Below the pieces are notes generated by a model that worked only from the letters and a program-made list of their open reading frames with translations, ran no database searches and was not told the DNA's origin. Source: a virus (taxonomy: Duplodnaviria; Heunggongvirae; Uroviricota; Caudoviricetes). From it: a stretch of 64,000 bases of DNA. Shown piece by piece: positions 1 to 64,000 of this stretch (positions within the stretch are counted from its first letter, which is position 1; each line of letters opens with the position of its first letter). A program made the translations under genes and the position numbers. Location of the stretch: IMG/VR virus record IMGVR_UViG_3300012344_000014, positions 42,581 to 106,580 of that record, one strand, 5' to 3'.

Positions 1-204
1 AGCCGGTTCAAGACGAAGATCGACAACGAGAAGCTGGCGTTTCTGGAGGGAGATGAAGAGATCGCCTATATCAGCAACAACAGAATGTATATCACAGAGG
101 CGAACGTGACGAACAAGCTCACGGTAGGCGCGAAGTCGCTGGGCGGCGTATGGGAATGGGAAGCCGTTACCGCGGGTATGGGACTTAAATATAAAAGGAC
201 GTAA
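1..204 (+). CDS. 3' end of a phage structural protein gene whose start lies upstream of the window
   Basis: Open frame from nt 1 to TAA at 202-204. An RBS (aggaag) and ATG at 219 follow. Confidence 0.4.
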   Translation, partial: SRFKTKIDNEKLAFLEGDEEIAYISNNRMYITEANVTNKLTVGAKSLGGVWEWEAVTAGMGLKYKRT

Positions 205-218
205 AGGAAGTGTAAGGC

Positions 219-1601
219 ATGAGCGTTGAGCAAGAAACCGAGGGTTGGATTAAGGTACAATACGACACCTTAAAACCGGGGGAAAAACAGACAATAACAT
301 TTGGCGGAAACATGAGGTGGCTATATAACCATCTGCGGTTTAATGTCGGCGGAAATGAGTACGACCGGATGTACACACACGACATGGAGGGTATTTTTAC
401 ATTCATCATCCCGGAGACGCTGACGGAATCCTGCTCGGTGCTGGTCACGCTCAGCATTATTGCACCGGACACAGAGCGTACGCTGGCGACGAAGCAAGTC
501 CGGTTCAATGTGGAAGTGCCGCCTAAGGAAGCAGTTACGATCCCCAGCGCTGTATTCGGCATACGGAACCTGAGCGGCGGCGCGGCGGAGCAATGGGAGC
601 TGCAGGACGGTGCGCTTTACTGCATCCGCAAGATGAGCGACGTTGTAGTTACGGCAACATTCAAGGCGGGGTATTACCACTTCGGCGACCTTGCGGTATC
701 GGTGGGGCGCTATTATAAATCCTTCTCGGTCAAATACACGTCCGACGGGGAGCTTGACTCGATACCGGCCTCGTATGATGCGGTGCCGGAAGCATCCCGC
801 AACAGCTGCGTGTATGGCAACAAAACCCAGTTGACCGTGCGCCATGTGTTCGAAAAGATTGACATCTTCGGCGACGAGGTGCGGTGCTACGCGTCGTCTA
901 CAGATTCGGCGAAACGGCGTGTAATAACGGAGGATGTAACGTTCGAAGTTGCCAGCTCCACAACGGGGGTCGATTTCCCAGGGCCATGGACGGGGAAGAC
1001 GCTGAAGGTGCTCGACTACAGTTCGCCCTCGATCTATGACATAAAAGCATACCGAAGCACAGAAGACGGGCTGCCAGACGACGAGAGTAATCACGTGAGC
1101 GCGAGCTGCAGCGTAAACATTTACTCGTTGGGTGAGAAGAACGCGCTGGAGCCGGCGGTAAGCGGCGGGAAAGTGGTGGAAGTCGAATTCCGGACGGTTG
1201 GCGATGAGGCGTGGACGGCGCTGGGCACGCAGGACGTGGATATTACGCAGACCTATGCGGTGGAATACCCAACAACAGAAGACCCTGTGGTGCATGAGGT
1301 GCGGGTTACAGTAAGCGATAAGCTCTCGACAATATCGAAGATCACAACACTTTCCTCGGGTGTATATCCGATTTTCTTCCCAGCCGGCGGGCGCGGGGTA
1401 TCTTTCGGGATGATTGGGAACGAGCAGGACGCGGTGCAGATTTCGGGGGACTGGAAGATGTATCATGGCGTCGGCACGACAAAGCGGGAACTGACGGACG
1501 CGTTCCTCCGAAGCGAAATCTGGACGGGGACGTCGGAGCCTTCTGACAGCTATGTACTGCCGAAAGGCTATCTGTACCTGCAGCTGGACACGGGGGAGTA
1601 A
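219..1601 (+). CDS. hypothetical tail/baseplate-associated structural protein (460 aa)
   Basis: Long ORF with RBS, first gene of a co-directional tail-fibre operon. No recognisable catalytic motif. Confidence 0.6.
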   Translation: MSVEQETEGWIKVQYDTLKPGEKQTITFGGNMRWLYNHLRFNVGGNEYDRMYTHDMEGIFTFIIPETLTESCSVLVTLSIIAPDTERTLATKQVRFNVEVPPKEAVTIPSAVFGIRNLSGGAAEQWELQDGALYCIRKMSDVVVTATFKAGYYHFGDLAVSVGRYYKSFSVKYTSDGELDSIPASYDAVPEASRNSCVYGNKTQLTVRHVFEKIDIFGDEVRCYASSTDSAKRRVITEDVTFEVASSTTGVDFPGPWTGKTLKVLDYSSPSIYDIKAYRSTEDGLPDDESNHVSASCSVNIYSLGEKNALEPAVSGGKVVEVEFRTVGDEAWTALGTQDVDITQTYAVEYPTTEDPVVHEVRVTVSDKLSTISKITTLSSGVYPIFFPAGGRGVSFGMIGNEQDAVQISGDWKMYHGVGTTKRELTDAFLRSEIWTGTSEPSDSYVLPKGYLYLQLDTGE

Positions 1602-1606
1602 ACGAG

Positions 1607-2620
1607 ATGGCGCTATATATTGGAAACGCGGACAACAAACCACAATATGTGGCGGGGCTGTTTTACGGCGACGCAAACAACAAACCTGTACGCGTAGTCG
1701 CGGGGTGGATTGGCGACGAAAACAACAAACCCCGGCTGTTCTATTCGCCAAACCTGGAATACACGGTAGACGCTTACGGCGCGGACTGGTGGGGCGGAGA
1801 ATTCTATATTAATATGCTGAACGTGAGCGGTGGCACAGGCCGATACAGATACAAGTTCACGCTGACAGTTGAAGGGAAAGACCCGCTTGTTTACGAATCA
1901 CCGGAGCCGACGCGGGCAACCTCATGCAGCCACACGTTTACGCTGCCGAATGCTGGCACCTATGCGACATGGGAAGCGACAGTTATGGACGCGGCTAACG
2001 CGCATTGTATGGGGAGCCAGAGCGGCCGGTTCGATGTGGTGCGGGTGCCGTTTGTTATGGGGTGTGAGGCGGCACAGATCAACCTTTATGCGAATGGCGT
2101 ATGGAAGGCAACAATTTACAGCAATGTTCTGAAAAACTACGACAGGAACAAAGCGAAAGCCAGCGTCAAAGAAGTAAACGACGACCTGACGGTAGAATGT
2201 TCGATCGATTATTATGACGAGAATTACGCCAGCCCGGAGGTATGGTTTACGGCTGAAAGTCCTGGTACATACAGGTTGGAGTATTTAACGCTTACGACCT
2301 CTAGAGGGGTAACCGCTACGGCTGGTTCTGGCGCGACCATCTCGGTGTACGTCAAATCAAAAACAGTTACCAATGTCGTCAACTTCTATGGTTCGTCTCC
2401 GCAACTTTACTTTAATGCGAACGAGGACACGCCGTCCATGGAATATGTAGACGCGGTATACGGTGTCACCAAGGTCAACAGCAAATGGTATTCTTTCAGC
2501 CATACGCTTGTCTATCAAAACGGTGACCTGTGGGACGGCAGTTATATTGGAACATTGTACTTCCTGGCTTCTGATTTCTACGGCGAGATCATACCCAGCA
2601 TGGACGTATATTACAGTTAA
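1607..2620 (+). CDS. hypothetical tail-associated protein with N-terminal NNKP repeats (337 aa)
   Basis: ORF tightly coupled to the upstream gene. Repeated '..NNKP..' motif; structural-module context. Confidence 0.6.
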   Translation: MALYIGNADNKPQYVAGLFYGDANNKPVRVVAGWIGDENNKPRLFYSPNLEYTVDAYGADWWGGEFYINMLNVSGGTGRYRYKFTLTVEGKDPLVYESPEPTRATSCSHTFTLPNAGTYATWEATVMDAANAHCMGSQSGRFDVVRVPFVMGCEAAQINLYANGVWKATIYSNVLKNYDRNKAKASVKEVNDDLTVECSIDYYDENYASPEVWFTAESPGTYRLEYLTLTTSRGVTATAGSGATISVYVKSKTVTNVVNFYGSSPQLYFNANEDTPSMEYVDAVYGVTKVNSKWYSFSHTLVYQNGDLWDGSYIGTLYFLASDFYGEIIPSMDVYYS

Positions 2621-2629
2621 GGAGGGTGA

Positions 2630-3811
2630 ATGGATATGGCAGACAAAATTTCTCTCGGCCGCGTTGTGACCGTACCGCGCGGCAAATATGACGCGAGCGC
2701 GGAATACAAAAAATAGGACATTGTGGAATATGAGGGCAACGGTTACATCGTGCTCAAGGACGTGAGCGGCACGGCGCCGACCGGCGCGAACGATGACCCG
2801 AACTATTCGCTTATCAGCCGGCGGGGGGCGACTTATACCCCGTCGGTGGACACAAGCGGGAACCTTACATGGGCAAACAACGCCGAACTGGAGAACCCGA
2901 CGGCGCGCAACATCACGGGGCCGAAGGGCGAACAGGGCGACCCCGGCAAGAACTTTACGATTAAGGGTGTATATGCGACGCTTGCAGCTTTGCAGGCAGG
3001 CGTACCAGCTCCGGCGCAGAGCGACTTCTATGCGGTGGGCACGGCCGGAGCGTATGAAGTTTACATGTGGAACAACAGCGCGTGGCTGAACATGGGATCG
3101 CTTCATGGCCCCGCAGGCCCCGCGTTCATTCCGAGCGTGGATGACGCCGGCAACCTGAGCTGGAGCGCGATTGAAGGCTACACCACGCCGACGACAAAAA
3201 ACATCAAAGGCCCTGCGGGCGACGTATGGAAGCCGACAGTGGCGGCGGATGGCGGAATCAGCTGGACGAAGGACAACACAGCGACTGCGCCGGCGGCTGC
3301 GAACATCAAGGGGCCTCAGGGCATTGCGGGGCCTGCGTTTGTGCCTACGGTGGCGGACGACGGCACGCTGAGCTGGGCACCTATTGACGGTTACACAACA
3401 CCGGCATCGAAAAACATTATGGGGCCGAACAAGATCACGGCGAACACGGCGACCGATTTCCCAAACACATCAGGGACGCAACGTTCCGGCATGCTGCGGG
3501 CGACCGGCGGAAAGGTGACGCTGGCTGTCGCGGGGCTGGATTACGCGGCTCCTCCGACCGTTACATCCATCACCCTGACGGCGGCGGGATGGACAGAGAA
3601 GGCGCAGACCATCAGCACAGGGCTGAGCATGGTGACGGCGAGCAACACAATTATTGTGGAGCCCGCGCCGGCCTCTGTCGCCGTATGGCGGGAGTGCGGA
3701 ATTTATTGTTCTGCACAAGCTGCGGGCAGCCTTACATTCACCTGTGTTGAGGACGCTCCCACGGACGCGGTAACTGTGAACGTCATGGCGATGGACACGA
3801 CGACGGCATAA
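2630..3811 (+). CDS. tail fibre protein containing an in-frame TAG (2714-2716) read as sense
   Basis: RBS aaggaggg then ATG at 2630. The 28-codon N-terminus (MDMADKISLGRVVTVPRGKYDASAEYKK) is in frame with the fibre body (DIVEYEGNGYIVLKD...) across a single TAG. Shares a collagen-adjacent segment and C-terminal domain (LTAAGW...YCSAQAAG..F.C) with the other fibres; ends TAA. Confidence 0.7.
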
Positions 3812-3906
3812 CACGTTGTCTACCGAAACCTGTTTTCGTTCGATAATATACAGAGGGAGGAGTTTTTAATTCCTACCATTTTTTGTAAATCATGGAGGTG
3901 AGAAGC

Positions 3907-4248
3907 ATGTGCGATGATACCTCTGCAATTGAATTTGTGCAGGGCGATTCTGTCGACCGAATTTTTCTGCTGCAGGACGAAGCTGGCGAAGCGGTAGACC
4001 CCACCACAATCGCCGCTGTATATTTTACCTGCCGGGCTGCGAAATTCCAGCAACAGCTTTTTTATGACGAAACCCAGCAGGCATATCTGCTTACGATGAC
4101 ATATGACGATACGCGCGTTATGCCGAAAGGCCGATGGACGTACGACTTGACGGTTGAGTTTGTCGACACAAAACGGCGAACGGCGACGTATAACGGAACT
4201 TTTAATATCTTGCCAAAGATTAATTGTGTTGCTTACGAGGGGGGATAA
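3907..4248 (+). CDS. hypothetical small structural protein
   Basis: ORF 3892-4248; the internal ATG at 3907 has the better RBS (ggaggtg). Confidence 0.5.
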   Translation: MCDDTSAIEFVQGDSVDRIFLLQDEAGEAVDPTTIAAVYFTCRAAKFQQQLFYDETQQAYLLTMTYDDTRVMPKGRWTYDLTVEFVDTKRRTATYNGTFNILPKINCVAYEGG

Positions 4249-4250
4249 CT

Positions 4251-4535
4251 ATGGCCGGGTCTACCGACTCTCCGAAGATAACTGTAAGCGTGCGGGAACC
4301 CCCGAAGATCAACGTTGTAATCGGAACCGGCGGGGGCGGCAGTTACACGCTCTTCCCCGCGACCGACAAGACGCTGGGCGGCATCAAAGTGGGCGACGCG
4401 CTTACAATTACGAAAGACGGCGTACTGTCCGTGCTCAGAGCGGACGCCGTGGAAGAAGACAACACGTTGCCCATTACATCCGCGGCGGTGCATACCGAAA
4501 TCGGTAATATTGCCGTTTTGCTATCTACAATATAA
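4251..4535 (+). CDS. hypothetical protein (94 aa)
   Basis: RBS gagggggg then ATG at 4251; ends TAA. Confidence 0.5.
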   Translation: MAGSTDSPKITVSVREPPKINVVIGTGGGGSYTLFPATDKTLGGIKVGDALTITKDGVLSVLRADAVEEDNTLPITSAAVHTEIGNIAVLLSTI

Positions 4536-4547
4536 GGAGCTGATATT

Positions 4548-5759
4548 ATGCCTCAGACCACAATTGCAACTGAGATTGCGCGTATACAGACAGATAGAAA
4601 TACAATCAGAACAAAATAGGTCGACCTTGGCCTTGCAACTTCGACGGCGACGCTGGACGATTTAGCAGCCGCGATTGAGGGGATCGAAAACAGGGGCGCG
4701 GTCAACGCCAGTGTCACTGAAGGCAACACCTATACCATCCCGAAGGGTTATCACAACGGGAGCGGCACCGTCGCGGGCGTTGCGGGCGGCGGCAACTACA
4801 CGCTGCAGGCGAAGAGCATCACGCCCACAAAGAAGGGACAGAACGTCACTTCCGACGACGGGTATTACGGCCTGTCTGCTGTAACCGTCGCGGCGATCCC
4901 CGAAGCTTATCAGGACGTTTCGAGCACAACTGCTGCGGCCGGGAATGTCTTGGCTGGTAAAGTGTTCGTCACGGCGGCGGGCACAGTCACGACCGGTACG
5001 ATGGTCAATAACGGCGCGGTTGCAAAGACATTGGATGCATCGACGACCAGCTATACCGTTCCTGCCGGATACCACAGCGGCGCTGGAAAAGTGCAGATCG
5101 TGACGGAAACCAAGTCTGTCACGCCTGCGGAATCTGCGCAGGACGTCACGCCGACAACCGGTAAGGTGCTGAGCAAGGTAACCGTCGGCGCAATCCCGGC
5201 CAAGTACGCGGACGCGACCGACGTGAGTGTTACGGCCGATAAGCTGCTCAAGGACGAAACCGCAATCGGCTGGGACGCGGAGGCGGAGGCCCCTGTGGCC
5301 GTGACCGGCACCATGCCGAATAACGGGGCTATCTCAAAGACACTGGACACAACGACAGCCAGTTATACCATTGCGAAGGGCTATCACGACGGTACCGGCG
5401 TGATTAAGCTGGTAACGGAAACCAAGTCCGCTACCCCGACCGAATCCACGCAGACAATTTCCCCGACAGCCGGCAAAGTACTTTCGAGCGTCACTGTGAA
5501 TCGTATTCCGACCAAGTACAAGGACGCGACCGGCATGACCGCCACGGCGGCGGGGATGCTGGCGGATACGACGGCGATCGGCTGGGACGCCGCCAAGTCG
5601 CTCCCTGTTGTGCTGACCGGTACAATGGCAAATAATGGCAGCGTTACTACCACCATCGACGGCCTGACGACCACTTCGGTTTCTATCCCTGCCGGTTACA
5701 CGACTGGCGGAACTGTTTCTCTCACTGATGATATTTATACCGCTCTTGCGGCGATTTAA
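4548..5759 (+). CDS. tail protein with four tandem ~90-aa repeats; in-frame TAG at 4617-4619 read as sense
   Basis: ATG at 4548 (RBS aaggag). The sequence MPQTTIATEIARIQTDRNTIRTK-TAG-VDLGLATSTATLDD... runs in one frame into ORF 4950-5759. Repeats of '...TTSYT.P.GYH.G.G.V.IVTETKS.TP.ES.Q..PT.GKVLS.VTV..IP.KY'. Confidence 0.65.
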
Positions 5760-5773
5760 GGCGGTGAAATAAG

Positions 5774-7663
5774 ATGGGAAACGTTCAGGGTGAGATTGAT
5801 CGCATTAGCGGCGCGAAGACCACACTGGGTGACTATCTCACCCAGAACGGGGTCAGCGTGGCCGACAGCGACAAGATTGACACGATGGCAAGCAAGCTTT
5901 CGACCGTAACGGCGAAGCAGGATAAGATTACTGCGAAGGGGATCCTTAAAGGGGATGGCGCGGGCACCATCACGGCGGCAGTGGCGGGGACGGATTACCT
6001 GACCCCGCAAGGGAACGCTGCGACGGCGACAAAACTGGCGACAGCCAGAACCATTGCCCTTGGCACCGGCGCGACCGGTACCGCGACAGGCTTTGACGGC
6101 AGTGGGAATATTACGATTCCGGTTACGGCTGTGAAGGAAAAGTATCTGAGCTGGGGCGGGAAAAATATCGTTGGAGATATTGCGCCTGTTGACGCGAGTA
6201 TGAGCGGAATGCTCGGCGCGGTTCGCAGCAATTTCATGAATCCTGCGGGAATTACAGTCGAATATTCCACGGATAGCGGCGTGACTTGGACAGATTATGG
6301 AGCGTCGGATAGTGATAAACGCGCACTTGTTAGCGAGTGTGCTTCTATGCCCAACTTTAAGCTGGGCAAGTACACCGATGGAGCTACGAGAGCAACAGAC
6401 CAGTTAAGGATTACAATTGATGGCGTTGCTGGCGGCGTTTACTTTAGTTTGAAGACGCTTTGTATTTATATGACTACAGGTGGGGCTTCGGGCTGTAAAT
6501 GCAAAGTTGAACACGCTCAGGGTAAAGCAGGTGCAACCGGTTTAAGCGATCTATCTTTTGTTACTGACGGAACTTATGATGTTGCTGGCTGGTCTGGTTG
6601 GAACAGTATTCCTTGCTCGTTAGCATATGGCGGTAAACGTACAAGAACTGATAATTCCAATGCAATCAGATTAACATTTTCTATTACAACGCCATATAGT
6701 CAGAGCCAACAATGCTGTATATATCGCGTTTTGATGCTGGGTACTACTTGCTGGGTTGGAAACAGTAATCAAGCAACATATGGAACGGCCTATCAATTAG
6801 ATGTGAGCCAGAATGTTGTTTTCCCCGCACAAGTTGCCGCCACCAAATTCAAGGGCGCGCTAACGAACGCTCTTAAGATCAACGGCAAAACCTACGACGG
6901 TTCCGCTGCGGTTAACGTGGGCGTTATCGGTGCGGCATACGGCGGCTCGGGGAAGACGACGCTTACGGATAGCGCGAACGCGTTTATAAACGCATTGACC
7001 AGCGGGACTGCAACTCCATCCGACGGAGACTATTATATCAGTCAATGGGCAAATGCGGCAAGCTCAACGGACGTGCAAAAAGCTACGTATGTGCGGCGAC
7101 CGATCAGCTCGCTTTGGACATACATCAAATCCAAAATCCCTTCGTGGGCATTGGCAGCGTCGAAGCCGACCTACACGGCAACCGAAGTGGGCGCTGAAGC
7201 GAGCGGCGCGGTGAGCACGCACAACACCAGCACGTCCGCGCATAGCACGCTGTTCGCGAACAAGGTGGACAAGGTGACCGGCAAGGGACTGTCCAGTAAC
7301 GACTATACGACCTCTGAGAAAGAAAAGCTTGCTGCGATTGAAGCGGGCGCGCAGAAGAACGTACAGGCGGACTGGGCGGCCACCAGCGGCGCAGCCGCCA
7401 TACTGAACAAACCCACCTTGCCCACCGTCGCACAGGCGCAGGTCACGCTGACGGCGGCGGGATGGAGCGGCACTACTCAGACCGTGACTGTATCCGGCGT
7501 GACGGCTGATAACATGGTCATCGTCACCTATGCGCCCGGCAGCCGCGCGGCATGGACGGACGCGGATATTTACTGCTCCGCGCAGGCGGCGAACGCGCTG
7601 GTCTTCACCTGCTCGGATACGCCTACAGAAGACGTGACCGCGAACGTGGCGATCTTCGGCTAA
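5774..7663 (+). CDS. tail fibre protein (629 aa)
   Basis: Carries the motif 'VTGKGLSSNDYTTSEKEKLAAIEAGAQKNVQADW' shared with ORF 10510, and the C-terminal module 'LTAAGW...YCSAQAAN..FTC' shared with ORFs 2630 and 10510. Confidence 0.8.
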   Translation: MGNVQGEIDRISGAKTTLGDYLTQNGVSVADSDKIDTMASKLSTVTAKQDKITAKGILKGDGAGTITAAVAGTDYLTPQGNAATATKLATARTIALGTGATGTATGFDGSGNITIPVTAVKEKYLSWGGKNIVGDIAPVDASMSGMLGAVRSNFMNPAGITVEYSTDSGVTWTDYGASDSDKRALVSECASMPNFKLGKYTDGATRATDQLRITIDGVAGGVYFSLKTLCIYMTTGGASGCKCKVEHAQGKAGATGLSDLSFVTDGTYDVAGWSGWNSIPCSLAYGGKRTRTDNSNAIRLTFSITTPYSQSQQCCIYRVLMLGTTCWVGNSNQATYGTAYQLDVSQNVVFPAQVAATKFKGALTNALKINGKTYDGSAAVNVGVIGAAYGGSGKTTLTDSANAFINALTSGTATPSDGDYYISQWANAASSTDVQKATYVRRPISSLWTYIKSKIPSWALAASKPTYTATEVGAEASGAVSTHNTSTSAHSTLFANKVDKVTGKGLSSNDYTTSEKEKLAAIEAGAQKNVQADWAATSGAAAILNKPTLPTVAQAQVTLTAAGWSGTTQTVTVSGVTADNMVIVTYAPGSRAAWTDADIYCSAQAANALVFTCSDTPTEDVTANVAIFG

Positions 7664-7676
7664 GGGGGCGGCGCGC

Positions 7677-8765
7677 ATGATCTATAACAGCTCGACAGGC
7701 TCGACCGATATTCTGGTCTGGCAGAGCGTCGAAATCACCACCCCGCCCACGCGGACGACGTATAACATTGATGAAGCGTTCGACCCGGCGGGAATGGTCG
7801 TTTCGCTCGTTTTTGCGGACGGCACGCGCATCGCAACGAACGCCTATACCGTCTCGCCTGCCACGCTCACGCTGGAAACCACGGCCGTCACGCTGACGGT
7901 CTCCTTCGGTGGAGGGACAAAAACCGTCACGCAGGCCGTGACGGTGCAGGAAAAGAAGTCGATGAGCTATTCCGGCGCGCACACGGTGAAGGAAATCACC
8001 GTCGGTGGCGTGACGTACACGCAGTACACAATTACCGGTTCCGGAACGCTGACCGTCGAAGGTACGTACAACGACGCTGCGATATGGCTCTGCGGAGGCG
8101 GGGCAAACGGAACCACTCCGCAATATTCCGGAGGGCCTGGCGGCGCGGGCGCATACTGCGCGCAAGCAGACAATCAAACACTGCATGGAACTTATGTGAT
8201 TACAATTGGGGCCGCATCCGCCGCTACTTCATTTGGAGATCTATTGAGTGTCGCGGCTGTGTCTGGTGCGAGCGGAGGTACGGGCGGCGGAAGCTCAGGC
8301 GGCGAGGTCTACTGGGCAACTCAATATGAAACATCGGAGAGGCTGTGGTATAACCAGGGTGCTGGTGATAAAGTTGCAAAATATCCATTTTCTGATACAG
8401 CCAGTTTCCAGCCCCACTGCGCGGGAGGAGGCGGCGGTGCGTATTATCAGCGGACTCCCTCTCAGGACTTTGGGGCTACAGGTGGTGCAGGCGGCACAAA
8501 CGGCGAATCTGGCAAAACAGGCAGCCTGGTGTCTTACTCTGGAATTGGTAGCTTCTATGGAGGGAGTGGCGGGAGTCGCGGCGGCGGTAGCGGAGGGTCT
8601 TCAGGCAAATCAGTTGATGCGTCCGCTGGTGGCAATGCAACGTTCTACGGCTCTGGAGGTGGTGGTGGCGGATACTATGAAGCGACAGCGATAGGCGCCG
8701 CAACACAGAAGAAATCCGGCGGCGCTGGCTATCAGGGCATCGTTTACATCCGCGTGCCCGCTTAA
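7677..8765 (+). CDS. glycine-rich tail-fibre-associated protein, paralogue 1
   Basis: 'TITGSGTLTVEG...WLCGGGANG' core, poly-Gly tracts, and conserved C-terminus 'GAGYQGIVYIRVPA'. Confidence 0.65.
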   Translation: MIYNSSTGSTDILVWQSVEITTPPTRTTYNIDEAFDPAGMVVSLVFADGTRIATNAYTVSPATLTLETTAVTLTVSFGGGTKTVTQAVTVQEKKSMSYSGAHTVKEITVGGVTYTQYTITGSGTLTVEGTYNDAAIWLCGGGANGTTPQYSGGPGGAGAYCAQADNQTLHGTYVITIGAASAATSFGDLLSVAAVSGASGGTGGGSSGGEVYWATQYETSERLWYNQGAGDKVAKYPFSDTASFQPHCAGGGGGAYYQRTPSQDFGATGGAGGTNGESGKTGSLVSYSGIGSFYGGSGGSRGGGSGGSSGKSVDASAGGNATFYGSGGGGGGYYEATAIGAATQKKSGGAGYQGIVYIRVPA

Positions 8766-8789
8766 ACATAAGGGATAAAGGGTGATTTT

Positions 8790-9608
8790 ATGATTTTCAA
8801 CAGAATGATCGGCGGCGGCGGGAAAGCGACGATAACATACAGCGGAACCCACACGACCGAAAGCTATACATTAAACGGGCAGACCTATACGTAGTATAAA
8901 ATTACCGGCTCGGGTACATTAACCGTCAAAGGCAAAGCGAAAGGCGTCAAGGTGTGGCTTTGCGGAGGTGGGGCAAACGGATTGGGTGGAGATGCTTCTG
9001 GTGGCGGGCGTGGCGGCGGCGGAGCGTTTTGTGCTCAGTATGACAGCCAAAAGTTATCCGGCGTATACACGATTGCAATCGCAAGTGGCGGTGGGAACAG
9101 CAGTATAACCACAAACGGGAACGTTGTTTTCTTAGCAAATGGAGCTAGCGGCGCGAACGGCGGCACGGGCGGCGGCGGCTCGGACGGCACTGGCGGCACG
9201 GGTGACGGAGTGACGAAGTATCCGTTCAGTGATTCCACCACTTTTCAATGTCATTGCGCGGGAGGCGGCGGCGGTTCAGGTAAGTATGTCACAAACTATG
9301 ATTGGGATAACTACACAGAATATTCTAATGTAGCTTACGCCGGGAATGGCGGTTCCAACGGCGCGGCAGGCGGTAAAGGCTCGTCACCCGTAACTTACAG
9401 CGCACGTAATGCTCCCGGAGGAAGCGTCGGCGGCGGAACCGGTGGCTCTAAGTCCGCGGGAAGCGCTGCGACGTTCTATGGGAGCGGTGGAGGTGGCGGC
9501 GGGAGCGAAGATTATTCCATTTCGCACGACCCCGGCTACGCAAACCGGAGTTACAGCGGCGGTTCCGGCTACCAAGGCATTGTATACTTACTCGTTCCAA
9601 TTGAATAA
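8790..9608 (+). CDS. glycine-rich protein, paralogue 2; in-frame TAG at 8892-8894 read as sense
   Basis: ATG at 8790 (RBS agggataaaggg). 'TLNGQTYT-TAG-YKITGSGTLTVKG...VWLCGGGANG' aligns across the TAG with paralogues 7677 (TYTQYTITGSG) and 12744 (TYDLYTLTGSG). C-terminus 'GSGYQGIVYLLVP'. Confidence 0.6.
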
Positions 9609-9625
9609 CAGGAGGATATAAAGGA

Positions 9626-9886
9626 ATGAAATTTGCAGTTTTATCGACGGACCATACGATGGTTGAAAATGTAATTGTGGCGCGCGAAGACCAGCAAAGT
9701 GAGCTGCAGATCGCGCTGGGGCGCGTACTGATCGACGCAGGGCCTCTTGGCTTGACGGTCGGTGATCTTTTTAACGGCAGTGCTTGGACGCGCAATATAG
9801 AAGGGGAACAGGTCACGCTGCCCATCGGCGACAGCGCGGCTGTCACGGAAGCAATTGCAATTCTGGAAGGAGCGGATGACGAATGA
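9626..9886 (+). CDS. hypothetical protein (86 aa)
   Basis: RBS aggagg; TGA stop overlapping the next start. Confidence 0.45.
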   Translation: MKFAVLSTDHTMVENVIVAREDQQSELQIALGRVLIDAGPLGLTVGDLFNGSAWTRNIEGEQVTLPIGDSAAVTEAIAILEGADDE

Positions 9887-10488
9887 ATATGAGCGAAAGC
9901 CAGCGAACCAAACTGAAAGCAATTCGAGCGGCGATGGACGGCGGCGTAACGCTTGCGGCGGCGCAGGGCGCAGTTGAAATTAACGCCGTAGTAGAAATGA
10001 TCCGCCCTTGGAAGGCGGGCGCATATGCAGTAGGCGATGTTCGAGTTTATGCAGGCGTCCCGTACAAGTGCGTGCAGGCGCATGACTCGACCGAAAACAC
10101 GGACTGGACCCCGGATAAATACCCGGCGCTGTGGATGCAGTATCATGGCACATCCAAGGAGACGGCGCGGGCATGGGTTGCCCCGACCGGCGAGCAGGAT
10201 ATGTACCGCAAGGGCGAATGGATGATCTTCACGGACGGTAAGTATTACGAGTGCCTGACCGACACGAACTACAGCCCCACCGATCTGGCGAGTACATGGA
10301 AAGCAGACGGAGAAGAAACCGGAACCGAAACCGACGAATGGCCTGCGTTTGTTCAGCCGACCGGGGCACACGACGCATACAAGACCGGCGACAAGATAAC
10401 ATTCAATGGCAAGCATTACATCTGCAAGATGGACGGCTGTACCTATTCTCCGACCGACTACCCGGACGGCTGGACGGAACAGGCATAA
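9883..10488 (+). CDS. carbohydrate-binding protein with three CBM5/12-like repeats
   Basis: Three repeats of 'W..G.Y..GD.V.Y.G..Y.C.Q.H.S...W.P...P.LW'-like sequence. Confidence 0.55.
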   Translation: MNMSESQRTKLKAIRAAMDGGVTLAAAQGAVEINAVVEMIRPWKAGAYAVGDVRVYAGVPYKCVQAHDSTENTDWTPDKYPALWMQYHGTSKETARAWVAPTGEQDMYRKGEWMIFTDGKYYECLTDTNYSPTDLASTWKADGEETGTETDEWPAFVQPTGAHDAYKTGDKITFNGKHYICKMDGCTYSPTDYPDGWTEQA

Positions 10489-10509
10489 CAAACAGCGGAG
10501 GCGAGGCGG

Positions 10510-20032: not shown

Positions 20033-20073
20033 AAAATGGACGGCCTTCTACTGGGCATGTCCATTTTTGTTTG
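20033..20073 (+). terminator. rho-independent terminator after the HicA-like gene
   Basis: aaaatggac...gtccatttttgtttg hairpin plus T-tract. Confidence 0.55.
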
Positions 20074-20102
20074 TAAACGGCAGACCGCAATGATGGGGTG
20101 GG

Positions 20103-20720
20103 TTAAATAATTTCGTCCATTGTTTTCACAATGATGTCGCAGACTCCGTGCTCAAGGCAAAAAACGGAATCCAGTTCCCAGTCATTGTTGCGCTTTTTAT
20201 TCAGCAGCTTAGCAGGAATGTTGGTCTTCTTGAGGATATGTTCCTTCATGGCTTTTAGGGAACTTTTGTAGCTGTCGGCCGCGTCGAACACCTTGGTGCT
20301 GTCGCCGGAAAGGGAGGCGCTGCCCTCGTGGATTACAACGCGAGCGCGGGGAAGCATGAAACGCTTATGACCGCTGAGGAAGATGATACCAGCCGCTGAA
20401 GCGCACACGCCCATGTTAACCGTATAAACCGGCGTCACAGAGGATTCGATTGTATCAATGAAAGACCACATCATATCGGCGTCGCCGCCGTAATTCATCA
20501 GATACAGCCAGATCGGTTTGCGCTCATTGACCGGCTTGCCCGCGTCTTCAATGTTCCAGCGGAGGATCAGCCGCTCATACTCGAGCATGTTGATATCGAC
20601 TTCGCCGTCGAGCCAGAGTTTGCGCTCTTTTTCCAGCTTGTAATAGGATACCAGTTCAGGATCTGGCAACTGATAATTGCCAACGTTATCAGAAAGAATA
20701 GGAAGTACAAGTCCGTCCAT
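20103..20720 (-). CDS. clpP: ClpP-family serine peptidase
   Basis: ClpP-like fold length with 'GVCASAAGIIFLSG' catalytic-Ser region. Confidence 0.75.
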   Translation of the reverse strand: MDGLVLPILSDNVGNYQLPDPELVSYYKLEKERKLWLDGEVDINMLEYERLILRWNIEDAGKPVNERKPIWLYLMNYGGDADMMWSFIDTIESSVTPVYTVNMGVCASAAGIIFLSGHKRFMLPRARVVIHEGSASLSGDSTKVFDAADSYKSSLKAMKEHILKKTNIPAKLLNKKRNNDWELDSVFCLEHGVCDIIVKTMDEII

Positions 20721-20731
20721 ATGTTCTCCTC

Positions 20732-21442
20732 TCAGGATCTATGTTCTACGCTGTCAGCCCAGTTGGACACAACACCGCGATAGTTATGGGTCAGTTTACA
20801 GACGGCGGCAAAAGGTTCATATCTCGCCTCGGCCAGATAATCCACAAAGCCGGAATGTTCAGGCCGGTGATACAGATCGCACTGGCCGGTATGACCGATG
20901 ACGATTGTTTTGCAGCTGTCATGGATGCGGGTCAGGGTTTTCTTGAGCTCATCGAAGTAATAGTTCTGCGCTTCATCGATGATAACGACCTTATTTTCGA
21001 TGTTTTGCCCGCGGAAGAAGGTGTGGGACACACAGTCGATATACGCGGTATCCTCCTTTACGTTCATCATGTTCTCCTGCTTGACAGCGTGCATTACATC
21101 GATGCCGGCCTTGAGCGCCGCCTGATAAAACGGCTCGTTATAAACAGAGAGCTTATCCTGCACGGTGCCGGGGAGAAACCCGATCTTCTGTTCCTGTACA
21201 GGGGAAGTGACGTAAACGATGCCCTCATAACGCCCATATTTGACGAGCAGTTCGGCCGTCATAACTGCGATGGTTGTTTTGCCGCAGCCGGCTTTCGCAT
21301 CGCAGAGAACGATCAGCTTTTCGGGGTCCCAGATCGCGTCGCGAAACGCCCTCTGTTCGCCGTCAAGCTGGAGGCCGAAGAACGGATGATCGTCCAGTGT
21401 CTCCGGCGGGTTAGAATAATCGATAGTTTTTCGTTTTGCCAA
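20732..21442 (-). CDS. phoH: PhoH-family ATPase
   Basis: Walker A 'GCGKTTIAV' and PhoH-like core. Confidence 0.85.
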   Translation of the reverse strand: MAKRKTIDYSNPPETLDDHPFFGLQLDGEQRAFRDAIWDPEKLIVLCDAKAGCGKTTIAVMTAELLVKYGRYEGIVYVTSPVQEQKIGFLPGTVQDKLSVYNEPFYQAALKAGIDVMHAVKQENMMNVKEDTAYIDCVSHTFFRGQNIENKVVIIDEAQNYYFDELKKTLTRIHDSCKTIVIGHTGQCDLYHRPEHSGFVDYLAEARYEPFAAVCKLTHNYRGVVSNWADSVEHRS

Positions 21443-21470
21443 ACCGTATCATCACCTTTGCTTTTAATGG

Positions 21471-21499
21471 TTGTATATTGTCGCCCCGTGCCGTATAAT
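21471..21499 (+). promoter_or_regulatory. sigma70-like promoter (TTGTAT-17-TATAAT) for the second HicA-like gene
   Basis: ttgtat at 21471 and tataat at 21494. Confidence 0.5.
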
Positions 21500-21518
21500 G
21501 AGTGCGGAGGTGATTTTC

Positions 21519-21734
21519 TTGAAGAAGAACATATCTTCTCGGGAAGTTATCTCAATACTCAAAGAGCACGGATTCGTAGAAGACAAACGCCGGAGGACGG
21601 GCGGAGACACTATCTTTGTTAAACAGGGCTAGACGTCACACGTAAAAGTCCCCACAGGCCGGGAGTCGATACGAATCGGTACTTAGGTTAGTATCGAGAA
21701 ACAGTCCGGATTGCCCATTCGGTGTTAGCTGTAA
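21519..21734 (+). CDS. hicA: second HicA-like toxin paralogue with three in-frame TAG codons (21630, 21684, 21726)
   Basis: RBS ggagg then TTG at 21519. MKKNISSREVISILKEHGFVEDKRRRTGGDTIFVKQG-TAG-TSHVKVPTGRESIRIGT-TAG-VSIEKQSGLPIRC-TAG-L, ending TAA. The TAG after 'GT' is at the same position as in the first HicA. Confidence 0.5.
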
Positions 21735-21790
21735 TGGGCTCCGGGCGGCTTCCGCACTCATTGCACGGCGCAGGCCGGCAATATGCGAAG

Positions 21791-22063
21791 TTAGTCGGAT
21801 TCTACCTTCGCCACGAATTCATCAATCGCGTCTTCAACAGGCATTGCTTTGCCCGATACGCGGCTGTAAATCATCCCGTTGCGCCCATACAAGTACAGGT
21901 CCCCGCCGGCATAGGCTTTAGAAACCCGCTTGAGAACGTCCCATCCCATTGCGGCGGCAACCTCATCCAGATAGATCAATGTGGTAATCGCATCGTCAAT
22001 CAGCTCATGGTCCTGGTCGCGGAGAGCGGAAAGTCCATCGATAATTTCATTCAATGTTTTCAT
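21791..22063 (-). CDS. hypothetical protein (90 aa)
   Basis: ORF track; directly upstream of glyA. Confidence 0.45.
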   Translation of the reverse strand: MKTLNEIIDGLSALRDQDHELIDDAITTLIYLDEVAAAMGWDVLKRVSKAYAGGDLYLYGRNGMIYSRVSGKAMPVEDAIDEFVAKVESD

Positions 22064-22066
22064 GCT

Positions 22067-23308
22067 TCACCTCATAAACAGCGGGAAATTAAGGGCAAGA
22101 TCGCGAACGTCTTTCGCATAATCCGACGGGTTCGCGCCTTCAAGAATATCGGCGATTGTGTTAGCAATAAATTTTACTTCCGGCTCACGCATGCCGCGCG
22201 TCGTAATGGCGGGAGAGCCGATGCGGATACCGCTTGCCACGTTGGGGCTTAGCTTCTCGCCGGGAATGGTATTCTTGTTAACCGTGATATGACACGCGCC
22301 GAGAGCGGCCTCAATTTCCTTGCCTGTCTTGCCCGCATGGGAGACATTGAGCAGAAGCAGATGATTATCGGTGCCGCCGGTGACAAGACGGACGCCGCGT
22401 TCGGTAAGAACCCGCTCGAACGTCTTCGCGTTTTTTAGCACGTGCTTCTGATACTGCTTAAAGCCGGGTTCTAGCGCTTCCTTAAAGGCAATAGCTTTGG
22501 CTGCGATGATATGTTCCAAGGGGCCGCCCTGCAGGCGGGGGAACACCGCAAGATCAATCTGCCTGGCATACTCGGCTTTGCACAGAATCAACCCGGCGCG
22601 AGGACCGCGTAACGTTTTATGTGTGGTAGTCGTTACAAAATCAGCGTAGGGGACAGGAGAAGGATGAAGCCCCGTCGCGACCAGACCTGCGATATGCGCG
22701 ATATCGGCCAGAAGATAAGCGCCGACGCTATCGGCAATCTCGCGGAACTTTTTGAAATCGATCACACGGGAATAAGCGGAAGCGCCGCAGACGATGAGCT
22801 TCGGCCGATGCTGCTGAGCGAGGTCATAAACCCTGTCGTAGTCGATCAGGCCGGTTTCTTCATTAACCCCGTAGAGCACCGCGTCGTAAAGCCGACCGCC
22901 CTGGCCTTGCGGATTGCAATGGCTCAGGTGGCCGCCGCCGCTGAGCGACATCCCCAGCACCTTATCGCCCGGTTTGAGCACCGCAGCGTAGACGGCGTTG
23001 TTGGTCGTGGTGCCGCAATGCGGCTGCACATTAGCATGTTCGGCCCCGAAGAGCTGCTTCGCGCGCTCAATGGCCAGACGCTCGATTTCGTCAATATACT
23101 CACAACCGCCATAATAGCGCCTGCCGGGATACCCTTCGGCGTATTTACAGGTCAGAATAGAACCGGCCGCGGCCAGCACGGCGGGACTTGGATAATTCTC
23201 CGAGGCGATCAGTTCGATTCCGCCCGTCTGACGCAGATATTCTTTACGAATTAGGGCAGACACTTGCGGGTCAGTCTGCTCGATCGTTTCCAGTTCACTC
23301 AATTTCAT
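22067..23308 (-). CDS. glyA: serine hydroxymethyltransferase
   Basis: Full-length SHMT with the PLP-lysine motif '[13 protein letters not shown]'. Confidence 0.9.
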
Positions 23309-23492
23309 ATCCGTTTACAGGCATTTCCTTTCCGGCCGCAGACAGCGGCTCGTAGTTTTTTGCAGAACGCCAACACCATTGACGATTTTCATAGACGAGG
23401 AATTGCGGGTAGCCGTTCTTATCGTTACGAACAGCATAAACTTCGACGTTCCGGCCTGTGTGGAGCGCGGAAACAATGAAGGAGTTGGTCAT
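23295..23492 (-). CDS. hypothetical protein (65 aa)
   Basis: ORF track; ATGA-type coupling. Confidence 0.4.
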
Positions 23493-23731
23493 TCGACTCC
23501 GAGCGCCTCCGCTTCGCTATAGCCAGGCATCCCGCTGAAGCGTTCCATGACGGCGTCGCGCTGCGACTGACCTAGAAAGTGTTTCAGCAAATAGTCGCAA
23601 TACAGATTCAGGTTCTGACAGCGGACAAGCGTGTGCTCGTAATCTCGAACGAGCGTTTTATACCTCACCGCACAGCCGCCTTTTTTACAGGAGCAGACGC
23701 GTTTTACTTCGCCCATAATATTAACCTCCAA
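23489..23731 (-). CDS. hypothetical Cys-containing protein (80 aa)
   Basis: ORF track; RBS ggagg. Confidence 0.4.
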   Translation of the reverse strand: MEVNIMGEVKRVCSCKKGGCAVRYKTLVRDYEHTLVRCQNLNLYCDYLLKHFLGQSQRDAVMERFSGMPGYSEAEALGVE

Positions 23732-23897
23732 AGAAACCGCCCCAGAGGAGCAGGCCGACCATCATTCCTGTTCCTACAACCGACCCGATACAGCCGGCTG
23801 CTATTTTAGTCGGGTCTTTCTCTTTAAGAGCGTTTAGCAAATTCACAAGGAAAGAAAGCGAATACAGAATAATTACAATAATTTGAGGAGCACCCAT
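23724..23897 (-). CDS. small membrane protein (57 aa)
   Basis: RBS gaaagg then ATG. Two hydrophobic segments; below the ORF-track size threshold. Confidence 0.3.
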
Positions 23898-23901
23898 CAC
23901 A

Positions 23902-24378
23902 TCAAACCTTTCTATGTTGGAATTTATAAGTGATATTGGAGTAGTTCATTGCCATACCGTTTTTGCCGGATGACAGCAGCCACATGGACTGATTGGTGTT
24001 CGGTGAGTCGAGCCCACCGCGCTCTTCAATGTAGGGGCCGATTTTGTAGTAATCAACCCAGCACTGAAGGGAGAGATCGAACACCTGCGAGCCGGAATAG
24101 AGGCAGGTTTTAAGTCCCGCCTTCCGCACCGACATCAGGCATCGCGCCAGCGCGTCTCGGTCATTCCCCTCACCCATAAAGCAGACGCAGGTAATTCGGC
24201 CCGCATACTCCTTGAGTAAAGTTGGAAGATCGTGCTCAAGATCATAGCCGACATCCTGCTGCAGCTCCGGCGAGTGACAGCCGGGGCAGCGATGCGGGCA
24301 GTTTGAAACCTCCACCGCGAGACTGATTTCATCAGGGACTTCCTGCAGGACGACGCTGTAACCGGTGTATTTAATCAT
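23902..24378 (-). CDS. nrdG: anaerobic ribonucleotide reductase activating protein (radical SAM)
   Basis: 'CPHRCPGCHSPE' CxxxCxxC cluster. Start 'MIKYTG' overlaps the stop of the upstream gene (ATGATTAA). Confidence 0.8.
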   Translation of the reverse strand: MIKYTGYSVVLQEVPDEISLAVEVSNCPHRCPGCHSPELQQDVGYDLEHDLPTLLKEYAGRITCVCFMGEGNDRDALARCLMSVRKAGLKTCLYSGSQVFDLSLQCWVDYYKIGPYIEERGGLDSPNTNQSMWLLSSGKNGMAMNYSNITYKFQHRKV

Positions 24379-24556
24379 CGGCCGGTACCTGCACATAGAG
24401 GCCGCAGCAACATTCCTTTGTCGTCCGGAACGCAAGGCACGGACATTTGTTATCATCAGTCTTCTCGACCCGGCAGGGGCAATAGCCGTTGTTAGCGGCT
24501 ATTCTCCCCCTGAGCATCGCGACGAAATCCTTATCAGGATTCAGTTTGATTTTCAT
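24371..24556 (-). CDS. ferredoxin-thioredoxin reductase catalytic-subunit-like (FDR-like) small protein, copy 1
   Basis: 'GYCPCRVEKTDDNKCPCLAFRTTKECCCGLY' CPC...CPC...C.C motif. Paralogue of ORF 30201-30446. Confidence 0.5.
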   Translation of the reverse strand: MKIKLNPDKDFVAMLRGRIAANNGYCPCRVEKTDDNKCPCLAFRTTKECCCGLYVQVPADD

Positions 24557-26855
24557 ATTCCTGTCCACCGAAATACCTCCGGTCATATTCATTCTTGCGC
24601 TCGGCCGACCACTTCGACACGCGGGTCAGATAGCCGATGATGCGCGTGGCATAATCCAGATTTTCACTGCTGCACTTTGGGCACTTCTCCAGCTTGTGCT
24701 TGCTGATATACCCGCAGTCGTTGCAGATGGTATTGGGAACGTTGAAGGTAAAATACGAGCAGCCTTCATGAATCGCGTTGAGAATGAGCAGCTCGTACTG
24801 GCGAGCGGTGAGGTGTTCTTCGAGGTTGATATGGCAGGCGCTGCCGCCGTCGAGATTGCGGATATAACGATCGCCATGCAGCCGAATCTTATCAAGAACC
24901 GTTGTTTTAGGATCTTCAACCACGAAGAAATAGCTGTTATAACACGCTCTCGGGACGGAGAGCCCGTCGGCTTTATCCCATTTGGCGTTCTTCACGCCTA
25001 AGCTTTCGGCTGGCACGTACTCCGTGTTAAACATAACGCCCGGCTCGGCATCGGCCACGTTCCGCCGGTGAATCGTATCAAGGATGAGATCAGTGAACTC
25101 GCCGTAAGCCTTGTTGTCACCGACCGGAATGCCCAGATACTCCGCCGCCTCGACCAGACCGTTGATGCCAACGGTAAGATACTGCTTCTCCGGCGAAACG
25201 AACCCTGCGTCATAAAGCGGGATCATATGCTTGGCCTGCGCATCCTTCACCATCGCGTTATACGCTTTCAAATAGCGATGGACATGCGCGGTCAGATCGT
25301 CAAGCGAGGCTTTGACCTTGGCCAGATCGCCGCCGCAGCCCTGAACGAGCCGGTTGATATTGATGGTCATGACGCGCTTGGAGCCGGTCGCGATGCCGCC
25401 CGCGCCAAGGCTGTAAGTGAACTGGTTTTCAACGATGTTGTTTTTCAGGCGGCAGTTATGCGTAATTACTCCGGAGGGAAGCATGAAGTAGGGCTCGCAC
25501 CCATCATCAACCTCGAGGCAGTAAACATAATCGTATGTATTGGCGCTCTCGATCACCTCAGATACCGGGCGGTATGTATACATCCTGCTTTCGGGATCCC
25601 AACACTGGACTTCATCCCCCTCGACGAGCTCCTTCGCCTGGACGTCTCCGCGCCGGGTGGGGAAAAGATGGTTATCCGTCACCTCATACATATGGCGGGC
25701 GTTCGGCTTGACGTCGATTGTGATAAAATACATCTGACGGCCGGGGAGACGAATGAGAGTCGCGGGAACCACTTCCTCACCGAGCATAACCCGAACACGA
25801 AAATCCTGTTCCTGTTCAAGCATCTGGTAAAGACGCTCTGCAGCCCCGACAAGCAATGTGTTATGCTGGTCCCAGACGGAGAACAGTGTATCCGGCGCAA
25901 AGCAGCACGAACTCAAGCTATCCACGCTATCGCTGGTATAAGTGAAAAAACTGTGCCCTTCGGCATACATCTCGGCGATATGCTTCAGTGCCCGCTGGTC
26001 AACAGCCGTCTTGCCGTTGTTCAGGAGAGAGAACGTTTCGACCGGGAAGGTGATGATCTTGCGGAGCCGCTCCTGATTAAACCACTTCATAAACCGAACC
26101 TGCAGCCACCAGAGGGACTCCCAGAGATCGGTCATTACTGTGCCGTCCGGGAAGGCGAAACCTTCGAACAGCCCGCGGAAATACGGCTCATCAAAATAGG
26201 AAATATTCCAGAAGACGGCCTGATTGCCGCGCGCCGCCGCCGGTTGATTGACCGAGTAGACAACCTGCGCGAAGGTATCGGTGATCACGTTATCAATGGT
26301 GCGCTTGCGGCCGAACAGTTCGGCTTGCGTATCCGGCTTCAGATAATAATCTTCGCCGTATTCCTTGACGAGGAAATAGTTCATATAGGCGAGAAACTCC
26401 GGGGTGGCAATCGCGCCGAGCACCTGAGCGGAAGCGGCGAACACCAGATTGACAAACCCGCCGGCGAAACTTTGCAGCGTCTTGGGAGCGTCCGACGTGC
26501 CGCCCAGCCCCTTCAAGCCGTGCAAAAGAAACGGGTACATAGTGATGCTAGCGCAATAGATCTGCGGGGTCTGGCCGGTTTCATCATGGCAATAGACACG
26601 ATGGGTTTCGAGGTTATCAATGTAGCTGTCGGCCTCTTCCTCGCCGTACATGGCGGTGAGCATATCATGCATCATCAACCGGCTGGTATAGATGCGGCCG
26701 CGCTTACCGCTTTCGGACGCGAGGGTGGCCAGATTCTTTGAACTGACATTGGAGTTTGGATCATAGTCGCTGCTTTCGGCGGCGCATTTTTCATCCATAT
26801 AACGTCTGATGAAATTTGCTTCCGGACGATAGCGCGCATATTTGTCGGGGATCAT
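24534..26855 (-). CDS. nrdD: anaerobic ribonucleoside-triphosphate reductase (class III) containing a mini-intein
   Basis: Glycyl-radical motif 'RIIGYLTRV' and C-terminal Cys4 cluster. A ~150-aa Hint-only insertion is present. Confidence 0.9.
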   Translation of the reverse strand: MIPDKYARYRPEANFIRRYMDEKCAAESSDYDPNSNVSSKNLATLASESGKRGRIYTSRLMMHDMLTAMYGEEEADSYIDNLETHRVYCHDETGQTPQIYCASITMYPFLLHGLKGLGGTSDAPKTLQSFAGGFVNLVFAASAQVLGAIATPEFLAYMNYFLVKEYGEDYYLKPDTQAELFGRKRTIDNVITDTFAQVVYSVNQPAAARGNQAVFWNISYFDEPYFRGLFEGFAFPDGTVMTDLWESLWWLQVRFMKWFNQERLRKIITFPVETFSLLNNGKTAVDQRALKHIAEMYAEGHSFFTYTSDSVDSLSSCCFAPDTLFSVWDQHNTLLVGAAERLYQMLEQEQDFRVRVMLGEEVVPATLIRLPGRQMYFITIDVKPNARHMYEVTDNHLFPTRRGDVQAKELVEGDEVQCWDPESRMYTYRPVSEVIESANTYDYVYCLEVDDGCEPYFMLPSGVITHNCRLKNNIVENQFTYSLGAGGIATGSKRVMTININRLVQGCGGDLAKVKASLDDLTAHVHRYLKAYNAMVKDAQAKHMIPLYDAGFVSPEKQYLTVGINGLVEAAEYLGIPVGDNKAYGEFTDLILDTIHRRNVADAEPGVMFNTEYVPAESLGVKNAKWDKADGLSVPRACYNSYFFVVEDPKTTVLDKIRLHGDRYIRNLDGGSACHINLEEHLTARQYELLILNAIHEGCSYFTFNVPNTICNDCGYISKHKLEKCPKCSSENLDYATRIIGYLTRVSKWSAERKNEYDRRYFGGQEYENQTES
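25455..25904 (-). mobile_element. mini-intein (Hint domain, no endonuclease) inside nrdD
   Basis: N-terminal block 'C-FAPDTLFSV' after extein Cys; C-terminal block 'YVYCLEVDDGCEPYFMLPSGVITHN' followed by +1 Cys. About 150 aa. Confidence 0.7.
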
Positions 26856-27064
26856 TCAACAGATACTCCTTTGCTGAGATATTTCATGGCCTGCGCAAAG
26901 TTCATGAGATTGCCGTCCTTGTCTTCGAGGGCGGGGACAACCTGAATGCCTTTTGCCTTCAGCTGCTCCGCATCGGAAACAATATTGCATGGGATCTAAA
27001 GCTGCGCGAGCCGCTCGGCAAGCAGGTCGCACATGGGGCAGCCGGGAAGAGTATAAAGCGTCAT
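26852..27064 (-). CDS. nrdH: NrdH/glutaredoxin-like redoxin with in-frame TAG (26996-26998)
   Basis: MTLYTLPGCPMCDLLAERLAQL-TAG-IPCNIVSDAEQLKAKGIQVVPAL... has a CPMC active site and thioredoxin-fold pattern. TGA overlaps the nrdD ATG. No ORF>60 aa in the track because of the TAG. Confidence 0.65.
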
Positions 27065-27079
27065 TTCGGAATCAAACTC

Positions 27080-27125
27080 CTTTCATATAATAAAGGGAAC
27101 ATTTTCATGCCCCCTTTTTCACATT
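27080..27125 (-). promoter_or_regulatory. conserved ~40-nt promoter-like element, copy 1 of 3, upstream of nrdH-nrdD-nrdG
   Basis: Minus-strand reading gtgaaaaagggggcatGAAAATGTTCCCTTTATTATatg. Near-identical copies at 32550-32600 and 51770-51815. Confidence 0.5.
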
Positions 27126-27627
27126 TGAAAAATTTTATTTTGAATAAGCCACGCGACGCCTACCGCAACCGCATCAGATTCGTCGTCGCAGGCGTAACGC
27201 TGAGGGCCGACATAATCCTCAAGCATCTCGGCCACGCGGTCTTTCTCCGCATTGGCGTCGCCGGTGACGATGCGCTTGGTCATGCGAGGATCGATCTCTT
27301 CAAACTCTCTGCCTGTCAAATGCCAGGCATAAAGATCGGCCACGCCGACAACCTTATGCAAAACCCCGATGGTCTTCATCTGATAGCGGCCGGGGTAAAT
27401 CGCTTTCTCTCGAACCAATATGGCGTCCGGATAAGCGGTCATATATCGCTTCTATTCGCGCGCAATCTCCAGAAGCATCTGGCCATGCGTTTTCTTGCGG
27501 GCATACTTGTTGTTGACATTGCTGAGCTCGCGCACGGTGATCGTATTATTCTCACAATGAAGCAGCGCAAAGCCGGGGCGATGGAGCGAGAGATCGCAGG
27601 CGAAGACATCGACGGCGGTTTCAGGCA
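27119..27627 (-). CDS. ruvC: RuvC-like Holliday-junction resolvase with in-frame TAG (27452-27454)
   Basis: N-terminal 'VDVFACDLSLHRPGFALL' (RuvC 'ILGIDPG..TG' equivalent) lies in ORF 27452-27889; C-terminal 'ESDAVAVGVAWL' lies in ORF 27119-27442. Same frame, separated only by TAG. GTG start with RBS gagggga. Coordinates +/-3. Confidence 0.6.
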
Positions 27628-27977
27628 CAGGGCGTCCCCTCGCTTTCACGCGCCAGCTTATCCGTCTCATAGGCGAAGAGCGCGCGGACAATGGCGTGCG
27701 CCAGATGATCATCGCTGATATCGCCGGCAAGATAAGCGTACAGATGTTGGATGCAATGCCCGATATGCTCCTCGGGCGGGATTTTTGTATAGTTACGGCA
27801 GGCGAAGGTTTCGCCGTATTTCTCAGCACCGGCCTTCGCGACTTCAGCCGCGGCAAACATTGCATGCACGGGCAGAAGCTGGAAAGCATAAGGGCTGCGG
27901 CTTTGCTTGCCGCCTTCGCTGTTCACGACGACGGGGACGTCTTTACCGACCCCGAAGATTACATTATCGCCAAGCAT
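27621..27977 (-). CDS. hypothetical protein (118 aa)
   Basis: ORF track; coupled to downstream genes. No firm family assignment. Confidence 0.5.
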   Translation of the reverse strand: MLGDNVIFGVGKDVPVVVNSEGGKQSRSPYAFQLLPVHAMFAAAEVAKAGAEKYGETFACRNYTKIPPEEHIGHCIQHLYAYLAGDISDDHLAHAIVRALFAYETDKLARESEGTPCA

Positions 27978-27986
27978 TTTATCACC

Positions 27987-28709
27987 TCAGAAATCAATAA
28001 AATCATGATACAGAAAACGGGTGCGGGGCGGCACGCGGCGATCAAGATGCCAATGCCCGCAGAACCATTCAGGCTCGAGCGCGGCGGCGTCTACCTCGTC
28101 CATCCAGCGTTCCATGGTATAATCGGGAGGGCCTCCATAAATATTGGGAGCGCATCGATCCCACGGAATCATGCTCTGGGGGCAGGTATGGGAGAGGATA
28201 ACATCGGGGCGATGGACGCGCGCGGTTTCCAGAATAGAATCTCTTTCAGGTTTTGAAAGCTGCTCATCAGGGAACCAGCGATATTGCGGGAACCCCTGCG
28301 CCTGACGCTCGAGCCGGATAAACTTATCGATGCTGTAAGCGCCGCCGATCACCATGACGCTCGTGCCGCTGAAATCATACAGGCCGCCGTCTTTCGCATA
28401 GAGAATATTTGGAAACTCATCCTCGACGAGCACAGGGCCTGAAAGATAAGAACTGACATAGTCTTCCTCGCGGCAGACTTTGCGGCTGGGGCGCTGATCA
28501 TGGTTGCCGCGAACCATAAAGAACGTCAGCGGCAAAGCGGCGAGCTCGGCCTTGAGTTTTCTATCCCGCTTACCGCCAAAGTAATTCACCCCGTTATCGC
28601 CAAGCACAACCATGAGATCTCCGCCGGCGTCTTTGCCGACGTCGTGAGACTCGCAGAAGAGTTCGACGGAACTATAATCGCCGTGTTTATCGCCGGTAAG
28701 CCAGATCAT
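27987..28709 (-). CDS. metallophosphoesterase (calcineurin-like Ser/Thr phosphatase family)
   Basis: 'GDKHGD', 'GDNG', 'GNHD' motifs. ATG at 28709 overlaps the upstream TGA. Confidence 0.75.
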   Translation of the reverse strand: MIWLTGDKHGDYSSVELFCESHDVGKDAGGDLMVVLGDNGVNYFGGKRDRKLKAELAALPLTFFMVRGNHDQRPSRKVCREEDYVSSYLSGPVLVEDEFPNILYAKDGGLYDFSGTSVMVIGGAYSIDKFIRLERQAQGFPQYRWFPDEQLSKPERDSILETARVHRPDVILSHTCPQSMIPWDRCAPNIYGGPPDYTMERWMDEVDAAALEPEWFCGHWHLDRRVPPRTRFLYHDFIDF

Positions 28710-29071
28710 TGCGTGCTCCTTTTTAATCTCTGCCCGCATTGCGGGCAATATCGATCGGTTCGTTTAACTTCGTTGGGGCAGGCGGGGCAGCGCAGTGTAT
28801 GAAGCTTGCGCCGCCCATCATCCATGGTTTGTTCCAGCGGAGGGAGGGGATTATCCCGGTTCTTGCGCCATTCAACCAGCTCGCTGGCGGGAACCAGTCG
28901 GAACTCTCCGCTCTCCCAATCAAAGCCGAGATAACCATGGGAAACTTCGACGCCCGCCGGAGGCCCCAACGCGGGGAAGCCCAGGGAAATGAGGACTTCC
29001 ACCTTGTCAGGGTCACACAGCGTACCCGCAACCGCCTGGCGCACAGCTTCGTTTAGCTGAGAAAGCGTCAT
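28706..29071 (-). CDS. hypothetical protein with C-terminal zinc ribbon
   Basis: 'CPACPNEVKRTDRYCPQCG'. Confidence 0.5.
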   Translation of the reverse strand: MTLSQLNEAVRQAVAGTLCDPDKVEVLISLGFPALGPPAGVEVSHGYLGFDWESGEFRLVPASELVEWRKNRDNPLPPLEQTMDDGRRKLHTLRCPACPNEVKRTDRYCPQCGQRLKRSTQ

Positions 29072-29349
29072 CTGCGGGCATCGGCGAGCGTCACGTCATA
29101 AGCGACGTCGTCCGGGATCTCCAGCGAGAGAAGCATCTTGTAAAGAGCGGCGAAATAAGCGGCGCGCGTGCGGCCGGCGTTAATCGCCTGCTTCATCTCC
29201 TCGGGCAGGTTTTCCTTCGGTTTCGGGGATTCCTTCACTCCCTCCGGCTTTGCCGGTTTCTCCGTCTTCAGGGAAGAGTCTGTTTTCGGCTCCTCCTTCT
29301 CCGCAAGAAAGTTGAGCAGATCCCACAGTTCTTTCATTTCGTTTGCCAT
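29068..29349 (-). CDS. hypothetical protein
   Basis: Likely start MANEMKELW (RBS aaagga); ORF track 29068-29445. Confidence 0.4.
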   Translation of the reverse strand: MANEMKELWDLLNFLAEKEEPKTDSSLKTEKPAKPEGVKESPKPKENLPEEMKQAINAGRTRAAYFAALYKMLLSLEIPDDVAYDVTLADARR

Positions 29350-29691
29350 AATTTCGAATCCTTTCACCATATTTAATATCAATCCATGCGCGCAGGAACG
29401 TGCCTGCAACGCAGACCGTGACGGCCAGCACCCACGCGGCCACATAGGAAACCCAGTGCGTCAATATCCAGATGAGCGCGGTAAGTACCGCCGCCCCAAG
29501 AAAAACGCCAAGGAAATCAATCAACATCTACATTACATCACCACCTCGGAAGAGAATGATTATCATCGTCAGGGAAAAAATAGGCAAGCGCGATACCGGA
29601 AATAAGGAAGAGCGCCGCAGCCCATGGAGGCAGCCCTAATTCCGCAAACCGTCTATATACGACGCCTGCCATAAAACCAACTGTAAACATA

Positions 29692-30201
29692 TTACACCCC
29701 TGTGCTGCCAAATCCCCCGTTACGCACACCGGACGCAGTATCGTTCGCGGCCGTCAGATAAGGGAGGAAAATGCCCTGCATAAACTTCGCGCAGCCCGGC
29801 AGACGAACGGGCTCTTCGGCGGTGAGCTTGGCCTGAATATGCCCCTCATTAGACGAATAGTAATAATCGCTGTCGACGATCCCGGTGCTGTTGCGCAGGC
29901 GCAGGCCATATTTGAAACCGAGCCCGGATTTGGGAACGATCGCGAGGACTACGCCGGGCGGCATATGGCAGCGGATACCTGTCGGCAGAGTGAGCGGATA
30001 CTCGGGGAGGACTTCAATTTCATAGGGAAGGAAGAAATCATAGCCCGCCGAACCGGCCGTTGCGCGGCAGGGAAGCGGAATCGCCTCCCAGATCTTACGC
30101 GTTTCAGCCACGCCCAAAGGGGCGATTTGCCTTCCTTTTTCGAACGTCTCCCGGAACTCGTCAAAGGAAACCTTTTCAAAATAGATTTCGTCGGTATTCA
30201 T
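29692..30201 (-). CDS. dut: dUTP diphosphatase
   Basis: Motifs 'ATAGSAGYDF', 'IVDSDYY', 'RNGGFGSTG'. Confidence 0.85.
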   Translation of the reverse strand: MNTDEIYFEKVSFDEFRETFEKGRQIAPLGVAETRKIWEAIPLPCRATAGSAGYDFFLPYEIEVLPEYPLTLPTGIRCHMPPGVVLAIVPKSGLGFKYGLRLRNSTGIVDSDYYYSSNEGHIQAKLTAEEPVRLPGCAKFMQGIFLPYLTAANDTASGVRNGGFGSTGV

Positions 30202-30446
30202 CAGACATACCCCTCGTTTACAAATTCTTCATCCACGTTCGGATTGCGGATATACATGCCGCAGGCGCAATCGCCATGCTCGCGGAAGTCTTTACAGGGG
30301 CACTTCGTATCCTTCGTCTTTTCCCTCTTGCAGGGGCAGAAACCCGAGTTGGCCTTGATTCGTTTCCGAAGGTTCCAAAGAAATTCAGAGTCTGGATTCT
30401 TGATAAACCCATCAAGCATTCTTTTCCTCCCATGTGATATCATCAA
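30201..30446 (-). CDS. FTR/FDR-like catalytic-subunit-like small protein, copy 2
   Basis: 'GFCPCKREKTKDTKCPCKDFREHGDCACGMY'. Start probably at internal 'MLDGFIKNPD'. Confidence 0.5.
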   Translation of the reverse strand: MMISHGRKRMLDGFIKNPDSEFLWNLRKRIKANSGFCPCKREKTKDTKCPCKDFREHGDCACGMYIRNPNVDEEFVNEGYV

Positions 30447-31080
30447 AAATAACGGGAAACAGTTTCTGGAATTCGCAAAGCAACGGGCGCATGAGCGAGC
30501 GCATTTCCGGATAAGCGGCCGACGAGGTGCGCAGCTGAAAAATATGCCGCCATTCCCGCAGGTTTGCCTTCATGACGATGATGCAGGCGGTAGAATTGGG
30601 GAGCACCTTGCGCGCGTCTTCCGCCTTCATGCCGCACTCATACCTGAGATACCGGTAATAAGTTTCGGCATGCTCCATGGACGCATCCCAGCCGCGGGAA
30701 GCGCACCATGTTTTCGCATCCAGATCGGGGCCTTCGGCTGGAAGATAGATATCCGGCCGGATGAAGCTGATATCTCCGGTCTTATCATCTTCGACATAGC
30801 GCTGGCTCTGAACGCAGAAACTGGGGAGCCGGTGCCGTGTGATCTCGGCCAGGACATCGCGCCCGGTGACGAGCTCAACCATGGCGTCGCCAAACTCAAT
30901 AGGGGCTTCATGCCCCCGCTTTATAAGCCCGCCAAGAAACTTGCGCCAGCTATCGGCCGTGATTTTATCATGCGAGCGATAGCAATTACGGGCGGCGTAT
31001 TCGATAAGGCGCAGCGTTTCCAGTGCGCGCTCCGGCGTGGACGGCGAGAGAATCTTAAAAGACTGGTTAATTACCTTCAT
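30412..31080 (-). CDS. thyX: flavin-dependent thymidylate synthase
   Basis: ThyX motif 'RHRLPSFCVQSQRY'. RBS ggagga then ATG at 31080; the ORF track N-terminal extension is spurious. Confidence 0.85.
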   Translation of the reverse strand: MKVINQSFKILSPSTPERALETLRLIEYAARNCYRSHDKITADSWRKFLGGLIKRGHEAPIEFGDAMVELVTGRDVLAEITRHRLPSFCVQSQRYVEDDKTGDISFIRPDIYLPAEGPDLDAKTWCASRGWDASMEHAETYYRYLRYECGMKAEDARKVLPNSTACIIVMKANLREWRHIFQLRTSSAAYPEMRSLMRPLLCEFQKLFPVIFDDITWEEKNA

Positions 31081-31444
31081 CGAAGGTTGATTCCTCCTTT
31101 CCTTCTTCATTATTAATGAGGGAATCCGCCTCGACGCCGTCCGTGTTTTCAGGATCGGTTTCAGCGTATTCGCTATCCCGATCATAGAGGTTGCCGCGCA
31201 TATCGCCGTTGAGGCGCATGAGCAGCGTTTCAAACCGGAGAGAGGAGAGCATAACGGTGCCCTCGTTAAAGAGAATGACGGAGCGGATTTTGCGCCCGAC
31301 CGTCGCATCCAAGAGATGCTTACGGCCTTTGGCAGCTTTGACCTATTCTTTCGAAGTCATGGTGCGCGGGTTAAGAACGGCAATGACATGATTGGCGCAG
31401 ACGGCATGCTTCAGGCCAGCGTTGACAAAGCGCAGTTCTTCCAT
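31067..31444 (-). CDS. RemA/DUF370-like small regulatory protein with in-frame TAG (31343-31345)
   Basis: MEELRFVNAGLKHAVCANHVIAVLNPRTMTSKE-TAG-VKAAKGRKHLLDATVGRKIRSVILFNEGTVMLSSLRFETLL... aligns with B. subtilis RemA ([64 protein letters not shown]). TAG falls at RemA Met/Leu. Confidence 0.55.
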
Positions 31445-32527
31445 TTATTCTTCACCTCCAAGGAGATATTGTTCGAGGATGTCGGTAAGGTTTGCAAAAT
31501 TGAAGCCGGTGCCGCCGCCGAAATTGGGCATCAGCTGGCCGTTCCATTTTTCGATCATCTGCTGCTGGATTACAAGCTCGCTCAAGCCGGCCTTGCTGGC
31601 TTCCAATTCAGCCTTGGTGGCTTCGGCGGCATCCAGCCTGGCCTGCTTATCAGCCGCGGCACGGGTCTTGATCACATAGGCTTCGTTATCCACACGGATC
31701 TTTTCAGCCTCGGCGGACGCCTGTGCGTTGATCAGCGCGACAGCCTGATCGCTTTCCGCCTTGATGCGTTCCTGCTCGGCTTTCTGTTCGGCCTGTTTGA
31801 CGGCGACGTCGTATTCGGTTTGCGCGGAAATTTTTTCTTTCTGTTGGCGCAGTTCGGTGTTGGTGAGTTCAGCGCTGAGGCGGGCACGCTCCTCAAGAAT
31901 GGCAGTATACTCCGGCGTAAAATCGTACGTCTTCATGTTGACGCGGAGAATATTGATACCGTACGGTTTCGTGATCTCATCCAGCCGCTCGGCGATCTGC
32001 GCGGGAATTGCTTCCTTATTATTGACGATATCCTCGCTATCATAAAGGGAGAAGACCTGTTTGATAATCGCCAGAGCGTTGGACTCGACCAGGACACCGG
32101 TGTAATTCTTGCCATAGTTGGTATATACATCGTAAGACTTTTCCGGCGCGAGCTGATGCTGAATCTCGAACTCAAAGACAGGCACGAGCTGACGATCTTT
32201 TGTTTCGGCGGTATCAGACGTGGTCGGCTTCGAAGTGCCGCTGGCGATGCGCAGGGTTTGTACCTGATTAGAAATCAGATCAAGCGAATCGACAAACGGG
32301 ATTTTAAGAAACCAGCCTTCTGACACGCCTTCCTTCTGAACAACTCCCGCCCGACGCAGTACGCCGGTATGGTTATACGGAACGACTCCCACTGCGTTGA
32401 CGCTAAGTACAAGCACAAGAAGCGCGCAGGCGGCGATAAGAATTATTTTTTTGATACGTCGAGATCGGATGCGCTCACGCTCGGCGGCCATATCTTCCAC
32501 CGTTTTGCGCCAATTTCTTGTTTCCAT
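31445..32527 (-). CDS. SPFH/band-7 (prohibitin/HflKC-like) membrane protein
   Basis: N-terminal TM, SPFH core, and long coiled-coil C-terminus. Confidence 0.8.
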   Translation of the reverse strand: METRNWRKTVEDMAAERERIRSRRIKKIILIAACALLVLVLSVNAVGVVPYNHTGVLRRAGVVQKEGVSEGWFLKIPFVDSLDLISNQVQTLRIASGTSKPTTSDTAETKDRQLVPVFEFEIQHQLAPEKSYDVYTNYGKNYTGVLVESNALAIIKQVFSLYDSEDIVNNKEAIPAQIAERLDEITKPYGINILRVNMKTYDFTPEYTAILEERARLSAELTNTELRQQKEKISAQTEYDVAVKQAEQKAEQERIKAESDQAVALINAQASAEAEKIRVDNEAYVIKTRAAADKQARLDAAEATKAELEASKAGLSELVIQQQMIEKWNGQLMPNFGGGTGFNFANLTDILEQYLLGGEE

Positions 32528-32549
32528 AACAGAACCCCTTTCAAAATTT

Positions 32550-32600
32550 TCTTTTCATATAATAAAGGGAACATTTTTCACCCCGCTTTTTCAGTTTGAG
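32550..32600 (-). promoter_or_regulatory. conserved promoter-like element, copy 2, upstream of the SPFH operon
   Basis: Minus reading ctgaaaaagcggggtgaAAAATGTTCCCTTTATTATatg. Confidence 0.5.
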
Positions 32601-35600
32601 CGGGCGAAACAGAAATTTTTTTGTAGCCGTCCATCCAAAGCTCAGTCACGCCGGGCTTGACAGAACGTTTGCCATCCTGATACTGATAGGCGGGCTTCTT
32701 CTGCCAGCCAAGGAGCTTGATGACGTCGCCGGCCTTAACGGGATCTTTAGCGAAATCAGGCTTGCGAATTTTCATCACACCGGTGTCTCCGGTGGAGACG
32801 CTATAGAGCTTCAGCTTGGGGCTATATTTCTCATCCACATCAATGACGGCGTAGCAGCCCTTCTTTTCGGGATAGACGCTGAGGGGCGCGCCGAAATAGT
32901 CGCACTCGAAGGGAATGATTTCCTCCATGGGGAGATCTTCATCCGGCAGGGAAGACTCCAGATCGCGCAGGACGGCGAGACGTTTCTGCTGCGTCTTCTC
33001 GACGAGCCCTTTATAGAACCGGTTCTCGCCGGACTTGAACTCCTGAAAGAGCTTGAGCAGTTTGGCGGAGCCGCCGAAATCGCTGAAGTATCCCATCTTG
33101 ATGAGCGCGGTGATGCTGGTGGCGTCGAACGCCGGAGACATATCCATATCGTAAAGCAGATCGGTGAAGTAAAGATACAGCGTATCGCGCATTTTATAGA
33201 GCGCGTCGGCGACTTTTCTACTGACGTGCTTGACGGAGGTGAGCGCGTCGGCGATGGTGTGCGCGCTTTCATCGATAAAGAAATCGCGGTTATCCTGCCC
33301 GAACTTGCAAGCGACGACGCGGATGCCGAACGCCCGACGCATTTCCTCCTTGGCTTTGGCGATGCGGTCTTTATCCTTCTTGGCGGCGTAGGCGCGAAGC
33401 AGGGTGGTGTAATACTGATAAGGATAGTGCGCCTTGAGCCATGCGCCGTAAAGACTATCCAGCGCGACGCAGGTGGCATGCGATGCATTAAAAAGATAGG
33501 AGCAGGAATCGTTGATGATCTGCCAGATTTTATCGGTGGTGGCGAGAGCTTCGGCCTCAGTGACATGCTCCTCCTCCACGATGCGCTGAGAGAACGTGGC
33601 GCGGAACTTTTCCTTGAGAGCGAGCACCTTTTCGGGATGCTTCTTCGAGATGGCCTTGATGGCGGCATAGGATTCAGCCCCAGTGAAACCGCCATGCTGT
33701 AGGACTTTCATGATCTGCTCCTGAAACATGAGGAAGCTGTCGGGAATTTCTTTCGTCTGAAGCAGGTTATCCAGCGAGGGGATACCATAATCGAAATGCC
33801 GGCGGGCGAGGAATGTATCGATCATCGACTTGAAGCCCGGGCGGATGGCGGCGACGAACGCGGCCAGCTCGGTAATATTGCGCGGCTTATAGCGGGCGAC
33901 CTTTTCAGTGGCCTTCTCGCGCTCAACCTGATTGAGCCCCATGGTATAGCCTTTGGCGTACATATCCCAGACTGGATCATCCGGCGGGCACATGGCGAGC
34001 AGTTCGTTAACAGAGGGGAGGGGGATATTGGCGGCCTTGTAGGCGGCGGCGTTGATGTTGACGACGGTGACGGAAAGAAGATCGTTTTTTAGATATCCGT
34101 ATCGATCCGCTGTCGCCCCGTCGATAAAAGCGGCATAAATAGTTCCCTTCTTGCCGGTTTTGCTATTGATACGATAAAGCCCAATTTCCCGGCGGATATC
34201 CTGATCGGTCAGAAGATAGGAACAGGGGCTGGGGGAGATGGAATCGACCATGCCAAGATATTTATTGGACATGCGCAGCTGCTCATGATACTCCTTGGGC
34301 ACGTAATCGAACGGATCGATGGCTTCGCGGTCTTCATCGTCTTCGGCGTATTTTACATCAAGCTCATACTTTTTCAAGCTGTCAGAGATGGCGTTAGCCG
34401 TTTCGAAGGCGACGTTGGTAGAACGGCAATACATCTTCCAGGCGGAAAGCCGTTTGAGCGTGCCAAAGGCGACCATCTGCGCGCTATGCCACTCGCCCAT
34501 GACCTCGGCCTGCGCTTTTTCAAACACCTCAACGTTGCCGCAGTTCAGATCCAAATCCGGCATCTGACCGGTGCTCAGGCGCTCTTTGGAAATAAACCGG
34601 TCGGGGTACATGGTGACGGGCATCTTCAAGCGATCAACGGAGGAGAAGCCGAGAAGCATATTCGTCAGGAAACTGACGCCGCTATTATGGACGACCATAT
34701 GATTAAGTAAGTAGCTGTGTGAATTTTCGATATGCAGATCGTAGACTTTGCACTTCTGCCGAGGTAGAAGATTGATTCCAGTAACTGGAATAAGCCAGTA
34801 CTTGTCGTTTTCAGATATTTTGCGTGACATCCCATAAGGAGTTGAATAAACGGGAATAACCCATTTATATGAGGTTTTGCAGTTATAACCGCGTTTATCA
34901 AACCAACGATCTCGCACTGTAAGCCGCGGCGGCTTCTCTCCAGCTTTCATACAAAGAATATTAAAGGCGTTCATCAAGGAAGGAGATGTATTGTCAAAGC
35001 ATTTACGATCCGATTCAGCAAAACAGCCATCGGTACGCATAAGCCCCGATAAAAAAGCTTTTGATTTCTCGTTATCAAGAAGCAAAATCTCATCGGGGAC
35101 AACTTTATCGTTTCCCTTTTTTGAAATGAAATACGTACAGCCAAGATATTTAGCAAAGGAAGAAGCATGCAGGGTAAGTTGAACCAATTTTTTATTTTTA
35201 GCTTTCGCTTCATAAATAGTTCCGCCAACCCGCGATGCCATAGTCTCAAAGATTTTGCGATTGTAAATATTTTTTTCGTTCTCCGCATTGATGGCAATAC
35301 CACAGACATAACTGCCGTCGTTTCTATGTCGAACCCAGCCGTCTCCATACATCATACCAAGGAATTCGTAATAGAGCGCGTCTTTAACGACCCATCTGCT
35401 CATCAACCGAAAACAAGTATCCTTATATTTTTGCGTAAGCGCTTCTTGAGTATCAACACCATAATAATCGAGTATTTCTCTTTTTGCTTTATTGAGATAT
35501 ACCCCAGGGCCACGACGAACTTCCGCGGAAGTTCGCCCAACAACAAAATTGTATAACGCTGAACGGGAGATGTGGAATTTTTTCATCAGGATTTCCCAGC

Positions 35601-37089
35601 CAAACGCTTCGCGCATCATGTCTTTGCGTAATTCAAAAATATGATCTCCGTCAAATATAGAGGCTCTGCTAATGTATTTGCTGAGATCAACCACTTCGGC
35701 AGTTTGTGAGGCCGGCTGAACAATCTTCGGAATACAAAGCAAATCCCCTTTCTTCAGCCGCGATGCTTCCACCCAGTCATAAGAGCCGTTCAACCGGCAA
35801 ACGAGAACACGATGATCCAACGTACATGTAGGATAAGAGCCAAACATCTTATTCGCCGGAGCCTGAATTTCAACAAGGGGTTCGTCAATATCATAAGAGA
35901 AGGTTTCAATTACTTTTTGATAATCCCCATCCTTATCAATTACAACGTCTCCAGGAGCCACTTGCGAAATTTGTTTCAGCCCGGTCAGTGTTGGCACACG
36001 CGCAGTGTCGGTGAAACAGCCCCTTCCAGATTGGGTTAACACCCCGCCTTCCCGCTTGGCAGTATCGACAACGCGGTTATCAATAAGAAAATAATCCGAA
36101 GTGTTGGTACCGGTAACGGCGTCTGTCTCATACCGGATCGCTTCTTCGTATTCCGGCCAGCGCTCCTGCGGCACTTCAGCTTTATACTGATCCCACGCCT
36201 GATGTACAAGGTCGAGATATTTTTGATTGCGCTCTTCCTGCGTCATGTCGGGATAAGCCGCGGGGAGCTTGCGGCGTTTACCAAACGAGACATCCTCAAA
36301 ATCCAGGAAGACGTTTGTGTTTTCCATCGCTTCATTAATCTGGGCGACGGACAGAACGCCCTGCGCCTTGAACCTGTCGAGCAAATGCTTTTCAGAGGGA
36401 TAATCCATATCCCAACCCTCTTCATCTTCATATTTAAGATGATGGGACTCAAGCAGCTGATCGCGCAGTTTGGAATCCTCCGGGTAAATGAAATGGGAAT
36501 CGGTTGCGGCAATGAGCGGGATATTATACTTGCGATAAAGATCGAGCACGAGCCGGTTGACATCCTTCTGCTTATCGACGTTATGCGCCTGAACCTCGAG
36601 CATGAAGCTGCCGCGGAAATGATCGTTCAAGAGCGTAACGAGCCGTTCGGCCTCCTCCGCGCCGTACTTCCAAATACCGCCGACGCAGGCTGTGGTAACG
36701 AATACATCCTTCGGATCGAGGGCCATGAGCAGATCCAGATCGACGCGGGGGCGATAGTAATAGCCGGTGATATTCGCTTCGGAGAGCGCATAATTCAAAT
36801 CGCCGACGCCTTTGCGCGTCTTCGCTGCCAGAATGAGATGGCAGTTGGATTTGTCTTTTTCGAAGCGGTCCTTGACGAAATAGGCTTCGGTAACATAGCG
36901 CCACTTCAGGCCATACTTTTCAGCTAGCTCGGCGCACTCCCAATAGTTGCCCTGCGTGCCATGGTTACAGGAGGAAAGAACCGTCTGGTTCAGTTCGACG
37001 GCGCGCCTGGCGTAATCCTCCATGGTGGCGACGCTGTCGGCAAGCATGATATTGGAGATGTGATCATGTTTATGATAATTGACGTACAT
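32578..37089 (-). CDS. dnaE: DNA polymerase III alpha subunit (DnaE-type, PHP domain) interrupted by an intein
   Basis: PHP start 'MYVNYHKHDH', palm and fingers motifs. 'GRG|S' extein junction split by a 445-aa insertion. RBS ggaggt then ATG at 37089; the ORF-track N-terminal 135 aa is spurious. Confidence 0.9.
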   Translation of the reverse strand: MYVNYHKHDHISNIMLADSVATMEDYARRAVELNQTVLSSCNHGTQGNYWECAELAEKYGLKWRYVTEAYFVKDRFEKDKSNCHLILAAKTRKGVGDLNYALSEANITGYYYRPRVDLDLLMALDPKDVFVTTACVGGIWKYGAEEAERLVTLLNDHFRGSFMLEVQAHNVDKQKDVNRLVLDLYRKYNIPLIAATDSHFIYPEDSKLRDQLLESHHLKYEDEEGWDMDYPSEKHLLDRFKAQGVLSVAQINEAMENTNVFLDFEDVSFGKRRKLPAAYPDMTQEERNQKYLDLVHQAWDQYKAEVPQERWPEYEEAIRYETDAVTGTNTSDYFLIDNRVVDTAKREGGVLTQSGRGCFTDTARVPTLTGLKQISQVAPGDVVIDKDGDYQKVIETFSYDIDEPLVEIQAPANKMFGSYPTCTLDHRVLVCRLNGSYDWVEASRLKKGDLLCIPKIVQPASQTAEVVDLSKYISRASIFDGDHIFELRKDMMREAFGWEILMKKFHISRSALYNFVVGRTSAEVRRGPGVYLNKAKREILDYYGVDTQEALTQKYKDTCFRLMSRWVVKDALYYEFLGMMYGDGWVRHRNDGSYVCGIAINAENEKNIYNRKIFETMASRVGGTIYEAKAKNKKLVQLTLHASSFAKYLGCTYFISKKGNDKVVPDEILLLDNEKSKAFLSGLMRTDGCFAESDRKCFDNTSPSLMNAFNILCMKAGEKPPRLTVRDRWFDKRGYNCKTSYKWVIPVYSTPYGMSRKISENDKYWLIPVTGINLLPRQKCKVYDLHIENSHSYLLNHMVVHNSGVSFLTNMLLGFSSVDRLKMPVTMYPDRFISKERLSTGQMPDLDLNCGNVEVFEKAQAEVMGEWHSAQMVAFGTLKRLSAWKMYCRSTNVAFETANAISDSLKKYELDVKYAEDDEDREAIDPFDYVPKEYHEQLRMSNKYLGMVDSISPSPCSYLLTDQDIRREIGLYRINSKTGKKGTIYAAFIDGATADRYGYLKNDLLSVTVVNINAAAYKAANIPLPSVNELLAMCPPDDPVWDMYAKGYTMGLNQVEREKATEKVARYKPRNITELAAFVAAIRPGFKSMIDTFLARRHFDYGIPSLDNLLQTKEIPDSFLMFQEQIMKVLQHGGFTGAESYAAIKAISKKHPEKVLALKEKFRATFSQRIVEEEHVTEAEALATTDKIWQIINDSCSYLFNASHATCVALDSLYGAWLKAHYPYQYYTTLLRAYAAKKDKDRIAKAKEEMRRAFGIRVVACKFGQDNRDFFIDESAHTIADALTSVKHVSRKVADALYKMRDTLYLYFTDLLYDMDMSPAFDATSITALIKMGYFSDFGGSAKLLKLFQEFKSGENRFYKGLVEKTQQKRLAVLRDLESSLPDEDLPMEEIIPFECDYFGAPLSVYPEKKGCYAVIDVDEKYSPKLKLYSVSTGDTGVMKIRKPDFAKDPVKAGDVIKLLGWQKKPAYQYQDGKRSVKPGVTELWMDGYKKISVSPAQTEKAG
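34684..36018 (-). mobile_element. full-length intein with LAGLIDADG homing endonuclease in dnaE
   Basis: Begins 'CFTDTARVPTL' after GRG and ends 'LNHMVVHN' before Ser. Two LAGLIDADG motifs ('LGMMYGDGW', 'LSGLMRTDGCF'). Confidence 0.75.
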
Positions 37090-37104
37090 AATACCTCCAC
37101 CCCT

Positions 37105-37133
37105 TGTTATTTCAAATGAGACATGATATACTT
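37105..37133 (+). promoter_or_regulatory. sigma70-like promoter (TTGTTA-17-TATACT) for the + strand island
   Basis: ttgtta at 37105 and tatact at 37128. Confidence 0.5.
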
Positions 37134-37165
37134 TGTTTATAATGCACGAAAGGATTTGAACGACA

Positions 37166-38071
37166 ATGGCAAAACGGTTTGTGGCGATTGCGCTGAGCAT
37201 TATACTTCTGCTTTGCGGCATCGCAAACGCGGAAACGCTGAAGATGCTGGATACGGGAGACGAAGTGCTGGCCCTGAAGAAGGCACTGACGGCGGCGGGA
37301 TATCTGGAAGCGACAGAAGAGACGACGAACGTATTCGACAAGGCGACGAAGAACGCCATCGAGGAGCTGCAGAAGGATTTTGAGCTGGAGGAAACGGGAA
37401 TTGCAACGCCGGAAATACAGGTGATTTGTACGCTGTTGGGGAAACTTACGGAAACGAAATCAACCGCCGGACAAGAGGAAGCAGATGCCGACATGGTAGT
37501 TATGCCGGATGTTTACGGCATAACAGCAGAAGACGCAGCAGAAGCATTGAAAAAGCTTGGCCTCTATGTTATTTTTACGGAAAGATATGACGACTCGCAA
37601 GAAGGAACGGTGTGCTATACCGGTTGTAAACCCGGAGAGAAACTAAAAAAAGGAAGCAAGGTAATTGTGCGCGTTAGCAAGGGGCCTCGCAGGATTGAAT
37701 CCAAAGCCAGCACCATTACCTGGTGGCACGTGAAGGGGTCTAATAGTGATGATTACGAATTTGAAAATCCTTACATTTACGAAGATACGCTCATCATCAA
37801 ACTTGACGTGACACTCAACTCTGAATACAGCCTGCGTTGGCGGGGATATGGCACAGCCTGCATTACGGACAGATTTGATAAGACCGTTCCGATAGAGGTA
37901 AAGTATGAAAACGAGCAAATCAAAAAGGGCGAAACACAAACAATCACTCTGAGAATCCCTCTGAGAGACCTCGACGTTAAGAAGCCGACAACCTTATCTG
38001 TCGAGCTTCAGCTATACCGCGGTAAACAAACCCCGACGCAAATCCGTCTGGATTTCACAATGACATGGTAA
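37166..38071 (+). CDS. secreted protein with peptidoglycan-binding domain and PASTA-like domain
   Basis: Signal peptide MAKRFVAIALSIILLLCGIANA; PG_binding_1-like 'DEVLALKKALTAAGYL...'; PASTA-like 'MPDVYGITAEDAAEALKKLGLYV...VIVRVSKG'. Confidence 0.6.
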   Translation: MAKRFVAIALSIILLLCGIANAETLKMLDTGDEVLALKKALTAAGYLEATEETTNVFDKATKNAIEELQKDFELEETGIATPEIQVICTLLGKLTETKSTAGQEEADADMVVMPDVYGITAEDAAEALKKLGLYVIFTERYDDSQEGTVCYTGCKPGEKLKKGSKVIVRVSKGPRRIESKASTITWWHVKGSNSDDYEFENPYIYEDTLIIKLDVTLNSEYSLRWRGYGTACITDRFDKTVPIEVKYENEQIKKGETQTITLRIPLRDLDVKKPTTLSVELQLYRGKQTPTQIRLDFTMTW

Positions 38072-38175
38072 ATGAAAGCACAGCACAAAATGACCATTGA
38101 CGTTTTGCGCTCCGGCGATGTATGATATAAATGATATCCGAGGTAATATTCAGTCCCTCCCAAAGGAGAATGAAT

Positions 38176-38421
38176 ATGAAAAAAGGTATCATTATCACGC
38201 TCGCGCTTGTTACATTTCTTGTAGCTGTTTTCAGCTTTGACATTCCGGCAATATCCGCGCTGGGTATTGCTTAGGCGCTGGAAACATTCCTGCGCAAGTG
38301 GGATGGCGCAAGTACAGCCTGTTTGATCGTAAGCCTTTTAGGAATGTACTCTTCTCTGTTTGGATGGATCGGCGTCGCCCTTGCTGCGCTTGATCTATAC
38401 CAGACATAGAGGAAACGATGA
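38176..38421 (+). CDS. small two-TM membrane protein with in-frame TAGs (38272-38274 and 38407-38409); true stop TGA at 38419
   Basis: RBS aaaggag. MKKGIIITLALVTFLVAVFSFDIPAISALGIA-TAG-ALETFLRKWDGASTACLIVSLLGMYSSLFGWIGVALAALDLYQT-TAG-RKR then TGA. Paralogue of 38548. Confidence 0.45.
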
Positions 38422-38433
38422 AACAGGCGGAGA

Positions 38434-38462
38434 AGAAGCCCCCCACGGGGCTTTTTCTTTTA
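38434..38462 (+). terminator. rho-independent terminator
   Basis: gaagccccccacggggcttttt then cttt. Confidence 0.6.
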
Positions 38463-38547
38463 TGGGCTGGAATAAACAGACAGAATATGATATACTATCA
38501 TTGATATCCGAGAAAATATTTAGTCCCTCCCCGAAAGGAGAATAAAT

Positions 38548-38793
38548 ATGAACAAAGATATCAAAACCAAAGCTGCGCTGTTCCTTGCCGCAGTTAACGT
38601 ACTGCTGGCGATTGCCGGTCTGTTCTTCCCGCTCGCGTCGTTATAGACGCTGGCCTGGGCGCTGGCTGGCTTCCTGCAAAAACAGGACGTCGAAACCGCA
38701 TGCTGTCTCATTGTGGGCCTTTAGGGGATGAGCTTCTCCGCCTTTGGATGGGTCGGACTCGGCATTGCCGTTGCCGCCCTGATACTGGCGCGG
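38548..38793 (+). CDS. paralogous small membrane protein with two in-frame TAGs (38644-38646, 38722-38724)
   Basis: MNKDIKTKAALFLAAVNVLLAIAGLFFPLASL-TAG-TLAWALAGFLQKQDVETACCLIVGL-TAG-GMSFSAFGWVGLGIAVAALILARKAQ then TGA. First TAG is at the same position as in 38176; second TAG aligns with Leu of paralogue 'SLLGMY'. Confidence 0.45.
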
Positions 38794-38803
38794 AAAGCGC
38801 AAT

Positions 38804-38837
38804 GAGACGAAGACGGAGCCTTGCTACAAGCAGGGCT
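38804..38837 (+). terminator. rho-independent terminator
   Basis: ggagccttgctacaagcagggctc then tttcttttt. Confidence 0.55.
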
Positions 38838-38880
38838 CTTTCTTTTTGCCAATGGCCATTTTGTGCCGTGCTTTACAGAG

Positions 38881-40083
38881 TTAATTTTTCAATTCGACGA
38901 GATACTTGACGGTCGTCTGGCATTCCTGATAGACGATGATCTCGTCGTTGCGGAGCATTGCCCCTTCATGCGCATGCAGACAGTTCGCGCCGGGACATGC
39001 GGCCTGAAGTTTTTCATAGTTGAAGGAGTTATAAGCGCCGGAGAAAGAATGAACGTCGTACGGTTTGCCGTAGGCGACCTCATACAGTCCCATAAAAGCG
39101 CTGTTCTCACTGCCTTTAGCCCAATAAGAACCGGAAAGGGAAGTGTAACCAAGCGACTTGCGCGCCTTTGTGGCGAAATAGATACCGTAACCGAACATCT
39201 TGCCGGTGATAACCGCGTTGGTGGGCTTGAGAACAAGGCCGCCGGTGAGGATGGACCACCAGTTTTCATTGCGGCTGCCATGCCAGAGCAGCTTGGTAGC
39301 GATATGAGCAGGCTCGACATAATTATCGAACGCCTGCTGGGTACGAAGGTTCCGAACCCGCCACGCCTGACGGAATTTATCGGCGCAGGAACCGAGGCAG
39401 GACTTGATTTTAATGATGTCTTCGGGCGTTGCTTCTTCAAAGACAAGACCGTTCGCCTCGAGGACGGTCTGCTGTACTGGAGCAGTATCGACAACTTTTA
39501 CCGGCTGCGGGACATAGACCTGACCGCGCATAATATCCAGCAGATCCTGTTCTCGGCGGATAATATCGCCGAACTGGTCGACCGAAGTGGCCAAATGAGA
39601 GCGGACGCTGGCCATGCGGCGGGGAATAATGCCGAACAATTCCGACAACAGCAGATTAAAATCATTCAAGCTGCGTTTATCAACCAGCGCGTTCAGCATG
39701 AGCTGCGCTTCATCGACCATCGCCATAGTGACCTTGTTGGACGAGATGGTGTAGTTCTCCGCAACCGCCTGCCGCGCCATTTCTCTCAGCCGGCGGACAA
39801 TTTCAGCGATGGGTTTCTGCAGGATCGGCCGATAATCATCTGTAACAGGCTGTACTTCAATCAGGTCTTGCACAAGCCATGTACGATCAACATACCCTTT
39901 GGAAAGCTTTTCGTTGTATTTCTTCTCCCAGTCCCGGAGGGAGTAAGTCCGGCGCTGCGGACTCGCCCCCACGCGGCCATAAGCCGCCTCCCAGACGAAG
40001 CCCATCGGGGTCATATCATAATATTTATTATTGTTGGCGTCGGCGGATATTTTCACCAGCCGCCGCGGCGTATATTCCATCAC
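38881..40083 (-). CDS. PARP-like ADP-ribosyltransferase with N-terminal WGR domain
   Basis: WGR: 'KYYDMTPMGFVWEAAYGRVGASPQ'. Catalytic domain 'LLWHGSRNENWWSILTGGL...GKMFGYGIYFATKARKSLGY...GLYEVAYGKPY' retains the His/Tyr/Glu triad. Confidence 0.7.
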   Translation of the reverse strand: MMEYTPRRLVKISADANNNKYYDMTPMGFVWEAAYGRVGASPQRRTYSLRDWEKKYNEKLSKGYVDRTWLVQDLIEVQPVTDDYRPILQKPIAEIVRRLREMARQAVAENYTISSNKVTMAMVDEAQLMLNALVDKRSLNDFNLLLSELFGIIPRRMASVRSHLATSVDQFGDIIRREQDLLDIMRGQVYVPQPVKVVDTAPVQQTVLEANGLVFEEATPEDIIKIKSCLGSCADKFRQAWRVRNLRTQQAFDNYVEPAHIATKLLWHGSRNENWWSILTGGLVLKPTNAVITGKMFGYGIYFATKARKSLGYTSLSGSYWAKGSENSAFMGLYEVAYGKPYDVHSFSGAYNSFNYEKLQAACPGANCLHAHEGAMLRNDEIIVYQECQTTVKYLVELKN

Positions 40084-40535
40084 AGCGTATACACCAGAAT
40101 ATCGACGCGCGTATCCTCAAAGGTTTCGAGAATCAGCTCACGAACATCATCCCAGTTCAAACGATCGAGCCCGCAGCCGATGCGCGGCATGGCGAGGCGG
40201 GTGATCCCACGCTCCTGAATGTGCCGGCGGAGATCGAACAGAGCGGCTCCAAGCGTTTCAAGCGTGGGTTTTTCATAGCACCGTTCTTTGGTGACGAGGT
40301 TATAGACATCCAGCACAGGGAGCGCGCAAGGCCCCCAGCCTTCAAAATCATATTCGCCGTACATCTGGCGAAGCTTTTCCTTCATATTATACTGGGTATC
40401 AATCTGCCTGGCGACGCCAGCGCCCAGAGCAAAATCCGCGCTAATGCAATGCACAAGCGCCCAGCCGCGGGGCGCGCTGAGCAGATCGCCTTTGATTTCA
40501 GAGAACGTCAATTTCGGATTACAGGTTTCGCACAT
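40080..40535 (-). CDS. macrodomain protein (ADP-ribose binding/hydrolase)
   Basis: 'LVHCISADFALGAGVARQI' and 'ITRLAMPRIGCGLDRLNWDDV' macro motifs. Translationally coupled to the PARP-like gene. Confidence 0.7.
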   Translation of the reverse strand: MCETCNPKLTFSEIKGDLLSAPRGWALVHCISADFALGAGVARQIDTQYNMKEKLRQMYGEYDFEGWGPCALPVLDVYNLVTKERCYEKPTLETLGAALFDLRRHIQERGITRLAMPRIGCGLDRLNWDDVRELILETFEDTRVDILVYTL

Positions 40536-40550
40536 ATCAATTTCCTCCTG

Positions 40551-41861
40551 TCAATAATAGCTGACTTCTTTGCCGGGCTCACGCAGATCTTTGAAAACCG
40601 GGAAACGGAGCGACTCGACGCCCGATTTATCCTGCGTGACCTCAAAATACTGCACCGTAGCGACCCGACCGATAAATTGGGACGGATTCGCCCAGACCTC
40701 GCGGCGGAAAGAATCCGTCATGCCGGAGCCGACACGGACGGGATTGCCCTTAAAATCCACCACCAATGCGCCGAGCGTGCCCTTGAAGCGGCCGCCGCCT
40801 TCTTCAACACCGGTGATTGCAAGATCACAATCCTGCATGGCTTTAACCTTAAGCAGATTCCGGGTGCGCTTGAACTCATAGGGCGCGTCGAGCAGGTTGA
40901 TCATCACGCCTTCATGATTGAGGCCGCGCTGAATTTCAAGATGGCGAAGGATTTCATTCGCATCGCCGCCGACATAGAGGACGGGAACGACCTTGATATG
41001 CTCGACATCATGGACGATCGCTTCCAACTCCTGCCGGCGAAGGTAATACGGCGTGGTGCAGTCATGGTTGAGAAAGACGCTGTAATCGACGATATCGAAA
41101 GCGTTGAAGACGACGCCGCGCTTCTCGCCATCCCGGCGGACGACCTGCACGGTGCGCTTATACTGCTCTTTGCTGGGAATATTCTCCCTGTCCGCGATGA
41201 GCAGCTCGCCGTCAAGCACAAAGCCAAGCGCGCCGCTATCGGTAAGCGTGAGAATATCATCTTCCAACTCGACAAGCCCTTCGATGGGCTGACCCTGCCG
41301 GGTATAGAAACGGGGCGACTTGCCCTTCTCGGCCACGCACTGACAGCGAACGCCGTCCAGCTTTTCGGTAAGCGCGAAACGTTTGCCTTCAACCGCTTCG
41401 GGATGCTCGAAATATTTCTCGGCCAGCATGCATTCATACACGGGAATAACCGTGCGGCCAAGAACCCTGTTGACCGTCTTGGCGGAAATACCGAGCGGAA
41501 TATCTTTACAGAGGAATCGAACAAGGAACTCGCGCAAGGCCGGGTCGGCTATATTGGAGAGCGTATATTGCAGCTTGGCGAGAACTTGCATATCTGCGGC
41601 GCGCAGGCCGGACAAATATTCGCACATGGTAAAAAGATCATCCCAATATGAAGCCAGCGTGATATTCAAATTTTTCTCAAGCGACCTGCGCTGAACATGA
41701 AAGACGACCATAGGATCGAGCAGAAGCTTCAGGGCGGAAAACGCCGCAGGACTCTGGGCGCAGGCCAGAATTTCCGGCTCTTTCGCCTTGCCTCGCGCGG
41801 TTTGAATCGCATCGAAGCAAGGCCTGATTTCGTGAAGCTGAGATTCAAGAGTGAAAGACAT
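40551..41861 (-). CDS. ATP-dependent DNA ligase
   Basis: Adenylation motif I 'EKLDGVRCQ'; nucleotidyltransferase plus OB domains. RBS aaggaa then ATG at 41861; the ORF-track N-terminal 101 aa is spurious. Confidence 0.75.
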   Translation of the reverse strand: MSFTLESQLHEIRPCFDAIQTARGKAKEPEILACAQSPAAFSALKLLLDPMVVFHVQRRSLEKNLNITLASYWDDLFTMCEYLSGLRAADMQVLAKLQYTLSNIADPALREFLVRFLCKDIPLGISAKTVNRVLGRTVIPVYECMLAEKYFEHPEAVEGKRFALTEKLDGVRCQCVAEKGKSPRFYTRQGQPIEGLVELEDDILTLTDSGALGFVLDGELLIADRENIPSKEQYKRTVQVVRRDGEKRGVVFNAFDIVDYSVFLNHDCTTPYYLRRQELEAIVHDVEHIKVVPVLYVGGDANEILRHLEIQRGLNHEGVMINLLDAPYEFKRTRNLLKVKAMQDCDLAITGVEEGGGRFKGTLGALVVDFKGNPVRVGSGMTDSFRREVWANPSQFIGRVATVQYFEVTQDKSGVESLRFPVFKDLREPGKEVSYY

Positions 41862-42167
41862 GATGTATTCCTTTCTTGATTGATGTATAATTGCGTTATG
41901 CGGCCAGAGGCGAGGGAACCCATTTCGCACGATACGTTGAAGGGAAGGAGGCCACAGCTTCAAATGGAGAAGATAGTAACAATTTAGAACATTATTCTGA
42001 TTGTGCTTCAGCTGATTGCAGCTGCGTTCGAGTTGGCTAAACCACAGGACACCGCTGTGACCATCCATGTTGAGGGCAATAACAACAACGTTATTGTCAT
42101 TGTCAACACTGGGATGAAGTAACAACCGCCAGTGATGACGCGCCGTGTTACTTCTCCGGCGCATAAC

Positions 42168-42198
42168 GCAAAAGGAATTGCGCGCGAATCGCGCAAGG
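42168..42198 (-). terminator. hairpin plus T-tract on the minus strand after the PAPS-reductase-like gene
   Basis: ttgcgcg-cgaat-cgcgcaa stem with ttcctttt on the minus strand. Confidence 0.4.
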
Positions 42199-42201
42199 AA
42201 A

Positions 42202-43064
42202 TTACACAGATAAATACCAGGCCATTACCTCTTCAGGCGAAGACCACAGATCGTTCGGCAAACCACGTTCGTCCCGCGCTTTCAACATCCGGTCGAACGC
42301 GCGAAGATACGCTTCTTCATATTTCGGATATCGTTCAAAATCGCGCTGGCGATTTTTTACGGAGCCCATCGGGCAACCGATACAGCCGAGCCGGCCATAG
42401 CCTTCATCATACAGACGGCAATGCGGAACCTGAACCACATCGTTCAGGAAAGACCAGACTTCCTCTGTCGACCAATCGATGATGGGGTTGACGAGCGTTT
42501 TCATGGTACGATAACAAACTTCCACCATACGGCGGGACGAATCGTTATCATCGTTCAGGATGATACCGCCCTTCGAGCCTTCATGGAAATCGATGCCGCG
42601 CGTTAACGCAATCCGTTTCGCCCTTGCGGGCTGCTGGAGGATTTCCACAGAGCCGTGCATGGCGGCGCGGCGAGGGCTTTCCGCCCAGCGGACGCCCGTT
42701 ATTGTAACACGCCCCTACCCGCCGGACTCTTTCAGATCGGCACAGCAATACCGCGCGCTCCGGGACGGCGGCTTGCCAACGGCGGGAATCAAATTCCACA
42801 TGGTGATCGGGTTTCCGGCCGCGTTATACGGGATTTCCCGCGCTACGTCAGGATAATGATCCCGAATGAAACGAACCAGTTCAGGCGGGTCCACGCTTGT
42901 GACGCGATAATGCGCATCAAATTTAACGCCGGCCATTTCGCACAGATGATAAACGCATTGAGAATCTTTGCCGCCGGAGAAGGCGACATAGTACCCCTCT
43001 TCGGGCTCGAAGGTACGCAGCTTCAGGAGCGCCGCGTCGATTTTTCTCTGATCGATCATCATCT
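42202..43064 (-). CDS. PAPS reductase-family (PP-loop ATP pyrophosphatase) protein with in-frame TAG (42715-42717)
   Basis: The N-half (ORF 42715-43116, 'AFSGGKDS' PP-loop) and C-half (ORF 42202-42660) are in the same frame, separated by one TAG: ...CADLKESGG-TAG-GRVTITGVRWAESPRRAAM... Start ATG overlaps the upstream TGA. Confidence 0.65.
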
Positions 43065-43931
43065 CTCCAATATCTCCTCGCAGAGGGGGCAGGAATTCAG
43101 CACGCCGCAGATCCACCGGCAGAAATACTTATCTTTATGCGGCCTCCAATCAAACTCAAAGAGAATTTTCTCGATCGTATCGACGACCCAGGCCATGGCG
43201 GCGTTATATGCGGCCGCGTCGAACGGTTCATCAATGAAGGTGCCATCCCGGAACATGTTGAAGCGCAGCCGGGCGGGGAAAACGCCGAATTTCTGCTTGA
43301 CAAACGCGGCGTAAACATAGAGCTGCTTGCGATAAGTATCCAGTTCCTTTTTCATGGAGCTCATGGACTTGGATTTATGATCGATGACCTCAATTTCGCC
43401 GGTTTCGCGATTTTTGAGCACCAAGTCGGCGATTCCAACGAAAGGATAACCGCCGATTTCAATTTCGAACCGCTCTTCAGCGGCCAGAATATCATATTGA
43501 TCACCGAAGCCGGAGAAAGTCTCGAAATATTCAAGGCCAGCGTCGTAATATTTCTGCGGCATGCCTTTGGGGAACGGGGGGAAGGAGTGCTGAAGCGCCT
43601 GATCATATCCTTCCTCATACTCGGACGCCATAAGAAAGTCGGGGAGCTCGCCCTTCGCCCATTTTTCCAGAATTTCATGACAGTGCGTACCGTATTCGGC
43701 GAAGGCGTTATTCTCATTGGGGACGCGATCGATATACTGGAGTTTATAAGCCAGAGGACATTGTTCAAAGGTTGCCAGACGGGAAAAAGACCACTTGGTT
43801 TCGGGAGGAATAGCGGCATCACCTCGATGGATATGGTATAATGGCTCTGCGCAGACAACGCCGAGCCAAGCCTTTATAAAAAGGAAGGTGTAACGACTGG
43901 ACACGGAGCGCCCTGCAAGGGGCGAAGGCAC
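43059..43931 (-). CDS. PD-(D/E)XK nuclease, Cas4/RecB-like, with C-terminal Cys cluster
   Basis: '...IADLVLKNRETGEIEVIDHKSK...QLYVY' nuclease core and 'CRWICGVLNSCPLC' Fe-S-like Cys cluster. Confidence 0.7.
   Translation of the reverse strand: MPSPLAGRSVSSRYTFLFIKAWLGVVCAEPLYHIHRGDAAIPPETKWSFSRLATFEQCPLAYKLQYIDRVPNENNAFAEYGTHCHEILEKWAKGELPDFLMASEYEEGYDQALQHSFPPFPKGMPQKYYDAGLEYFETFSGFGDQYDILAAEERFEIEIGGYPFVGIADLVLKNRETGEIEVIDHKSKSMSSMKKELDTYRKQLYVYAAFVKQKFGVFPARLRFNMFRDGTFIDEPFDAAAYNAAMAWVVDTIEKILFEFDWRPHKDKYFCRWICGVLNSCPLCEEILER
43825..43842 (+). promoter_or_regulatory. extended -10 promoter (TGgTATAAT) driving a structured ~190-nt leader and small ORF
   Basis: ggatatggtataatgg at 43831-43844. 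Confidence 0.45.
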
Positions 43932-44036
43932 AGTCTGAACTTACGGGCGACTGTAAGAGCCGCAAGGCCCCGCAGACAACAAGGCGGGTAACAAATTGCG
44001 AAAGCCGGTGGGAGAATTTGGAGGTTTATCGAAAGA

Positions 44037-44378
44037 ATGTCAATTTTAATTTCATAGGCGTTGTCCTATTGGTTGCAAGTCATAGGAAACTATGACGGAT
44101 TGGTTCACTTGTTCCCGACCGCCGCGGCGACCCCGCCGGGCAGATTGTTGCTGATGGCAATCGCTATCGCGCTTGTCGTCTTTATGGTACTGTACGACCG
44201 ACCCCACCATGAATGGTCAAAAATGATGGCCCCATACCGCGGTAACGCGGTATTTGGAATCTCCGTAAATTCGGCGAACGTCTGCGCGTTCCCGTTACAC
44301 CTTCGGGGGGGAATGTTTTATTTATCAGCCTTCAGCGCGGTGACGGCGGCCAGCTTTCGGGCTTCCTCTTCGATATAA
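44037..44378 (+). CDS. small hydrophobic protein, family copy A (conserved core NYDGLVHLFPTAAATPPGRLLLMAIAIALVVF); in-frame TAG at 44055-44057
   Basis: RBS ggagg. Paralogue of 61206-61442 with mostly synonymous differences in the core. The 3' extent is uncertain: a hairpin terminator lies at ~44237-44262. Confidence 0.35.
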
Positions 44379-44872
44379 AGCTCGCGGGCGCGGCGCTTGA
44401 TACGCGCCTTCAGGCGGCGCTTTGCTTTGGCGCGGAGCTTTTCTTCTTCTTTCTCGCGCAGTTCGCGCTCCTTCGCCTGCATGGCTTCGAAGTCATATTT
44501 ATCGCAGATCTTTTTGGCGCGGGTGGTGCTGCCGTAAAGCTTCTTGACGACGCAGGCGCAGAAGGCGGCGTATTTATCATAGGTTTCGCCGGGCATGAGG
44601 CGGACGGAGGTTGTGGTATCATCGTTCCAATGAACGACGGTGGTATTGTTGGGGTGCGCGATTTTAAGGATATCGGGGAGAAGCTTCGCCGGCTCCTCCG
44701 GTGCTTTTGTTTTAAGGGGCGCGGAAGCAAGACAAACACCGACAGCCTCCGCCGGGATTGTAACAGAGTACGGATAAACATCTCCGACGGTACACGCAGT
44801 CGACGAGAACGTGGGAAGTTCGGTCATAGACGAAGTGGTAAAAACGGAAGCGTCATTCATCATAAGTATCAA
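44318..44872 (-). CDS. hypothetical protein (184 aa) with Lys/Arg-rich coiled-coil C-terminus
   Basis: ORF track. Confidence 0.45.
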   Translation of the reverse strand: MILMMNDASVFTTSSMTELPTFSSTACTVGDVYPYSVTIPAEAVGVCLASAPLKTKAPEEPAKLLPDILKIAHPNNTTVVHWNDDTTTSVRLMPGETYDKYAAFCACVVKKLYGSTTRAKKICDKYDFEAMQAKERELREKEEEKLRAKAKRRLKARIKRRARELYIEEEARKLAAVTALKADK

Positions 44873-45131
44873 GTCCTTTCATTCGAATATCACGGAGGTG
44901 ACCACGGAAAGCGTATTCGGAAACATGGAGCAGGGTTTTAAGCTGGTCGCGGGTATATTCCCCACCAAAGCCCTTGTAGAGATGGCGGATAAACCACTCA
45001 TAAACATAAGAGCGGCACCCGTCCGGGTCGCGATAATATTTGCATGCGCTACAGTTTCTGCTATGCCGGTCGAAGCAACCGAGCATCAATGTGGAGACGA
45101 CCCCACGATCCCATCTGCGATACCTAGCCAT
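44853..45131 (-). CDS. hypothetical Cys-containing protein (92 aa)
   Basis: ORF track. Confidence 0.4.
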   Translation of the reverse strand: MARYRRWDRGVVSTLMLGCFDRHSRNCSACKYYRDPDGCRSYVYEWFIRHLYKGFGGEYTRDQLKTLLHVSEYAFRGHLRDIRMKGLDTYDE

Positions 45132-45688
45132 TGTTTTCCCTCCATTAATTTTGTCCGAATTCGCGCGCCCGTTTCCGCGACGCGCTGCTGAACGCGTTGG
45201 CGGCTGAGCCCGAGCTCGTCACCGAGCGACTGACAGGTTTTGCCACCTATATGATAACACAGATACAGCCGCGCCGCATCCTCGCCGACAATGGATTTCA
45301 TATAAGAAACGATGCGCTGCGCATCCATAAAGGCGTCTGCATCGGTGATACAGCGCTGATCGCCGGGGAGATAATAGTCGATCATCATATCGGAAAGAAA
45401 ACCGACGCCACTCTCTGGTTTACGGGACTGCGTGTTATTATACGCGTTAAGATGGGAGAGCTCGCTGCGAACCTGGTGCCAGAGATAAGTCGACCAGGCG
45501 CATTTGCCGGGGACATAGCTCTGCACGGCGCGAACCGCAACAAGATGGACGAGTCCAAGCGAATCATCGAACCCCAAATCCCGTCGATAACGCGCAAGCT
45601 TTGAAGCATAGAGGACAAGCAGCCCATAATTCCGCTCGAGGAAGGCGCGCTGCGCATCAGTGAGCGGCGGACAAATTTTCTTTCTCAT
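45086..45688 (-). CDS. sigma-70-family RNA polymerase sigma factor (regions 2 and 4)
   Basis: Region-4 HTH 'CQSLGDELGLSRQRVQQRVAETGARIRTKL'. Confidence 0.75.
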   Translation of the reverse strand: MRKKICPPLTDAQRAFLERNYGLLVLYASKLARYRRDLGFDDSLGLVHLVAVRAVQSYVPGKCAWSTYLWHQVRSELSHLNAYNNTQSRKPESGVGFLSDMMIDYYLPGDQRCITDADAFMDAQRIVSYMKSIVGEDAARLYLCYHIGGKTCQSLGDELGLSRQRVQQRVAETGARIRTKLMEGKQWLGIADGIVGSSPH

Positions 45689-47517
45689 TAGAACGGCAAT
45701 GTCTGAGCCAGCATGATGCCATACTCCGGCATGGAATCGGCGCGCGGGTCAGGCTTCTGCACTCCCTCCTTATTCCAGCTGAAATTATTCAGATCGCCTT
45801 TATCGGCCTGATAGATGCGGCGGCTATCGCCGCAATAACAGCACTCGATGAGTTTTTCAATGCCGCCTTCGCGGTTTTTGATGATGCGCAAATTCGGGCG
45901 CTCAACAACGATGGCGGAATCTGCAAGGTTGACGATCTGTGAAGAACCGGCGACATCAAATTTCCCAAATTGTTCGCCCGCTTTACGCTTGCGCGGGTGA
46001 CAAACGGCCAGCACATGGACTGAAAAACGAACGGCAAACTTTTTGAGCGCGCCGATAAACTTGCCCTGCGCACGGGTTTCCTCATCGACGTCAGAGAGAG
46101 AAGTCATCAGGTTATCGACAAGAAAAAGCTTGCAGCCATAGCGGCGAACCGCCATGGTGAACACTTCGAGAATGGATTCCGCCTGATTATGCTCGAAGAT
46201 TTCGTTATTATCGAAGAGAAAAAACTTGCCGCCGTAATATTCCGAAAGCCGCTGCTGAACCTGCCAGCTGAGAGACGGCACCTGTTTTTCTCGAACAGGA
46301 TCATACTTCAGGCCGATATAATCAGAGCCGGCGCACTGGAGATTGATCCATTCCTGAAACTTCTCCTTGCGAAGTTCGCCGGAATAAGCACAGACGCTAT
46401 AACCCTGCTCGATTGCGTTGAGAAGAAGCAGCCCGGTTAGGGTACTTTTACCGTTTCCGGAATCACCCGTAAAAACGGTGAGGCCGCCCTCGACAAGCCC
46501 GCCAATCGTCGCATCCAGCGCAGGGATCATCGTCTTGATTCGGGGAACGGTCGTCGGGTCATACGGGGTGACGGTGCCGAGATCGAGCAGACCCTTGATG
46601 GGAACCTGTCGGGCATTCTCGACCATATCGATCAGTTCGAATGGGCCCAACGCAAAGAGGATTTCGTTCGCGTCCTTACATTCCTTGCCGCGGTCTTCCC
46701 AGTAAGGGTAATCCTCAACGATGGCGCACCGCGACTCGTCCAGCCGCTTGGCCACCTGCTGAACCATCTTGCGGCCGGGGTCGTCGTTATCGCCGAAGAG
46801 AATAATACGCTTGAATTTTTCCAGCCAGTCCCAGCAGTTCTCGATCCAGCTGAAATCCTCGCAGCCGGAGGGGACAGAAACGACGTTGGTGACGCCGGCC
46901 TCATAAAGGGACATGGCGTCCAGCTGGCCTTCCGTGATGACGAGCGGCTGGGCGAAGGAGCACATATCCATCCCGAAGAGAACAGCCTTTGTGCCGGGGG
47001 CGCGCCACTCCTTTCCCTTCTCGCCCTCTTTCGGCTTCCACGGCCGGCGGAATTTCTCAAAGACGTTGACGCCGTTTTCATAAAAAGGGAAGACGATCAT
47101 GCCGGCGTCGTCGGACTGGATCTTAAAAGCGTCGACCGTTTCGCGGCTGATGCAGCGCTTCTCAAAATACTGATAGATCGCTTCCGTGGGCGGGTTGAGA
47201 TGCGTATCGGGGAGCTTCCACGCTTTAGGCTTTTGTTTGGCGAGGCTGGAGGAGCGAGCGGAGCGGGCGGCATTGGTATCGCCGAAGAATTCGGCCAGCT
47301 CGTCAAAGTGCCCGCGCTTGCCGCAGGTGCCACGCTTGCAGACAAACACTCCTTTATCGATGGAGAGCGCGAAGGTTTCCTTATCCCCATTATCCCCGCC
47401 GTGACAGAAGGGACAATACTCCGGGACGATTTCTTCGCCCCCATCCTGCTTGGGTTTCACCTTAAAATTGCCGAGATACTGATCCGCGAACCGGATCATC
47501 TGATCTCTGTTATTCAT
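45688..47517 (-). CDS. bifunctional primase-helicase (zinc-binding plus Toprim plus DnaB/SF4-like helicase)
   Basis: N-terminal 'CPFCHGGDNGDKETFALS...CKRGTCGKRGH', Toprim region, and Walker A 'GDSGNGKSTLTG'. Confidence 0.85.
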   Translation of the reverse strand: MNNRDQMIRFADQYLGNFKVKPKQDGGEEIVPEYCPFCHGGDNGDKETFALSIDKGVFVCKRGTCGKRGHFDELAEFFGDTNAARSARSSSLAKQKPKAWKLPDTHLNPPTEAIYQYFEKRCISRETVDAFKIQSDDAGMIVFPFYENGVNVFEKFRRPWKPKEGEKGKEWRAPGTKAVLFGMDMCSFAQPLVITEGQLDAMSLYEAGVTNVVSVPSGCEDFSWIENCWDWLEKFKRIILFGDNDDPGRKMVQQVAKRLDESRCAIVEDYPYWEDRGKECKDANEILFALGPFELIDMVENARQVPIKGLLDLGTVTPYDPTTVPRIKTMIPALDATIGGLVEGGLTVFTGDSGNGKSTLTGLLLLNAIEQGYSVCAYSGELRKEKFQEWINLQCAGSDYIGLKYDPVREKQVPSLSWQVQQRLSEYYGGKFFLFDNNEIFEHNQAESILEVFTMAVRRYGCKLFLVDNLMTSLSDVDEETRAQGKFIGALKKFAVRFSVHVLAVCHPRKRKAGEQFGKFDVAGSSQIVNLADSAIVVERPNLRIIKNREGGIEKLIECCYCGDSRRIYQADKGDLNNFSWNKEGVQKPDPRADSMPEYGIMLAQTLPF

Positions 47518-47518
47518 A

Positions 47519-48028
47519 TCAATCCATCACATTCGTTCGGAGAGTATAGCTGCGGCTATCGACCAGCTCTTTACAGGCGCGGCATTTGCCCTGCACCTGC
47601 GCAAGCTGGTTAATGGCCTGCTTATCGGCGAAGAAATCATAAACCGGCTTGAGCAGGTCCATTTCGTTTTTACACTGCCGGCGTTCCCGGCGGACAGCGG
47701 CCAGCCGCCTATACATATCATAGCCTTTGGAGGCGTTCAGATTATCAGACAGCTCGATAACATGGAGAAGATCCTGCGTTTCCTGATCGAACTCCTGCCA
47801 GCGGCGCTCGTTTTCCTCATAGCGGGTGACGGCGGAGCGGGCGAAATCGAGAAAGGCGCGAATCTGATCAACCGGTTGGAGGGTATCGTACTCCTGCTTG
47901 CGATATAACCTGAGCACGGGGGCAGGAGCGGGGGATGCGGAAGCTGACGGCGGCTGCTCCGGGTTTGAATTCAGGATATCCTTCACAATCCGCTGCGAAA
48001 GCGGTTTATATTTGAGCTTTTTCCCCAT
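47519..48028 (-). CDS. hypothetical protein (169 aa)
   Basis: RBS gggaggtg then ATG at 48028 overlapping the upstream TGA; the ORF-track N-terminus is spurious. Confidence 0.5.
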   Translation of the reverse strand: MGKKLKYKPLSQRIVKDILNSNPEQPPSASASPAPAPVLRLYRKQEYDTLQPVDQIRAFLDFARSAVTRYEENERRWQEFDQETQDLLHVIELSDNLNASKGYDMYRRLAAVRRERRQCKNEMDLLKPVYDFFADKQAINQLAQVQGKCRACKELVDSRSYTLRTNVMD

Positions 48029-48029
48029 A

Positions 48030-49544
48030 TCACTTGAGCACCTCCCAAACAAGCAGGTAACGATCGCTGCGCAGCTGCTCCATGAGGCACTGATAGGGAT
48101 CGAGCGTGCCGGACATGACCATCTTTGCAATGTTAGGCGAGAAACCGGAAACGAGCGCGACGCCGAAATCATTTTCCCTGACGGGAATGGTATCGGTGCG
48201 GCCGCAAACATTCCAAAAGACCAGGCGGGGCAGGGAATAACCATAAAAATCGTACTTCTCCCTCACCTCATCGAACAGACTGCGATTGAAGTGCGGATAA
48301 CACCCGGCGTCGAACTGCATATCGGAAATGATGAGGATATTTTTCGGAAGCTCTTCCTGCCTGAGCTTATTTTGAACCGCCGTATCAAGGATAAGATCAA
48401 ACACAGCCTCGATATTCGTATTCGAACATTCATCATGCCGGCGGGCAATGCGCAGCTTGGACAGCAGCGTGCTCGCGCCGGAAAGATCGACCAGCTGAGG
48501 ACGCACGGAGAAGGTGATATAGCGATTACGGTAAACGCCATGCAGCCGTTCGGCAAAATAAATCGCCAGACCGTGCGCGATATCGAGCGGCTGAACACCG
48601 CCGGCTTTCAAACCGCACGTCATACTGCCGCTGCCATCGGCGACGACGATGGTTTCCGCTCCATCGGGGACGGTATCAGGGAGCGCCCGCCAGAGCGCTT
48701 CAAGCGCGTCGTCCACACGCCGTTCATCTTCGTCATATTTTGCGGCGATTTCATGCGGCATGAGGACGGAGGAATTAATCTTGACATCCTTCACGCCGGC
48801 CTTGAGATCTTCCAGATATTGCCGCCGGCGATCTTCATCATGCTTAAGGAACGCCTTGCGATAAATCAAATTCGCGCGGGAGGGGACGGTATTATAATTG
48901 ATTTGCCCCCACTCGCCGGCTGACATTTTCAGCTCGATAACATCCAGATAGCGGCGCAGCTTTGCGACGGCGCGGCGATAATTGCGCGGCGTGACGTGAA
49001 ACTTTGCGGCCAGCAATTTTGCGGCTTCGCGATGGGAGGGGACGCGGCTCTTTTCGGATGGAAGCCATTTGGCAAGGAGCGAAATCGGCCGCTTTTGCAG
49101 CATATCCGCCGTATCCTGCCGCATCTGATCGGCAAGGATATCGAGAACGGAAGAAGCGAGCTGCGTATCGAGCAGGGTAAACAAATCGTCCCAGCGGCCA
49201 TACTCCGCGAAAAGCGGGAGCAGGCGCATCAGGGCATAAGGAAACTCGCGCGCCAGATAGCGGGCGCAGACGCGAAAGAGCCGCCGTTCGCCCATACCCT
49301 GCCGGCAATCGCGGGCAAAGAAGAGCCAGACGATCGCCGCGGCCATATCTTCCGCACAGGCGGCGGCAAACATCGTTTCGATCTTCTCTTCAGGCGCTTC
49401 CCGCAGAGAGGAGACGGCAAAATTCAGATCAAGCAGGGCATGGCCGCTGGTGCGATAAACCTTCGCGCCGTTATCGGTATAAGAAACGTTCGCCGAACTA
49501 TTCACGAGCGTTTCATTCATCTTATCATAAAAATTAACAGCCAT
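48030..49544 (-). CDS. von Willebrand factor A domain protein (DUF2828-like)
   Basis: MIDAS 'VVADGSGSM'; large N-terminal domain typical of phage vWA proteins. Confidence 0.7.
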   Translation of the reverse strand: MAVNFYDKMNETLVNSSANVSYTDNGAKVYRTSGHALLDLNFAVSSLREAPEEKIETMFAAACAEDMAAAIVWLFFARDCRQGMGERRLFRVCARYLAREFPYALMRLLPLFAEYGRWDDLFTLLDTQLASSVLDILADQMRQDTADMLQKRPISLLAKWLPSEKSRVPSHREAAKLLAAKFHVTPRNYRRAVAKLRRYLDVIELKMSAGEWGQINYNTVPSRANLIYRKAFLKHDEDRRRQYLEDLKAGVKDVKINSSVLMPHEIAAKYDEDERRVDDALEALWRALPDTVPDGAETIVVADGSGSMTCGLKAGGVQPLDIAHGLAIYFAERLHGVYRNRYITFSVRPQLVDLSGASTLLSKLRIARRHDECSNTNIEAVFDLILDTAVQNKLRQEELPKNILIISDMQFDAGCYPHFNRSLFDEVREKYDFYGYSLPRLVFWNVCGRTDTIPVRENDFGVALVSGFSPNIAKMVMSGTLDPYQCLMEQLRSDRYLLVWEVLK

Positions 49545-49555
49545 TGAAACCTCTT

Positions 49556-50107
49556 TCAGGCGGCGAACGCCGCATATTTTTTTCGGATACGCTGCAGGGT
49601 GCGCATGGCCGTAGCATCGCCAAAGCCGGCGGCACGCCCCGCATCGCGCGTGGTGGCACCGTTCATTTTCTGCTGGACAAGTATTCTTTCAGGCTTGGAA
49701 AGGGTGCCGAGGAAGATATCGAAATCAGCCTGTGTCTCGATATCTTCCGCAGTAGAGCCTTCTTTGGCATAATAATCCAGCCCATCGAACATAATCGACG
49801 AATCAACGGGATAGGAAATGGTTTTTGTGAAATCAGTCGTGCGCTTGGGGATATGGACGACATTCATCTCCATCAGGTAGCGGCACATTGCGTTCGTCAT
49901 ATCAAGAAGCGGGGCTTTGCGCGCCGTTTCGATATCGGGGCTGCGGCGGATATGCTCCAGCATAACAATGGACGCTTCCTGAAAGAGATCCTCCGCGCAG
50001 GCGCTATAATTTTTGTCATTGCGGCGTCTAAACTGATGGACAGCTGACCAGACCAGATTTATACAGGAACGAAAAATCTGGTCTTCCTGACCGGGAGAAA
50101 GATTCAT
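49556..50107 (-). CDS. second sigma-70-family sigma factor
   Basis: Region 2-like N-terminus and C-terminal HTH 'TTRDAGRAAGFGDATAMRTLQRIRKK'. Confidence 0.65.
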   Translation of the reverse strand: MNLSPGQEDQIFRSCINLVWSAVHQFRRRNDKNYSACAEDLFQEASIVMLEHIRRSPDIETARKAPLLDMTNAMCRYLMEMNVVHIPKRTTDFTKTISYPVDSSIMFDGLDYYAKEGSTAEDIETQADFDIFLGTLSKPERILVQQKMNGATTRDAGRAAGFGDATAMRTLQRIRKKYAAFAA

Positions 50108-50185
50108 TTGGCATCCTTTCTGCCAGCAGCCTGATATAAACGTTTTCTATGGGCGATTTACGAAATTACGGGATGAGGAGAAAAA

Positions 50186-50689
50186 TTAAAAGGGAAGATC
50201 ATCCTCATTGAAACGATTGGCGGGAGCGGCAGCGGGCGCAACAGGAGGCTGCACAGCGTAATTATTATAAGCGGGGACGGGCTGGGCGGGGGCATAAGCC
50301 GGAGCGGGCGGAGCGTATCCGTAAGGCTGGGGCTGAGGCTGAACTGGTGCGGCGGCCTGCGCATCCTTCTTAGATGAGAGGAACTGCACCTTGCCGGCAC
50401 GAAGCTCGAGGGAGAATTTCATTGTGCCGTCGCGCCCCTGATAGGAACGGACGCTCGGCTCGCCATCACAATAGACGGGATCACCCTTATGGAGATACTT
50501 GGCGCAGGCGTCTGCCTGCTTGCCCCAGACGGCGACGCGATAAAAGGTCGCGGCTTTTTCTTCGCCGTTGCGGGGCTGATAATCGGGGTCAACGGCCACG
50601 TTAAAGTTGGTGACCATATTTTCGCCGACCATACGGTTTTCAGGATCAGCCGTGAGACGGCCGATGATTTCAGTTCTATGAAGACTCAA
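50186..50689 (-). CDS. ssb: single-stranded DNA-binding protein
   Basis: OB fold and C-terminal acidic tail '...DDLPF'. Confidence 0.9.
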   Translation of the reverse strand: MSLHRTEIIGRLTADPENRMVGENMVTNFNVAVDPDYQPRNGEEKAATFYRVAVWGKQADACAKYLHKGDPVYCDGEPSVRSYQGRDGTMKFSLELRAGKVQFLSSKKDAQAAAPVQPQPQPYGYAPPAPAYAPAQPVPAYNNYAVQPPVAPAAAPANRFNEDDLPF

Positions 50690-50706
50690 TGCTTTTCCTC
50701 CCTTTC

Positions 50707-51741
50707 TCAGGCGGCAAACGCGGCGTAAAGCGCGTCGAGCGTAGCCTGATCTTTAATGGTACGATAATTCGCGGTGCCGCCGGTGATCGATTTGACTTTT
50801 GCCAGCAAATCGGCGCGTTCCATCGTTTTTGAAGCGGCCTTGATAGCAGCATCTACCATTTCCGGCGTGACAGCCGAAGCGGGGATGGGAGCGGGCGGCT
50901 CGCTGAAGGGGAGCTGCGATTCATCCATCGGGGATGCGGCGGCGGGCATCGGCTCGGAAACGGGAGCCTTTACGGCGCGCTCAATAGGCGCCGTTGCGGC
51001 TTCCGGCTTTGCGCCGGCCAGCCAACCGTGAATCTTCGCGCCGACTTCAGGCGTGATGACGAAATACTGGCCGTCGAACAGGCGGGTACGATCCTTCGTG
51101 GCGCATGCCTGATGCGCCTGATCAAGCTCGAAGAAGGTGGTGACTTCATATTCCAGACCATCGCGGAACTGAATGCCCATACCCTTCTGGACGACCTTCT
51201 TGCGCCCGTTTTCCTCTTCCATAGCGTACTCTTTCTTGGAGCGCGCAGTGATGATGACGTGCATATCACACTGAAGGATTTTATCAATGAGCTTATTGTG
51301 CAGCGGAGTCACATCCCGCCAGGCGGTGTAGCTGTTGCCGCTGCGCTTGGCCGCGTTGGCCTGCATTTCAAGCAAGCCGCCTTCGCCCGTCCATGCATGA
51401 GTGAGCGAATCGATAATGAGGAATTCCATGCCGGCGCGTTGTGCTTCGTCAATCGCGTCAATGTATTTCTGGGGCCCGAAGGGCGGAGTGATATCAATTT
51501 TGCAGAACTCTCCGATTCGCACATTGCCGACCTGCTCATCGACGAACAGATTGGCGGAGCGGTTTTCGGTATCGACGACGCAGATTCTATCCCAAACCTG
51601 CGCGTCCGGCCAATCGGGATGGTCTGCGTGGACAAGACCATAGGCGAGCAGGAGAGAGCTCATCGTTTTGCCGCTGCCGGAGATGCCGCCGATGCCAAGC
51701 TTGATGCGTACCTGCGATTTTCTCGCTTTACTGATTGCCAA
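50707..51741 (-). CDS. RecA-like AAA_24 ATPase (Sak4-like recombination/annealing-associated)
   Basis: Walker A 'GIGGISGSGKTMSSL'. TTG start with RBS gaaggggg. Confidence 0.7.
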   Translation of the reverse strand: MAISKARKSQVRIKLGIGGISGSGKTMSSLLLAYGLVHADHPDWPDAQVWDRICVVDTENRSANLFVDEQVGNVRIGEFCKIDITPPFGPQKYIDAIDEAQRAGMEFLIIDSLTHAWTGEGGLLEMQANAAKRSGNSYTAWRDVTPLHNKLIDKILQCDMHVIITARSKKEYAMEEENGRKKVVQKGMGIQFRDGLEYEVTTFFELDQAHQACATKDRTRLFDGQYFVITPEVGAKIHGWLAGAKPEAATAPIERAVKAPVSEPMPAAASPMDESQLPFSEPPAPIPASAVTPEMVDAAIKAASKTMERADLLAKVKSITGGTANYRTIKDQATLDALYAAFAA

Positions 51742-51769
51742 GGTAAAATACCCCCTTCTCGAATTTTGT

Positions 51770-51815
51770 TTTTCAATAATAAAGGGAACATTTTCGGCAC
51801 CGTTTTTTCACTTTT
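51770..51815 (-). promoter_or_regulatory. conserved promoter-like element, copy 3, upstream of the Sak4-like operon
   Basis: Minus reading gtgaaaaaacggtgccGAAAATGTTCCCTTTATTATtga. Confidence 0.5.
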
Positions 51816-51843
51816 CGAAAATTTTCTTCGAAAAAATTTTTAT

Positions 51844-52800
51844 TCACCACGGCAGCGTATTCACCGCCCTCGCGAGCTGCTCGGGATGGGAGTGATCATA
51901 CCGGTTGGTAACGCGCAGAGACGAGTGGTTCGCGCAGTCCCTCGCCACGCCGGCGCCGTTACGCTTTTCAACCTCGGAGATGAAAGTATGCCGCAGGCAA
52001 TGAGGCCCTGTGGCAAGGCCGAGCTGTTTCTGCTTGAATGCGAGCGCGCCGTAAACGGTTTTGCGGTTCATCGGCTGACCGTGCGTGGAGAGGAAGAGCG
52101 GGCGGGAATGATCGTCCGCGTCGGGGCGGGTTTGAAGATATGCGTCGAGCACGTCGTAGAACGAATCCTTAACGTAAACATCCTCCCAGTTGCCGCCCTT
52201 GCGTTTGCAGTAAATTTTGCCGCGTTCGCCGTCGAGCACGTCGCCGATGGTCAGGGCGCACAGCTCGCTCACGCGCATGCCGGATTCCAGAATAAGCGTG
52301 CAGATGGCGCGATCGCGCAGTTTATTGCGGCCGGGCATATCGCCGAGCAGTTTGCGCGTCTGCTGGACGGTCATGTATTTCTCCTTGCGCTCCCATTTGG
52401 GGACGGCCTTCTCATTGGGGAGCTTATGCGTGGTCAGCACGCCGCTGAGATCTTCCGCCGTGGCCTGCGCGACCTTCCACGCCCAGCGGAGGAACGGGTT
52501 GAGCATGCAGACGTAATTATTGCGCGTCGTCATCTTGCAACGAACGGACAGATGGTTATAATACGCATCCAGCACGGACGGCGTAAGGCCGGAGAGTTCG
52601 TTCTCCCCGACCTGCACGCCGTAGTTCCGCTCCAGCTGCCGGAGGATGCGGTTCAAGACCTCGGCGCAATGCGCCGCTGAAACATCCGAAGCGCCGCCCG
52701 CCTTATAGCTTGCGGCGTAGCGTTCAACCAGCCTGTACATTTCCCTGTTCCCTCCTTCTGCGCGCGGCGACGATCTGCTTATATTCCTCAACGACCTCAT
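51844..52800 (-). CDS. tyrosine recombinase (XerC/D/phage-integrase family)
   Basis: 'HCLRHTF' and 'RVTNRYDH' (R-H-R-Y catalytic residues). Confidence 0.8.
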   Translation of the reverse strand: MRSLRNISRSSPRAEGGNREMYRLVERYAASYKAGGASDVSAAHCAEVLNRILRQLERNYGVQVGENELSGLTPSVLDAYYNHLSVRCKMTTRNNYVCMLNPFLRWAWKVAQATAEDLSGVLTTHKLPNEKAVPKWERKEKYMTVQQTRKLLGDMPGRNKLRDRAICTLILESGMRVSELCALTIGDVLDGERGKIYCKRKGGNWEDVYVKDSFYDVLDAYLQTRPDADDHSRPLFLSTHGQPMNRKTVYGALAFKQKQLGLATGPHCLRHTFISEVEKRNGAGVARDCANHSSLRVTNRYDHSHPEQLARAVNTLPW

Positions 52801-52916
52801 TCAGCCGGGGCGTGCGCAGATAGCGCCAGTAACGCGTGCCGAACTCATCCTTATAGGAATTCTCATAGCGGATATCGTGGACGTGGATGAAGGTTTCGAG
52901 GGCGAAGTTGTTCGTT

Positions 52917-53162
52917 TCAAAGATTTCGGGATTCTGATTCATCATAATAATTTTGTCCTCCTAATTGTTTTTCGGTTTCGGAAAGATAGAAGAGAATTGC
53001 CTGCCGGATTGCTTCCGATCTGGTAAGCCCCGCCTGCCGGCAGAGGGAATCGACGCGATGAACAATCCAGGGCTCGAGCCGGAGATGAACGCGTTCGCTG
53101 CGGGCTTCCGCCCCAAGGGTTTTGCGGCCGGCTCCGCGTGGGTTTTTGATTTTGTCACACAT
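52917..53162 (-). CDS. ribbon-helix-helix (CopG-like) DNA-binding protein
   Basis: 'RVHLRLEPWIVHRVDSLCRQAGLTRSEAIRQAI'. Confidence 0.5.
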   Translation of the reverse strand: MCDKIKNPRGAGRKTLGAEARSERVHLRLEPWIVHRVDSLCRQAGLTRSEAIRQAILFYLSETEKQLGGQNYYDESESRNL

Positions 53163-53301
53163 AATTAAACACCTCGTTTCTGCGACATATGATACCCGAC
53201 GCGGAAGGAATTGTCAAGAGGAAATGCGAACGAACGTTCTTATTTATTTAACGCCGCGTCAAAAATTCGCGGCGGGGACGGGCTATTTTTGACAGTTTTG
53301 C

Positions 53302-53916
53302 TCAGTGCTTATGGAAGACGACGGACTGGCCGCCGGCAAGATCCCAGCATTTGGCGCAGGCGGAACAATTGCCGCTGCAGGGCATGGCGTCAGCAGGGAC
53401 GCGGGTTTCGCGCCCATCCTGCATGAAGGCGACGGGATAATAACCCGGCAATGCACTAGGCATTTCGACGCCCGGCCACGCGCTGAGCACGAGACGGAAA
53501 TTTTCGGGGAGGGTTTCGCGATCGATTGCGGCGAAGAGGTCGTACCGCTTAGTGAAGGCAAGAAACTTGGTGCTGGGATGAGAACGAATAACGCGCAGCC
53601 ACATATCGAGATATTCGCGGGAGAAGAAATCGCCGGAGACATGAATACGGAACATACGCGGGGCGTTAGGGGAATCAAAATACCAGGCGAGATAGGCTTC
53701 AAGGGCGGGGAGATCCTCTTGAGCGAGGGAGAAGTTTTCCGCATAGGCGTTGCGGACGCTGGGGCGGAGGCGTTCCAGCTTGCGGGCATAGCAGCCTTCG
53801 CAGAAGCAGGTTTTGCAGGCGGAAGAGGAACAGGACGCGCCGGAAGACAAAGAAAAAGACGGGATCGCTCCCATCTTCGTGTTGCCGGCGCTGATATGCA
53901 CGGGAAGTTTATTCAT
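53302..53916 (-). CDS. hypothetical Cys-rich protein (204 aa)
   Basis: ORF track; multiple CxxC motifs. Confidence 0.45.
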   Translation of the reverse strand: MNKLPVHISAGNTKMGAIPSFSLSSGASCSSSACKTCFCEGCYARKLERLRPSVRNAYAENFSLAQEDLPALEAYLAWYFDSPNAPRMFRIHVSGDFFSREYLDMWLRVIRSHPSTKFLAFTKRYDLFAAIDRETLPENFRLVLSAWPGVEMPSALPGYYPVAFMQDGRETRVPADAMPCSGNCSACAKCWDLAGGQSVVFHKH

Positions 53917-53984
53917 TTGTCAGGACTCCTTATAGGTTGAGACGGCGGAGAGGGAAGGAACCTCCTTTCTTTTTGAATTGAGGG

Positions 53985-54009
53985 GTAAAAGAAAAGCCCC
54001 CGGAGGGGC
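53985..54009 (-). terminator. rho-independent terminator after the abiEii gene
   Basis: gcccctccgggggc hairpin with ttttcttttac on the minus strand. Confidence 0.5.
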
Positions 54010-54011
54010 TG

Positions 54012-54941
54012 TCAGGAGAACATGCCGCTTTGGGCGGCTTCTTCGAGGACGGGGGCGACTGCGGAATAAGGAACCGGAGAATGGAGGAAATAGGTTGTGA
54101 TTTTCTGATAGTCCTCCTCATAGACACGCGACCGTAAGATTTCGTGAAGCAGGGCGGGGACGTCGGCTTCCGGCAGAGCGGAAGGACAATTCCCCATTTG
54201 AACGCGGGCGGCGCGGACTTCCTGAACCAAATCGCGGAAAGCCGTATCGAAAACAACACGTGGACGAATCATATACAGATCGTAAATATGCCGCGAATGA
54301 CGAGCGATACAGGGAACGCCGGTTTCATTCTGTTTGAGATAGTAATCGCAGACGGCAAAGATCTTATCGATGAACGTGCGGGAAAGGCTTTGCGTCTGCA
54401 TGACGAATGGGGCGAGGGAGTATTCTTCGACGATATCCATGTTTTCCGTCTTGAGAAACTGATAAACATAGCTGTCTACCATGCCCTGTTCGACGGGGAA
54501 AGCCGAAGAACCCAGCACGACCTCCATGATTACGCCTGAAGCAAGCGCAGTTGGCTGGAGCTCACCGACCGGTGAATAAGCGAACGTATAACGGTTGAAA
54601 TCGCGCCGGCTATGCGAGTCATCCCAGTCCTGAATAGGAACGCCGAGCGCTTCAGAAATGCCGGCGATTGTTTCGTGTTTTAATTTGTGGCGCTGCCCGA
54701 GTGTTACATACTCGGCGAACGCAATATCGATATCTTCAGAGAAGCGATCGATCACATGATGGCATTTGGAGAGCGAGGTGCCGCCCTTAAAGACACAGCG
54801 CGGCGCGCGTTCGTTCAGAAGACGAAGCACCATGGTGACGTAATAATCTTTTTCGATGATCGGCACTGGCTTGCCAAGGCTATCGGCGGCGGAGAAAAGA
54901 ACGTCTCGGAAAAGATCTTTTTCTTTATGAAGAAGACGCAT
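54012..54941 (-). CDS. abiEii: AbiEii/AbiGii-family nucleotidyltransferase toxin (DUF1814)
   Basis: 'GGTSLSKCHHVIDRFSEDIDIAF' NTase motif. Confidence 0.75.
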   Translation of the reverse strand: MRLLHKEKDLFRDVLFSAADSLGKPVPIIEKDYYVTMVLRLLNERAPRCVFKGGTSLSKCHHVIDRFSEDIDIAFAEYVTLGQRHKLKHETIAGISEALGVPIQDWDDSHSRRDFNRYTFAYSPVGELQPTALASGVIMEVVLGSSAFPVEQGMVDSYVYQFLKTENMDIVEEYSLAPFVMQTQSLSRTFIDKIFAVCDYYLKQNETGVPCIARHSRHIYDLYMIRPRVVFDTAFRDLVQEVRAARVQMGNCPSALPEADVPALLHEILRSRVYEEDYQKITTYFLHSPVPYSAVAPVLEEAAQSGMFS

Positions 54942-55567
54942 CAGTTGTCACCTCCTTTAAGAATGCCCGCTTCATACATCATTCGCAGCGTTTTTGCGGG
55001 GAAAAGCGGAAGGTATTTTTCAAGCTGAGGAAGCGTCAACCCCACATTTTTCATATACCGGCGAATAGCTGGGGCCGTCTGGGCGACCGAAAGATCAGAG
55101 TAGGAATCCAGATCTTTGAACAGATCGAGCAGTTGGAGCGCTTTGGCATTTTCCGCTGTGACGGTGACGCGCGGCTTGCGAAGAACGAATTCCTGATTGC
55201 GGATTCGCACCGTCCTGCGCCACGAATTCGTCCGATTGGTTACAATTTCCCGCACCTGCGGAACCTGCAAGCTTGCGCCAACCTGATTGGCGAACGTGAA
55301 ACCGGAATAGTATCCGTCCGTAGCGCCTGCGCGGCTGATATATTTGCGCAGCGCCACAAGATCGGGGGACAGCGATGCGCCTCCCCTCAGGCGCGTCTGC
55401 GCCGGAATATAATATACACCGTTTTCATAGCGGACGATTTTTCCTGCGTCGCACAGCGTTTTGAATTGCTGGCGGAGACTGTCTTTACGCACGCCGGGGA
55501 GAGAAACGTCCGAAAGAAAGATGGGCTCGTTCGGCCGATACTGCGAACGCAGATAATCATACAGCAT
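54941..55567 (-). CDS. abiEi: AbiEi-family antitoxin/transcriptional regulator
   Basis: Position, 1-nt overlap with the toxin gene, and wHTH-like N-terminus. Confidence 0.65.
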   Translation of the reverse strand: MLYDYLRSQYRPNEPIFLSDVSLPGVRKDSLRQQFKTLCDAGKIVRYENGVYYIPAQTRLRGGASLSPDLVALRKYISRAGATDGYYSGFTFANQVGASLQVPQVREIVTNRTNSWRRTVRIRNQEFVLRKPRVTVTAENAKALQLLDLFKDLDSYSDLSVAQTAPAIRRYMKNVGLTLPQLEKYLPLFPAKTLRMMYEAGILKGGDN

Positions 55568-55654
55568 GCGGGCACTCCTTTCACAAGATACAAATTATTT
55601 TCTCCACTTCTGTGATTATACAGCGCCAAAACTATTCCGTCAACCGGGGCTTGG

Positions 55655-55924
55655 TTATTTCATTTTGTTGAGAATGTTTTCATCCGGCGCATGTTCCATC
55701 ATGATCATGACGTACATGGTGCCGTCCGGCTTGCGGAAGGCGGTAATGGTATCGGGCGGGAGGATATCTTTCAGTTCTGAATTCCCGCTGGCGGGAAGAG
55801 CTTTGCCGTCGCGATCCTCGTTATCATAGAGGAGCTTGAGACGGGAGGCGATGGCCATGGGGTCGGTATCCCAGCAGAGAAGTTTGTTACGGTTACCGGT
55901 TGCGCGAATCAGATAATAATACAT
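55655..55924 (-). CDS. hypothetical protein (89 aa)
   Basis: ORF track. Confidence 0.4.
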   Translation of the reverse strand: MYYYLIRATGNRNKLLCWDTDPMAIASRLKLLYDNEDRDGKALPASGNSELKDILPPDTITAFRKPDGTMYVMIMMEHAPDENILNKMK

Positions 55925-55978
55925 TCGATCACTCCTTTAGGATGAAGTATACTGTTCCAGGCACGAGGTGTCAATTGT

Positions 55979-56275
55979 TCAGGATGCGTTGCCGCTGCTC
56001 TCCAGTTCTTTTAGCCGTTTTTCAAGAGCGATTCGTTTCTCAATTTCAAACTCCATGCAGCGTTCATGATATTCAAGCGGGACAAAACCGGCGCGGACAG
56101 AGGCTCTGTAATGCGCACCAAGCGCGGTTTCATCCGGCGGGGACTCCCAGCCGCAGGCGTTGCAATAATAATGATAACCGGGAAAGGCATCATCGCGATA
56201 GCCCAGCGCTCGCAGAGACATCGCTTCGCCGCAGCCGGGGCAGAGGATTTTTTCAAGTTCCATTCGGGCGTTCAC
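55979..56275 (-). CDS. zinc-ribbon protein
   Basis: 'CPGCG...C..CGW'. Confidence 0.45.
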   Translation of the reverse strand: MNARMELEKILCPGCGEAMSLRALGYRDDAFPGYHYYCNACGWESPPDETALGAHYRASVRAGFVPLEYHERCMEFEIEKRIALEKRLKELESSGNAS

Positions 56276-56478
56276 CTCTTATAGACAAGTTGATTGCCGT
56301 CTTCGAACTCGACGGTAACGCTGACCGGGATACCGGTGCCGCACTGTGTATAGGAAAGATGCTTGCAGCGCACAATCTTGACAGGCTTTTTATGATTACG
56401 CTCGCATTTTTCTGCGTCGGATTTGGTTTTATACTGCGTGCCGCAGACCTCGCAGACATAGAGGGTGATAGGGGTCAT
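56272..56478 (-). CDS. zinc-ribbon protein
   Basis: 'CEVCG...C..C'. Confidence 0.45.
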   Translation of the reverse strand: MTPITLYVCEVCGTQYKTKSDAEKCERNHKKPVKIVRCKHLSYTQCGTGIPVSVTVEFEDGNQLVYKR

Positions 56479-56496
56479 TTAGTTCTCTCCTTTCAT

Positions 56497-56709
56497 TCAG
56501 CCGATGACCAGATCTTCATTAGCGCGGGCAAGATATTCTTCGAGGAATTCCTCGTTGGGGCAGGGAGCGACGGCGGCGTGCGTACGTTCGCGGGTTTCGT
56601 CGTCCATCGCTGCGACGACAACGTCCCAGAGGTTTCGCTCGGCGATTTCGAGGATTGCTCCACGGGCGGAAAGGAAAGTGTGACCGTTATCCAAGCTGAT
56701 ACGTTTCAT
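56497..56709 (-). CDS. hypothetical protein (70 aa)
   Basis: RBS gggagg then ATG at 56709. Confidence 0.4.
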   Translation of the reverse strand: MKRISLDNGHTFLSARGAILEIAERNLWDVVVAAMDDETRERTHAAVAPCPNEEFLEEYLARANEDLVIG

Positions 56710-56712
56710 TCT

Positions 56713-56892
56713 TCATCCTCCCAGTATTGCTGTTTGCATTCCGAGTATTGCGAAAAACATTGTCACGCCAAACGCCAATGCTGTAAATTCTACCCACCAC
56801 CTATCGTCCCGGCTGACTGCGGCAAGTGCAAAGTAGCCTACAAGCCCCATAATTGCCGGCAGAATTGGAATTGTGACGGTCGCCGTCGTCAT
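56713..56892 (-). CDS. small membrane protein
   Basis: Two TM helices; start MTTATV after the stop of the upstream gene. Confidence 0.4.
   Translation of the reverse strand: MTTATVTIPILPAIMGLVGYFALAAVSRDDRWWVEFTALAFGVTMFFAILGMQTAILGG

Positions 56893-64000: not shown

What the first reader, a model, noticed from the sequence alone, without database searches (positions are those of the whole stretch)
23902..27064. Thioredoxin-dependent class III RNR set: nrdH (CPMC, with TAG)-nrdD-nrdG plus two FTR/FDR-like CPC...CPC...C.C proteins
The operon order on the minus strand is conserved motif, nrdH, nrdD, FDR-like (24371-24556), nrdG. A second FDR-like copy (30201-30446) lies between thyX and dut. 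Some class III RNRs are reduced by an NrdH-like redoxin that is recharged by a ferredoxin:disulfide reductase related to the FTR catalytic subunit, instead of by formate. Those are the sulfate-reducer/methanogen-type systems. The set here matches that arrangement and is unusual for a phage, suggesting the phage carries its own reductant chain for anaerobic dNTP synthesis.
Basis: partly seen in the sequence, partly recalled or inferred. Interest (0 to 1): 0.65.

Follow-up and report, generated by a model that had tools for sequence, protein, structure and literature searches.

The report
Phage anaerobic RNR with ferredoxin-linked reductant chain
This phage carries an oxygen-sensitive enzyme set for making DNA building blocks. 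The set comes with its own small redox protein and two tiny iron-sulfur-type reductases, which probably draw electrons from the host's ferredoxin; the module proves common in gut phages but has never been tested.

Summary
Four overlapping minus-strand genes encode a 70-aa glutaredoxin/NrdH-like redoxin (CPMC, in-frame TAG), NrdD, a 61-aa FTR-like protein and NrdG. A second FTR-like gene sits between thyX and dut.

NrdD carries the redoxin-type signature, not the formate type: βA Cys, S-C-C-R finger loop, active-site Glu, no Met. This makes it Thermotoga/Neisseria type (NrdD2), not methanogen NrdD3.

Both small proteins keep all six FTR cysteines. They pass the Pfam PF02943 cut-off, and a confident model matches only FDR/FTR catalytic folds.

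The module is not unusual for a phage. At least 200 IMG/VR contigs and Clostridium phage c-st encode relatives, mostly ordered nrdH-nrdD-nrdG-FTR-dut. Cellular relatives in gut Clostridia sit beside a thioredoxin gene.

Best reading: host ferredoxin → mini-FTR → NrdH-like → NrdD disulfide. This is inferred from sequence and gene context, not shown biochemically.

In-frame TAGs also occur inside other conserved genes. A related phage carries a tRNA-Leu-like amber suppressor, hinting that TAG is read as Leu.

The parts
27070..27140 (-). Promoter-like repeated motif upstream of nrdH-like. The same element lies upstream of the gene starting at 32527 and near 51789.
   Evidence: Exact 17-mer found twice plus one 3-mismatch copy, against 0.08 expected. 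About 60 nt align across the three copies.
26852..27064 (-). Small glutaredoxin/NrdH-like redoxin, 70 codons, CPMC active site, in-frame TAG at 26996-26998
   Evidence: In 35 phage relatives C9, C12 and P44 are invariant. A profile of these relatives hits Grx 7C10 (2e-9), NrdH 1R7H (1e-8) and MtH895 (2e-8). The TAG aligns with N/G/K/Q in relatives, and the downstream sequence stays conserved in frame.
24534..26855 (-). NrdD precursor (773 aa), class III RNR of redoxin (NrdD2/NrdDh) type. Key residues: C101, C317 | intein | C468-R469, E612, G741.
   Evidence: TIGR02827 6e-222. Full-length alignment to 4COI. Signature residues tallied.
25455..25904 (-). 150-aa mini-intein inserted between the two Cys of the S-C-C-R finger loop. 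Its +1 Cys corresponds to Tm C330 / T4 C290.
   Evidence: Splicing motifs present: CFAPDT...TDNHLF...VITHN|C. Intein-free relatives read SNCCRL. An 87%-identical relative, L295, has a ~385-aa LAGLIDADG intein at the same site with shared ends. Insertions at the same site occur in L006, L008, L027 and phage c-st.
24371..24556 (-). Mini-FTR 1 (61 aa): FTR-catalytic-subunit/FDR-like protein, CPC-x9-CPC-x8-CCC
23902..24378 (-). NrdG activase (158 aa), radical-SAM CPHRCPGC motif
   Evidence: Best family TIGR02826 nrdG3, 4e-40 (137 bits, below the 151.7 cut-off). Its start overlaps the mini-FTR 1 stop.
30201..30419 (-). Mini-FTR 2 (72 aa), CPC-x9-CPC-x8-CAC, translationally coupled between thyX and dut
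   Evidence: PF02943 23.5 bits. Best PDB sequence hit is 4TPU, M. acetivorans FDR, 0.005. Junctions shown. About 50% identical to copy 1; each copy is 63-66% identical to the single copy of the closest relatives L006-L008.
30412..31110 (-). thyX (flavin-dependent thymidylate synthase); the start codon is approximate
   Evidence: Pfam Thy1 3e-39
29692..30201 (-). dut (dUTPase). The FTR-dut junction is the common one in related phages.
   Evidence: Pfam dUTPase 1e-12. The order ...G-F-dut occurs in 65 related loci.
22067..23308 (-). Serine hydroxymethyltransferase, downstream in the same gene string
   Evidence: Pfam SHMT 2e-158. The same D-F-G...SHMT order occurs in relative L294.

Best explanation
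The cluster is a phage-borne anaerobic dNTP-synthesis module with its own electron supply.

Proposed sequence of events:
1. NrdD is made as a precursor. A 150-aa mini-intein must splice out to join the two adjacent finger-loop cysteines.
2. NrdG installs the glycyl radical using SAM.
3. Each turnover of this NrdD2-type enzyme oxidises a cysteine pair (βA Cys101 with a finger-loop Cys), with Glu as the proton source, instead of consuming formate.
4. The 70-aa CPMC redoxin re-reduces that disulfide.
5. The 61-72-aa FTR-like proteins re-reduce the redoxin. They would do this as minimal [4Fe-4S] ferredoxin:disulfide reductases, taking electrons from the host's reduced ferredoxin, since no ferredoxin gene lies in the window.

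What is shown: gene identities, active-site signature, cysteine pattern, fold, and conserved gene context. What is inferred: cluster binding, the electron path, the donor, and intein splicing.

The second copy, coupled to thyX and dut, most likely serves the same redoxin pool. It keeps the ancestral FTR-dut junction.
For: NrdD type:
- The βA Cys, SCCR, Glu and Gly are all conserved against T. maritima NrdD.
- For that closest solved homologue, formate gave no activity. A protein larger than 10 kDa from cell extract was needed, E. coli Trx could not substitute, and C329A/C330A mutants were inactive (PMC4493059).

FTR-like proteins:
- Six Cys aligned to FTR C55/57/74/76/85/87.
- PF02943 above the gathering score.

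Gene context:
- Of 58 mini-FTR clusters (80% identity) from 167 loci, 46 sit with NrdD/NrdG.
- The order H-D-G-F(-dut) occurs in 81 loci, with a median F-G gap of 30 nt.
- About 85 of about 95 linked NrdDs carry Cys + [N/S]CCR + Glu.
- In cellular Clostridia genomes the same mini-FTR lies within 400 nt of a WCGPC thioredoxin in 33 of 36 cases. The family's recurrent partner is therefore a Trx-fold protein.

Precedent: a [4Fe-4S] FDR plus an NrdH-like protein deliver electrons to M. barkeri NrdD (Wei et al. 2015, cited in PMC9176816 and PMC6262447; details from my own knowledge).
Against: - No biochemistry exists for any member.
- The proteins are about half the size of FTRc. They lack its N- and C-terminal segments and any variable subunit or rubredoxin domain.
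- The His of the FTR C-H-C motif is Cys (copy 1) or Ala (copy 2), although most relatives have CHC.
- No ferredoxin gene lies in the window.
- Ten of 58 clusters, and crAss001 gp5 (inside a tRNA array), have no RNR neighbour. The family is therefore not exclusively RNR-linked.
- In the Tm crystal structure the SCCR motif lies far from the active site (PMC4493059).
- The redoxin gene needs read-through of a TAG.
Confidence: 0.6

Rival explanations
1. The mini-FTR is an electron carrier for NrdG. Its Fe-S cluster would reduce the radical-SAM [4Fe-4S] of the activase, replacing flavodoxin/ferredoxin, so that the glycyl radical can form. It would not act as a disulfide reductase for the redoxin.
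For: The gene abuts or overlaps nrdG in most loci (median gap 30 nt; 75 of 100 gaps are 60 nt or less). In the window it overlaps both nrdD and nrdG.
Against: The two cysteines that form the redox-active disulfide in FTR (C57/C87 equivalents) are conserved along with the four cluster ligands. Cellular relatives pair with thioredoxin, not with a radical-SAM enzyme. A natural Grx-FDR fusion exists (7PWE). Where nrdG precedes nrdD (c-st, L009/L010), the mini-FTR follows nrdD rather than nrdG.
Confidence: 0.15
2. The mini-FTR is a general phage redox-takeover factor. It would reduce host thioredoxins or other disulfides, and its place in nucleotide-metabolism operons would reflect co-expression rather than a dedicated RNR chain.
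For: Homologues occur without RNR genes (crAss001 gp5 in a tRNA array, L011, L018). One homologue lies next to a class II RNR (L003). The window's second copy sits with thyX/dut rather than nrd genes.
Against: Forty-six of 58 clusters are linked to NrdD/NrdG, and nearly always to a phage-encoded NrdH-like redoxin and a redoxin-type NrdD.
Confidence: 0.12
3. The small Cys-rich proteins are not redox enzymes. They could be zinc-binding structural or regulatory proteins, or degenerate remnants, and NrdD would be reduced by the NrdH-like protein recharged by host thioredoxin reductase.
For: They are very short. The catalytic His is missing in both window copies. Some relatives lack the second Cys of the first motif (CLS/CPS/CLN).
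Against: All six Cys are kept in both window copies and in most of the family: four are invariant and the other two are at least 90% conserved among 88 aligned sequences. The fold match is specific. The family is large and conserved: 532 cluster representatives at E<=1e-10.
Confidence: 0.08
4. The nrdH-like ORF is a pseudogene killed by a TAG nonsense mutation, so the chain is broken in this phage.
For: There is a TAG at codon 23, no tRNA gene in the 64-kb window, and no close relative of this gene was found to compare.
Against: The reading frame and conserved residues (cis-Pro, Gly) continue after the TAG. In-frame TAGs also lie inside the RuvC domain, the PAPS-reductase domain and three tail-fibre-like genes. 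That fits recoding rather than decay.
Confidence: 0.05

Closest known systems
Methanosarcina barkeri class III RNR system (NrdD3 + NrdH-like + ferredoxin:disulfide reductase; Wei et al., Biochemistry 2015)
   Same: Class III RNR whose reducing equivalents come through a small Trx-fold protein in the nrd operon and a [4Fe-4S] FTRc-like disulfide reductase fed by ferredoxin. The FDR/FTRc fold and six-Cys motif are shared.
   Different: Here NrdD has the Glu and an SCCR loop (NrdD2/NrdDh), not the Glu-less QCCR/A NrdD3 (PMC9669993). The reductase is only 61-72 aa and is itself encoded in the operon, in two copies. The genes are in a bacteriophage of (probably) Clostridia, not an archaeon.
Thermotoga maritima / Neisseria bacilliformis NrdD (NrdD2, NrdDh; PDB 4COI/4U3E)
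   Same: Closest solved homologue (E=8e-72). Same βA Cys, SCCR, Glu and C-terminal Zn ribbon/Gly motif. Formate-independent, protein-dependent reduction (PMC4493059).
   Different: Those enzymes are thought to use Trx/NADPH-TrxR (Nb), or an unidentified protein (Tm). The phage enzyme carries an intein in the SCCR motif and comes with a Grx-like redoxin and an FTR-like protein instead.
[quoted passage not shown]
   Same: CPC...CPC...CxC cysteines aligned. Core fold superposes at 1.9-2.4 Å over 56-57 of 61 residues.
   Different: No variable subunit, rubredoxin or fused Grx domain. The spacing between the first two motifs is 9 residues rather than 16. The CHC His is replaced by Cys/Ala in the window copies.
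Clostridium botulinum phage c-st nrd cluster (CST074-CST078) and crAss001 gp5
   Same: c-st has Grx - NrdG-like - NrdD (with an insertion at the same Cys-Cys site) - FTR-like hypothetical protein - dUTPase. crAss001 gp5 is annotated 'putative ferredoxin-thioredoxin reductase'.
   Different: These are annotations only. PHROG 38239 lists the family as 'unknown function', and no paper in the searchable library links it to RNR. The window has the order H-D-F-G plus a second copy.
T4 / E. coli NrdD-NrdG (NrdD1)
   Same: Glycyl-radical class III RNR with a radical-SAM activase, common in phages.
   Different: NrdD1 uses formate through an MGCR loop with Met. The window enzyme has SCCR + Glu and no Met.

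Membership tests
Class III RNR, redoxin-dependent subtype NrdD2 (Wei 2014 definition as summarised in PMC4493059 / PMC9669993) | C-terminal glycyl-radical motif (RxxGY) and a four-Cys Zn ribbon | tested here: met
   RIIGYL aligns to Tm RIVGYL. CNDC...CPKC aligns to the Tm Zn site. Gly is conserved in all linked NrdDs.
Class III RNR, redoxin-dependent subtype NrdD2 | βA cysteine plus a third cysteine in the finger-loop motif (xCCR), with no Met at the motif start | tested here: met
   C101 corresponds to Tm C125. After intein removal, S316-C317-C318-R319 corresponds to Tm 328-SCCR-331.
Class III RNR, redoxin-dependent subtype NrdD2 | Active-site glutamate (Tm E495 / Nb E438) | tested here: met
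   FNTEYVPAE aligns to Tm FNIEQVPAE, so E462 (spliced numbering) corresponds to E495.
Class III RNR, redoxin-dependent subtype NrdD2 | Turnover supported by a thioredoxin-like protein and not by formate | not testable with these tools
   Requires an anaerobic enzyme assay.
Class III RNR subtype NrdD3 (methanogen type) | Third Cys present, but neither Glu nor Met (QCCR/A loop) | tested here: not met
   Glu is present and the loop is SCCR.
Class III RNR subtype NrdD1 (formate type) | Single-Cys MGCR finger loop with Met; no Glu | tested here: not met
   SCCR + Glu. Thr lies at the position of Tm Met356.
NrdG activase (radical SAM) | CxxxCxxC cluster motif and a match to an NrdG family model | tested here: inconclusive
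   CPHRCPGC is present. TIGR02826 is the best hit at 137 bits, below its 151.7 cut-off. The position next to NrdD is conserved in about 100 loci.
FTR catalytic subunit / ferredoxin:disulfide reductase (Pfam PF02943) | Six cysteines CPC...CPC...CxC (four cluster ligands plus a redox-active pair) | tested here: met
   Both copies have them, aligned to 1DJ7/4TPU. In 88 relatives four Cys are invariant and the other two are at least 90% conserved.
FTR catalytic subunit / ferredoxin:disulfide reductase (Pfam PF02943) | Score above the Pfam gathering threshold | tested here: met
   23.6 and 23.5 bits against 22. The margin is small.
FTR catalytic subunit / ferredoxin:disulfide reductase (Pfam PF02943) | FTRc core fold | tested here: met
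FTR catalytic subunit / ferredoxin:disulfide reductase (Pfam PF02943) | His between the last two Cys (C-H-C, FTR His86) | tested here: not met
   CCC in copy 1 and CAC in copy 2. Most relatives have CHC. M. acetivorans FDR has CYC.
FTR catalytic subunit / ferredoxin:disulfide reductase (Pfam PF02943) | [4Fe-4S] binding and ferredoxin-dependent disulfide reduction | not testable with these tools
   Needs spectroscopy and an activity assay.
NrdH-redoxin (TIGR02194) | Family-model match and the C-V/M-Q-C active site | tested here: not met
   The window protein has CPMC and no TIGR02194 hit. Of 35 phage relatives, 27 give only weak hits, best 8e-7. It is a Grx/NrdH-like Trx-fold protein.
Intein (HINT domain) | Cys1, block-B TxxH, C-terminal HN followed by a +1 Cys, inserted in a conserved host-protein motif | tested here: met
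   CFAPDT...TDNHLF...VITHN|C. Pfam Intein_splicing is only weak, E=0.058. However, an 87%-identical relative has a LAGLIDADG-containing intein with the same ends at the same site, and intein-free relatives read NCCRL.

The most novel reading that the evidence does not exclude
The roughly 60-aa proteins are the smallest self-sufficient ferredoxin:disulfide reductases known. Together with the phage NrdH-like redoxin they would be the physiological reductant of Thermotoga-type (NrdD2/NrdDh) class III RNRs, a component that PMC4493059 could not identify in T. maritima. Gut phages would then wire dNTP synthesis directly to the host's low-potential ferredoxin pool. The cellular mini-FTR-thioredoxin gene pairs would mark an unrecognised ferredoxin-dependent thioredoxin system in gut Clostridia. 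In this phage the chain may additionally be gated by an amber codon in the redoxin gene, read by a phage suppressor tRNA.
Probability: 0.35. Interest if true: 0.75.

Novelty: new variant of a known kind. Interest (0 to 1): 0.6.

Why it matters
A ferredoxin → FDR → NrdH route to class III RNR has been shown only once, for an archaeal NrdD3.

Here the same logic appears in a much smaller reductase. It is hard-wired into the operon of a bacterial-type NrdD2 and conserved across hundreds of gut phage genomes. That yields a compact four-protein system (about 60 + 70 + 620 + 160 aa) that could be reconstituted.

Such a reconstitution could do three things:
- Identify the missing protein reductant of Thermotoga-type NrdDs.
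- Show how phages of strict anaerobes fund DNA synthesis from fermentation-derived reduced ferredoxin rather than from NADPH or formate.
- Assign a function to a large family (about 1,500 cluster representatives) that PHROGs lists as unknown, including its thioredoxin-linked cellular members.

Tried and rejected
- Megablast of 23000-31500 against 50,697 phage records found no match. The phage has no close sequenced relative.
- The two key Wei et al. papers (PMC4246965, PMC4697749) are not held. Subtype definitions were taken from PMC4493059, PMC9669993 and PMC9176816.
- The formate-type reading was rejected on the loop and Glu residues.
- The NrdD3 reading was rejected because Glu is present.
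- An NrdR-box reading of the upstream motif was rejected because the same motif precedes non-RNR genes.
- A search for a phage-encoded ferredoxin or second thioredoxin by motif found none.
- A scan of metagenome contigs for relatives of the nrdH-like gene found nothing, so conservation of its TAG could not be tested.
- L294-L296 are close relatives, but the contigs stop before nrdH.
- L273 (89% tail-fibre match) is only a mosaic relative and was no use for other TAG sites.
- The tail-fibre-like gene 2630-3811 has no relatives in IMG/VR.
- The L026 suppressor tRNA gave no hit in E. coli genomes at E<=0.01.
- A PurZ-type P-loop search, prompted by the MazZ-like domain, was negative.
- No paper for PDB 7PWE was found.


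Full report
**What is there**

The window is a phage. Tail and tail-fibre genes lie on the plus strand (1-15 kb). A long minus-strand replication and nucleotide-metabolism block includes DNA polymerase, ligase, primase-helicase and integrase.

Within that block, four genes overlap one another head to tail:
- a 70-codon redoxin (27064..26852, CPMC);
- nrdD (26855..24534);
- a 61-aa Cys-rich gene (24556..24371);
- nrdG (24378..23902).

Further along the same strand lie SHMT (22067-23308) and, upstream, thyX (30412-~31110), a second Cys-rich gene (30419..30201) and dut (29692-30201), again with overlapping junctions. The Cys pattern C.C...C.C...C.C occurs only in these two ORFs in the whole six-frame translation.

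**NrdD and its intein**

NrdD matches TIGR02827 (6e-222) in two pieces, with a gap at residues 318-467. That segment has the hallmarks of an intein: it starts CFAPDT, contains TDNHLF, and ends VITHN followed by Cys.

Removing it joins ...SLSSC to CRLKN..., giving S-C-C-R. Intein-free relatives read SNCCRL at the same place. An 87%-identical relative (L295) has a ~385-aa LAGLIDADG intein with the same termini at the same site. Phage c-st, L006, L008 and L027 also carry insertions there. The window therefore holds a mini-intein derived by loss of the homing endonuclease. Its +1 Cys is the cysteine that aligns with the T4 radical Cys290 (MGCR/SCCR alignment in PMC4493059).

**Which kind of class III RNR**

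The spliced protein aligns end to end with T. maritima NrdD (4COI, E=8e-72). Counting along that alignment:
- Tm C125 corresponds to C101.
- Tm S328-C329-C330-R331 corresponds to S-C-C-R.
- Tm E495 corresponds to the Glu of FNTEY.
- The Gly-radical and Zn-ribbon motifs are present.
- Thr replaces Tm Met356.

By the published definitions, NrdD1 has MGCR and uses formate. NrdD2 has a third Cys plus Glu and uses thioredoxin. NrdD3 has a third Cys without Glu, a QCCR/A loop, and uses an NrdH-like protein. This enzyme is NrdD2/NrdDh.

For the Tm enzyme, formate was inactive. A protein larger than 10 kDa from cell extract was required, E. coli Trx failed to substitute, and C329A/C330A mutants were dead. 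The physiological reductant of this subclass is therefore still open.

**The small Cys-rich proteins**

Both exceed the Pfam FeThRed_B gathering score (23.6 and 23.5 against 22). Both align their six cysteines with those of FTRc and of M. acetivorans FDR.

An HMM search of 1.84 billion representatives found 1,490 relatives at E<=1e-3. They are mostly 55-100 aa, with a fixed 9-residue spacer between the first two motifs.

The differences from FTRc are half the length, no partner subunit or extra domain, and Cys or Ala in place of the C-H-C histidine.

**The redoxin**

The window protein alone hits no family above threshold. A profile of 35 phage relatives hits a glutaredoxin (7C10), NrdH (1R7H) and MtH895 at 1e-8 to 1e-9, with the CxxC and cis-Pro invariant. 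It is NrdH-like, not a member of the NrdH family.

**Context in other genomes**

IMG/VR holds at least 200 contigs encoding relatives of the mini-FTR. GTDB species genomes hold 336.

Across the 167 loci fetched:
- The order nrdH-like, nrdD, nrdG, mini-FTR (then usually dut) occurs 81 times.
- The median gap between nrdG and mini-FTR is 30 nt.
- After clustering the mini-FTR at 80% identity, 46 of 58 clusters are linked to NrdD/NrdG.
- About 85 of about 95 linked NrdDs carry Cys + [N/S]CCR + Glu + Gly.

A separate, clearly cellular subfamily (for example in the Huintestinicola butyrica isolate genome) lies within 400 nt of a WCGPC thioredoxin in 33 of 36 cases. One variant sits next to an intein-bearing class II RNR.

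Among sequenced phages, c-st has Grx / NrdG-like / NrdD / FTR-like / dUTPase. crAss001 gp5 is annotated as a putative FTR but lies in a tRNA array. PHROG 38239 is labelled 'unknown function'. I found no paper that links these proteins to RNR.

**Mechanism**

The most economical reading is host ferredoxin → mini-FTR → CPMC redoxin → NrdD disulfide, with NrdG providing the radical. Its basis is:
- the active-site signature;
- the FDR fold and cysteines;
- the twofold recurrent partnership with Trx-fold proteins (phage NrdH-like, cellular Trx, and the natural Grx-FDR fusion);
- the M. barkeri precedent.

The main rival is that the mini-FTR feeds electrons to NrdG. Adjacency favours this, but the conserved redox-active Cys pair and the thioredoxin pairing of cellular relatives argue against it. 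I put about 0.6 on the main reading.

The window's arrangement (H-D-F-G plus F2 between thyX and dut) is rare. Each copy is 63-66% identical to the single copy of the nearest relatives L006-L008, which points to a lineage-specific duplication. F2 keeps the common F-dut junction.

**The TAG**

The TAG in the redoxin gene is one of several in-frame TAGs inside conserved genes:
- It lies within the RuvC domain, joining two standard-code ORFs (27119-27889).
- It lies within the PAPS-reductase domain, between RYCCADLKE and TGVRWAE.
- It occurs in three tail-fibre-like genes.

The phage therefore reads through TAG. At conserved sites homologues carry Leu or other hydrophobic residues, not Gln.

A related phage contig, L026, has nine in-frame TAGs in nrdD, nrdG, thyX and the mini-FTR, seven of them at Leu positions. 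It also encodes an 85-nt type-II tRNA(CUA) with A73, whose full-length matches are all annotated tRNA-Leu. This hints at TAG→Leu rather than code 15. It is only partly followed up and is not shown for the window itself, which has no tRNA gene in these 64 kb.

**Verdict**

It is a new variant of a known kind of system. It is untested biochemically, compact enough to reconstitute, and bears on an open question about the reductant of Thermotoga-type class III RNRs.

Noticed in passing
window 25455-25904 (-), inside nrdD: A 150-aa mini-intein splits the two adjacent finger-loop cysteines (SSC|C...HN|CRL). An 87%-identical relative (L295) has a ~385-aa LAGLIDADG intein at the same site, and phage c-st and several IMG/VR phages also have insertions there.
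   Followed up: yes
window 26996-26998, 27452-27454 region (RuvC-like 27119-27889), 42202-43116, 2630-3811, 4548-5759, 8790-9608: In-frame TAG codons lie inside conserved genes: the NrdH-like redoxin, the RuvC domain, the PAPS-reductase domain and three tail-fibre-like genes. No tRNA gene lies in the window. At conserved sites homologues have Leu/Ala/Met, Leu, or Met/Leu/Phe rather than Gln.
   Followed up: partly
L026:420-504 (+) and L026 nrdD/nrdG/thyX/mini-FTR (IMGVR_UViG_3300010163_000088): A related phage has nine in-frame TAGs in nrd/thyX/mini-FTR genes, seven at Leu positions including the near-invariant CG-L-Y. It also has an 85-nt type-II tRNA with anticodon CUA and A73. Nine of its eleven full-length blastn matches are annotated, all as tRNA-Leu. 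This suggests amber→Leu recoding. The phage-recoding papers checked do not contain the word leucine.
   Followed up: partly
L135:6001-6525 and about 36 other GTDB loci (L105-L167): Cellular Clostridia genomes carry a 65-aa mini-FTR (CPC/CMC/CHC) immediately next to a WCGPC thioredoxin gene. This may be an unrecognised ferredoxin-dependent thioredoxin system in gut anaerobes.
   Followed up: partly
L003:5921-6115; P0016, P0018, P0027, P0038, P0039: Mini-FTR variants lack the second Cys of the first motif (CLS, CPS, CLN, CPN, CPL). One lies beside an intein-bearing class II RNR. Their chemistry must differ from a two-Cys disulfide reductase.
   Followed up: no
window 27070-27140, 32540-32600, 51760-51830 (all minus strand): A promoter-like element of about 60 nt (AAAATTT...GTGAAAAAG.GG...GAAAATGTTCCCTTTATTATATGAAA) is repeated three times upstream of minus-strand gene starts. 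It does not fit the sigma-70 consensus scan.
   Followed up: partly
window 27621-27977 (-) and 27987-28748 (-): A MazZ-like dATP/dGTP diphosphohydrolase N-terminal domain (PF18909, 4e-16) lies next to a calcineurin-like phosphoesterase, between dut and nrdH. No PurZ-type P-loop motif was found in the window.
   Followed up: partly
L006, L007, L014 nrdD (after residue 465 of the spliced window NrdD): A second variable insertion site in NrdD of related phages (77 to about 288 aa) lies close to the active-site Glu region. The window NrdD has no insertion there.
   Followed up: no
window 22067-23308 (-): A full-length serine hydroxymethyltransferase lies in the same gene string as nrdDG, thyX and dut, and is conserved in relative L294. 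This suggests the phage also supplies methylene-THF for ThyX.
   Followed up: no

What the first reader, a model, noticed from the sequence alone, without database searches (positions are those of the whole stretch)
25455..25904. Mini-intein (Hint-only, ~150 aa) inside the class III RNR gene nrdD
Splicing blocks A ('CFAPDTLFSV') and F/G ('YVYCLEVDDGCEPYFMLPSGVITHN' then Cys) bracket a compact insertion with no endonuclease domain. Removing it gives a contiguous '...SSC|CRLKNN...' extein.
Basis: partly seen in the sequence, partly recalled or inferred. Interest (0 to 1): 0.55.

Follow-up and report, generated by a model that had tools for sequence, protein, structure and literature searches.

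The report
Mini-intein splitting a phage NrdD
A 150-residue self-splicing protein element with no homing endonuclease sits in the catalytic Cys-Cys motif of a phage anaerobic ribonucleotide reductase; it is a real but fairly ordinary small member of an intein family already seen in Clostridium phage c-st.

Summary
Window 25455..25904 (minus strand) encodes 150 aa, CFAPD...ITHN, followed by Cys, inside a 773-aa nrdD ORF (24534..26855, -).

- **Insertion:** a homologue with 97% identical exteins (P0003, 623 aa) lacks precisely these 150 aa (450 nt) and reads SSCCRL.
- **Site:** the insertion falls between the two essential cysteines of the NrdD SCCR motif. The +1 Cys aligns with the T4 MGCR cysteine.
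- **Family:** of the window protein plus its 120 best homologues, 63 carry an intein at this same site (140-351 aa) and 58 carry none. The ~345-aa versions have a LAGLIDADG domain, which the window copy lacks.
- **Fold:** Pfam and NCBIfam miss it. A family profile hits solved inteins (E 3e-7), and an AlphaFold model (pLDDT 95.6) matches only intein/Hedgehog-type (HINT) folds.
- **Selection:** Cys1, TxxH, His-Asn and Cys+1 are intact, and dN/dS is 0.06, so it very probably splices by the standard class 1 route.
- **Prior knowledge:** Clostridium phage c-st NrdD carries a full-size relative at the same site, so this is a new member of a known kind.
- **Unusual point:** the whole family has Cys instead of Asp at block F position 4, plus Thr-His-Asn. 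These are class-3-like traits alongside an invariant Cys1. Their function is untested.

The parts
24534..26855 (-). nrdD precursor ORF, 773 aa (88.0 kDa), including the stop codon. Contains the glycyl-radical motif RIIGY (aa 738-742) and the Zn-ribbon cysteines CNDC and CPKC (aa 711-714 and 725-728).
25905..26855 (-). N-extein, aa 1-317, ending ...SVDSLSSC. The -1 residue is the first Cys of the SCCR motif (Cys329 in T. maritima NrdD).
   Evidence: PMC4493059
25455..25904 (-). Mini-intein, 150 aa (17.5 kDa), aa 318-467 of the precursor. Splicing (HINT) domain only, no homing endonuclease.
25902..25904 (-). Block A Cys1, the N-terminal nucleophile. Invariant in 56 of 56 non-redundant inteins at this site.
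25668..25679 (-). Block B T76-D-N-H79 (the TxxH motif). Thr and His are invariant in the family. Phe81 follows at position B:12.
25518..25520 (-). Block F position 4: Cys129 in place of the usual Asp. Invariant in the family. In profile alignments it sits opposite the Asp of 'VYDL' in class 1 inteins.
25455..25463 (-). Block G T148-H149-N150: penultimate His and terminal Asn (the residue that cyclises to succinimide).
24534..25454 (-). C-extein, aa 468-773 plus stop, beginning CRLKNNIV. Its first codon (25452..25454) is the +1 Cys, the second Cys of SCCR (Cys330 of T. maritima NrdD, aligned with the T4 MGCR cysteine).
   Evidence: PMC4493059

Best explanation
The segment is a genuine mini-intein, very probably splicing-competent and of class 1 type, carried in the nrdD gene of a temperate phage.

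The gene is translated as an 88-kDa precursor. In it, a 17.5-kDa intein domain separates the two adjacent essential cysteines of the NrdD SCCR motif, so the precursor should be catalytically dead.

Inferred mechanism, which is the standard four-step pathway:
1. Cys1 (precursor Cys318) undergoes an N-to-S acyl shift, helped by block B Thr76 and His79.
2. The +1 Cys (Cys468, later NrdD's own catalytic cysteine) attacks the thioester to form the branched intermediate.
3. Asn150 cyclises, helped by His149, and releases the intein.
4. An S-to-N shift joins Cys317 to Cys468, giving a 70.5-kDa NrdD with the native SSCCRL sequence.

The intein has no endonuclease and cannot home by itself. It descends from the LAGLIDADG-bearing inteins that occupy the same site in related phages. 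It is now kept by vertical descent, by selection for splicing, and by occasional allelic recombination.

Shown here: the insertion, its boundaries, its fold, its motifs, its homology, purifying selection, and the presence/absence polymorphism. Inferred: splicing itself and its chemical route.
For: - **Exact in-frame indel:** 150 aa / 450 nt relative to homologues with 97% (P0003), 89% (P0006) and 70% (P0007) identical exteins.
- **Site-specific family:** 63 of 121 close NrdDs carry an intein at the same SC|CRL junction and 58 do not. Fifty of the 56 proteins found by exhaustive search with the intein alone carry the family's block F-G motif followed by CRL/CRF, the same junction.
- **Homology to recognised inteins:** the full-size relatives score on Pfam Intein_splicing and LAGLIDADG_3. 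The window copy aligns to their two ends.
- **Profile and fold:** the family profile matches solved inteins (TFIIB 3e-7, CDC21 9e-6, DnaX 7e-5, PolB16, Ssp DnaB, NrdJ-1, gp41-1). The AlphaFold model has pLDDT 95.6 and pTM 0.88. Its 50 best PDB matches are all inteins or other HINT domains, with TM about 0.7.
- **Catalytic residues:** Cys1, Thr76, His79, His149, Asn150 and Cys+1 are present, and all are invariant or nearly so in the family.
- **Selection:** against the 92%-identical copy in L002, intein dN/dS is 0.062 and extein dN/dS is 0.019. dS is the same in both (0.686 and 0.685), so the intein has co-evolved with a selected host gene.
- **Composition:** GC content matches the flanks.
- **Essential site:** both cysteines of the SCCR motif are required for T. 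maritima NrdD activity (PMC4493059).
Against: - No experiment shows splicing for this intein. I know of none for any member of its family, and I did not search the literature for one.
- Pfam and NCBIfam do not detect the window copy (best PF14890 E 0.056, against a cutoff of 35.8 bits).
- Block F departs from the class 1 consensus: Cys instead of Asp at F:4, and Pro instead of His at F:13. The exact chemistry could therefore differ.
- dN/dS comes from a single sequence pair.
Confidence: 0.88

Rival explanations
1. Class 3-like or hybrid splicing. [quoted passage not shown] This forms a block F branched intermediate, which is then passed to the +1 Cys, as in class 3 inteins.
For: - Cys at F:4 is invariant in 56 of 56 family members and in all 50 wider relatives at the NrdD site. 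Other inteins in those same proteins have D, E or N there.
- Thr at G:5 (the THN ending) occurs in 41 of 56 members. Trp at B:12 occurs in 9 of 56, giving those members a complete Trp-Cys-Thr (WCT) triplet.
- The literature states that F:4 is usually Asp in standard inteins and Cys in WCT inteins (PMC2807308).
Against: - Cys1 is invariant (56 of 56, and 40 of 40 where the junction could be read), which points to a working class 1 nucleophile.
- B:12 is Phe in the window copy, not Trp.
- The +1 residue is Cys, not the Ser/Thr typical of class 3.
- Block B keeps the class 1 Thr at B:7.
- Profile and fold matches to class 3 inteins are much weaker than to class 1 inteins: MchDnaB1 E 0.075 and MsmDnaB1 E 0.18 against 3e-7 for TFIIB; Foldseek 3.6e-5 against 3.7e-8.
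- Grafting the WCT triplet onto gp41-1 did not produce a class 3 intein (PMC7664689).
Confidence: 0.08
2. Redox-gated (conditional) splicing. The cluster of cysteines at the active centre (Cys-1, Cys1, Cys129 at F:4, Cys+1) forms a disulfide under oxidising conditions and blocks splicing. The oxygen-sensitive NrdD would then mature only when the cell is reducing or anoxic. This would be an added layer on the class 1 route, not a replacement for it.
For: - Four cysteines converge on the splice centre, and the F:4 Cys is invariant.
- The host enzyme is a glycyl-radical, strictly anaerobic reductase.
- There is a precedent: the F:4 Cys118 of the M. smegmatis DnaB intein forms a reversible disulfide that blocks splicing under H2O2 (PMC6195587).
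Against: This is purely inferential. Cys-1 and Cys+1 are required by NrdD itself, so their presence needs no intein-related explanation. Conservation of the F:4 Cys could simply reflect adaptation to the Cys/Cys extein context.
Confidence: 0.15
3. A decayed, non-splicing intein remnant that leaves nrdD a pseudogene.
For: The endonuclease has been lost. Pfam fails to detect the domain. Block F lacks the usual Asp and His.
Against: - The ORF is intact and every core catalytic residue is retained.
- There is strong purifying selection on both the intein (dN/dS 0.062) and the exteins (0.019).
- The unusual block F residues are family-wide, including in endonuclease-bearing members, and are not private lesions.
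- nrdG and the rest of the nucleotide-metabolism module are intact.
Confidence: 0.04
4. The segment is a native, lineage-specific insertion or domain of NrdD that stays in the mature enzyme.
For: None beyond the continuous reading frame.
Against: It is absent from homologues with 97% identical exteins. It has the intein/Hedgehog (HINT) fold and intein termini. It separates two adjacent essential cysteines.
Confidence: 0.01

Closest known systems
Clostridium phage c-st / D-1873 NrdD intein (CST076; listed in InBase as the Cbp-C-St RNR intein, from memory)
   Same: Same host protein and the identical insertion point (ASC|CRL). Same family signature: C1, TxxH, 'VYCFE...PYFTLPNGIITHN', Cys+1. The same gene neighbour, a small ferredoxin-thioredoxin-reductase-like ORF, follows nrdD.
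   Different: The c-st intein is 330 aa and has a LAGLIDADG endonuclease domain; the window copy is 150 aa without one. Similarity is confined to the splicing blocks: 62% over the last 26 residues and 32% over 56 residues of the N-terminal part. The host NrdDs are only distantly related.
Full-size LAGLIDADG inteins at the same site in the window phage's closest relatives (P0002, P0004, P0005; locus L004)
   Same: Syntenic phage genomes with exteins 88-94% identical. Same junction. Shared motifs LPxRQMY, TDNHLFPTxRGD, YDxVYCxE and EPYFxLPxGxITHN.
   Different: These are 310-344 aa with an endonuclease. The splicing domains are only ~32-37% identical to the window's, so they are a different intein allele rather than its direct parent.
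gp41-1 and other natural class 1 mini- or split inteins (Mtu RecA splicing domain, Ssp/Npu DnaB, NrdJ-1, Pho RadA)
   Same: Same HINT fold (TM 0.6-0.77). Cys1, HN and a +1 nucleophile. gp41-1 also has Phe at B:12 and a THN ending (PMC7664689; PMC12245125).
   Different: These have Asp at F:4 where the window intein has Cys. Sequence identity is only 12-20%.
Class 3 inteins (MP-Be DnaB, Msm/Mch DnaB-1)
   Same: Cys at F:4 and Thr at G:5. Phage association. HINT fold.
   Different: Class 3 inteins lack an N-terminal nucleophile, have Trp at B:12, usually have Ser/Thr at +1, and sit mostly in helicase P-loops. The window intein has Cys1, Phe81 and Cys+1, and sits in NrdD.

Membership tests
Intein (protein-splicing element) | In-frame insertion in a conserved host protein, absent from close homologues, whose removal restores the conserved host sequence | tested here: met
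   A 150-aa / 450-nt indel against homologues with 97%, 89% and 70% identical exteins. Removal gives SSCCRL.
Intein (protein-splicing element) | Intein/Hedgehog-type (HINT) fold | tested here: met
   AlphaFold2 model with pLDDT 95.6. The top 50 Foldseek PDB hits are all inteins or other HINT domains, best E 3.7e-8. This is a predicted structure, not a solved one.
Intein (protein-splicing element) | Sequence homology to recognised inteins | tested here: met
   The family profile matches PDB inteins at E 3e-7 to 6e-4. The window copy matches relatives that pass Pfam PF14890 and PF14528 by BLASTP at 1e-8 to 1e-13.
Intein (protein-splicing element) | Direct match of the window segment itself to Pfam Intein_splicing (PF14890) at the gathering threshold | tested here: not met
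   E 0.056, 13.7 bits against a cutoff of 35.8. This is a sensitivity failure of the model for this divergent subfamily, not evidence against the fold.
Intein (protein-splicing element) | Autocatalytic excision with ligation of the exteins | not testable with these tools
   Needs expression plus SDS-PAGE and mass spectrometry. The indirect support is purifying selection.
Class 1 intein | Cys/Ser/Thr at position 1; block B Thr(7)xxHis(10); His-Asn at the C-terminus; Cys/Ser/Thr at +1 | tested here: met
   C1, T76, H79, H149, N150 and C+1 are present, and are invariant or nearly so in 56 family members.
Class 1 intein | Asp at block F position 4 (usual, not obligatory) | tested here: not met
   Cys129 aligns with the Asp of VYDL in the TFIIB, CDC21, DnaX and PolB16 inteins.
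Mini-intein | No homing-endonuclease or linker domain between blocks B and F | tested here: met
   150 aa in total. The ~200-aa LAGLIDADG segment of its relatives is absent. The model is a single domain.
Class 3 intein | No N-terminal Cys/Ser/Thr nucleophile | tested here: not met
   Cys1 is present and invariant.
Class 3 intein | WCT triplet: Trp at B:12, Cys at F:4, Thr at G:5 | tested here: inconclusive
   The window copy has Phe-Cys-Thr. Nine of 56 family members have the full Trp-Cys-Thr triplet.
Class 3 intein | Obligate block F Cys nucleophile (block F branched intermediate) | not testable with these tools
   Needs C1A and C129A mutants and detection of the intermediate.
Anaerobic (class III) ribonucleotide reductase NrdD (host) | NRDD domain, C-terminal glycyl-radical motif, Zn-ribbon cysteines, finger-loop Cys motif, adjacent activase | tested here: met
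   PF13597 E 6e-85 and TIGR02827 738 bits, above the cutoff of 568. RIIGY, CNDC/CPKC and SCCR (after splicing) are present. nrdG-like TIGR02826 E 7e-40, though below its equivalog cutoff.

The most novel reading that the evidence does not exclude
[quoted passage not shown] The family keeps an invariant Cys1 together with the class 3 hallmarks Cys at F:4 and Thr at G:5, and some members also have Trp at B:12. If so, the block F cysteine would be functional. It could act as a second nucleophile, which would be the kind of phage-borne intermediate from which class 3 inteins arose. Or it could act as a redox switch that lets the oxygen-sensitive NrdD mature only under reducing, anoxic conditions.
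Probability: 0.15. Interest if true: 0.6.

Novelty: new member of a known kind. Interest (0 to 1): 0.3.

Why it matters
As it stands, this is a correct and clean annotation with four practical uses.

- **Annotation gap:** this nrdD encodes a 623-aa enzyme after splicing, and standard domain libraries miss the 150-aa intein. Automatic pipelines would probably call the gene an oddly long NrdD.
- **Intein life cycle:** near-identical phages carry an empty site, this mini-intein, or a full-size endonuclease-bearing intein. A recombination tract surrounds the site. Together these show the gain, decay and loss of an intein within one phage lineage.
- **Protein engineering:** a compact 150-aa Cys1/Cys+1 intein with a THN terminus, working in a Cys-Cys junction, is a candidate tool.
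- **Evolution of splicing mechanisms:** the family-wide Cys at block F position 4 alongside an intact Cys1 is relevant to how class 3 inteins evolved and to redox control of splicing in an anaerobic enzyme. This is untested.

Tried and rejected
- **Direct domain scans:** Pfam and NCBIfam scans of the 150-aa segment found nothing significant. A single-sequence search of PDB gave only sub-threshold intein hits. Both were superseded by the family profile and the fold search.
- **DNA search:** blastn of nrdD against GenBank phages gave only a 90-nt match to Vibrio phage nrdD, so no close deposited relative exists.
- **tblastn with the mini-intein alone:** one weak hit in 50,697 phage records. Querying with a full-size relative was needed to reach c-st, D-1873, Desulfovibrio phage 7757 and the Lak phages.
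- **One-residue shift of the N-terminal junction** (Cys317 rather than Cys318 as intein residue 1): rejected, because it would give SSCRL rather than the conserved SSCCRL.
- **RNA-level removal (intron):** rejected, because the frame is continuous, the segment folds as a HINT domain and it is under protein-level selection.
- **Bacterial intein-like (BIL) domain:** rejected, because the segment has a +1 nucleophile and sits in a conserved catalytic motif.
- **Class 3 membership:** rejected, because Cys1 is present.
- **Could not be done:** Tori & Perler 2011 (PMC3133030) is not held. The model coordinates could not be read, so Cys-Cys distances were not measured.
- **Antisense ORF:** the 557-aa ORF on the plus strand (25068..26741) is treated as a shadow of nrdD. 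I did not test it separately.
Full report
**1. The observation**

The minus strand of window 25455..25904 translates to exactly 150 residues. It begins CFAPDTLFSV and ends YVYCLEVDDGCEPYFMLPSGVITHN.

The segment lies in frame within one open reading frame, 24534..26855 (-), of 773 aa. The frame reads ...SVDSLSSC|CFAPD...ITHN|CRLKNNIV....

**2. The host protein**

The ORF is an anaerobic (class III) ribonucleotide reductase.
- Pfam NRDD scores E 6e-85.
- NCBIfam TIGR02827 scores 738 bits, above its cutoff of 568.
- The Thermotoga maritima NrdD structure 4COI scores E 3.5e-69.

Every one of these matches comes in two stretches that skip residues ~320-460. The alignment to T. maritima NrdD stops at ...SLSSCC, opposite ...AVASCC.

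The glycyl-radical motif (RIIGY) and the zinc-ribbon cysteines are present. An nrdG-type activase follows (23902..24456, TIGR02826 E 7e-40).

**3. It is an insertion, and its boundaries are exact**

A search of 5.8 billion proteins returned the 120 best homologues.

P0003 (623 aa = 773 - 150) has exteins 97% identical to the window's and reads SDSVDSLSSCCRLKNNIV with nothing in between. P0006 (89% extein identity) and P0007 (70%) do the same.

At the DNA level, the intein-free contig L001 lacks exactly 450 nt.

Starting the intein at Cys318 rather than Cys317 is the only choice that regenerates the conserved SSCCRL.

In T. maritima NrdD this SCCR motif corresponds to T4 MGCR. Mutating either cysteine (C329A or C330A) abolishes activity (PMC4493059). 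The intein therefore separates two adjacent essential cysteines, and its +1 nucleophile is the enzyme's own catalytic cysteine. From general knowledge, T4 Cys290 is the thiyl-radical site.

**4. It is an intein**

Direct Pfam and NCBIfam scans fail; the best is PF14890 at E 0.056. A single-sequence PDB search gives only sub-threshold hits, though all four are inteins. Three stronger lines of evidence settle the question.

- **(a) The site is an intein hot spot.** Of the window protein plus its 120 homologues, 63 carry an insertion at precisely this junction and 58 carry none. Sizes are 140-208 aa (19 distinct sequences) and 310-351 aa. The long ones carry precomputed Pfam hits to Intein_splicing and LAGLIDADG_3. 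The window segment aligns by BLASTP to residues 1-~95 and to the last ~40 residues of these long inteins (E 1e-8 to 1e-13). It skips their ~200-aa middle, which contains LIGMYLGDGS and TDGGNSNR.
- **(b) Profile matches.** A profile of 21 family members hits solved inteins: TFIIB mini-inteins at 3e-7, PhoCDC21-1 at 9e-6, DnaX at 7e-5, and PolB16, Ssp DnaB, Pab PolII, NrdJ-1 and gp41-1 down to 6e-4.
- **(c) Predicted fold.** An AlphaFold2 model built on that alignment is very confident (pLDDT 95.6, pTM 0.88). It is all-beta with one short helix. Its 50 best Foldseek matches in the PDB are all inteins or other intein/Hedgehog-type (HINT) domains: Pho RadA, Mtu RecA, Ssp/Npu DnaB, NrdJ-1, gp41-1, VidaL, Hedgehog and BIL domains. 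The best E is 3.7e-8 and TM is about 0.7.

**5. Motifs and likely activity**

Family-invariant positions are Cys1, Thr76 and His79 (block B TxxH), Asp97, Cys129, Phe140, Gly145 and Asn150. His149 is nearly invariant. The +1 residue is always Cys.

I compared the window copy with the 92%-identical copy in a related phage contig (L002).

| Region | dN/dS | dS |
|---|---|---|
| Intein | 0.062 | 0.686 |
| Exteins | 0.019 | 0.685 |

The equal dS means the intein has been resident since the two phages diverged. The low dN/dS means it is under strong protein-level constraint. This is expected if NrdD function depends on its splicing.

GC content is indistinguishable from the flanks.

I therefore infer a splicing-competent intein using the standard class 1 route: Cys1 acyl shift, attack by Cys+1, Asn150 cyclisation, then S-to-N shift. 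This would convert an 88.0-kDa precursor into a 70.5-kDa NrdD and a 17.5-kDa intein. Splicing itself is not shown.

**6. An unusual active-site feature**

In the profile alignments, Cys129 lies opposite the Asp of the class 1 block F motif: 'VYDL', 'AYDL' and 'VYDI' against the family's 'VYCF'. This is position F:4.

- The literature says F:4 is usually Asp in standard inteins and Cys in class 3 (Trp-Cys-Thr, "WCT") inteins (PMC2807308).
- The family also has Thr at G:5 (the THN ending) in 41 of 56 members.
- At B:12 it has Phe in 31 members, Asn in 11 and Trp in 9. A minority therefore carry a complete WCT triplet together with Cys1 and Cys+1.
- In the wider set of relatives, every intein at the NrdD site has 'YC'. 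Other inteins in the same proteins have D, E or N at that position. The second intein in this window has Asp.

Cys1 is nevertheless invariant, block B keeps Thr at B:7, and the family is much closer in profile and fold to class 1 than to class 3 inteins. I therefore do not file it under class 3.

The role of the block F cysteine is open. It could be plain adaptation to the Cys/Cys junction, a back-up nucleophile, or a redox switch. The F:4 cysteine of the M. smegmatis DnaB intein forms a splicing-blocking disulfide (PMC6195587).

**7. Evolutionary context**

The neighbourhood is a phage nucleotide-metabolism and replication module. It includes Pol III alpha, ligase, primase-helicase, a metallophosphatase, a RuvC-like gene, nrdD, a small ferredoxin-thioredoxin-reductase-like ORF, nrdG, SHMT and a serine recombinase. 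Related contigs additionally show ThyX, dUTPase, PhoH and ClpP.

Syntenic contigs carry all three states of the site.

| State of the site | Contigs / proteins | Extein identity to the window |
|---|---|---|
| Empty | L001, L005, L006 | 89-97% |
| Mini-intein | window, L002 | 97.6% (L002) |
| 344-aa LAGLIDADG intein | L004 / P0002 | 94% (intein only ~34%) |

The mini-intein allele L002 and the empty allele L001 are 97.1% identical in extein DNA outside a central 660-nt block around the insertion site. Inside that block they are 87.1% identical. This mosaic is what allelic exchange of the intein together with flanking extein sequence would leave behind.

Most mini-inteins in the family have full-size inteins as nearest neighbours. 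For example, P0047 and P0059 pair with P0102 at 63%, and P0089 pairs with P0044 at 70%. This indicates repeated independent endonuclease loss.

The window's lineage is deep. Apart from its own 92-94% cluster, nothing exceeds ~46% identity in the splicing core. An exhaustive HMMER search of 1.84 billion representative proteins gave a best E of only 8e-13 at 37% identity.

**8. What is already known**

Inteins in phage nrdD have been reported: Clostridium phage c-st, D-1873 and Lactococcus phage 949 (PMC3653736), and gut jumbo phages (PMC12880540).

I fetched c-st CST076. It has a 330-aa intein at the identical junction (...ALASC|CFDGQQ...VYCFEMKNIEEPYFTLPNGIITHN|CRL...) with the same family signature. 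It is followed by the same small ferredoxin-thioredoxin-reductase-like ORF.

The window element is thus a new, endonuclease-less and strongly diverged member of a known, site-specific intein family.

**9. Verdict**

The element is real, well delimited and probably functional, but it is not a new kind of thing.

The residual interest lies in three points: the family-wide block F cysteine, the three-state polymorphism, and the failure of standard domain models to detect the intein.

Noticed in passing
window 34684..36018 (-), inside ORF 32578..37494 (-): There is a second intein in the window. The DNA polymerase III alpha ORF is 1638 aa and contains a 445-aa insertion (aa 493-937): ...QSGRG|CFTDTARV...HMVVHN|SGVSF.... 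It has LAGLIDADG-like motifs, a Pfam Intein_splicing hit (E 1e-9) and a canonical block F 'VYDLHIENSHSYLL'. The insertion is absent from the Pol III alpha of the related contig L002.
   Followed up: partly
window 24371..24592 (-): A 73-aa ORF overlaps the 3' end of nrdD and resembles the catalytic beta chain of ferredoxin-thioredoxin reductase (Pfam PF02943, E 5e-5). The same small gene follows nrdD in L005, L006 and Clostridium phage c-st (CST077). This suggests a dedicated reductant partner for this thioredoxin-type NrdD.
   Followed up: partly
window 23902..24456 (-): An nrdG-type activase (CPHRCPGC motif; TIGR02826 E 7e-40, below the equivalog cutoff). Pfam found nothing at E 0.01. The called start may be too far upstream, since relatives encode 156-158 aa.
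   Followed up: partly
L002:10001-12322 vs L001:854-2725 (relatives of window 24534..26855): Extein DNA of the mini-intein allele and the empty allele is 97.1% identical outside a central 660-nt block around the insertion site and 87.1% identical inside it. This is a mosaic suggesting recombinational exchange of the intein region.
   Followed up: yes
proteins P0122, P0151, P0155, P0158, P0159, P0162, P0171, P0174 (relatives): Some distant NrdD homologues (887-1815 aa) show one or two further intein-like block F-G motifs at other positions, with 'YD', 'YE' or 'YN' at block F position 4, in addition to the SC|CRL-site intein. NrdD appears to be a multi-site intein host.
   Followed up: no
window 15920..17605 (-) and 10510..12747 (+): A large serine recombinase (Resolvase, Recombinase, Zn_ribbon_recom and DUF4368 domains) and a collagen-repeat protein. 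Both are consistent with a temperate phage or prophage origin of the window.
   Followed up: no
window 25068..26741 (+): A 557-aa ORF lies antisense to nrdD. I treated it as a shadow ORF of a GC-rich gene and did not test it separately.
   Followed up: no

What the first reader, a model, noticed from the sequence alone, without database searches (positions are those of the whole stretch)
27080..51815. Three copies of a ~40-nt conserved element immediately upstream of minus-strand operons, plus two phage sigma factors
The consensus on the minus strand is GTGAAAAAnnGGnGnnn(n)GAAAATGTTCCCTTTATTAT. Copies lie at 27080-27125 (nrdH operon), 32550-32600 (SPFH operon) and 51770-51815 (sak4-ssb operon). 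The spacing and sequence do not fit a canonical sigma70 -35/-10. The phage encodes two sigma-70-family factors (45086-45688 and 49556-50107), so these are good candidates for phage-sigma-dependent middle promoters, or a shared operator.
Basis: seen in the sequence. Interest (0 to 1): 0.6.

Follow-up and report, generated by a model that had tools for sequence, protein, structure and literature searches.

The report
Phage-lineage promoter-like element, four copies
A sharply conserved 31-base two-part DNA signal sits in front of four early or middle gene blocks of an uncultivated gut Clostridia phage; it is most likely the promoter read by one of the phage's own two sigma factors, which is a familiar kind of phage gene control.

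Summary
Three exact copies lie in the window and a fourth lies about 40 nt beyond its end. All four are intergenic or overlap the upstream gene's stop codon. All face the downstream gene, 26-38 nt from its start codon.

Relatives 65-93% identical in the smaller sigma protein refine the consensus to TGAAAAA-N10-AAATGTTCCCTTTA. The spacer has fixed length but variable sequence. Canonical TTGACA-17-TATAAT promoters do occur elsewhere in the same phage.

Both proposed sigma genes are confirmed as very divergent two-domain sigma-70/ECF-like proteins. One motif copy heads the operon that contains both, in every lineage that shows that junction.

Best explanation, confidence about 0.5: a phage-sigma-dependent, autoregulated promoter class with ECF-like geometry. 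No computation links either sigma to the motif, and "middle" timing is not shown.

The same module also occurs in a prophage inserted in spoVT and in a small primase-integrase element of one Clostridia MAG.

Side findings: TAG is read as glutamine, and a conserved LexA-like box precedes the early sigma-A promoter upstream of copy 3.

It is a new member of a known kind, of moderate interest.

The parts
27087..27122 (-). Copy 1. Box A TGAAAAA 27115-27121, N10 spacer 27105-27114, box B AAATGTTCCCTTTA 27091-27104, then TTAT. The TGA stop of the upstream RuvC-like gene lies in box A. An A/T tract lies upstream, about 27123-27146.
   Evidence: the orthologous copy in relative k141_124078 is at L068 15135-15165
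32559..32594 (-). Copy 2. Box A 32587-32593 lies inside the 3' end of the dnaE coding sequence. The dnaE TGA stop at 32578-32580 lies at the spacer/core boundary. Box B is 32563-32576, then TTAT.
   Evidence: orthologous copy at L068 9876-9906
51776..51811 (-). Copy 3. Box A 51804-51810, box B 51780-51793, then TTAT. An A/T-rich UP-like tract lies at 51812-51843, directly after the stop of the tyrosine recombinase gene.
   Evidence: conserved at the int|sak4 junction in L060, L061, L062, L064 and L065-L067
63717..63998 (-). First gene (93 aa) downstream of copy 4. Copy 4 itself lies about 40-70 nt beyond the window end (L056 9436-9466, GTGAAAAAACAGGGGCTCAAATGTTCCCTTTATTAT).
49556..50107 (-). 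sigma2: a 183-aa divergent two-domain sigma-70/ECF-like protein. It is the third gene of the operon headed by copy 3.
45086..45688 (-). sigma1: a 200-aa divergent sigma-70-family protein. Its start overlaps the stop of the primase-helicase gene.
   Evidence: the L060 orthologue has a precomputed PF04545 hit
50707..51741 (-). Sak4-like AAA_24 gene, first gene after copy 3. SSB follows at 50186-50689.
31445..32527 (-). SPFH/Band_7 gene, first gene after copy 2. It is followed by a RemA-like gene (starts 31444, in-frame TAG) and then Thy1.
26852..27064 (-). Glutaredoxin-like CPxC gene with an in-frame TAG at codon 23, first gene after copy 1. NrdD follows at 24534-26855.
53189..53239 (-). Canonical sigma-A promoter (TTGACA-17-TATCAT, 53189-53217) with a GAAC-N4-GTTC LexA-like box (53228-53239). 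It heads the RHH, 73-aa and tyrosine-recombinase genes, which run into copy 3. It is the inferred source of the first sigma2 transcripts.

Best explanation
The element is a promoter class specific to this phage lineage. It is recognised by host core RNA polymerase carrying a phage-encoded ECF-like sigma factor. The better candidate is sigma2 (49556-50107), because it is the more conserved of the two; sigma1 is not excluded.

In this reading box A (TGAAAAA) acts as the -35 element. The left part of box B (TGTTCC/GTTCCC, 14-16 nt downstream of TGAAAA) acts as the -10 element. Transcription would start near the end of box B or just after it, giving leaders of about 20-40 nt that carry the ribosome-binding site.

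Inferred cascade:
1. The conserved sigma-A promoter upstream of the RHH gene, which is preceded by a LexA-like box, fires first.
2. Its transcript reads through the tyrosine-recombinase gene into sak4-ssb-sigma2.
3. The sigma then activates the four motif promoters. One of these heads its own operon, which gives positive autoregulation.
4. This switches on the replication, DNA-metabolism and nucleotide-synthesis blocks.

Shown: the anatomy of the motif, its conservation, the sigma identity of the two proteins, and their co-occurrence with the motif. Inferred: which sigma acts, the -35/-10 assignment, the start site, the read-through and the timing.
For: 1. All 4 genome copies are intergenic or overlap a stop codon. 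All are co-oriented with the downstream gene, and box B ends 26-38 nt from the start codon.
2. Across 13 distinct instances from about 6 lineages, box A (12 of 13) and box B (13 of 13) are invariant. The 10-nt spacer keeps its length but not its sequence. That is the signature of two contacts made by one protein at a fixed distance.
3. A relative with 68-83% protein identity keeps the element at all three orthologous junctions. The neighbouring non-coding DNA there falls to 0-47% identity.
4. No sigma-A -35 is present, and the TATTAT hexamer is lost in two lineages. The same phages keep textbook sigma-A promoters elsewhere, so the host sigma-A consensus is canonical.
5. Both sigma candidates are confirmed.
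6. In every lineage that shows the junction, the motif heads the operon containing sigma2. Autoregulatory placement is typical of ECF sigmas (PMC5758882).
7. Box A resembles the B. subtilis sigma-W -35 element TGAAAC. ECF spacers are 14-17 bp, and ECF promoters 'adhere closely to consensus' (PMC5758882). This fits the absence of degenerate copies.
8. In copy 1 the ribosome-binding site starts about 10 nt after box B, so the start site and the -10 element must lie within or at box B.
9. No RNA polymerase gene appears among the genes annotated in the ~84 kb of the 112-kb contig that could be read.
Against: 1. There is no experimental or transcript evidence. No start site is known.
2. The ECF hallmark 'AAC' in the -35 element is AAA here, and there is no CGT-type -10 element.
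3. Fourteen invariant contiguous bases is longer than a normal -10 element.
4. The 6-9 nt after box B change in concert within a genome, but no sigma2 residue tracks that change.
5. The module also occurs in a spoVT-inserted prophage end (L003, L033) and in a small primase-integrase element (L013). No sigma homologue is visible in the 4-8 kb held for each. L013 lacks box A.
6. The sigma genes lie downstream of a motif copy, so a separate trigger is required. The proposed read-through is inferred only.
Confidence: 0.5

Rival explanations
1. The element is a host-holoenzyme promoter that needs a phage activator or sigma appropriation, as T4 MotA/AsiA middle promoters or phi29 p4 do. Alternatively it uses a host alternative sigma. 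Box B and/or box A would be the activator site replacing the -35 element. TATTAT, or the AAAAT block about 12 nt further downstream, would serve as the -10 element.
For: - TATTAT is a 5/6 match to the -10 consensus in most lineages.
- A cAAAAT(t) block recurs 11-12 nt after box B in 10 of 13 instances.
- The module works in other mobile elements where no sigma gene is seen.
- A 325-aa multi-HTH protein is encoded immediately upstream of copy 4.
Against: - TATTAT is replaced by TAAGGG, TAAGAG or TAATAG (G at -7) in k141_124078 and L064.
- Copies 1 of both phages lack the downstream AAAAT block and have the ribosome-binding site there instead.
- Exact-19-mer scans of 185,579 species genomes found the element only in mobile elements. 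This ascertainment would miss degenerate host copies.
Confidence: 0.2
2. The element is an operator: a binding site for a phage repressor or regulator (the RHH protein 52917-53162, the RemA-like protein, or the 325-aa HTH protein) that gates read-through or overlapping promoters at module boundaries.
For: - The sequence is invariant and occurs at several operon heads, as expected for a single high-specificity DNA-binding protein.
- RHH and RemA-like genes are conserved in the relatives.
Against: - Box A and box B have no dyad or direct-repeat symmetry, and the second 'TGAAAA' is not conserved.
- RHH dimers normally need repeated half-sites (general knowledge).
- RemA binds poorly conserved repetitive regions (PMC8481266).
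- An operator alone does not explain the fixed distance to the start codon or the upstream A/T tract.
Confidence: 0.1
3. The element acts at the RNA level. Box B (UUCCCUUU) mimics the anti-Shine-Dalgarno sequence and pairs with the downstream AAGGGGG/AAGGAGG ribosome-binding site on read-through transcripts, or marks a processing site.
For: The MFE fold of copy 3 pairs AAAAUGUUCCCUUU with AAGGGGGUAUUUU, and copy 2 pairs CCCUUU with AAAGGGG.
Against: - No common fold exists across copies. The z-scores are -1.9, -1.1, -3.3 and +1.4, and copies 1 and 4 pair box B with the upstream spacer instead.
- Box A lies 10 nt upstream at fixed distance with a non-complementary, variable spacer.
- There is no Rfam match.
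- Any C/U-rich run pairs with a Shine-Dalgarno sequence.
Confidence: 0.05
4. The element is a DNA-level site for recombination, replication or packaging, for example a target of the adjacent tyrosine or serine recombinases.
For: Copy 3 lies next to a tyrosine recombinase gene. The L003/L033 copy lies upstream of a serine recombinase, and L013 carries an integrase.
Against: - Four direct copies in one genome would delete 5-37 kb of essential genes if they recombined.
- The copies precede unrelated genes and always face the gene.
- More distant spoVT-inserted elements with the same recombinase family lack the element.
Confidence: 0.03

Closest known systems
Phage-encoded sigma cascades of Firmicutes phages (Bacillus phage SPO1 gp28 middle and gp33/34 late promoters; from general knowledge)
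   Same: - The phage carries its own small sigma-70-family proteins.
- A distinct, phage-specific bipartite promoter replaces the host -35/-10 in front of DNA-replication and later gene blocks.
- Host sigma-A promoters serve the first genes.
   Different: - The sequences are unrelated (SPO1: AGGAGA...TTTNTTT and CGTTAGA...GATATT).
- Here the sigma genes sit inside an operon headed by the motif, which suggests autoregulation.
- The phage appears temperate, with recombinases and a LexA-like box.
- Nothing has been tested experimentally.
ECF sigma promoters, e.g. B. subtilis sigma-W TGAAAC-N16-CGTA (PMC5758882)
   Same: - The sigma is a two-domain sigma2+sigma4 protein.
- Box A TGAAAA(A) is a 5/6 match to TGAAAC.
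- The spacer is fixed, and 14-17 nt reaches TGTTCC/TTCCCT.
- The promoters adhere very closely to consensus.
- A copy lies upstream of the sigma's own operon.
   Different: - The diagnostic C of 'AAC' is A.
- There is no CGT-type -10 element.
- The conserved downstream box is 14 nt long.
- No anti-sigma gene was identified.
- The proteins score below the curated TIGR02937 cut-off.
T4 middle promoters (MotA box plus sigma-70 -10, with AsiA; from general knowledge)
   Same: - A conserved phage-specific box replaces the -35 element in front of middle genes.
- A host-type -10-like hexamer (TATTAT) is present in most copies.
   Different: - The -10-like hexamer is not conserved across lineages.
- A second upstream box lies at fixed distance.
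- No MotA or AsiA homologue was detected.
- Sigma-family genes are present instead.
Helper-phage activators switching on satellite operons (SaPI operon I by phage LtrC/RinA-type sigma-like activators; P4 by P2 Ogr; from general knowledge)
   Same: The same promoter module is found on a large phage and on a small primase-integrase element (L013) and on another prophage (L003/L033) in one MAG.
   Different: There is no evidence that these elements are satellites or that they lack their own sigma. Only 4-8 kb of each could be read.

Membership tests
Sigma-70 family / ECF-like sigma factors (the two proteins) | Full-length match to a sigma2+sigma4 profile | tested here: met
   TIGR02937 is matched over profile positions 1-165 (sigma1) and 4-160 (sigma2) of 165. 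Sigma1: E 7.7e-11. Sigma2: E 4.8e-6, with homologues to 6.3e-10.
Sigma-70 family / ECF-like sigma factors (the two proteins) | Score above the curated family cut-off | tested here: not met
   Sigma1 scores 41.9 bits and sigma2 26.3 bits against a TIGR02937 cut-off of 42.9. The Pfam Sigma70_r4 hit is 20.8 bits against 24.1, and sigma2 has no Pfam hit. Both are divergent members.
Sigma-70 family / ECF-like sigma factors (the two proteins) | Fold resembles solved sigma factors | tested here: met
   - Sigma2: the top-listed Foldseek PDB hits to the AF2 model (pLDDT 66) are almost all sigma-factor chains, e.g. Mtb SigL 6dv9_F at E 6.6e-4, SigH, S. aureus SigB and E. coli sigma-E. The alignments are full length. 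TM is about 0.3 because the orientation between the two domains is free.
- Sigma1: the profile hits WhiG (E 1.3e-6), RpoS and SigA.
- The sigma2 profile has no PDB sequence hit.
Sigma-70 family / ECF-like sigma factors (the two proteins) | Binds core RNA polymerase and directs initiation | not testable with these tools
   Needs biochemistry.
Canonical sigma-A (sigma-70) promoter | TTGACA-like -35 hexamer 16-18 nt upstream of a TATAAT-like -10 hexamer | tested here: not met
   The consensus scan finds no site at any copy, but finds 11/12 sites at 53217, 55643 and 55974. The hexamer 17 nt upstream of TATTAT is G-rich and variable.
Canonical sigma-A (sigma-70) promoter | -10 hexamer with A at -11 and T at -7, conserved among orthologous copies | tested here: not met
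   TATTAT is present in the window phage, L061, L065-L067, L003, L033 and L013. It is TAAGGG, TAAGAG or TAATAG in k141_124078 (L060, L068) and TAATAG in L064.
ECF-type promoter | 'AAC' in the -35 element | tested here: not met
   Box A is TGAAAAA, with AAA where sigma-W has AAC (consensus from PMC5758882).
ECF-type promoter | Two conserved elements with a fixed 14-17 nt spacer, and close adherence to consensus | tested here: met
   The pattern TGAAAAA-N10-AAATGTTCCCTTTA is exact in 12 of the 78 loci (13 sites) and in all 3 window copies. No copy with 1-2 mismatches to AATGTTCCCTTTA lies at an intergenic junction; the one 2-mismatch match (L064 7486) is inside a coding region. Which bases form the -10 element is not determined.
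ECF-type promoter | A copy upstream of the sigma factor's own operon | tested here: met
   Copy 3 heads sak4-ssb-sigma2-...-sigma1 in the window and in L060, L061, L062, L064 and L065-L067.
Operator of a dimeric repressor (RHH/HTH) | Dyad or direct-repeat half-sites | tested here: not met
   Neither box is palindromic, and the second TGAAAA-like unit varies (TGAAAAT, CGAAAAT, TCAAAT, CCGAAAT).
Known structured RNA (Rfam 15) | Match at gathering score | tested here: not met
   No family matched anywhere in the 64-kb window, and the copies share no fold.
RemA-type activator region | Extended, poorly conserved repetitive DNA (PMC8481266) | tested here: not met
   The element is short and invariant. 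A RemA-like gene exists (starts 31444; Pfam E 1.1e-16 when TAG is read as Q), but the site type does not fit.

The most novel reading that the evidence does not exclude
The element is the read-out of a regulon shared across mobile elements. One phage sigma would switch on its own four operons. It would also switch on the recombinase operon of a spoVT-inserted prophage (L003/L033) and the primase gene of a small integrative element (L013) in the same host. Resident elements would then sense infection or induction by carrying the phage's promoter. The about 140-nt module is 88% identical between otherwise unrelated elements, and the identity stops exactly at the third codon.
Probability: 0.12. 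Interest if true: 0.65.

Novelty: new member of a known kind. Interest (0 to 1): 0.4.

Why it matters
The finding gives a precise, testable promoter definition (TGAAAAA-N10-AAATGTTCCCTTTA) and two candidate sigma factors for an uncultivated family of about 112-kb Clostridia gut phages that read TAG as an amino acid. If it is confirmed, it would supply an orthogonal sigma/promoter pair from anaerobic Firmicutes. It would also give a transcription map for a phage group with no cultured member: an SOS-controlled sigma-A promoter, then phage sigma promoters, then recoded late genes. Finally, it would provide a marker for tracing exchange of regulatory modules between phages, prophages and small integrative elements in spore-forming gut bacteria. 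As a mechanism it is an expected kind of phage control, so it would not surprise specialists.

Tried and rejected
- **Close relatives in INPHARED.** Megablast of 8 kb and blastn of the 181-nt module found nothing.
- **IMG/VR.** The 18-mer gave two unrelated hits. A Sak4-based locus search gave none.
- **Exact 19-mer scans of genome and metagenome collections.** They returned 52 loci. Only L003, L013 and L033 proved related; the rest are chance or coding matches.
- **Known RNA or a conserved RNA fold.** Rejected.
- **Sporulation sigma consensus (F, G, E, K), sigma-H, sigma-D, sigma-54 and TcdR-type promoters.** I compared these from memory and found no convincing fit. They were not pursued.
- **LexA site inside box B.** Only a GTTC half-site is present, and the left half is not conserved.
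- **Phased A-tracts or RemA wrapping.** The GAAAA units are spaced 13-14 and 21-23 nt, which is not helically phased, and upstream units vary.
- **Covariation of sigma2 residues with the lineage-specific segment after box B.** None was found.
- **More distant SPFH-bearing phages (L069-L072) and more distant spoVT-inserted elements (L073-L078).** The motif is absent from both.
No candidate gene appears in the ~84 kb of the 112-kb contig that could be read.
- **Sigma1 and sigma2 as paralogues.** hhalign gives E 0.14, so no detectable similarity beyond region 4.
- **Whole-genome scan.** About 28 kb of the contig (record 84-112 kb) and its first 740 nt could not be fetched.

Full report
**1. The observation**

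The 20-mer GAAAATGTTCCCTTTATTAT occurs three times on the minus strand: 27087-27106, 32559-32578 (one mismatch) and 51776-51795. None is expected by chance. Relaxed searches with up to 5 mismatches add no further copy in the window.

Each copy lies just upstream of a minus-strand gene:
- Copy 1 precedes a glutaredoxin-like CPxC gene (ATG at 27064), followed by NrdD.
- Copy 2 precedes an SPFH/Band_7 gene (ATG at 32527).
- Copy 3 precedes a Sak4-like AAA_24 gene (TTG at 51741), followed by SSB.

The stop codons of the upstream genes lie inside the element in copies 1 and 2. These genes are a RuvC-like gene and a DnaE polymerase that carries an intein.

**2. Genome context**

The window is the reverse complement of 64 kb of a 112,235-bp contig (Logan SRR1747039_750). 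Reading 10 kb beyond each end of the window gave a fourth copy about 40 nt past position 64000 (L056 9436-9466). It sits upstream of the 93-aa gene 63717-63998. The fourth copy has TCAAATG where the others have GAAAATG.

All four copies face the same way as the roughly 58-kb block of early and middle genes on that strand. They head blocks of about 12, 19, 5.5 and at least 11 kb.

**3. Relatives and the conserved core**

The phage has no close relative in INPHARED or IMG/VR. The 183-aa protein 49556-50107 has four homologue clusters at 68-93% identity. Their contigs share one gene order: RHH, tyrosine recombinase, [element], Sak4, SSB, sigma2, DUF2828, primase-helicase, sigma1.

Aligning the recombinase|sak4 intergenic regions shows what is conserved. 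The invariant parts are [G/A]TGAAAAA, then ten bases of variable sequence, then AAATGTTCCCTTTA.

A second locus set came from the SPFH protein. In the relative k141_124078 (68-83% protein identity) the element also sits at the dnaE|SPFH and ruvC|glutaredoxin junctions (L068 9876-9906 and 15135-15165).

Across 13 distinct instances:
- Box B is 13 of 13 identical.
- Box A is present in 12 of 13.
- The spacer length never changes.
- An A/T-rich tract precedes box A.

Adjacent non-coding DNA at the same junctions drops to 0-47% identity. No degenerate copy exists at any other intergenic junction in the related DNA that was fetched; the single 2-mismatch match (L064 7486) lies inside a coding region.

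**4. It is not a sigma-A promoter**

The consensus scan finds nothing at the copies. The 17-nt-upstream hexamer is G-rich and variable. The -10-like TATTAT is lost in two lineages.

The same phages carry textbook sigma-A promoters:
- TTGACA-17-TATCAT at 53217-53189, conserved in four lineages.
- TTGACG-17-TATAAT at 55643.
- TTGACA-17-TATACT at 55974.

The host sigma-A consensus is therefore canonical, and the element is a different class.

**5. The sigma factors**

Sigma1 (45086-45688):
- It matches TIGR02937 (sigma70-ECF) end to end, E 7.7e-11, one bit under the curated cut-off.
- It has a weak Sigma70_r4 Pfam hit.
- As a five-sequence profile it hits solved sigma factors, with WhiG at E 1.3e-6, then RpoS and SigA.

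Sigma2 (49556-50107):
- It has no Pfam hit and no PDB sequence hit.
- It matches TIGR02937 over its full length at E 4.8e-6; its homologues reach 6e-10.
- It matches PHROG sigma families at E 3.7e-6.
- Its AlphaFold model (pLDDT 66, two helical domains joined by a disordered linker) retrieves only sigma factors from the PDB: Mtb SigL, SigH, S. aureus SigB and E. coli sigma-E.

The two proteins are not detectably similar to each other. Sigma2 is much more conserved among lineages (65-93% identity) than sigma1 (29-86%). This parallels the invariance of the element and is the only reason to prefer sigma2.

**6. Most likely mechanism**

Three features are what a sigma that contacts -35 and -10 elements produces:
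- two invariant boxes at a fixed distance with a free spacer;
- an upstream A/T tract;
- a constant orientation and a constant short distance to the start codon.

Box A resembles the sigma-W -35 element TGAAAC. ECF spacers are 14-17 bp, which places the -10 element at TGTTCC/TTCCCT. ECF promoters adhere closely to consensus and typically include an autoregulatory copy (PMC5758882). Here copy 3 heads the operon that contains both sigma genes in every lineage.

In copy 1 of both phages the ribosome-binding site begins about 10 nt after box B. The start site must therefore lie at or just after box B.

The first sigma transcripts could come from the conserved sigma-A promoter upstream of the RHH gene. 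That promoter's operon runs into copy 3, and the scan shows no terminator-like hairpin in the gap between the recombinase stop and copy 3 (51742-51843).

The assignment of sigma2, the start site, the read-through and the 'middle' timing are all inferences.

**7. Evidence that complicates the model**

- The ECF 'AAC' is AAA, and a 14-nt invariant box is longer than a -10 element.
- The bases after box B differ by lineage but agree among copies within a genome: TTAT four times in the window phage, and A[G/T][G/A]GTG three times in k141_124078. Yet no sigma2 position segregates with this.
- The element also occurs outside the family. L003 and L033 share with copy 3 only a stretch of about 110-140 nt (88% identity) that ends at the third codon. 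There it precedes a small ORF and a large serine recombinase at the end of a prophage inserted in spoVT.
- L013, from the same Clostridia MAG, has box B without box A. It lies upstream of an AEP primase in a small element with a tyrosine integrase next to host dnaB.
- No sigma homologue is visible in the 4-8 kb held for these loci.
- More distant spoVT-inserted elements lack the motif. It is therefore a transferable regulatory module and not part of the recombinase gene.

These facts keep two other readings alive: a host-factor or activator model, and a cross-element regulon.

**8. Rivals**

- A sigma-A promoter helped by an activator is weakened by the loss of TATTAT in two lineages, and by the missing downstream AAAAT block in copy 1.
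- An operator is weakened by the lack of symmetry. For RemA it is also weakened by that protein's known preference for poorly conserved repetitive DNA (PMC8481266).
- An RNA-level role has no common fold and no Rfam match.
- A recombination site would delete essential genes.
- No phage RNA polymerase gene is present among the genes annotated in the ~84 kb of the contig that could be read.

**9. Side findings**

TAG is a sense codon in this phage.
- With TAA and TGA as the only stops, genes extend to ATG codons preceded by ribosome-binding sites.
- A paralogous repeat aligns TAG with CAG.
- The PAPS-reductase TAG is Q in the closest orthologue.
- RemA-like and RuvC Pfam profiles are matched end to end across the TAG when it is read as Q.
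- No suppressor tRNA lies in the DNA that could be read.
- This fits published TAG-to-Gln recoding in gut phages (bioRxiv 10.1101/2021.08.26.457843; PMC9523058).

A GAAC-N4-GTTC box is conserved 10-12 nt upstream of the RHH promoter in four lineages. This suggests SOS control.

**10. Verdict**

The element is real, strongly selected and specific to this phage lineage. It is most probably a promoter dependent on a phage sigma factor. That is a new member of a known kind of control, and the interest is moderate.

Noticed in passing
window 2630-3811, 4548-5759, 8790-9608, 13747-14250 (+); 26852-27064, 27119-27889, about 31070-31444, 37460-37939, 42202-43116 (-): TAG is used as a sense codon, most likely Gln. 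In-frame TAGs often fall at codons 23-45 of late genes, and no confident gene ends in TAG. One TAG aligns with CAG in a paralogous repeat and another aligns with Q in the closest PAPS-reductase orthologue. RemA-like and RuvC Pfam profiles are matched end to end across the TAG. No suppressor tRNA lies in the window, L056 or L058.
   Followed up: partly
window 53189-53239 (-): A canonical sigma-A promoter (TTGACA-17-TATCAT) upstream of the RHH gene is preceded by a GAAC-N4-GTTC LexA/Cheo-like box. Both are conserved in L060, L061 and L064. This suggests that host LexA controls the early operon that runs into motif copy 3.
   Followed up: partly
window 15920-17605 (-) and 51844-52800 (-): The phage carries two recombinases. 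One is a large serine recombinase (Resolvase, Recombinase, Zn ribbon, DUF4368) at the end of the minus-strand arm. The other is a tyrosine recombinase between the RHH gene and copy 3.
   Followed up: partly
L003 968-3217; L033; L073-L078: Large serine recombinase genes are fused in frame to the 3' part of spoVT, giving products of about 720 aa with SpoVT_C. They occur in very many Clostridia assemblies (e.g. Anaerotruncus massiliensis), at the end of prophages or of about 7-kb mobilisable elements. The 57-aa AbrB-type 5' fragment of spoVT lies at the other end (L077 3180-3353). spoVT is thus a common insertion target.
   Followed up: partly
window 32578-37494 (-): The DnaE-type PolIII alpha gene (1638 aa) contains an intein. 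The NrdD of the relative k141_124078 also carries an intein (L068 15400-18192), and its dnaE is called in two pieces.
   Followed up: no
window 54012-55567 (-), promoters at 55643 and 55974: An AbiEii toxin gene and an upstream DUF6088 (AbiEi-like) gene lie behind their own canonical sigma-A promoters, inside the block between motif copies 4 and 3. They are probably defence genes expressed in the lysogen.
   Followed up: no
window 38881-40535 (-): PARP/WGR-domain and Macro-like genes sit next to the DNA ligase gene. This ADP-ribosylation pair is conserved in L060 and L061.
   Followed up: no
window 50108-50135 (-): The ssb-sigma2 intergenic region has a conserved block GGCTGC(T/C)GG(C/T)AGAAAGGA around the ribosome-binding site in all five lineages. 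It may form a GGCA...TGCC hairpin with the ribosome-binding site in the loop. It also has a GG-N10-GC pattern, but that lies too close to the ATG to act as a sigma-54 promoter.
   Followed up: no
window 7163-13505 (+): Several tail-fibre-like genes share repeated segments (families D1-D3, D5 and D7-D12), including collagen-like GxY repeats and a common C-terminal end.
   Followed up: no
window 44072-44200 and 61241-61369: A 129-nt direct repeat (71% identity) joins a poorly coding region near 44.1 kb and the small ORF 61123-61410. It is unexplained.
   Followed up: no
L056 500-1110 (beyond the window end): A stretch of about 600 nt without ORFs precedes a sigma-A-like promoter (TTTACT-17-GATATAAT) and about 25 small co-oriented genes. 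It may be an origin or a leader region of the early arm.
   Followed up: no

What the first reader, a model, noticed from the sequence alone, without database searches (positions are those of the whole stretch)
34684..36018. 445-aa intein with a double LAGLIDADG homing endonuclease in dnaE
The insertion splits the conserved 'GRG|SxxS' motif of DnaE. It begins 'CFTDTARV' and ends 'VVHN' then Ser, with two LAGLIDADG motifs. Together with the nrdD mini-intein, the phage carries two independent inteins in replication genes.
Basis: partly seen in the sequence, partly recalled or inferred. Interest (0 to 1): 0.55.

Follow-up and report, generated by a model that had tools for sequence, protein, structure and literature searches.

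The report
Mobile intein in phage DNA polymerase
A phage DNA polymerase gene (dnaE) is interrupted by an ordinary self-splicing intein that carries its own homing endonuclease; near-identical phages with and without it show that it has moved recently, but it is a common, already known kind of element.

Summary
Window 34684-36018 (-) encodes 445 aa, CFTDTARV...MVVHN, followed by Ser. It lies inside a 1503-aa DnaE precursor (32578-37089, -).

Removing these 445 aa gives a 1058-aa protein. It aligns without a gap to Thermus aquaticus DnaE across GRG|SxxGS. It is collinear, residue for residue, with natural intein-free alleles that are 96-99.5% identical.

All class-1 splicing residues are present: C1, T66-x-x-H69, D427, H444-N445 and Ser+1. 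The predicted fold matches PI-SceI, TliVMA and I-DmoI, and both LAGLIDADG aspartates (D226, D330) are present.

The GRG|S site is widely occupied. About 100 of the top 150 metagenomic cluster representatives show both junctions there, as do 51 bacterial genomes and Lactococcus phages 949 and P1048.

Evidence for recent mobility:
- The intein is 42% GC; the exteins are 52-54% GC.
- The same phage backbone occurs with a full intein or with none, and an ~80% nt relative carries a mini-intein.
- Ten synonymous changes are packed within 17 nt of the junction, consistent with a co-conversion tract.
- The endonuclease core is under purifying selection (omega about 0.05).

The nrdD mini-intein is also real (25455-25904, -).

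Verdict: a new member of a known kind, of modest interest.

The parts
32578..37089 (-). dnaE precursor CDS: 1503 aa plus stop. Layout is N-extein 357 aa, intein 445 aa, C-extein 701 aa.
   Evidence: ORF and translation. Pfam and NCBIfam DnaE domains. The identical 1503-aa product is called on 14 public contigs with the same start.
36019..37089 (-). N-extein: PHP domain and the start of the palm, ending ...LTQSGRG.
   Evidence: It differs at only 2 of 1071 nt from the intein-free allele L059.
34684..36018 (-). Class-1 intein, 445 aa, C1...H444-N445. GC is 42% against 52-54% in the exteins.
   Evidence: Exact excision is proven by collinear empty alleles.
35725..36018 (-). N-terminal splicing (Hint) half, intein aa 1-98. 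It holds block A (Cys1) and block B (T66-L-D-H69).
   Evidence: It is retained at 78% nt identity in the mini-intein allele L002. C1, T66 and H69 are invariant in 86 same-site inteins. The AF2 model shows beta-strands with pLDDT 78-92.
35389..35724 (-). Linker plus helical region, intein aa 99-210. It includes an HTH-like stretch, ISRSALYNFVVGRTS. It is probably an accessory DNA-binding or linker domain (inferred).
   Evidence: Helices at 126-210 in the AF2 model, but with low confidence (pLDDT 31-64). The core of the region (aa 138-197) is present in about 70% of same-site inteins. It is absent from the phage 949 intein. No Pfam hit. Its omega of 0.12 is the highest in the gene.
34819..35388 (-). 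Double-LAGLIDADG homing-endonuclease core, intein aa 211-400.
   Evidence: The alpha-beta-beta-alpha-beta-beta-alpha unit occurs twice in the AF2 model. Foldseek matches I-DmoI (TM 0.70, rmsd 3.0 A) and the endonuclease-bearing inteins TliVMA, PI-SceI and PI-PfuI. Omega is 0.05 against the L062 lineage. This region and the linker before it (907 nt in all) are replaced by 25 nt in L002.
35338..35379 (-). LAGLIDADG motif 1, aa 214-227 (ALYYEFLGMMYGDG), with catalytic Asp226.
   Evidence: At this position 71 of 86 same-site inteins have D and 13 have N.
35026..35064 (-). LAGLIDADG motif 2, aa 319-331 (SKAFLSGLMRTDG), with catalytic Asp330.
   Evidence: D is present in 85 of 86 same-site inteins.
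34684..34818 (-). C-terminal splicing half, aa 401-445. It holds block F (VYDL, D427) and block G (VVHN).
   Evidence: Retained in the mini-intein allele. D427, H444 and N445 are invariant. There are 0 non-synonymous and 21 synonymous codon changes against L062.
32578..34683 (-). C-extein (Ser+1 GVSFLTNML... through the rest of the palm, the fingers and the HhH/OB regions) plus the stop codon.
34668..34683 (-). Putative co-conversion tract: the first 16 nt of the C-extein (AGC GGC GTC AGT TTC C), together with the last N-extein base at 36019. These bases carry 10 of the 54 nt differences from the otherwise 98.3%-identical empty allele, and all 10 are synonymous.
   Evidence: The same position is the most divergent 37-nt window of the gene against L006 (18 mismatches against a mean of 4.3; 0 of 2000 permutations reach this).

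Best explanation
Window 34684-36018 (-) is a canonical class-1 intein with an in-frame, single-chain double-LAGLIDADG homing endonuclease. It sits in the catalytic palm of a phage DnaE (Pol III alpha-type) polymerase, between the Gly and Ser of the GRG|S motif (T. aquaticus G425|S426).

Proposed mechanism:
1. The 1503-aa precursor is translated.
2. The Hint domain, formed from intein aa 1-98 and 401-445, carries out the standard four-step splicing reaction: N-S acyl shift at Cys1; trans-esterification to Ser+1; cyclisation of Asn445 assisted by His444; and an O-N shift.
3. This releases a contiguous 1058-aa polymerase and a free 445-aa intein.
4. The free intein acts as a site-specific endonuclease on intein-free dnaE alleles of co-infecting related phages.
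5. Repair of the break copies in the intein together with a few flanking bases (homing).

Shown here: the exact boundaries; the conserved catalytic residues; the fold; presence/absence polymorphism on one phage backbone; foreign base composition; a cluster of linked flank markers; and purifying selection on the endonuclease.

Inferred, not shown: actual splicing; actual DNA cleavage and its target sequence; and homing by double-strand-break repair rather than ordinary recombination.
For: Boundaries and host gene. The spliced product aligns through the junction with T. aquaticus DnaE (grgsgvsfl against grgsaagsl).

Empty alleles of identical length occur in near-identical phages: P0391/P0393 at 99.4-99.5% aa, on 17 contigs up to 123 kb, and P0272 at 96%.

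Splicing residues C1, T66, H69, D427, H444 and N445 are invariant in 86 full-length same-site inteins. Pfam Intein_splicing is above its gathering score.

Endonuclease: the AF2 model (pLDDT 69.5 overall, 70-86 in the core) matches TliVMA intein (E 6e-15), PI-SceI, PI-PfuI and I-DmoI, and D226 and D330 are present. Between the window and the L062 lineage, dN/dS of the LAGLIDADG core is 0.05 (29 non-synonymous and 74 synonymous changes, dS about 1.2), the same as the splicing domain.

Mobility:
- Intein GC is 42% (GC3 40%) against exteins at 52-54% (GC3 63-70%). The same contrast holds in L062.
- Full (445 aa), mini (151 aa, L002) and empty alleles all exist.
- Ten synonymous differences lie in positions -1..+15 of the junction, whereas the other 1070 nt of the N-extein carry a single difference.
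- The +1 Ser codon is AGC in all three intein-bearing alleles with a readable C-flank. It is TCG in the two empty alleles that share their backbones.
Against: No experiment supports splicing or cleavage.

Pfam LAGLIDADG_3 is below its cut-off (20.1 against 22.5 bits). PDB sequence searches give only E of about 0.3-1, so the endonuclease assignment rests on motifs, fold prediction and selection.

The AF2 model is only moderately confident, and residues 102-136 are disordered.

The flank cluster has a second reading, namely target-site resistance of the empty alleles. Two more distant empty alleles (L063, L064) carry the AGC-type site without an intein, so AGC is not strictly intein-linked.

The window and L062 inteins are more diverged (81% nt) than their exteins (88.5%), so not every intein copy is a very recent transfer.
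Confidence: 0.9

Rival explanations
1. It is a splicing-competent intein whose endonuclease is no longer active. It persists only by vertical inheritance and ordinary phage-phage recombination, on its way to becoming a mini-intein.
For: A close relative has already lost the endonuclease: the 151-aa mini-intein in L002. Thirteen of the 103 complete same-site inteins found among the representatives are mini-sized (132-183 aa). In 13 of 86 full-length family members D226 is replaced by N. The LAGLIDADG Pfam score is sub-threshold. No cleavage data exist.
Against: Both catalytic Asp residues are intact here. The endonuclease core has omega 0.05 over dS of about 1.2, which is not expected for a decaying domain. 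The foreign GC content has not ameliorated, unlike the nrdD mini-intein. The ±intein polymorphism on a backbone 98-99.8% identical, with a tight marker tract, argues for recent site-specific movement.
Confidence: 0.2
2. The cluster of synonymous changes at the junction is not a co-conversion tract. Instead it is an endonuclease-resistance ('immune') variant of the target site, selected in the intein-free phages that co-circulate with intein carriers.
For: On two different backbones (window/L059 and L062/L006) the empty partner has GGG|TCG where the intein carrier has GG(C/A)|AGC. More distant empty alleles (L063, L064) keep the AGC-type site. The changes are all synonymous and sit exactly where a LAGLIDADG enzyme would bind.
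Against: AGC to TCG requires three substitutions through non-Ser intermediates at a conserved active-site Ser, which is unlikely to arise repeatedly. The window's tract AGC GGC GTC AGT is identical to the native sequence of the L064 lineage. That is what import from a donor predicts. The two readings are not mutually exclusive.
Confidence: 0.3
3. The insert is not an intein. It is either a non-splicing inserted domain or Hint-like (BIL) domain, or a free-standing or intron-encoded LAGLIDADG gene that happens to be in frame. On this view the dnaE here is a pseudogene.
For: No splicing has been demonstrated. Related contigs do show dnaE disrupted by other elements: a group I intron candidate in L002 and IS-like DNA in L061 and P0339.
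Against: The reading frame is uninterrupted across 1503 codons. The insert is flanked by both halves of a Hint domain carrying every class-1 catalytic residue and a +1 Ser. No Rfam family, including group I and II introns, reaches threshold anywhere in the window. The identical precursor recurs on 14 contigs up to 119 kb. Both exteins and the intein are under strong purifying selection.
Confidence: 0.03

Closest known systems
Bacterial DnaE (Pol III alpha) inteins at the palm GRG|S site
   Same: They share the host protein, the insertion point (GRG|C...HN|S(A/G)(A/G)GS), the class-1 residues, and a similar size (mostly 376-470 aa). They also share the double-LAGLIDADG core and, in about 70%, the helical region before it. 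I found them in chromosomal dnaE of Clostridium sp. K13, C. disporicum, Sarcina, Sulfurovum, Bernardetia sp. OM2101, Yaniella flava, Persephonella, Omnitrophota and others. Novikova et al. (PMC4760082) counted 116 PolIII-alpha inteins at insertion points a-g, some of them in the pol3_alpha catalytic domain.
   Different: This copy is in a phage polymerase only about 25-39% identical to cellular DnaE. Sequence identity to these inteins is 24-30%, and 48% to the best metagenomic representative, P0121. I could not map this site onto the letter code (a-g) used in that paper, because the figure is not held.
DnaE intein of Lactococcus phages 949 and P1048 (Audreyjarvisvirus)
   Same: It is a phage DnaE with the identical insertion point (GVLTKTGRG|CFEETALV...MVVHN|SAPSF), 34% identical over the whole intein, and both LAGLIDADG motifs are conserved.
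   Different: It is 376 aa rather than 445 aa and lacks the roughly 70-aa helical/HTH-like segment. The host phage is a different genus. The GenBank record annotates only 'putative DNA polymerase III alpha subunit'.
PI-SceI, TliVMA, PI-PfuI and PI-TkoII (endonuclease-bearing inteins with solved structures)
   Same: The overall architecture is the same: a Hint splicing domain split by a LAGLIDADG endonuclease. Foldseek E values are 6e-15 to 1e-8 with probability 1.0.
   Different: They lie in different host proteins (VMA1 ATPase, RNR, PolB). Sequence identity is 12-15%, and the accessory DNA-binding regions differ.
Cyanobacterial split DnaE inteins (Ssp and Npu DnaE)
   Same: They share the host protein family and class-1 chemistry.
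   Different: They lie at a different site, in the fingers next to the FNKSH motif. They are naturally split and have no endonuclease (PMC4760082; the exact junction is from my own knowledge). Relatives of this phage at about 60% identity do carry another intein next to that motif, at FN(A/S)|SH. The window does not.
Actinobacteriophage DnaE inteins (bioRxiv 10.1101/2025.01.02.630785)
   Same: These are inteins reported in phage DNA polymerase III alpha subunits, and canonical LAGLIDADG architecture dominates among phage inteins.
   Different: The phage group and hosts are different. I did not compare sequences or insertion points.

Membership tests
Class 1 intein (Hint-domain protein-splicing element) | A Cys/Ser/Thr nucleophile as the first intein residue (block A). 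| tested here: met
   Cys1 (CFTDTARV). Cys is invariant in 86 same-site inteins.
Class 1 intein (Hint-domain protein-splicing element) | Block B TxxH motif. | tested here: met
   T66-L-D-H69. Both residues are invariant in 86 of 86 inteins.
Class 1 intein (Hint-domain protein-splicing element) | Blocks F and G: a conserved Asp in block F, a penultimate His, a terminal Asn, and a +1 Cys/Ser/Thr. | tested here: met
   VYD427L, then ...VVH444N445|S. D427, H444 and N445 are invariant, and Ser+1 follows.
Class 1 intein (Hint-domain protein-splicing element) | In-frame insertion in a conserved host motif, whose exact removal restores a contiguous host protein. | tested here: met
   The spliced protein aligns across GRG|S with T. 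aquaticus DnaE. It aligns without gaps to natural 1058-aa intein-free alleles.
Class 1 intein (Hint-domain protein-splicing element) | A profile match to the intein splicing domain at the curated threshold. | tested here: met
   PF14890 Intein_splicing scores 43.0 bits against a cut-off of 35.8.
Class 1 intein (Hint-domain protein-splicing element) | Protein splicing actually occurs. | not testable with these tools
   This needs expression with western blotting or mass spectrometry of the junction peptide.
LAGLIDADG homing endonuclease, single-chain two-motif type | Two LAGLIDADG helices, each ending in a catalytic acidic residue. | tested here: met
   FLGMMYGD226G and FLSGLMRTD330G. D is conserved in 71 of 86 and 85 of 86 inteins respectively.
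LAGLIDADG homing endonuclease, single-chain two-motif type | Pseudo-dimeric fold built from two alpha-beta-beta-alpha-beta-beta-alpha units. | tested here: met
   The AF2 secondary structure over aa 214-381 shows this pattern. Foldseek matches I-DmoI with TM 0.70 (normalised to the target) and rmsd 3.0 A over about 175 columns. The model is of moderate confidence (pLDDT 70-86 in this region).
LAGLIDADG homing endonuclease, single-chain two-motif type | A profile match at the curated threshold. | tested here: not met
   PF14528 LAGLIDADG_3 scores 20.1 bits against a cut-off of 22.5, with E 7.8e-4. This is a marginal failure, which I attribute to divergence.
LAGLIDADG homing endonuclease, single-chain two-motif type | Site-specific cleavage of the intein-free allele. 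| not testable with these tools
   Only indirect evidence is available: omega 0.05 on the core, the ±intein polymorphism, and the flank marker tract.
DnaE GRG|S-site intein allele | Insertion exactly between Gly and Ser of the GRGS motif of the Pol III alpha palm, with homology to other inteins at that site. | tested here: met
   Of the top 150 representatives, 103 show both GRG|C and HN|S junctions in one protein. The best ones align continuously over the flanks plus the intein. The site is also occupied in 51 bacterial genome loci and in phage 949.

The most novel reading that the evidence does not exclude
The most novel reading not excluded is that the intein-free phages co-circulating with carriers have an endonuclease-resistant target. 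In them, seven consecutive codons at the polymerase active-site GRGS motif are synonymously recoded, including an AGC-to-TCG switch of the Ser codon. That would be a visible arms race between a homing endonuclease and its phage host within one natural population.

A second, less likely lead concerns lineages in which IS-like DNA interrupts the endonuclease region (L061). These might survive by trans-splicing of the two intein halves, which would be a split intein caught at birth.
Probability: 0.2. Interest if true: 0.5.

Novelty: new member of a known kind. Interest (0 to 1): 0.28.

Why it matters
For annotation, the true polymerase is the 1058-aa spliced product. The 1503-aa ORF should be annotated as a precursor with an intein at residues 358-802.

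Biologically, phage replication depends on splicing, because the intein interrupts the nucleotide-binding GS motif 37 residues before the catalytic aspartates.

The public metagenomes happen to hold this phage lineage with several allele states: a full intein, none, a mini-intein and a possibly IS-disrupted intein. There is also a sharply bounded flank marker tract. Together these form a compact natural dataset for the homing cycle and for mapping the recognition site of a new LAGLIDADG enzyme.

None of this changes what is known about inteins. The practical value is limited to a possible new splicing or endonuclease reagent.

Tried and rejected
- **Plus-strand reading of the given coordinates.** It is full of stops, so the feature is on the minus strand.
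- **Upstream extension of the ORF to 37494.** Rejected. It overlaps a PG_binding/PASTA gene on the other strand, and public gene calls start at 37089.
- **Megablast of the gene against GenBank phages.** No match.
- **IMG/VR scan with the spliced protein.** No relatives found.
- **First word-based homology search with the intein alone.** Only 2 hits. The profile search was then swamped by PorB (pyruvate:ferredoxin oxidoreductase beta) inteins. These served as an alignment for structure prediction but say nothing about DnaE.
- **PDB sequence search with the intein.** Nothing below E 0.3.
- **The search for related loci on bacterial genomes with a 12-sequence alignment.** I replaced it with a degenerate DNA pattern for VHN|SAAGSxhxY. 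That pattern gave 52 loci, of which 51 are real DnaE junctions and 1 is a chance hit in Arthrobacter.
- **Group I/II intron or other RNA explanation.** No Rfam family reaches threshold in the window.
- **Naturally split intein suggested by the 662-aa and 820-aa cluster members.** Not supported. The 662-aa protein ends where its contig runs into unrelated, IS-like DNA and then stops.
- **Pfam on the helical region aa 107-206.** No hit.
- **Site-specific mini-intein HMM against all six-frame ORFs of the window.** It finds only the DnaE intein, and it is too specific to detect the nrdD one.
- **Literature search for the letter name of this insertion point.** The text of PMC4760082 gives sites a-g, but the figure is not available.

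Full report
**1. What is in the sequence**

The coordinates are exact, but the feature is on the minus strand. The plus-strand translation of 34684-36018 is full of stops. The reverse complement reads 445 uninterrupted codons, CFTDTARVPT...SYLLNHMVVHN.

It lies inside ORF 32578-37494 (-). The true start is the Met at 37089 (MYVNYHKHDH..., preceded by GGGGTGGAGG). Public gene calls for the identical 1503-aa protein on 14 metagenomic contigs use the same start. The further upstream extension overlaps a PG_binding/PASTA gene on the other strand.

The insert is preceded by ...GGVLTQSGRG and followed by SGVSFLTNML.

The window is phage DNA. It encodes tail fibre and collagen-like tail proteins, an anti-repressor, a large serine recombinase, a primase-helicase, a DNA ligase and NrdD. 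The polymerase is closest (37-39% identity) to DnaE of large Bacillota siphoviruses: Geobacillus virus E3, Bacillus Tsamsa-like phages and Lactococcus phages. There is no near-identical DNA in GenBank phages.

**2. The host gene and the insertion point**

The full ORF matches PHP, DNA_pol3_alpha, DNA_pol3_finger and, between them, Intein_splicing (43 bits on the excised segment against a cut-off of 35.8). NCBIfam DNA polymerase III alpha models match at E about 1e-80 in two stretches that skip the insert.

After removing the 445 residues, the 1058-aa product aligns with T. aquaticus Pol III alpha (2hpi, E 1e-47). One stretch of that alignment runs straight across the junction: sgrg-sgvsfltnmllgfssvdrl against pgrg-saagslvayavgitnidpl. 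Counting along that alignment, the insertion lies between T. aquaticus G425 and S426, 37 residues before MPDIDTD (D463/D465).

From established knowledge of the Pol-beta-like nucleotidyltransferase palm of Pol III alpha, this G-S motif contacts the incoming nucleotide. I did not test that here. If so, the unspliced precursor should be inactive.

The segment has no DnaE homology.

**3. Proof of the boundaries from natural alleles**

A search with the spliced protein found a 1058-aa intein-free cluster at 96% identity (P0272). Within that cluster, P0391 and P0393 are 99.4-99.5% identical to the window's spliced product. P0391 is encoded on 17 contigs up to 123 kb.

At the DNA level, the window's CDS minus the 1335 nt has exactly the same length (3177 nt) as these alleles and aligns without gaps. 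Identity is 98.3% to L059/L060 and 88.4% to L006. The 3 kb on either side are 98.7% and 95.6% identical.

**4. Is it a functional-looking intein?**

All class-1 hallmarks are present: Cys1, T66-x-x-H69 (block B), D427 in VYDL (block F), H444-N445 (block G) and Ser+1.

I ran an exhaustive HMMER search of 1.84 billion cluster representatives, using the intein plus 40-residue flanks. It returned 1795 hits at E<=1e-3 and 51 at E<=1e-30. Of the top 150, 103 show both GRG|C and HN|S junctions in one protein. Lengths cluster at 376-471 aa (full) and 132-183 aa (mini). In the 86 full-length ones, the six splicing residues are invariant.

**5. The endonuclease**

The Pfam LAGLIDADG_3 match is marginal (20.1 bits against a cut-off of 22.5), and PDB sequence searches are uninformative.

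An AlphaFold2 model built on an alignment with distant PorB inteins has mean pLDDT 69.5 and pTM 0.60. Confidence is 70-92 in the Hint strands and the LAGLIDADG core. Residues 214-381 show two alpha-beta-beta-alpha-beta-beta-alpha units.

Foldseek against the PDB returns endonuclease-bearing inteins first: TliVMA 7qsu (E 6e-15), PI-TkoII, PI-SceI and PI-PfuI. Next comes the single-chain enzyme I-DmoI (TM 0.70 normalised to the target, rmsd 3.0 A).

The catalytic aspartates D226 (YGDG) and D330 (RTDG) are present. Across the family they are D in 71 of 86 and 85 of 86 members.

Between the N-terminal Hint half and the core lies a helical region (aa about 126-210) with an HTH-like stretch. It is poorly modelled and has no Pfam hit. 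Its core (aa 138-197) is shared by about 70% of the family but is missing in phage 949.

A second intein-bearing lineage (L062; exteins 88.5% and intein 81% nt identical) allows a selection test. Omega (dN/dS) by region is as follows.

| Region | dN/dS |
|---|---|
| LAGLIDADG core (29 non-synonymous, 74 synonymous changes; dS about 1.2) | 0.05 |
| N-terminal splicing half | 0.05 |
| N-extein | 0.03 |
| Helical linker | 0.12 |

The C-terminal splicing half has 0 non-synonymous and 21 synonymous codon changes. The endonuclease has therefore been kept by selection. This is indirect evidence that it works.

**6. Evidence for mobility**

(a) *Composition.* The intein is 42% GC (GC3 40%), inside exteins of 52-54% GC (GC3 63-70%) and a 53% GC window. 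L062 shows the same contrast. The nrdD mini-intein, by contrast, has host-like composition.

(b) *Allele series.* On related backbones there are four states:
- a full 445-aa intein (window, L062);
- a 151-aa mini-intein in L002 (an ~80% nt relative), where 907 nt (intein aa about 99-400) are replaced by 25 nt;
- empty sites (L059, L060, L006, L063, L064);
- a copy whose endonuclease region runs into IS-like DNA at a contig end (L061).

(c) *Flank markers.* Against the 98.3%-identical empty allele, the N-extein has 2 differences in 1071 nt. In contrast, positions -1..+15 around the insertion point carry 10 differences, all synonymous:

- window: GGC|AGC GGC GTC AGT TTC CTG
- empty allele: GGG|TCG GGT GTA TCT TTT TTG

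Against L006, the most divergent 37-nt window in the whole gene is centred on the junction. It has 18 mismatches against a mean of 4.3, and 0 of 2000 codon-position-preserving permutations reach that value.

The three intein-bearing alleles with a readable C-flank have AGC at Ser+1. The two empty alleles on the same backbones have TCG. The window's tract AGC GGC GTC AGT is identical to the native sequence of the L064 lineage.

The simplest reading is a short co-conversion tract imported with the intein from an AGC-type donor: 16 nt in the window and 4 nt in L062. The alternative is that TCG-type empty sites are endonuclease-resistant variants. It is not excluded and is listed as a rival.

**7. 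How common is this?**

It is very common. Besides the metagenomic representatives, a degenerate DNA pattern for VHN|SAAGSxhxY found 52 loci in one-genome-per-species bacterial assemblies. Of these, 51 are DnaE C-junctions. The organisms include Clostridium sp. K13, C. disporicum, Sarcina, Sulfurovum, Bernardetia sp. OM2101, Yaniella flava, Persephonella, Omnitrophota, Saccharimonadales and Acidimicrobiales.

Lactococcus phages 949 and P1048 carry a 376-aa homologue (34% identity) at the identical site. The record annotates it only as the polymerase.

The literature counts 116 PolIII-alpha inteins at seven insertion points (PMC4760082). It also reports DnaE inteins in actinobacteriophages (bioRxiv 10.1101/2025.01.02.630785).

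**8. The second intein**

NrdD (24534-26855, -; Pfam NRDD E 6e-85) contains a 150-aa insert at 25455-25904 (-): SLSSC|CFAPDTLF...TDNH...GVITHN|CRLKNN.

On its own it is only a weak Pfam match (13.7 bits). However, the spliced NrdD aligns continuously with T. maritima NrdD 4coi (sdsvdslssccrlknn against sdsidavasccrltss). L002 carries a 310-aa homologue at the same site that does reach the Intein_splicing cut-off (36 bits).

The two window inteins share no detectable similarity (E 0.23).

The sizes are reciprocal. The window has a full DnaE intein and a mini NrdD intein. L002 has a mini DnaE intein and a larger NrdD intein.

**9. Verdict**

Both the observation and the interpretation are correct. 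The element is a canonical class-1 intein with a LAGLIDADG endonuclease, at a frequently used DnaE site. It is a new sequence of a known kind.

The added value here is the population evidence for recent movement, and a defined pair of candidate target sequences for testing the endonuclease. I score interest at 0.28.

Noticed in passing
window 25455-25904 (-), inside nrdD 24534-26855 (-): A 150-aa mini-intein lies between the two Cys of the conserved SSCCRL motif of NrdD. Its GC content is host-like (54%), unlike the DnaE intein. The relative L002 has a 310-aa intein at the same site, with LAGLIDADG remnants.
   Followed up: yes
L002 12128-12439 (ENA ERZ27271080 k141_124078); the equivalent window position is 34068-34080: In this ~80% nt relative, dnaE is split into two ORFs (710 and 471 aa) by a roughly 312-nt insert at the GYLKNDL|LSV motif. 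The insert matches the group I intron model RF00028 (41.3 bits, E 3e-9, below the gathering score of 50). The window has no such insert.
   Followed up: partly
L061 about 6905-7042 (ENA ERZ27287399 k141_897213); proteins P0413/P0414 and P0410/P0415: In an ~85% nt variant, homology to the intein stops after intein aa ~278. It is replaced by unrelated DNA with a TTGACA...TATAAT promoter-like site and an ORF start, MQITQEQYEKIAKYLPRQRGN (IS-like). The contig then ends. Matching C-terminal proteins start at MRTDGC. This could be an IS insertion in the endonuclease region, or an assembly break.
   Followed up: partly
proteins P0273, P0292-P0368 (relatives at about 54-66% identity): Many related phage DnaEs carry a different intein of 150-278 aa in the fingers, at FN(A/S)|SH. 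That is next to the site of the cyanobacterial split DnaE intein. It ends in GN rather than HN, and some copies have an HNH domain (PF01844). The window's DnaE lacks it.
   Followed up: partly
protein P0339 (747 aa, ENA): An intein-free dnaE, 92% identical to the window's, loses homology after residue 656. It continues into a tail carrying an HTH_21 (IS3-type transposase) domain. This suggests that some members of this lineage are decaying prophages.
   Followed up: no
window 38881-40083 (-) and neighbours up to 42164: The phage encodes a protein with WGR and PARP catalytic domains (E 1e-21). It sits next to a small ORF that has a faint Macro-domain hit in the relative L002, and next to an ATP-dependent DNA ligase (40551-42164, -). 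This is an ADP-ribosylation module directly upstream of dnaE.
   Followed up: no
window 15920-17605 (-) and 48030-49544 (-): The first is a large serine recombinase (Resolvase, Recombinase, Zn_ribbon_recom and DUF4368 domains), which suggests a temperate lifestyle. The second is a DUF2828/DUF7788 protein next to the primase-helicase (45688-47517, -).
   Followed up: no
window 32578-33130 (-); dnaE C-extein positions +1553 to +2072: Against the 98.3%-identical empty allele L059, 33 of the 54 differences cluster in the last ~520 nt of the gene. The downstream 3 kb is only 95.6% identical. This looks like a recombination mosaic boundary unrelated to the intein.
   Followed up: no

Follow-up and report, generated by a model that had tools for sequence, protein, structure and literature searches.

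What would a phage do with adjacent genes for a PARP-like ADP-ribosyltransferase, a macrodomain protein and a DNA ligase? PARP-type break signalling is held to be essentially eukaryotic; the PARPs of bacteria are regarded as sporadic transfers, those of phages as curiosities (PMC4245714, PMC8120803). The three genes lie in a 64-kb window (the whole stretch of DNA that was analysed, 64,000 nucleotides). The presence of tail, integrase and replication genes in the window identified it as phage DNA, the origin already given in the first-pass annotation, and the source of the unit is a temperate phage of gut-type Firmicutes. A serine integrase was located at positions 15920-17605 and a tyrosine integrase at 51844-52800, while the genes around the unit encoded a primase-helicase, an SSB, a PD-(D/E)XK exonuclease, DnaE, NrdD, ThyX and a dUTPase. 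When the locus was compared at the nucleotide level with 50,697 phage genomes, no match was returned, indicating a phage without cultured relative. The Rfam and tRNA scans of the entire window were also empty, so that no RNA element appeared to be involved. The reading that we favour, with a probability of about 0.45, is that the unit would encode an ADP-ribosylation switch activated by nicks or breaks, reset by a hydrolase and tied to ligation in phage replication or repair.

Organization of the Unit

All three genes were found on the minus strand at the coordinates given in Table 1, and were packed as in an operon. They are transcribed in the order ligase, macrodomain, PARP, the reverse of the order in the first-pass annotation. 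The translational coupling of the macrodomain and PARP genes, which had also been proposed, was borne out by the overlap of the macrodomain stop with the PARP start. Two start codons were compatible with this overlap, and the public gene calls preferred the ATG, which gives a 399-aa product (P0001).

A terminator-like hairpin at 42196..42178 directly followed the gene preceding the 340-nt leader of the ligase, and a promoter scan of this leader identified none. Since the 12 terminator-like sites found in the region did not represent a significant enrichment over the 7.3 ± 3.2 expected, the hairpin upstream of the ligase is weak evidence. The GC-rich hairpin beyond the PARP stop may close the unit as a bidirectional terminator. 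The case that promoters and terminators make for a single ligase-macrodomain-PARP transcript is weak.

Table 1. Location of the features of the ligase-macrodomain-PARP unit in the window.
Feature	Coordinates	Strand	Basis or remark
Untranslated region 5' of the ligase, 340 nt	41862..42201	-	transcription unit probably begins here
ATP-dependent DNA ligase, 436 aa, first gene	40551..41861	-	Pfam, PDB, PHROG, motifs
Ligase motif I K167, adenylation site of KxDG	41361..41363	-	aligns with 'IKLDGVR' of Pmar-Lig
Ligase-macrodomain spacer, 15 nt, with AGGAGG Shine-Dalgarno	40536..40550	-	sequence inspection
TARG1/OARD1-type macrodomain, 151 aa, predicted ADP-ribosyl hydrolase, second gene	40080..40535	-	PDB, BLASTP, PADLOC, PHROG
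Macrodomain K83 (VTKE), equivalent of human TARG1 catalytic Lys84	40287..40289	-	alignment
Macrodomain D124 (GCGLDRL), equivalent of human TARG1 Asp125	40164..40166	-	alignment
Macrodomain stop / PARP start overlap, CTGTGATGG	40078..40085	-	GTG at 40083, 4-nt overlap; ATG at 40080, 1-nt overlap
PARP2/3-like ADP-ribosyltransferase, WGR-HD-ART, 400 aa, third gene	38881..40083	-	Pfam, PDB, PHROG matches
WGR domain, residues 8-67, with N17NNKYY22 and Y35-G36-R37-V-G	39883..40062	-	Pfam WGR 25.6 bits, cutoff 22
Helical (HD / PARP_reg-like) domain, residues ~88-236	39376..39822	-	
ART (catalytic) domain, residues 237-399	38887..39375	-	
Catalytic-triad His H268 (LLWHGS)	39280..39282	-	aligns with PARP2/PARP1 'LLWHGS'
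Catalytic-triad Tyr Y302 (GYGIYFA)	39178..39180	-	aligns with 'GKGIYFA'
Catalytic Glu E381 (NDEIIVY; LRNDEIIVY)	38941..38943	-	aligns with PARP2 'YNEYIVY' Glu
GC-rich hairpin, 42 nt 3' of the PARP stop	38815..38839		scored as + strand terminator

The PARP-Like Protein

The WGR and catalytic domains noticed at the outset were both recovered (Table 1). The third gene product matched the Pfam PARP catalytic domain (E = 1.3e-21), the PDB structures of PARP2 and PARP1 (approximately 1e-11) and PHROG 23333 (E = 5e-50); NCBIfam had no model for it. The PARP2 WGR segment 'NNNKYY...RWGRVG' aligned by profile with the phage WGR domain, the NNNKYY and (W/Y)GRVG motifs being common to both. In the phage protein the motif Trp is replaced by Tyr: the canonical W-G-R triplet corresponds to Y35-G36-R37, and the W of 'VWEAAYGRVG', to which the domain had been attributed, is another residue. 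The catalytic Glu also had to be moved, from E335 in 'LYEVAYGK' to E381. With this correction, the ART fold possesses an intact H-Y-E triad of the NAD+ site, and H268, Y302, E381, K309 and Y313 were invariant among 76 homologues with 35-92% identity. A helical regulatory domain (HD / PARP_reg) lies directly N-terminal to the ART domain.

Structure prediction, which the first-pass annotation had suggested as a check, gave a model with a pLDDT of 91.6 when built on 76 more diverse sequences, and 351 residues of this model superposed on the PARP1 WGR-CAT chain. The predicted structure has the complete WGR-HD-ART layout of DNA-dependent PARPs. It replaced a first model based on 41 close homologues, in which the pLDDT was 69.8, the active-site region was disordered and the Foldseek TM-scores were 0.3-0.4.

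The identity to human PARP2 and PARP3, the DNA-dependent clade-1 enzymes, was approximately 17-23%. As compared to these, the phage-encoded protein is devoid of the N-terminal tail, has the Trp to Tyr replacement in the WGR domain, and possesses a helical domain too diverged for the Pfam PARP_reg model, which gave no match in this region. Two residues before the catalytic Glu, an Asn occupies the position of the Tyr of PARP1 and PARP2 (Y986 in PARP1), which makes polymer synthesis uncertain.

The Macrodomain and the Ligase

The second gene product is indeed a macrodomain, as the first-pass annotation had stated. It matched human TARG1 (4j5q) over the full length with E = 7.2e-27 (residues 12-151 versus 9-146), with a BLASTP identity of 42% to human TARG1/OARD1, and PHROG 335 with E = 1.9e-21; the Pfam Macro match was marginal (21.9 bits for a cutoff of 22). 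This stand-alone domain of about 150 aa is equal in length to human TARG1 and shares its Lys84/Asp125 catalytic dyad. The Lys was present in 41 of 42 lineage representatives and the Asp in 34 of the 42. The related FmTARG1 of Fusobacterium mortiferum strips O-acetyl-ADPr, MAR and PAR; its genomic context resembles that of polymorphic toxins, and the genome encodes no PARP (PMC6397177), whereas the phage macrodomain is coupled to a PARP.

The DarTG system is likewise an ADP-ribose writer-eraser pair with a TARG1-like macrodomain as the eraser, but its writer is DarT and not a PARP. The PADLOC DarG macro profile matched the phage protein with E = 2.9e-16, only positions 6-143 of 329 being covered. 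DarG (approximately 330 aa) carries a C-terminal DarT-binding domain that is absent from the phage protein, the NCBIfam DarG score was 48.8 bits for a cutoff of 250, and no flanking gene was matched to DarT by PADLOC, the neighbours being the PARP and ligase genes. Membership of DarTG was rejected on these grounds. The same logic could nevertheless apply to a toxin-antitoxin-like or abortive-infection cassette, with the PARP as toxin and the macrodomain as antitoxin, guarding the lysogen against superinfection. The phage is temperate and carries a further toxin-antitoxin or abortive-infection gene, AbiEii, the macrodomain resembles that of DarG, and an eraser gene placed first with a stop/start overlap is typical of antitoxin-toxin pairs. 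We consider such a cassette very improbable. The PARP matched no PADLOC model (the ligase also received no defence-system assignment), the toxin-binding domain of DarG is missing, and the pair lies within the lytic replication genes, in the same orientation as these, and not in a lysogeny or moron region. The cassette would also leave unexplained the recurrent adjacency of ligase and DnaE genes described below.

The first gene encodes an ATP-dependent DNA ligase of the T4 and Pmar-Lig type, in which a helical DNA-binding domain at the N-terminus precedes the nucleotidyltransferase and OB_2 domains (Pfam DNA_ligase_A_M, 1.4e-18; DNA_ligase_OB_2, 1.8e-13). The match to Prochlorococcus Pmar-Lig (PDB 6ras; E = 2.4e-32, residues 41-427) spanned all three domains, and PHROG 114 was matched with E = 1e-80. 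Motifs I (K167LDG), III (DGELL217), IV (EGVMI317), V (LLKVK336) and VI (RFPVF419) were located, in agreement with the KxDG ligase initially described. The scores of the PARP, TARG1 and ligase matches are far beyond chance.

Distribution and Conserved Pairing

PARP sequences from viral and genome collections formed 67 clusters at 90% identity, hereafter lineages, which comprise phages and prophages and are not phylogenetically independent. The rarity of the PARP/macrodomain pair asserted in the first-pass annotation held for cultured phages, with a PARP in 16 of 50,697 records, but not for uncultured ones: 622 clusters at 50% identity (E <= 1e-30) were present in metagenomes. Phage and bacterial PARPs were already known, and literature searches outside the subscription journals yielded no account of a TARG1-PARP(-ligase) operon conserved among phages.

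The pairing of writer and eraser was conserved. A TARG1-like macrodomain gene was located at most 100 nt upstream of the PARP gene in 36 of the 67 lineages and at most 1.5 kb upstream in 42, the wider spacing in some lineages being due to homing-endonuclease-like inserts. A macrodomain of some type was near the PARP in 45 lineages. In two of the lineages (L045 and L058), the PARP was adjoined by a different Pfam-Macro protein. This replacement of a missing TARG1 by another macrodomain type argues that the eraser services the PARP. A small protein conserved 3' of the PARP in Bacilli-type relatives showed no Pfam or PDB match.

A ligase was encoded somewhere in the 12-14 kb retrieved for 26 of the 67 lineages. 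In 16 of these its gene directly flanked the unit, at a distance of at most 800 nt, the enzyme being ATP-dependent in 11 lineages and of the NAD-dependent LigA type in 5. At least five arrangements were observed: ATP-ligase, macrodomain, PARP; NAD-ligase, macrodomain, PARP; NAD-ligase, PARP; PARP, small gene, ATP-ligase; and PARP, small gene, NAD-ligase. The adjacency of DnaE was also recurrent, and in the neighbourhoods examined the unit was in every case surrounded by genes of replication or nucleotide metabolism. The DNA-break-sensing and repair module suggested in the first-pass annotation gained comparative support from the flanking ligases, the replication context and the WGR-HD-ART layout; its activity is only predicted. 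Against the ligation-linked switch, ligase adjacency concerned only about one-quarter of the lineages and may in part result from ligase and unit both belonging to the replication module.

The other three-quarters, with no ligase in the immediate neighbourhood, would fit a role in host takeover or counter-defence, the latter being the other possibility raised in the first-pass annotation. The PARP would ADP-ribosylate host proteins, as T4 Alt/Mod do, or drain host NAD+, the macrodomain would provide self-protection or strip the defensive marks that DarT-type toxins of the host leave on DNA, and the ligase would be a neighbouring replicative ligase. TARG1/Poa1p-like macrodomains were found in 209 cultured phage genomes versus 16 for the PARP, so the macrodomain can have PARP-independent roles, and the PADLOC and NCBIfam matches to DarG point in the same direction. 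DarT thymidine ADP-ribosylation is reversed by TARG1 and DarTG is anti-phage (PMC9411070); in addition, jumbo-phage PARPs were suggested to act on host proteins like phage ARTs (PMC7824862). Such a role seems rather unlikely to us. A constitutive host-modifying toxin would need neither a WGR sensor nor an autoinhibitory helical domain, yet both are conserved. The pair is part of the replication module rather than of an early, moron or anti-defence region, another macrodomain type takes over where TARG1 is missing, and no NAD-salvage genes were found among approximately 40 ORFs scanned in the window. The greater frequency of the macrodomain in cultured phages, together with the WGR Trp to Tyr replacement, the Asn near the catalytic Glu, the unmatched PARP_reg and the weak case for a single transcript, also counts against the ligation-linked switch.

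Proposed Mechanism

We propose the following scheme for the switch, in which an operon of the replication module would bring together a PARP2/3-like sensor and writer, a TARG1-type eraser and a break-sealing ligase. When phage DNA is replicating or has been damaged, the WGR domain would bind to its nicks or ends, and this binding would lift the autoinhibition exerted by the helical domain. Activation would then be DNA-dependent, and the Herpetosiphon WGR-PARP does require DNA for activity (PMC8120803, PMC5966428). With NAD+ as substrate, the ART domain would ADP-ribosylate its own protein, replication or repair proteins nearby, or DNA at the 5'-phosphate, the mark being possibly mono- or poly-ADP-ribose. 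The co-translated macrodomain would take off the mark en bloc from Glu/Asp or from the DNA phosphate, resetting the site. The ligase, which is an ATP-dependent enzyme in this phage and an NAD-dependent one in its sister phages, would close the nick after a hand-off that may be physical or functional.

PARP3 mono-ADP-ribosylates the 5'-phosphates of breaks, TARG1 reverses this modification, and the modified ends are reported to be ligatable (PMC8385414). In another scheme, the unit would serve for reversible capping of DNA ends: the PARP would mark 5'-phosphates against host exonucleases (AddAB/RecBCD), and the TARG1-like enzyme would uncap them before the ligase circularises or joins the molecules. 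The modification by PARP2/3, reversed by TARG1, occurs at both double-strand breaks and nicks and makes the ends phosphatase-resistant (PMC8385414), DNA-linked ADP-ribose is a substrate of the TARG1/DarG clade (PMC9411070), and writer, eraser and ligase form a single tight unit. Capping nevertheless appears distinctly unlikely, as DNA-end ADP-ribosylation by PARPs has so far been in-vitro only (PMC8385414), the sequence does not tell DNA from protein targets, and incoming ends are beyond protection by an enzyme made after infection.

The nick-activated switch would have a broader meaning if large temperate Firmicutes phages ran a eukaryote-like break-signalling circuit (PARP2/3-type writer, TARG1 eraser and ligase), marking unligated nicks or Okazaki junctions, or reversibly capping 5'-phosphate ends until ligation. 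This generalization is unlikely at present. If true, ADP-ribosylation linked to DNA or to the replisome would form a step in the normal physiology of a prokaryotic virus, and this abundant phage family would be a candidate reservoir, source or sink, of the patchy eukaryotic TARG1 and of the minimal clade-1 PARP architecture. At least 67 phage or prophage lineages, distinct at 90% identity, have the complete minimal sensor-writer wired to a TARG1-type eraser, and in many cases to a ligase as well. The unit offers a genetically tractable system for the roles of PARP2/3-like enzymes and TARG1 at DNA nicks, bears on whether DNA-end ADP-ribosylation is physiological, and may add a new layer to the phage-host conflict over NAD+ and ADP-ribose.

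Relationship with Other Systems

The closest bacterial parallels are HaPARP of Herpetosiphon aurantiacus and CdPARP of Clostridioides difficile, likewise prokaryotic WGR-(helical)-ART proteins that have an ADP-ribose hydrolase as partner. Both enzymes produce PAR in vitro, HaPARP depends on DNA, and the domain layout of the 'Clostridiales clade' WGR-PARP_cat proteins is that of the phage family (PMC8120803, PMC5966428). The 'Clostridiales' bacterial PARPs and the Firmicutes TARG1s are likely explained as prophage genes. The eraser of the bacterial systems is of the PARG/DUF2263 type, whereas the 151-aa phage eraser is of the TARG1 type and its sequence lacks the GGG-X6-8-QEE PARG signature; membership of the PARP-PARG system was rejected for this reason. 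Unlike the bacterial PARP and PARG genes, which in C. difficile CD160 have distant locus tags (QEW_4625 and QEW_4455; PMC5966428), the phage genes are adjacent, translationally coupled, phage-borne and ligase-linked.

Full-length PARP homologues belonging to the same PHROG 23333 were found in Cellulophaga phage phi4:1 (gp031), Klebsiella FBKp34, Xanthomonas XacN1 and Stenotrophomonas CM1, with 25-30% identity over 97-98% of the query. These four phages infect Bacteroidota and Proteobacteria, and their PARP gene comes first. In phi4:1 itself, whose PARP is 30% identical, the order is PARP, small gene, ATP-dependent ligase. The small genes beside the phi4:1 and FBKp34 PARPs gave no macrodomain signal by BLASTP or Pfam, and were rejected as hidden TARG1 homologues. 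In delta-proteobacteria, Planctomycetia and Prochlorococcus, a WGR domain is fused to NT-OB_2 ATP-dependent ligases (PMC7470946). These have the same NT-OB_2 core as the ligase of the window and no ART domain, whereas in the phage unit the WGR domain is located in the separate PARP gene.

Organization of the Three-Gene Unit

Three tightly spaced ORFs on the minus strand spanned positions 41861 to 38881 of the window, with operon-like junctions. The spacer between the ligase and macrodomain genes measured 15 nt and contained AGGAGG, and the stop of the macrodomain gene overlapped the PARP start (CTGTGATGG). The first-pass annotation had listed the genes in the opposite order; because they lie on the minus strand, the ligase comes first and the PARP last. 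A 340-nt leader was present 5' of the ligase gene, preceded by a terminator-like hairpin, and a GC-rich hairpin was found 3' of the PARP stop (site-scan statistics not significant in either case).

Positions of the three-gene unit and other features, in the window or in homologous PARP loci (L-numbers)
Feature	Locus	Position	Strand	Size
ATP-dependent DNA ligase (gene 1)	window	41861..40551	-	436 aa
TARG1-type macrodomain (gene 2)	window	40535..40080	-	151 aa
PARP (gene 3)	window	40083..38881	-	400 aa
Large serine recombinase	window	15920-17605	-	
Serine hydroxymethyltransferase	window	22067-23308	-	
Anaerobic ribonucleotide reductase	window	24534-26855	-	
ThyX	window	30412-31308	-	
DnaE-type DNA polymerase III alpha	window	32578-37089	-	
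Peptide cassette	window	38075-38874		about 800 nt
Inverted repeat arms	window	38075-38099 / 38850-38874		25 nt
PAPS-reductase-like gene	window	42202-43116	-	
Its split ORFs	window	43116..42715, 42660..42202	-	
Tyrosine integrase	window	51844-52800	-	
AbiEii toxin gene	window	54012-54941		
Possible AbiEii partner	window	54941-55567		
Bro-N/ANT antirepressors	window	57907-59052, 60590-61126, 61414-62172		
Homing-endonuclease-like gene	L040	5132-5656		
Homing-endonuclease-like gene	L066	4684-6000		
Homing-endonuclease-like gene	L054	3923-4720		
ORF ending in TARG1-like macrodomain	L024	4986-5990		about 334 aa
ORF ending in TARG1-like macrodomain	L028	4989-5990		about 334 aa
Gene with ~65-aa domain	L101	8224-8532		
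Gene with ~65-aa domain	L103	8199-8504		
Gene with ~65-aa domain	L045	7199-7672		
Gene with ~65-aa domain	L098	8210-8680		
Gene with ~65-aa domain	L050	7223-7636		
Gene with ~65-aa domain	L057	2498-3079		
Gene with ~65-aa domain	L077	7202-7774		

The PARP, Macrodomain and Ligase Proteins

The PARP matched the Pfam PARP (E = 1.3e-21) and WGR (25.6 bits) models, and its PDB matches were PARP2 and PARP1, at about 1e-11. The WGR domain recognized at first pass was confirmed, with the triplet now placed at Y35-G36-R37, correcting the earlier reading of VWEAAYGRVG. The Glu of LYEVAYGK, first taken as catalytic, was ruled against, since E381 (NDEIIVY) aligned with the Glu of PARP2 YNEYIVY. The predicted placement of the catalytic triad rests on alignment; H268, Y302, E381, K309 and Y313 were invariant in 76 homologues of 35–92% identity. 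Where PARP1 and PARP2 carry a Tyr ahead of the catalytic Glu, the phage protein has an Asn. In PARP1 this position affects chain elongation and branching, and it provides a lead on polymer versus single units.

A first AlphaFold model built with 41 close homologues was dropped (pLDDT 69.8). The second, built with 76 diverse homologues, reached a pLDDT of 91.6 and a pTM of 0.86, and Foldseek aligned it with the WGR-CAT chains of DNA-bound PARP1 and PARP2 (TM 0.60–0.65). The WGR and helical domains of PARP2 also aligned with the phage protein by profile. Together, the Foldseek match and the profile alignment establish the modeled protein as a minimal PARP of the PARP2/3 type, composed of WGR (DNA-binding), HD (helical regulatory) and ART (catalytic) domains. 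Its architecture is that of clade-1 PARPs.

The macrodomain protein scored 21.9 bits against the generic Pfam Macro model (cutoff 22), and human TARG1/OARD1 matched it end to end (E = 7e-27, 42% identity), with K83 and D124 aligned to the catalytic Lys84 and Asp125. Among 42 TARG1-like representatives, 41 kept the Lys and 34 kept the Asp. The full-length match bears out the macrodomain previously assigned to gene 2, which appears by sequence to be a TARG1. Membership of two known systems was rejected. For DarTG, PADLOC found no DarT among the flanking genes, the DarG C-terminal domain was absent, and the NCBIfam score was 48.8 for a cutoff of 250; the bacterial PARP-PARG system was dismissed because the eraser beside the phage PARP is not a PARG.

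The ligase matched Pfam DNA_ligase_A_M (E = 1.4e-18), DNA_ligase_OB_2 (E = 1.8e-13) and PHROG 114 (E = 1e-80), and the Prochlorococcus Pmar-Lig structure aligned with residues 41–427 (E = 2.4e-32). Nucleotidyltransferase motifs I (K167LDG), III, IV, V and VI were located, and the KxDG ATP-dependent ligase proposed earlier was upheld by K167LDG and by the Pfam and Pmar-Lig matches.

Distribution of the PARP and Its Pairing with the Macrodomain

Among 50,697 cultured phage genomes, 16 carried a PARP homologue (Cellulophaga phi4:1-like, Klebsiella, Xanthomonas and Stenotrophomonas phages, and huge phages). Uncultured sequences yielded 4359 PARP clusters at 90% identity (E ≤ 1e-5), and 622 representatives at 50% identity reached E ≤ 1e-30; the best 150 of these 622 were mostly about 360–450 aa long, with near end-to-end matches. 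The rarity first claimed for such a pair therefore holds in cultured phages and fails in uncultured ones.

At 90% identity, the 77 viral and 27 genomic loci collapsed into 67 PARP lineages. In 36 of these, a TARG1-like macrodomain gene was located no more than 100 nt upstream of the PARP; allowing up to 1.5 kb raised the number to 42, the wider spacing being due to inserted GIY-YIG or zinc-finger homing-endonuclease-like genes. In L045 and L058, another macrodomain (generic Pfam Macro match) replaced the TARG1-like one, and some macrodomain was nearby in 45 of the 67 lineages. Writer-eraser pairing is the conserved core of the unit, because the macrodomain recurs beside the PARP with its catalytic residues mostly kept.

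Several loci showed particular arrangements. In L040, L066 and L054, a homing-endonuclease-like gene of the GIY-YIG or DUF4379 treble-clef zinc-finger type was inserted exactly between the macrodomain and PARP genes. In L024 and L028 the TARG1-like macrodomain formed the C-terminal part of a longer ORF whose N-terminal half matched the AAA_28 P-loop domain; either a kinase/NTPase-macrodomain fusion or a start-codon artifact of the simple ORF caller may account for it. In Bacilli- and Clostridium-type relatives without the TARG1-like macrodomain, the gene just 3' of the PARP encoded a protein whose C-terminal part, of about 65 aa, is a conserved domain (ER..KVIH..ATIVILDDGSKG.AKC...D.YNK.TG.KIAY.RAKIK), for which no Pfam or PDB match was found; the protein may be an alternative PARP partner. 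The PARP contigs L108 (JAQUVJ010000002.1), L093 and L088 were binned as Candidatus Nanoarchaeia, Absconditabacterales and Treponema MAGs. On the 73 kb contig labeled Nanoarchaeia, the PARP showed 41% identity, and one gene downstream of it was an ATP-dependent ligase. Archaea are said to be without PARPs (PMC4245714), and this contig is either viral, misbinned or a genuine exception.

Association with Ligases

Directly upstream of the macrodomain-PARP pair, the window and several lineages with a ligase identity of only 25–53% had an ATP-dependent ligase, and other lineages had a BRCT-containing NAD-dependent LigA. The order was PARP, small gene, ATP-ligase in Paenibacillus-type prophages and Cellulophaga phi4:1, PARP, small gene, NAD-ligase in L077, and NAD-ligase, PARP in L057. 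A ligase was within 800 nt of the unit in 16 of the 67 lineages (11 ATP-dependent and 5 NAD-dependent). It flanked the unit in 16 of the 26 lineages with any ligase in the fetched 12–14 kb. When no ligase was adjacent, the neighbor was usually DnaE (19 lineages) or a nucleotide-metabolism gene such as NrdD, dNMP kinase, NT5C or Band_7. The substitution of the two ligase types at the same position and the varied orders argue for selection on the association and not mere inheritance, tempered by the shared replication module and by the non-independence of the lineages. In some bacteria, WGR domains are fused to ATP-dependent ligases with the NT-OB_2 core (PMC7470946), which is also that of the window's ligase; these fusions hint independently at the ligase link.

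Possible Role of the Unit

We propose, with a probability of roughly 45%, that the unit works in phage DNA replication or repair, as an ADP-ribosylation switch turned on by nicks or breaks. Beyond domain identity, we infer the following steps. The break would be sensed by the WGR domain and the ART domain released by the helical domain; ADP-ribose would be put on the enzyme, on neighboring proteins or on the 5'-phosphate; the co-translated TARG1-like hydrolase would reset the site and the ligase would seal it. The bacterial Herpetosiphon WGR-PARP needs DNA (PMC8120803, PMC5966428). At breaks, PARP3 puts single ADP-ribose units on 5'-phosphates; TARG1 removes this modification, and the modified ends are reported to be ligatable (PMC8385414).

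It is possible, if unlikely, that the unit acts in host takeover or counter-defence: the macrodomain resembles DarG, TARG1 undoes the lesions made by DarT, DarTG is an anti-phage system (PMC9411070), and stand-alone TARG1-like macrodomains are much commoner in phages than PARPs. The sensor and autoinhibitory domains are kept, however, and the unit lies among replication genes, next to a ligase or DnaE, which also speaks against a constitutive host-modifying enzyme. The same features count against a simple toxin. Of the other rival readings, a reversible capping of the phage DNA ends seems rather improbable, and a toxin-antitoxin-like cassette of a temperate phage is the least plausible explanation.

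Phage PARPs (PMC4245714, PMC7824862), bacterial PARPs (PMC5966428) and bacterial TARG1 (PMC6397177) have been reported separately; no account of a conserved TARG1-PARP(-ligase) phage operon was found in the searchable literature, whose coverage excludes subscription journals. Although not new in category, the operon is widespread and directly testable, and bears on the physiological role of DNA-end ADP-ribosylation and on the origin of eukaryotic PARP/TARG1 signaling.

The Phage and Its Hosts

The window is that of a phage, with tail-fibre genes, a large serine integrase, a primase-helicase, NrdD, a PD-(D/E)XK exonuclease, SSB, a tyrosine integrase, Bro/ANT antirepressors, AbiEii, PhoH, ClpP, SHMT and ThyX. 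Independent metagenomes yielded 18 contigs, the longest of about 119 kb, that encoded the identical PARP protein in the same gene order, and no DNA-level relative was found among the 50,697 cultured phage genomes. Related PARPs occurred in Clostridia and Bacilli isolates and MAGs (Ruminococcus, Lacrimispora, Lachnospiraceae, Clostridium, Paenibacillus), so that the hosts are Firmicutes. The isolates include Ruminococcus sp. YE282, Lacrimispora amygdalina and Paenibacillus medicaginis. Several "bacterial PARPs" are probably prophage genes.

Two integrases, three antirepressor genes and an AbiEii toxin gene with a possible partner were present in the window. The DnaE gene contained an intein (Pfam Intein_splicing, public gene call), and a LAGLIDADG-like insert was visible in its translation. 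With serine hydroxymethyltransferase, ThyX, the anaerobic ribonucleotide reductase and a dUTPase (public calls), the thymidylate-synthesis set was unusually complete for a phage of about 118 kb.

Between a PASTA/PG-binding gene and the PARP stop was a cassette bracketed by an inverted repeat, 92% complementary, with 0 chance matches in shuffles. Its interior was a tandem duplication with a spacing of about 370 nt, in which each unit combined a 32-aa hydrophobic peptide ORF on the plus strand with a promoter-like element and a Shine-Dalgarno sequence. The small genes were called likewise in independent assemblies, and the segment resembles a small mobile or toxin-like peptide cassette. The PAPS-reductase-like gene, with weak PADLOC BrxP similarity, was split into two ORFs, of which one matched the N-terminal and the other the C-terminal half of the family profile. 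The split was observed in four independent metagenome assemblies and is therefore not a sequencing error.
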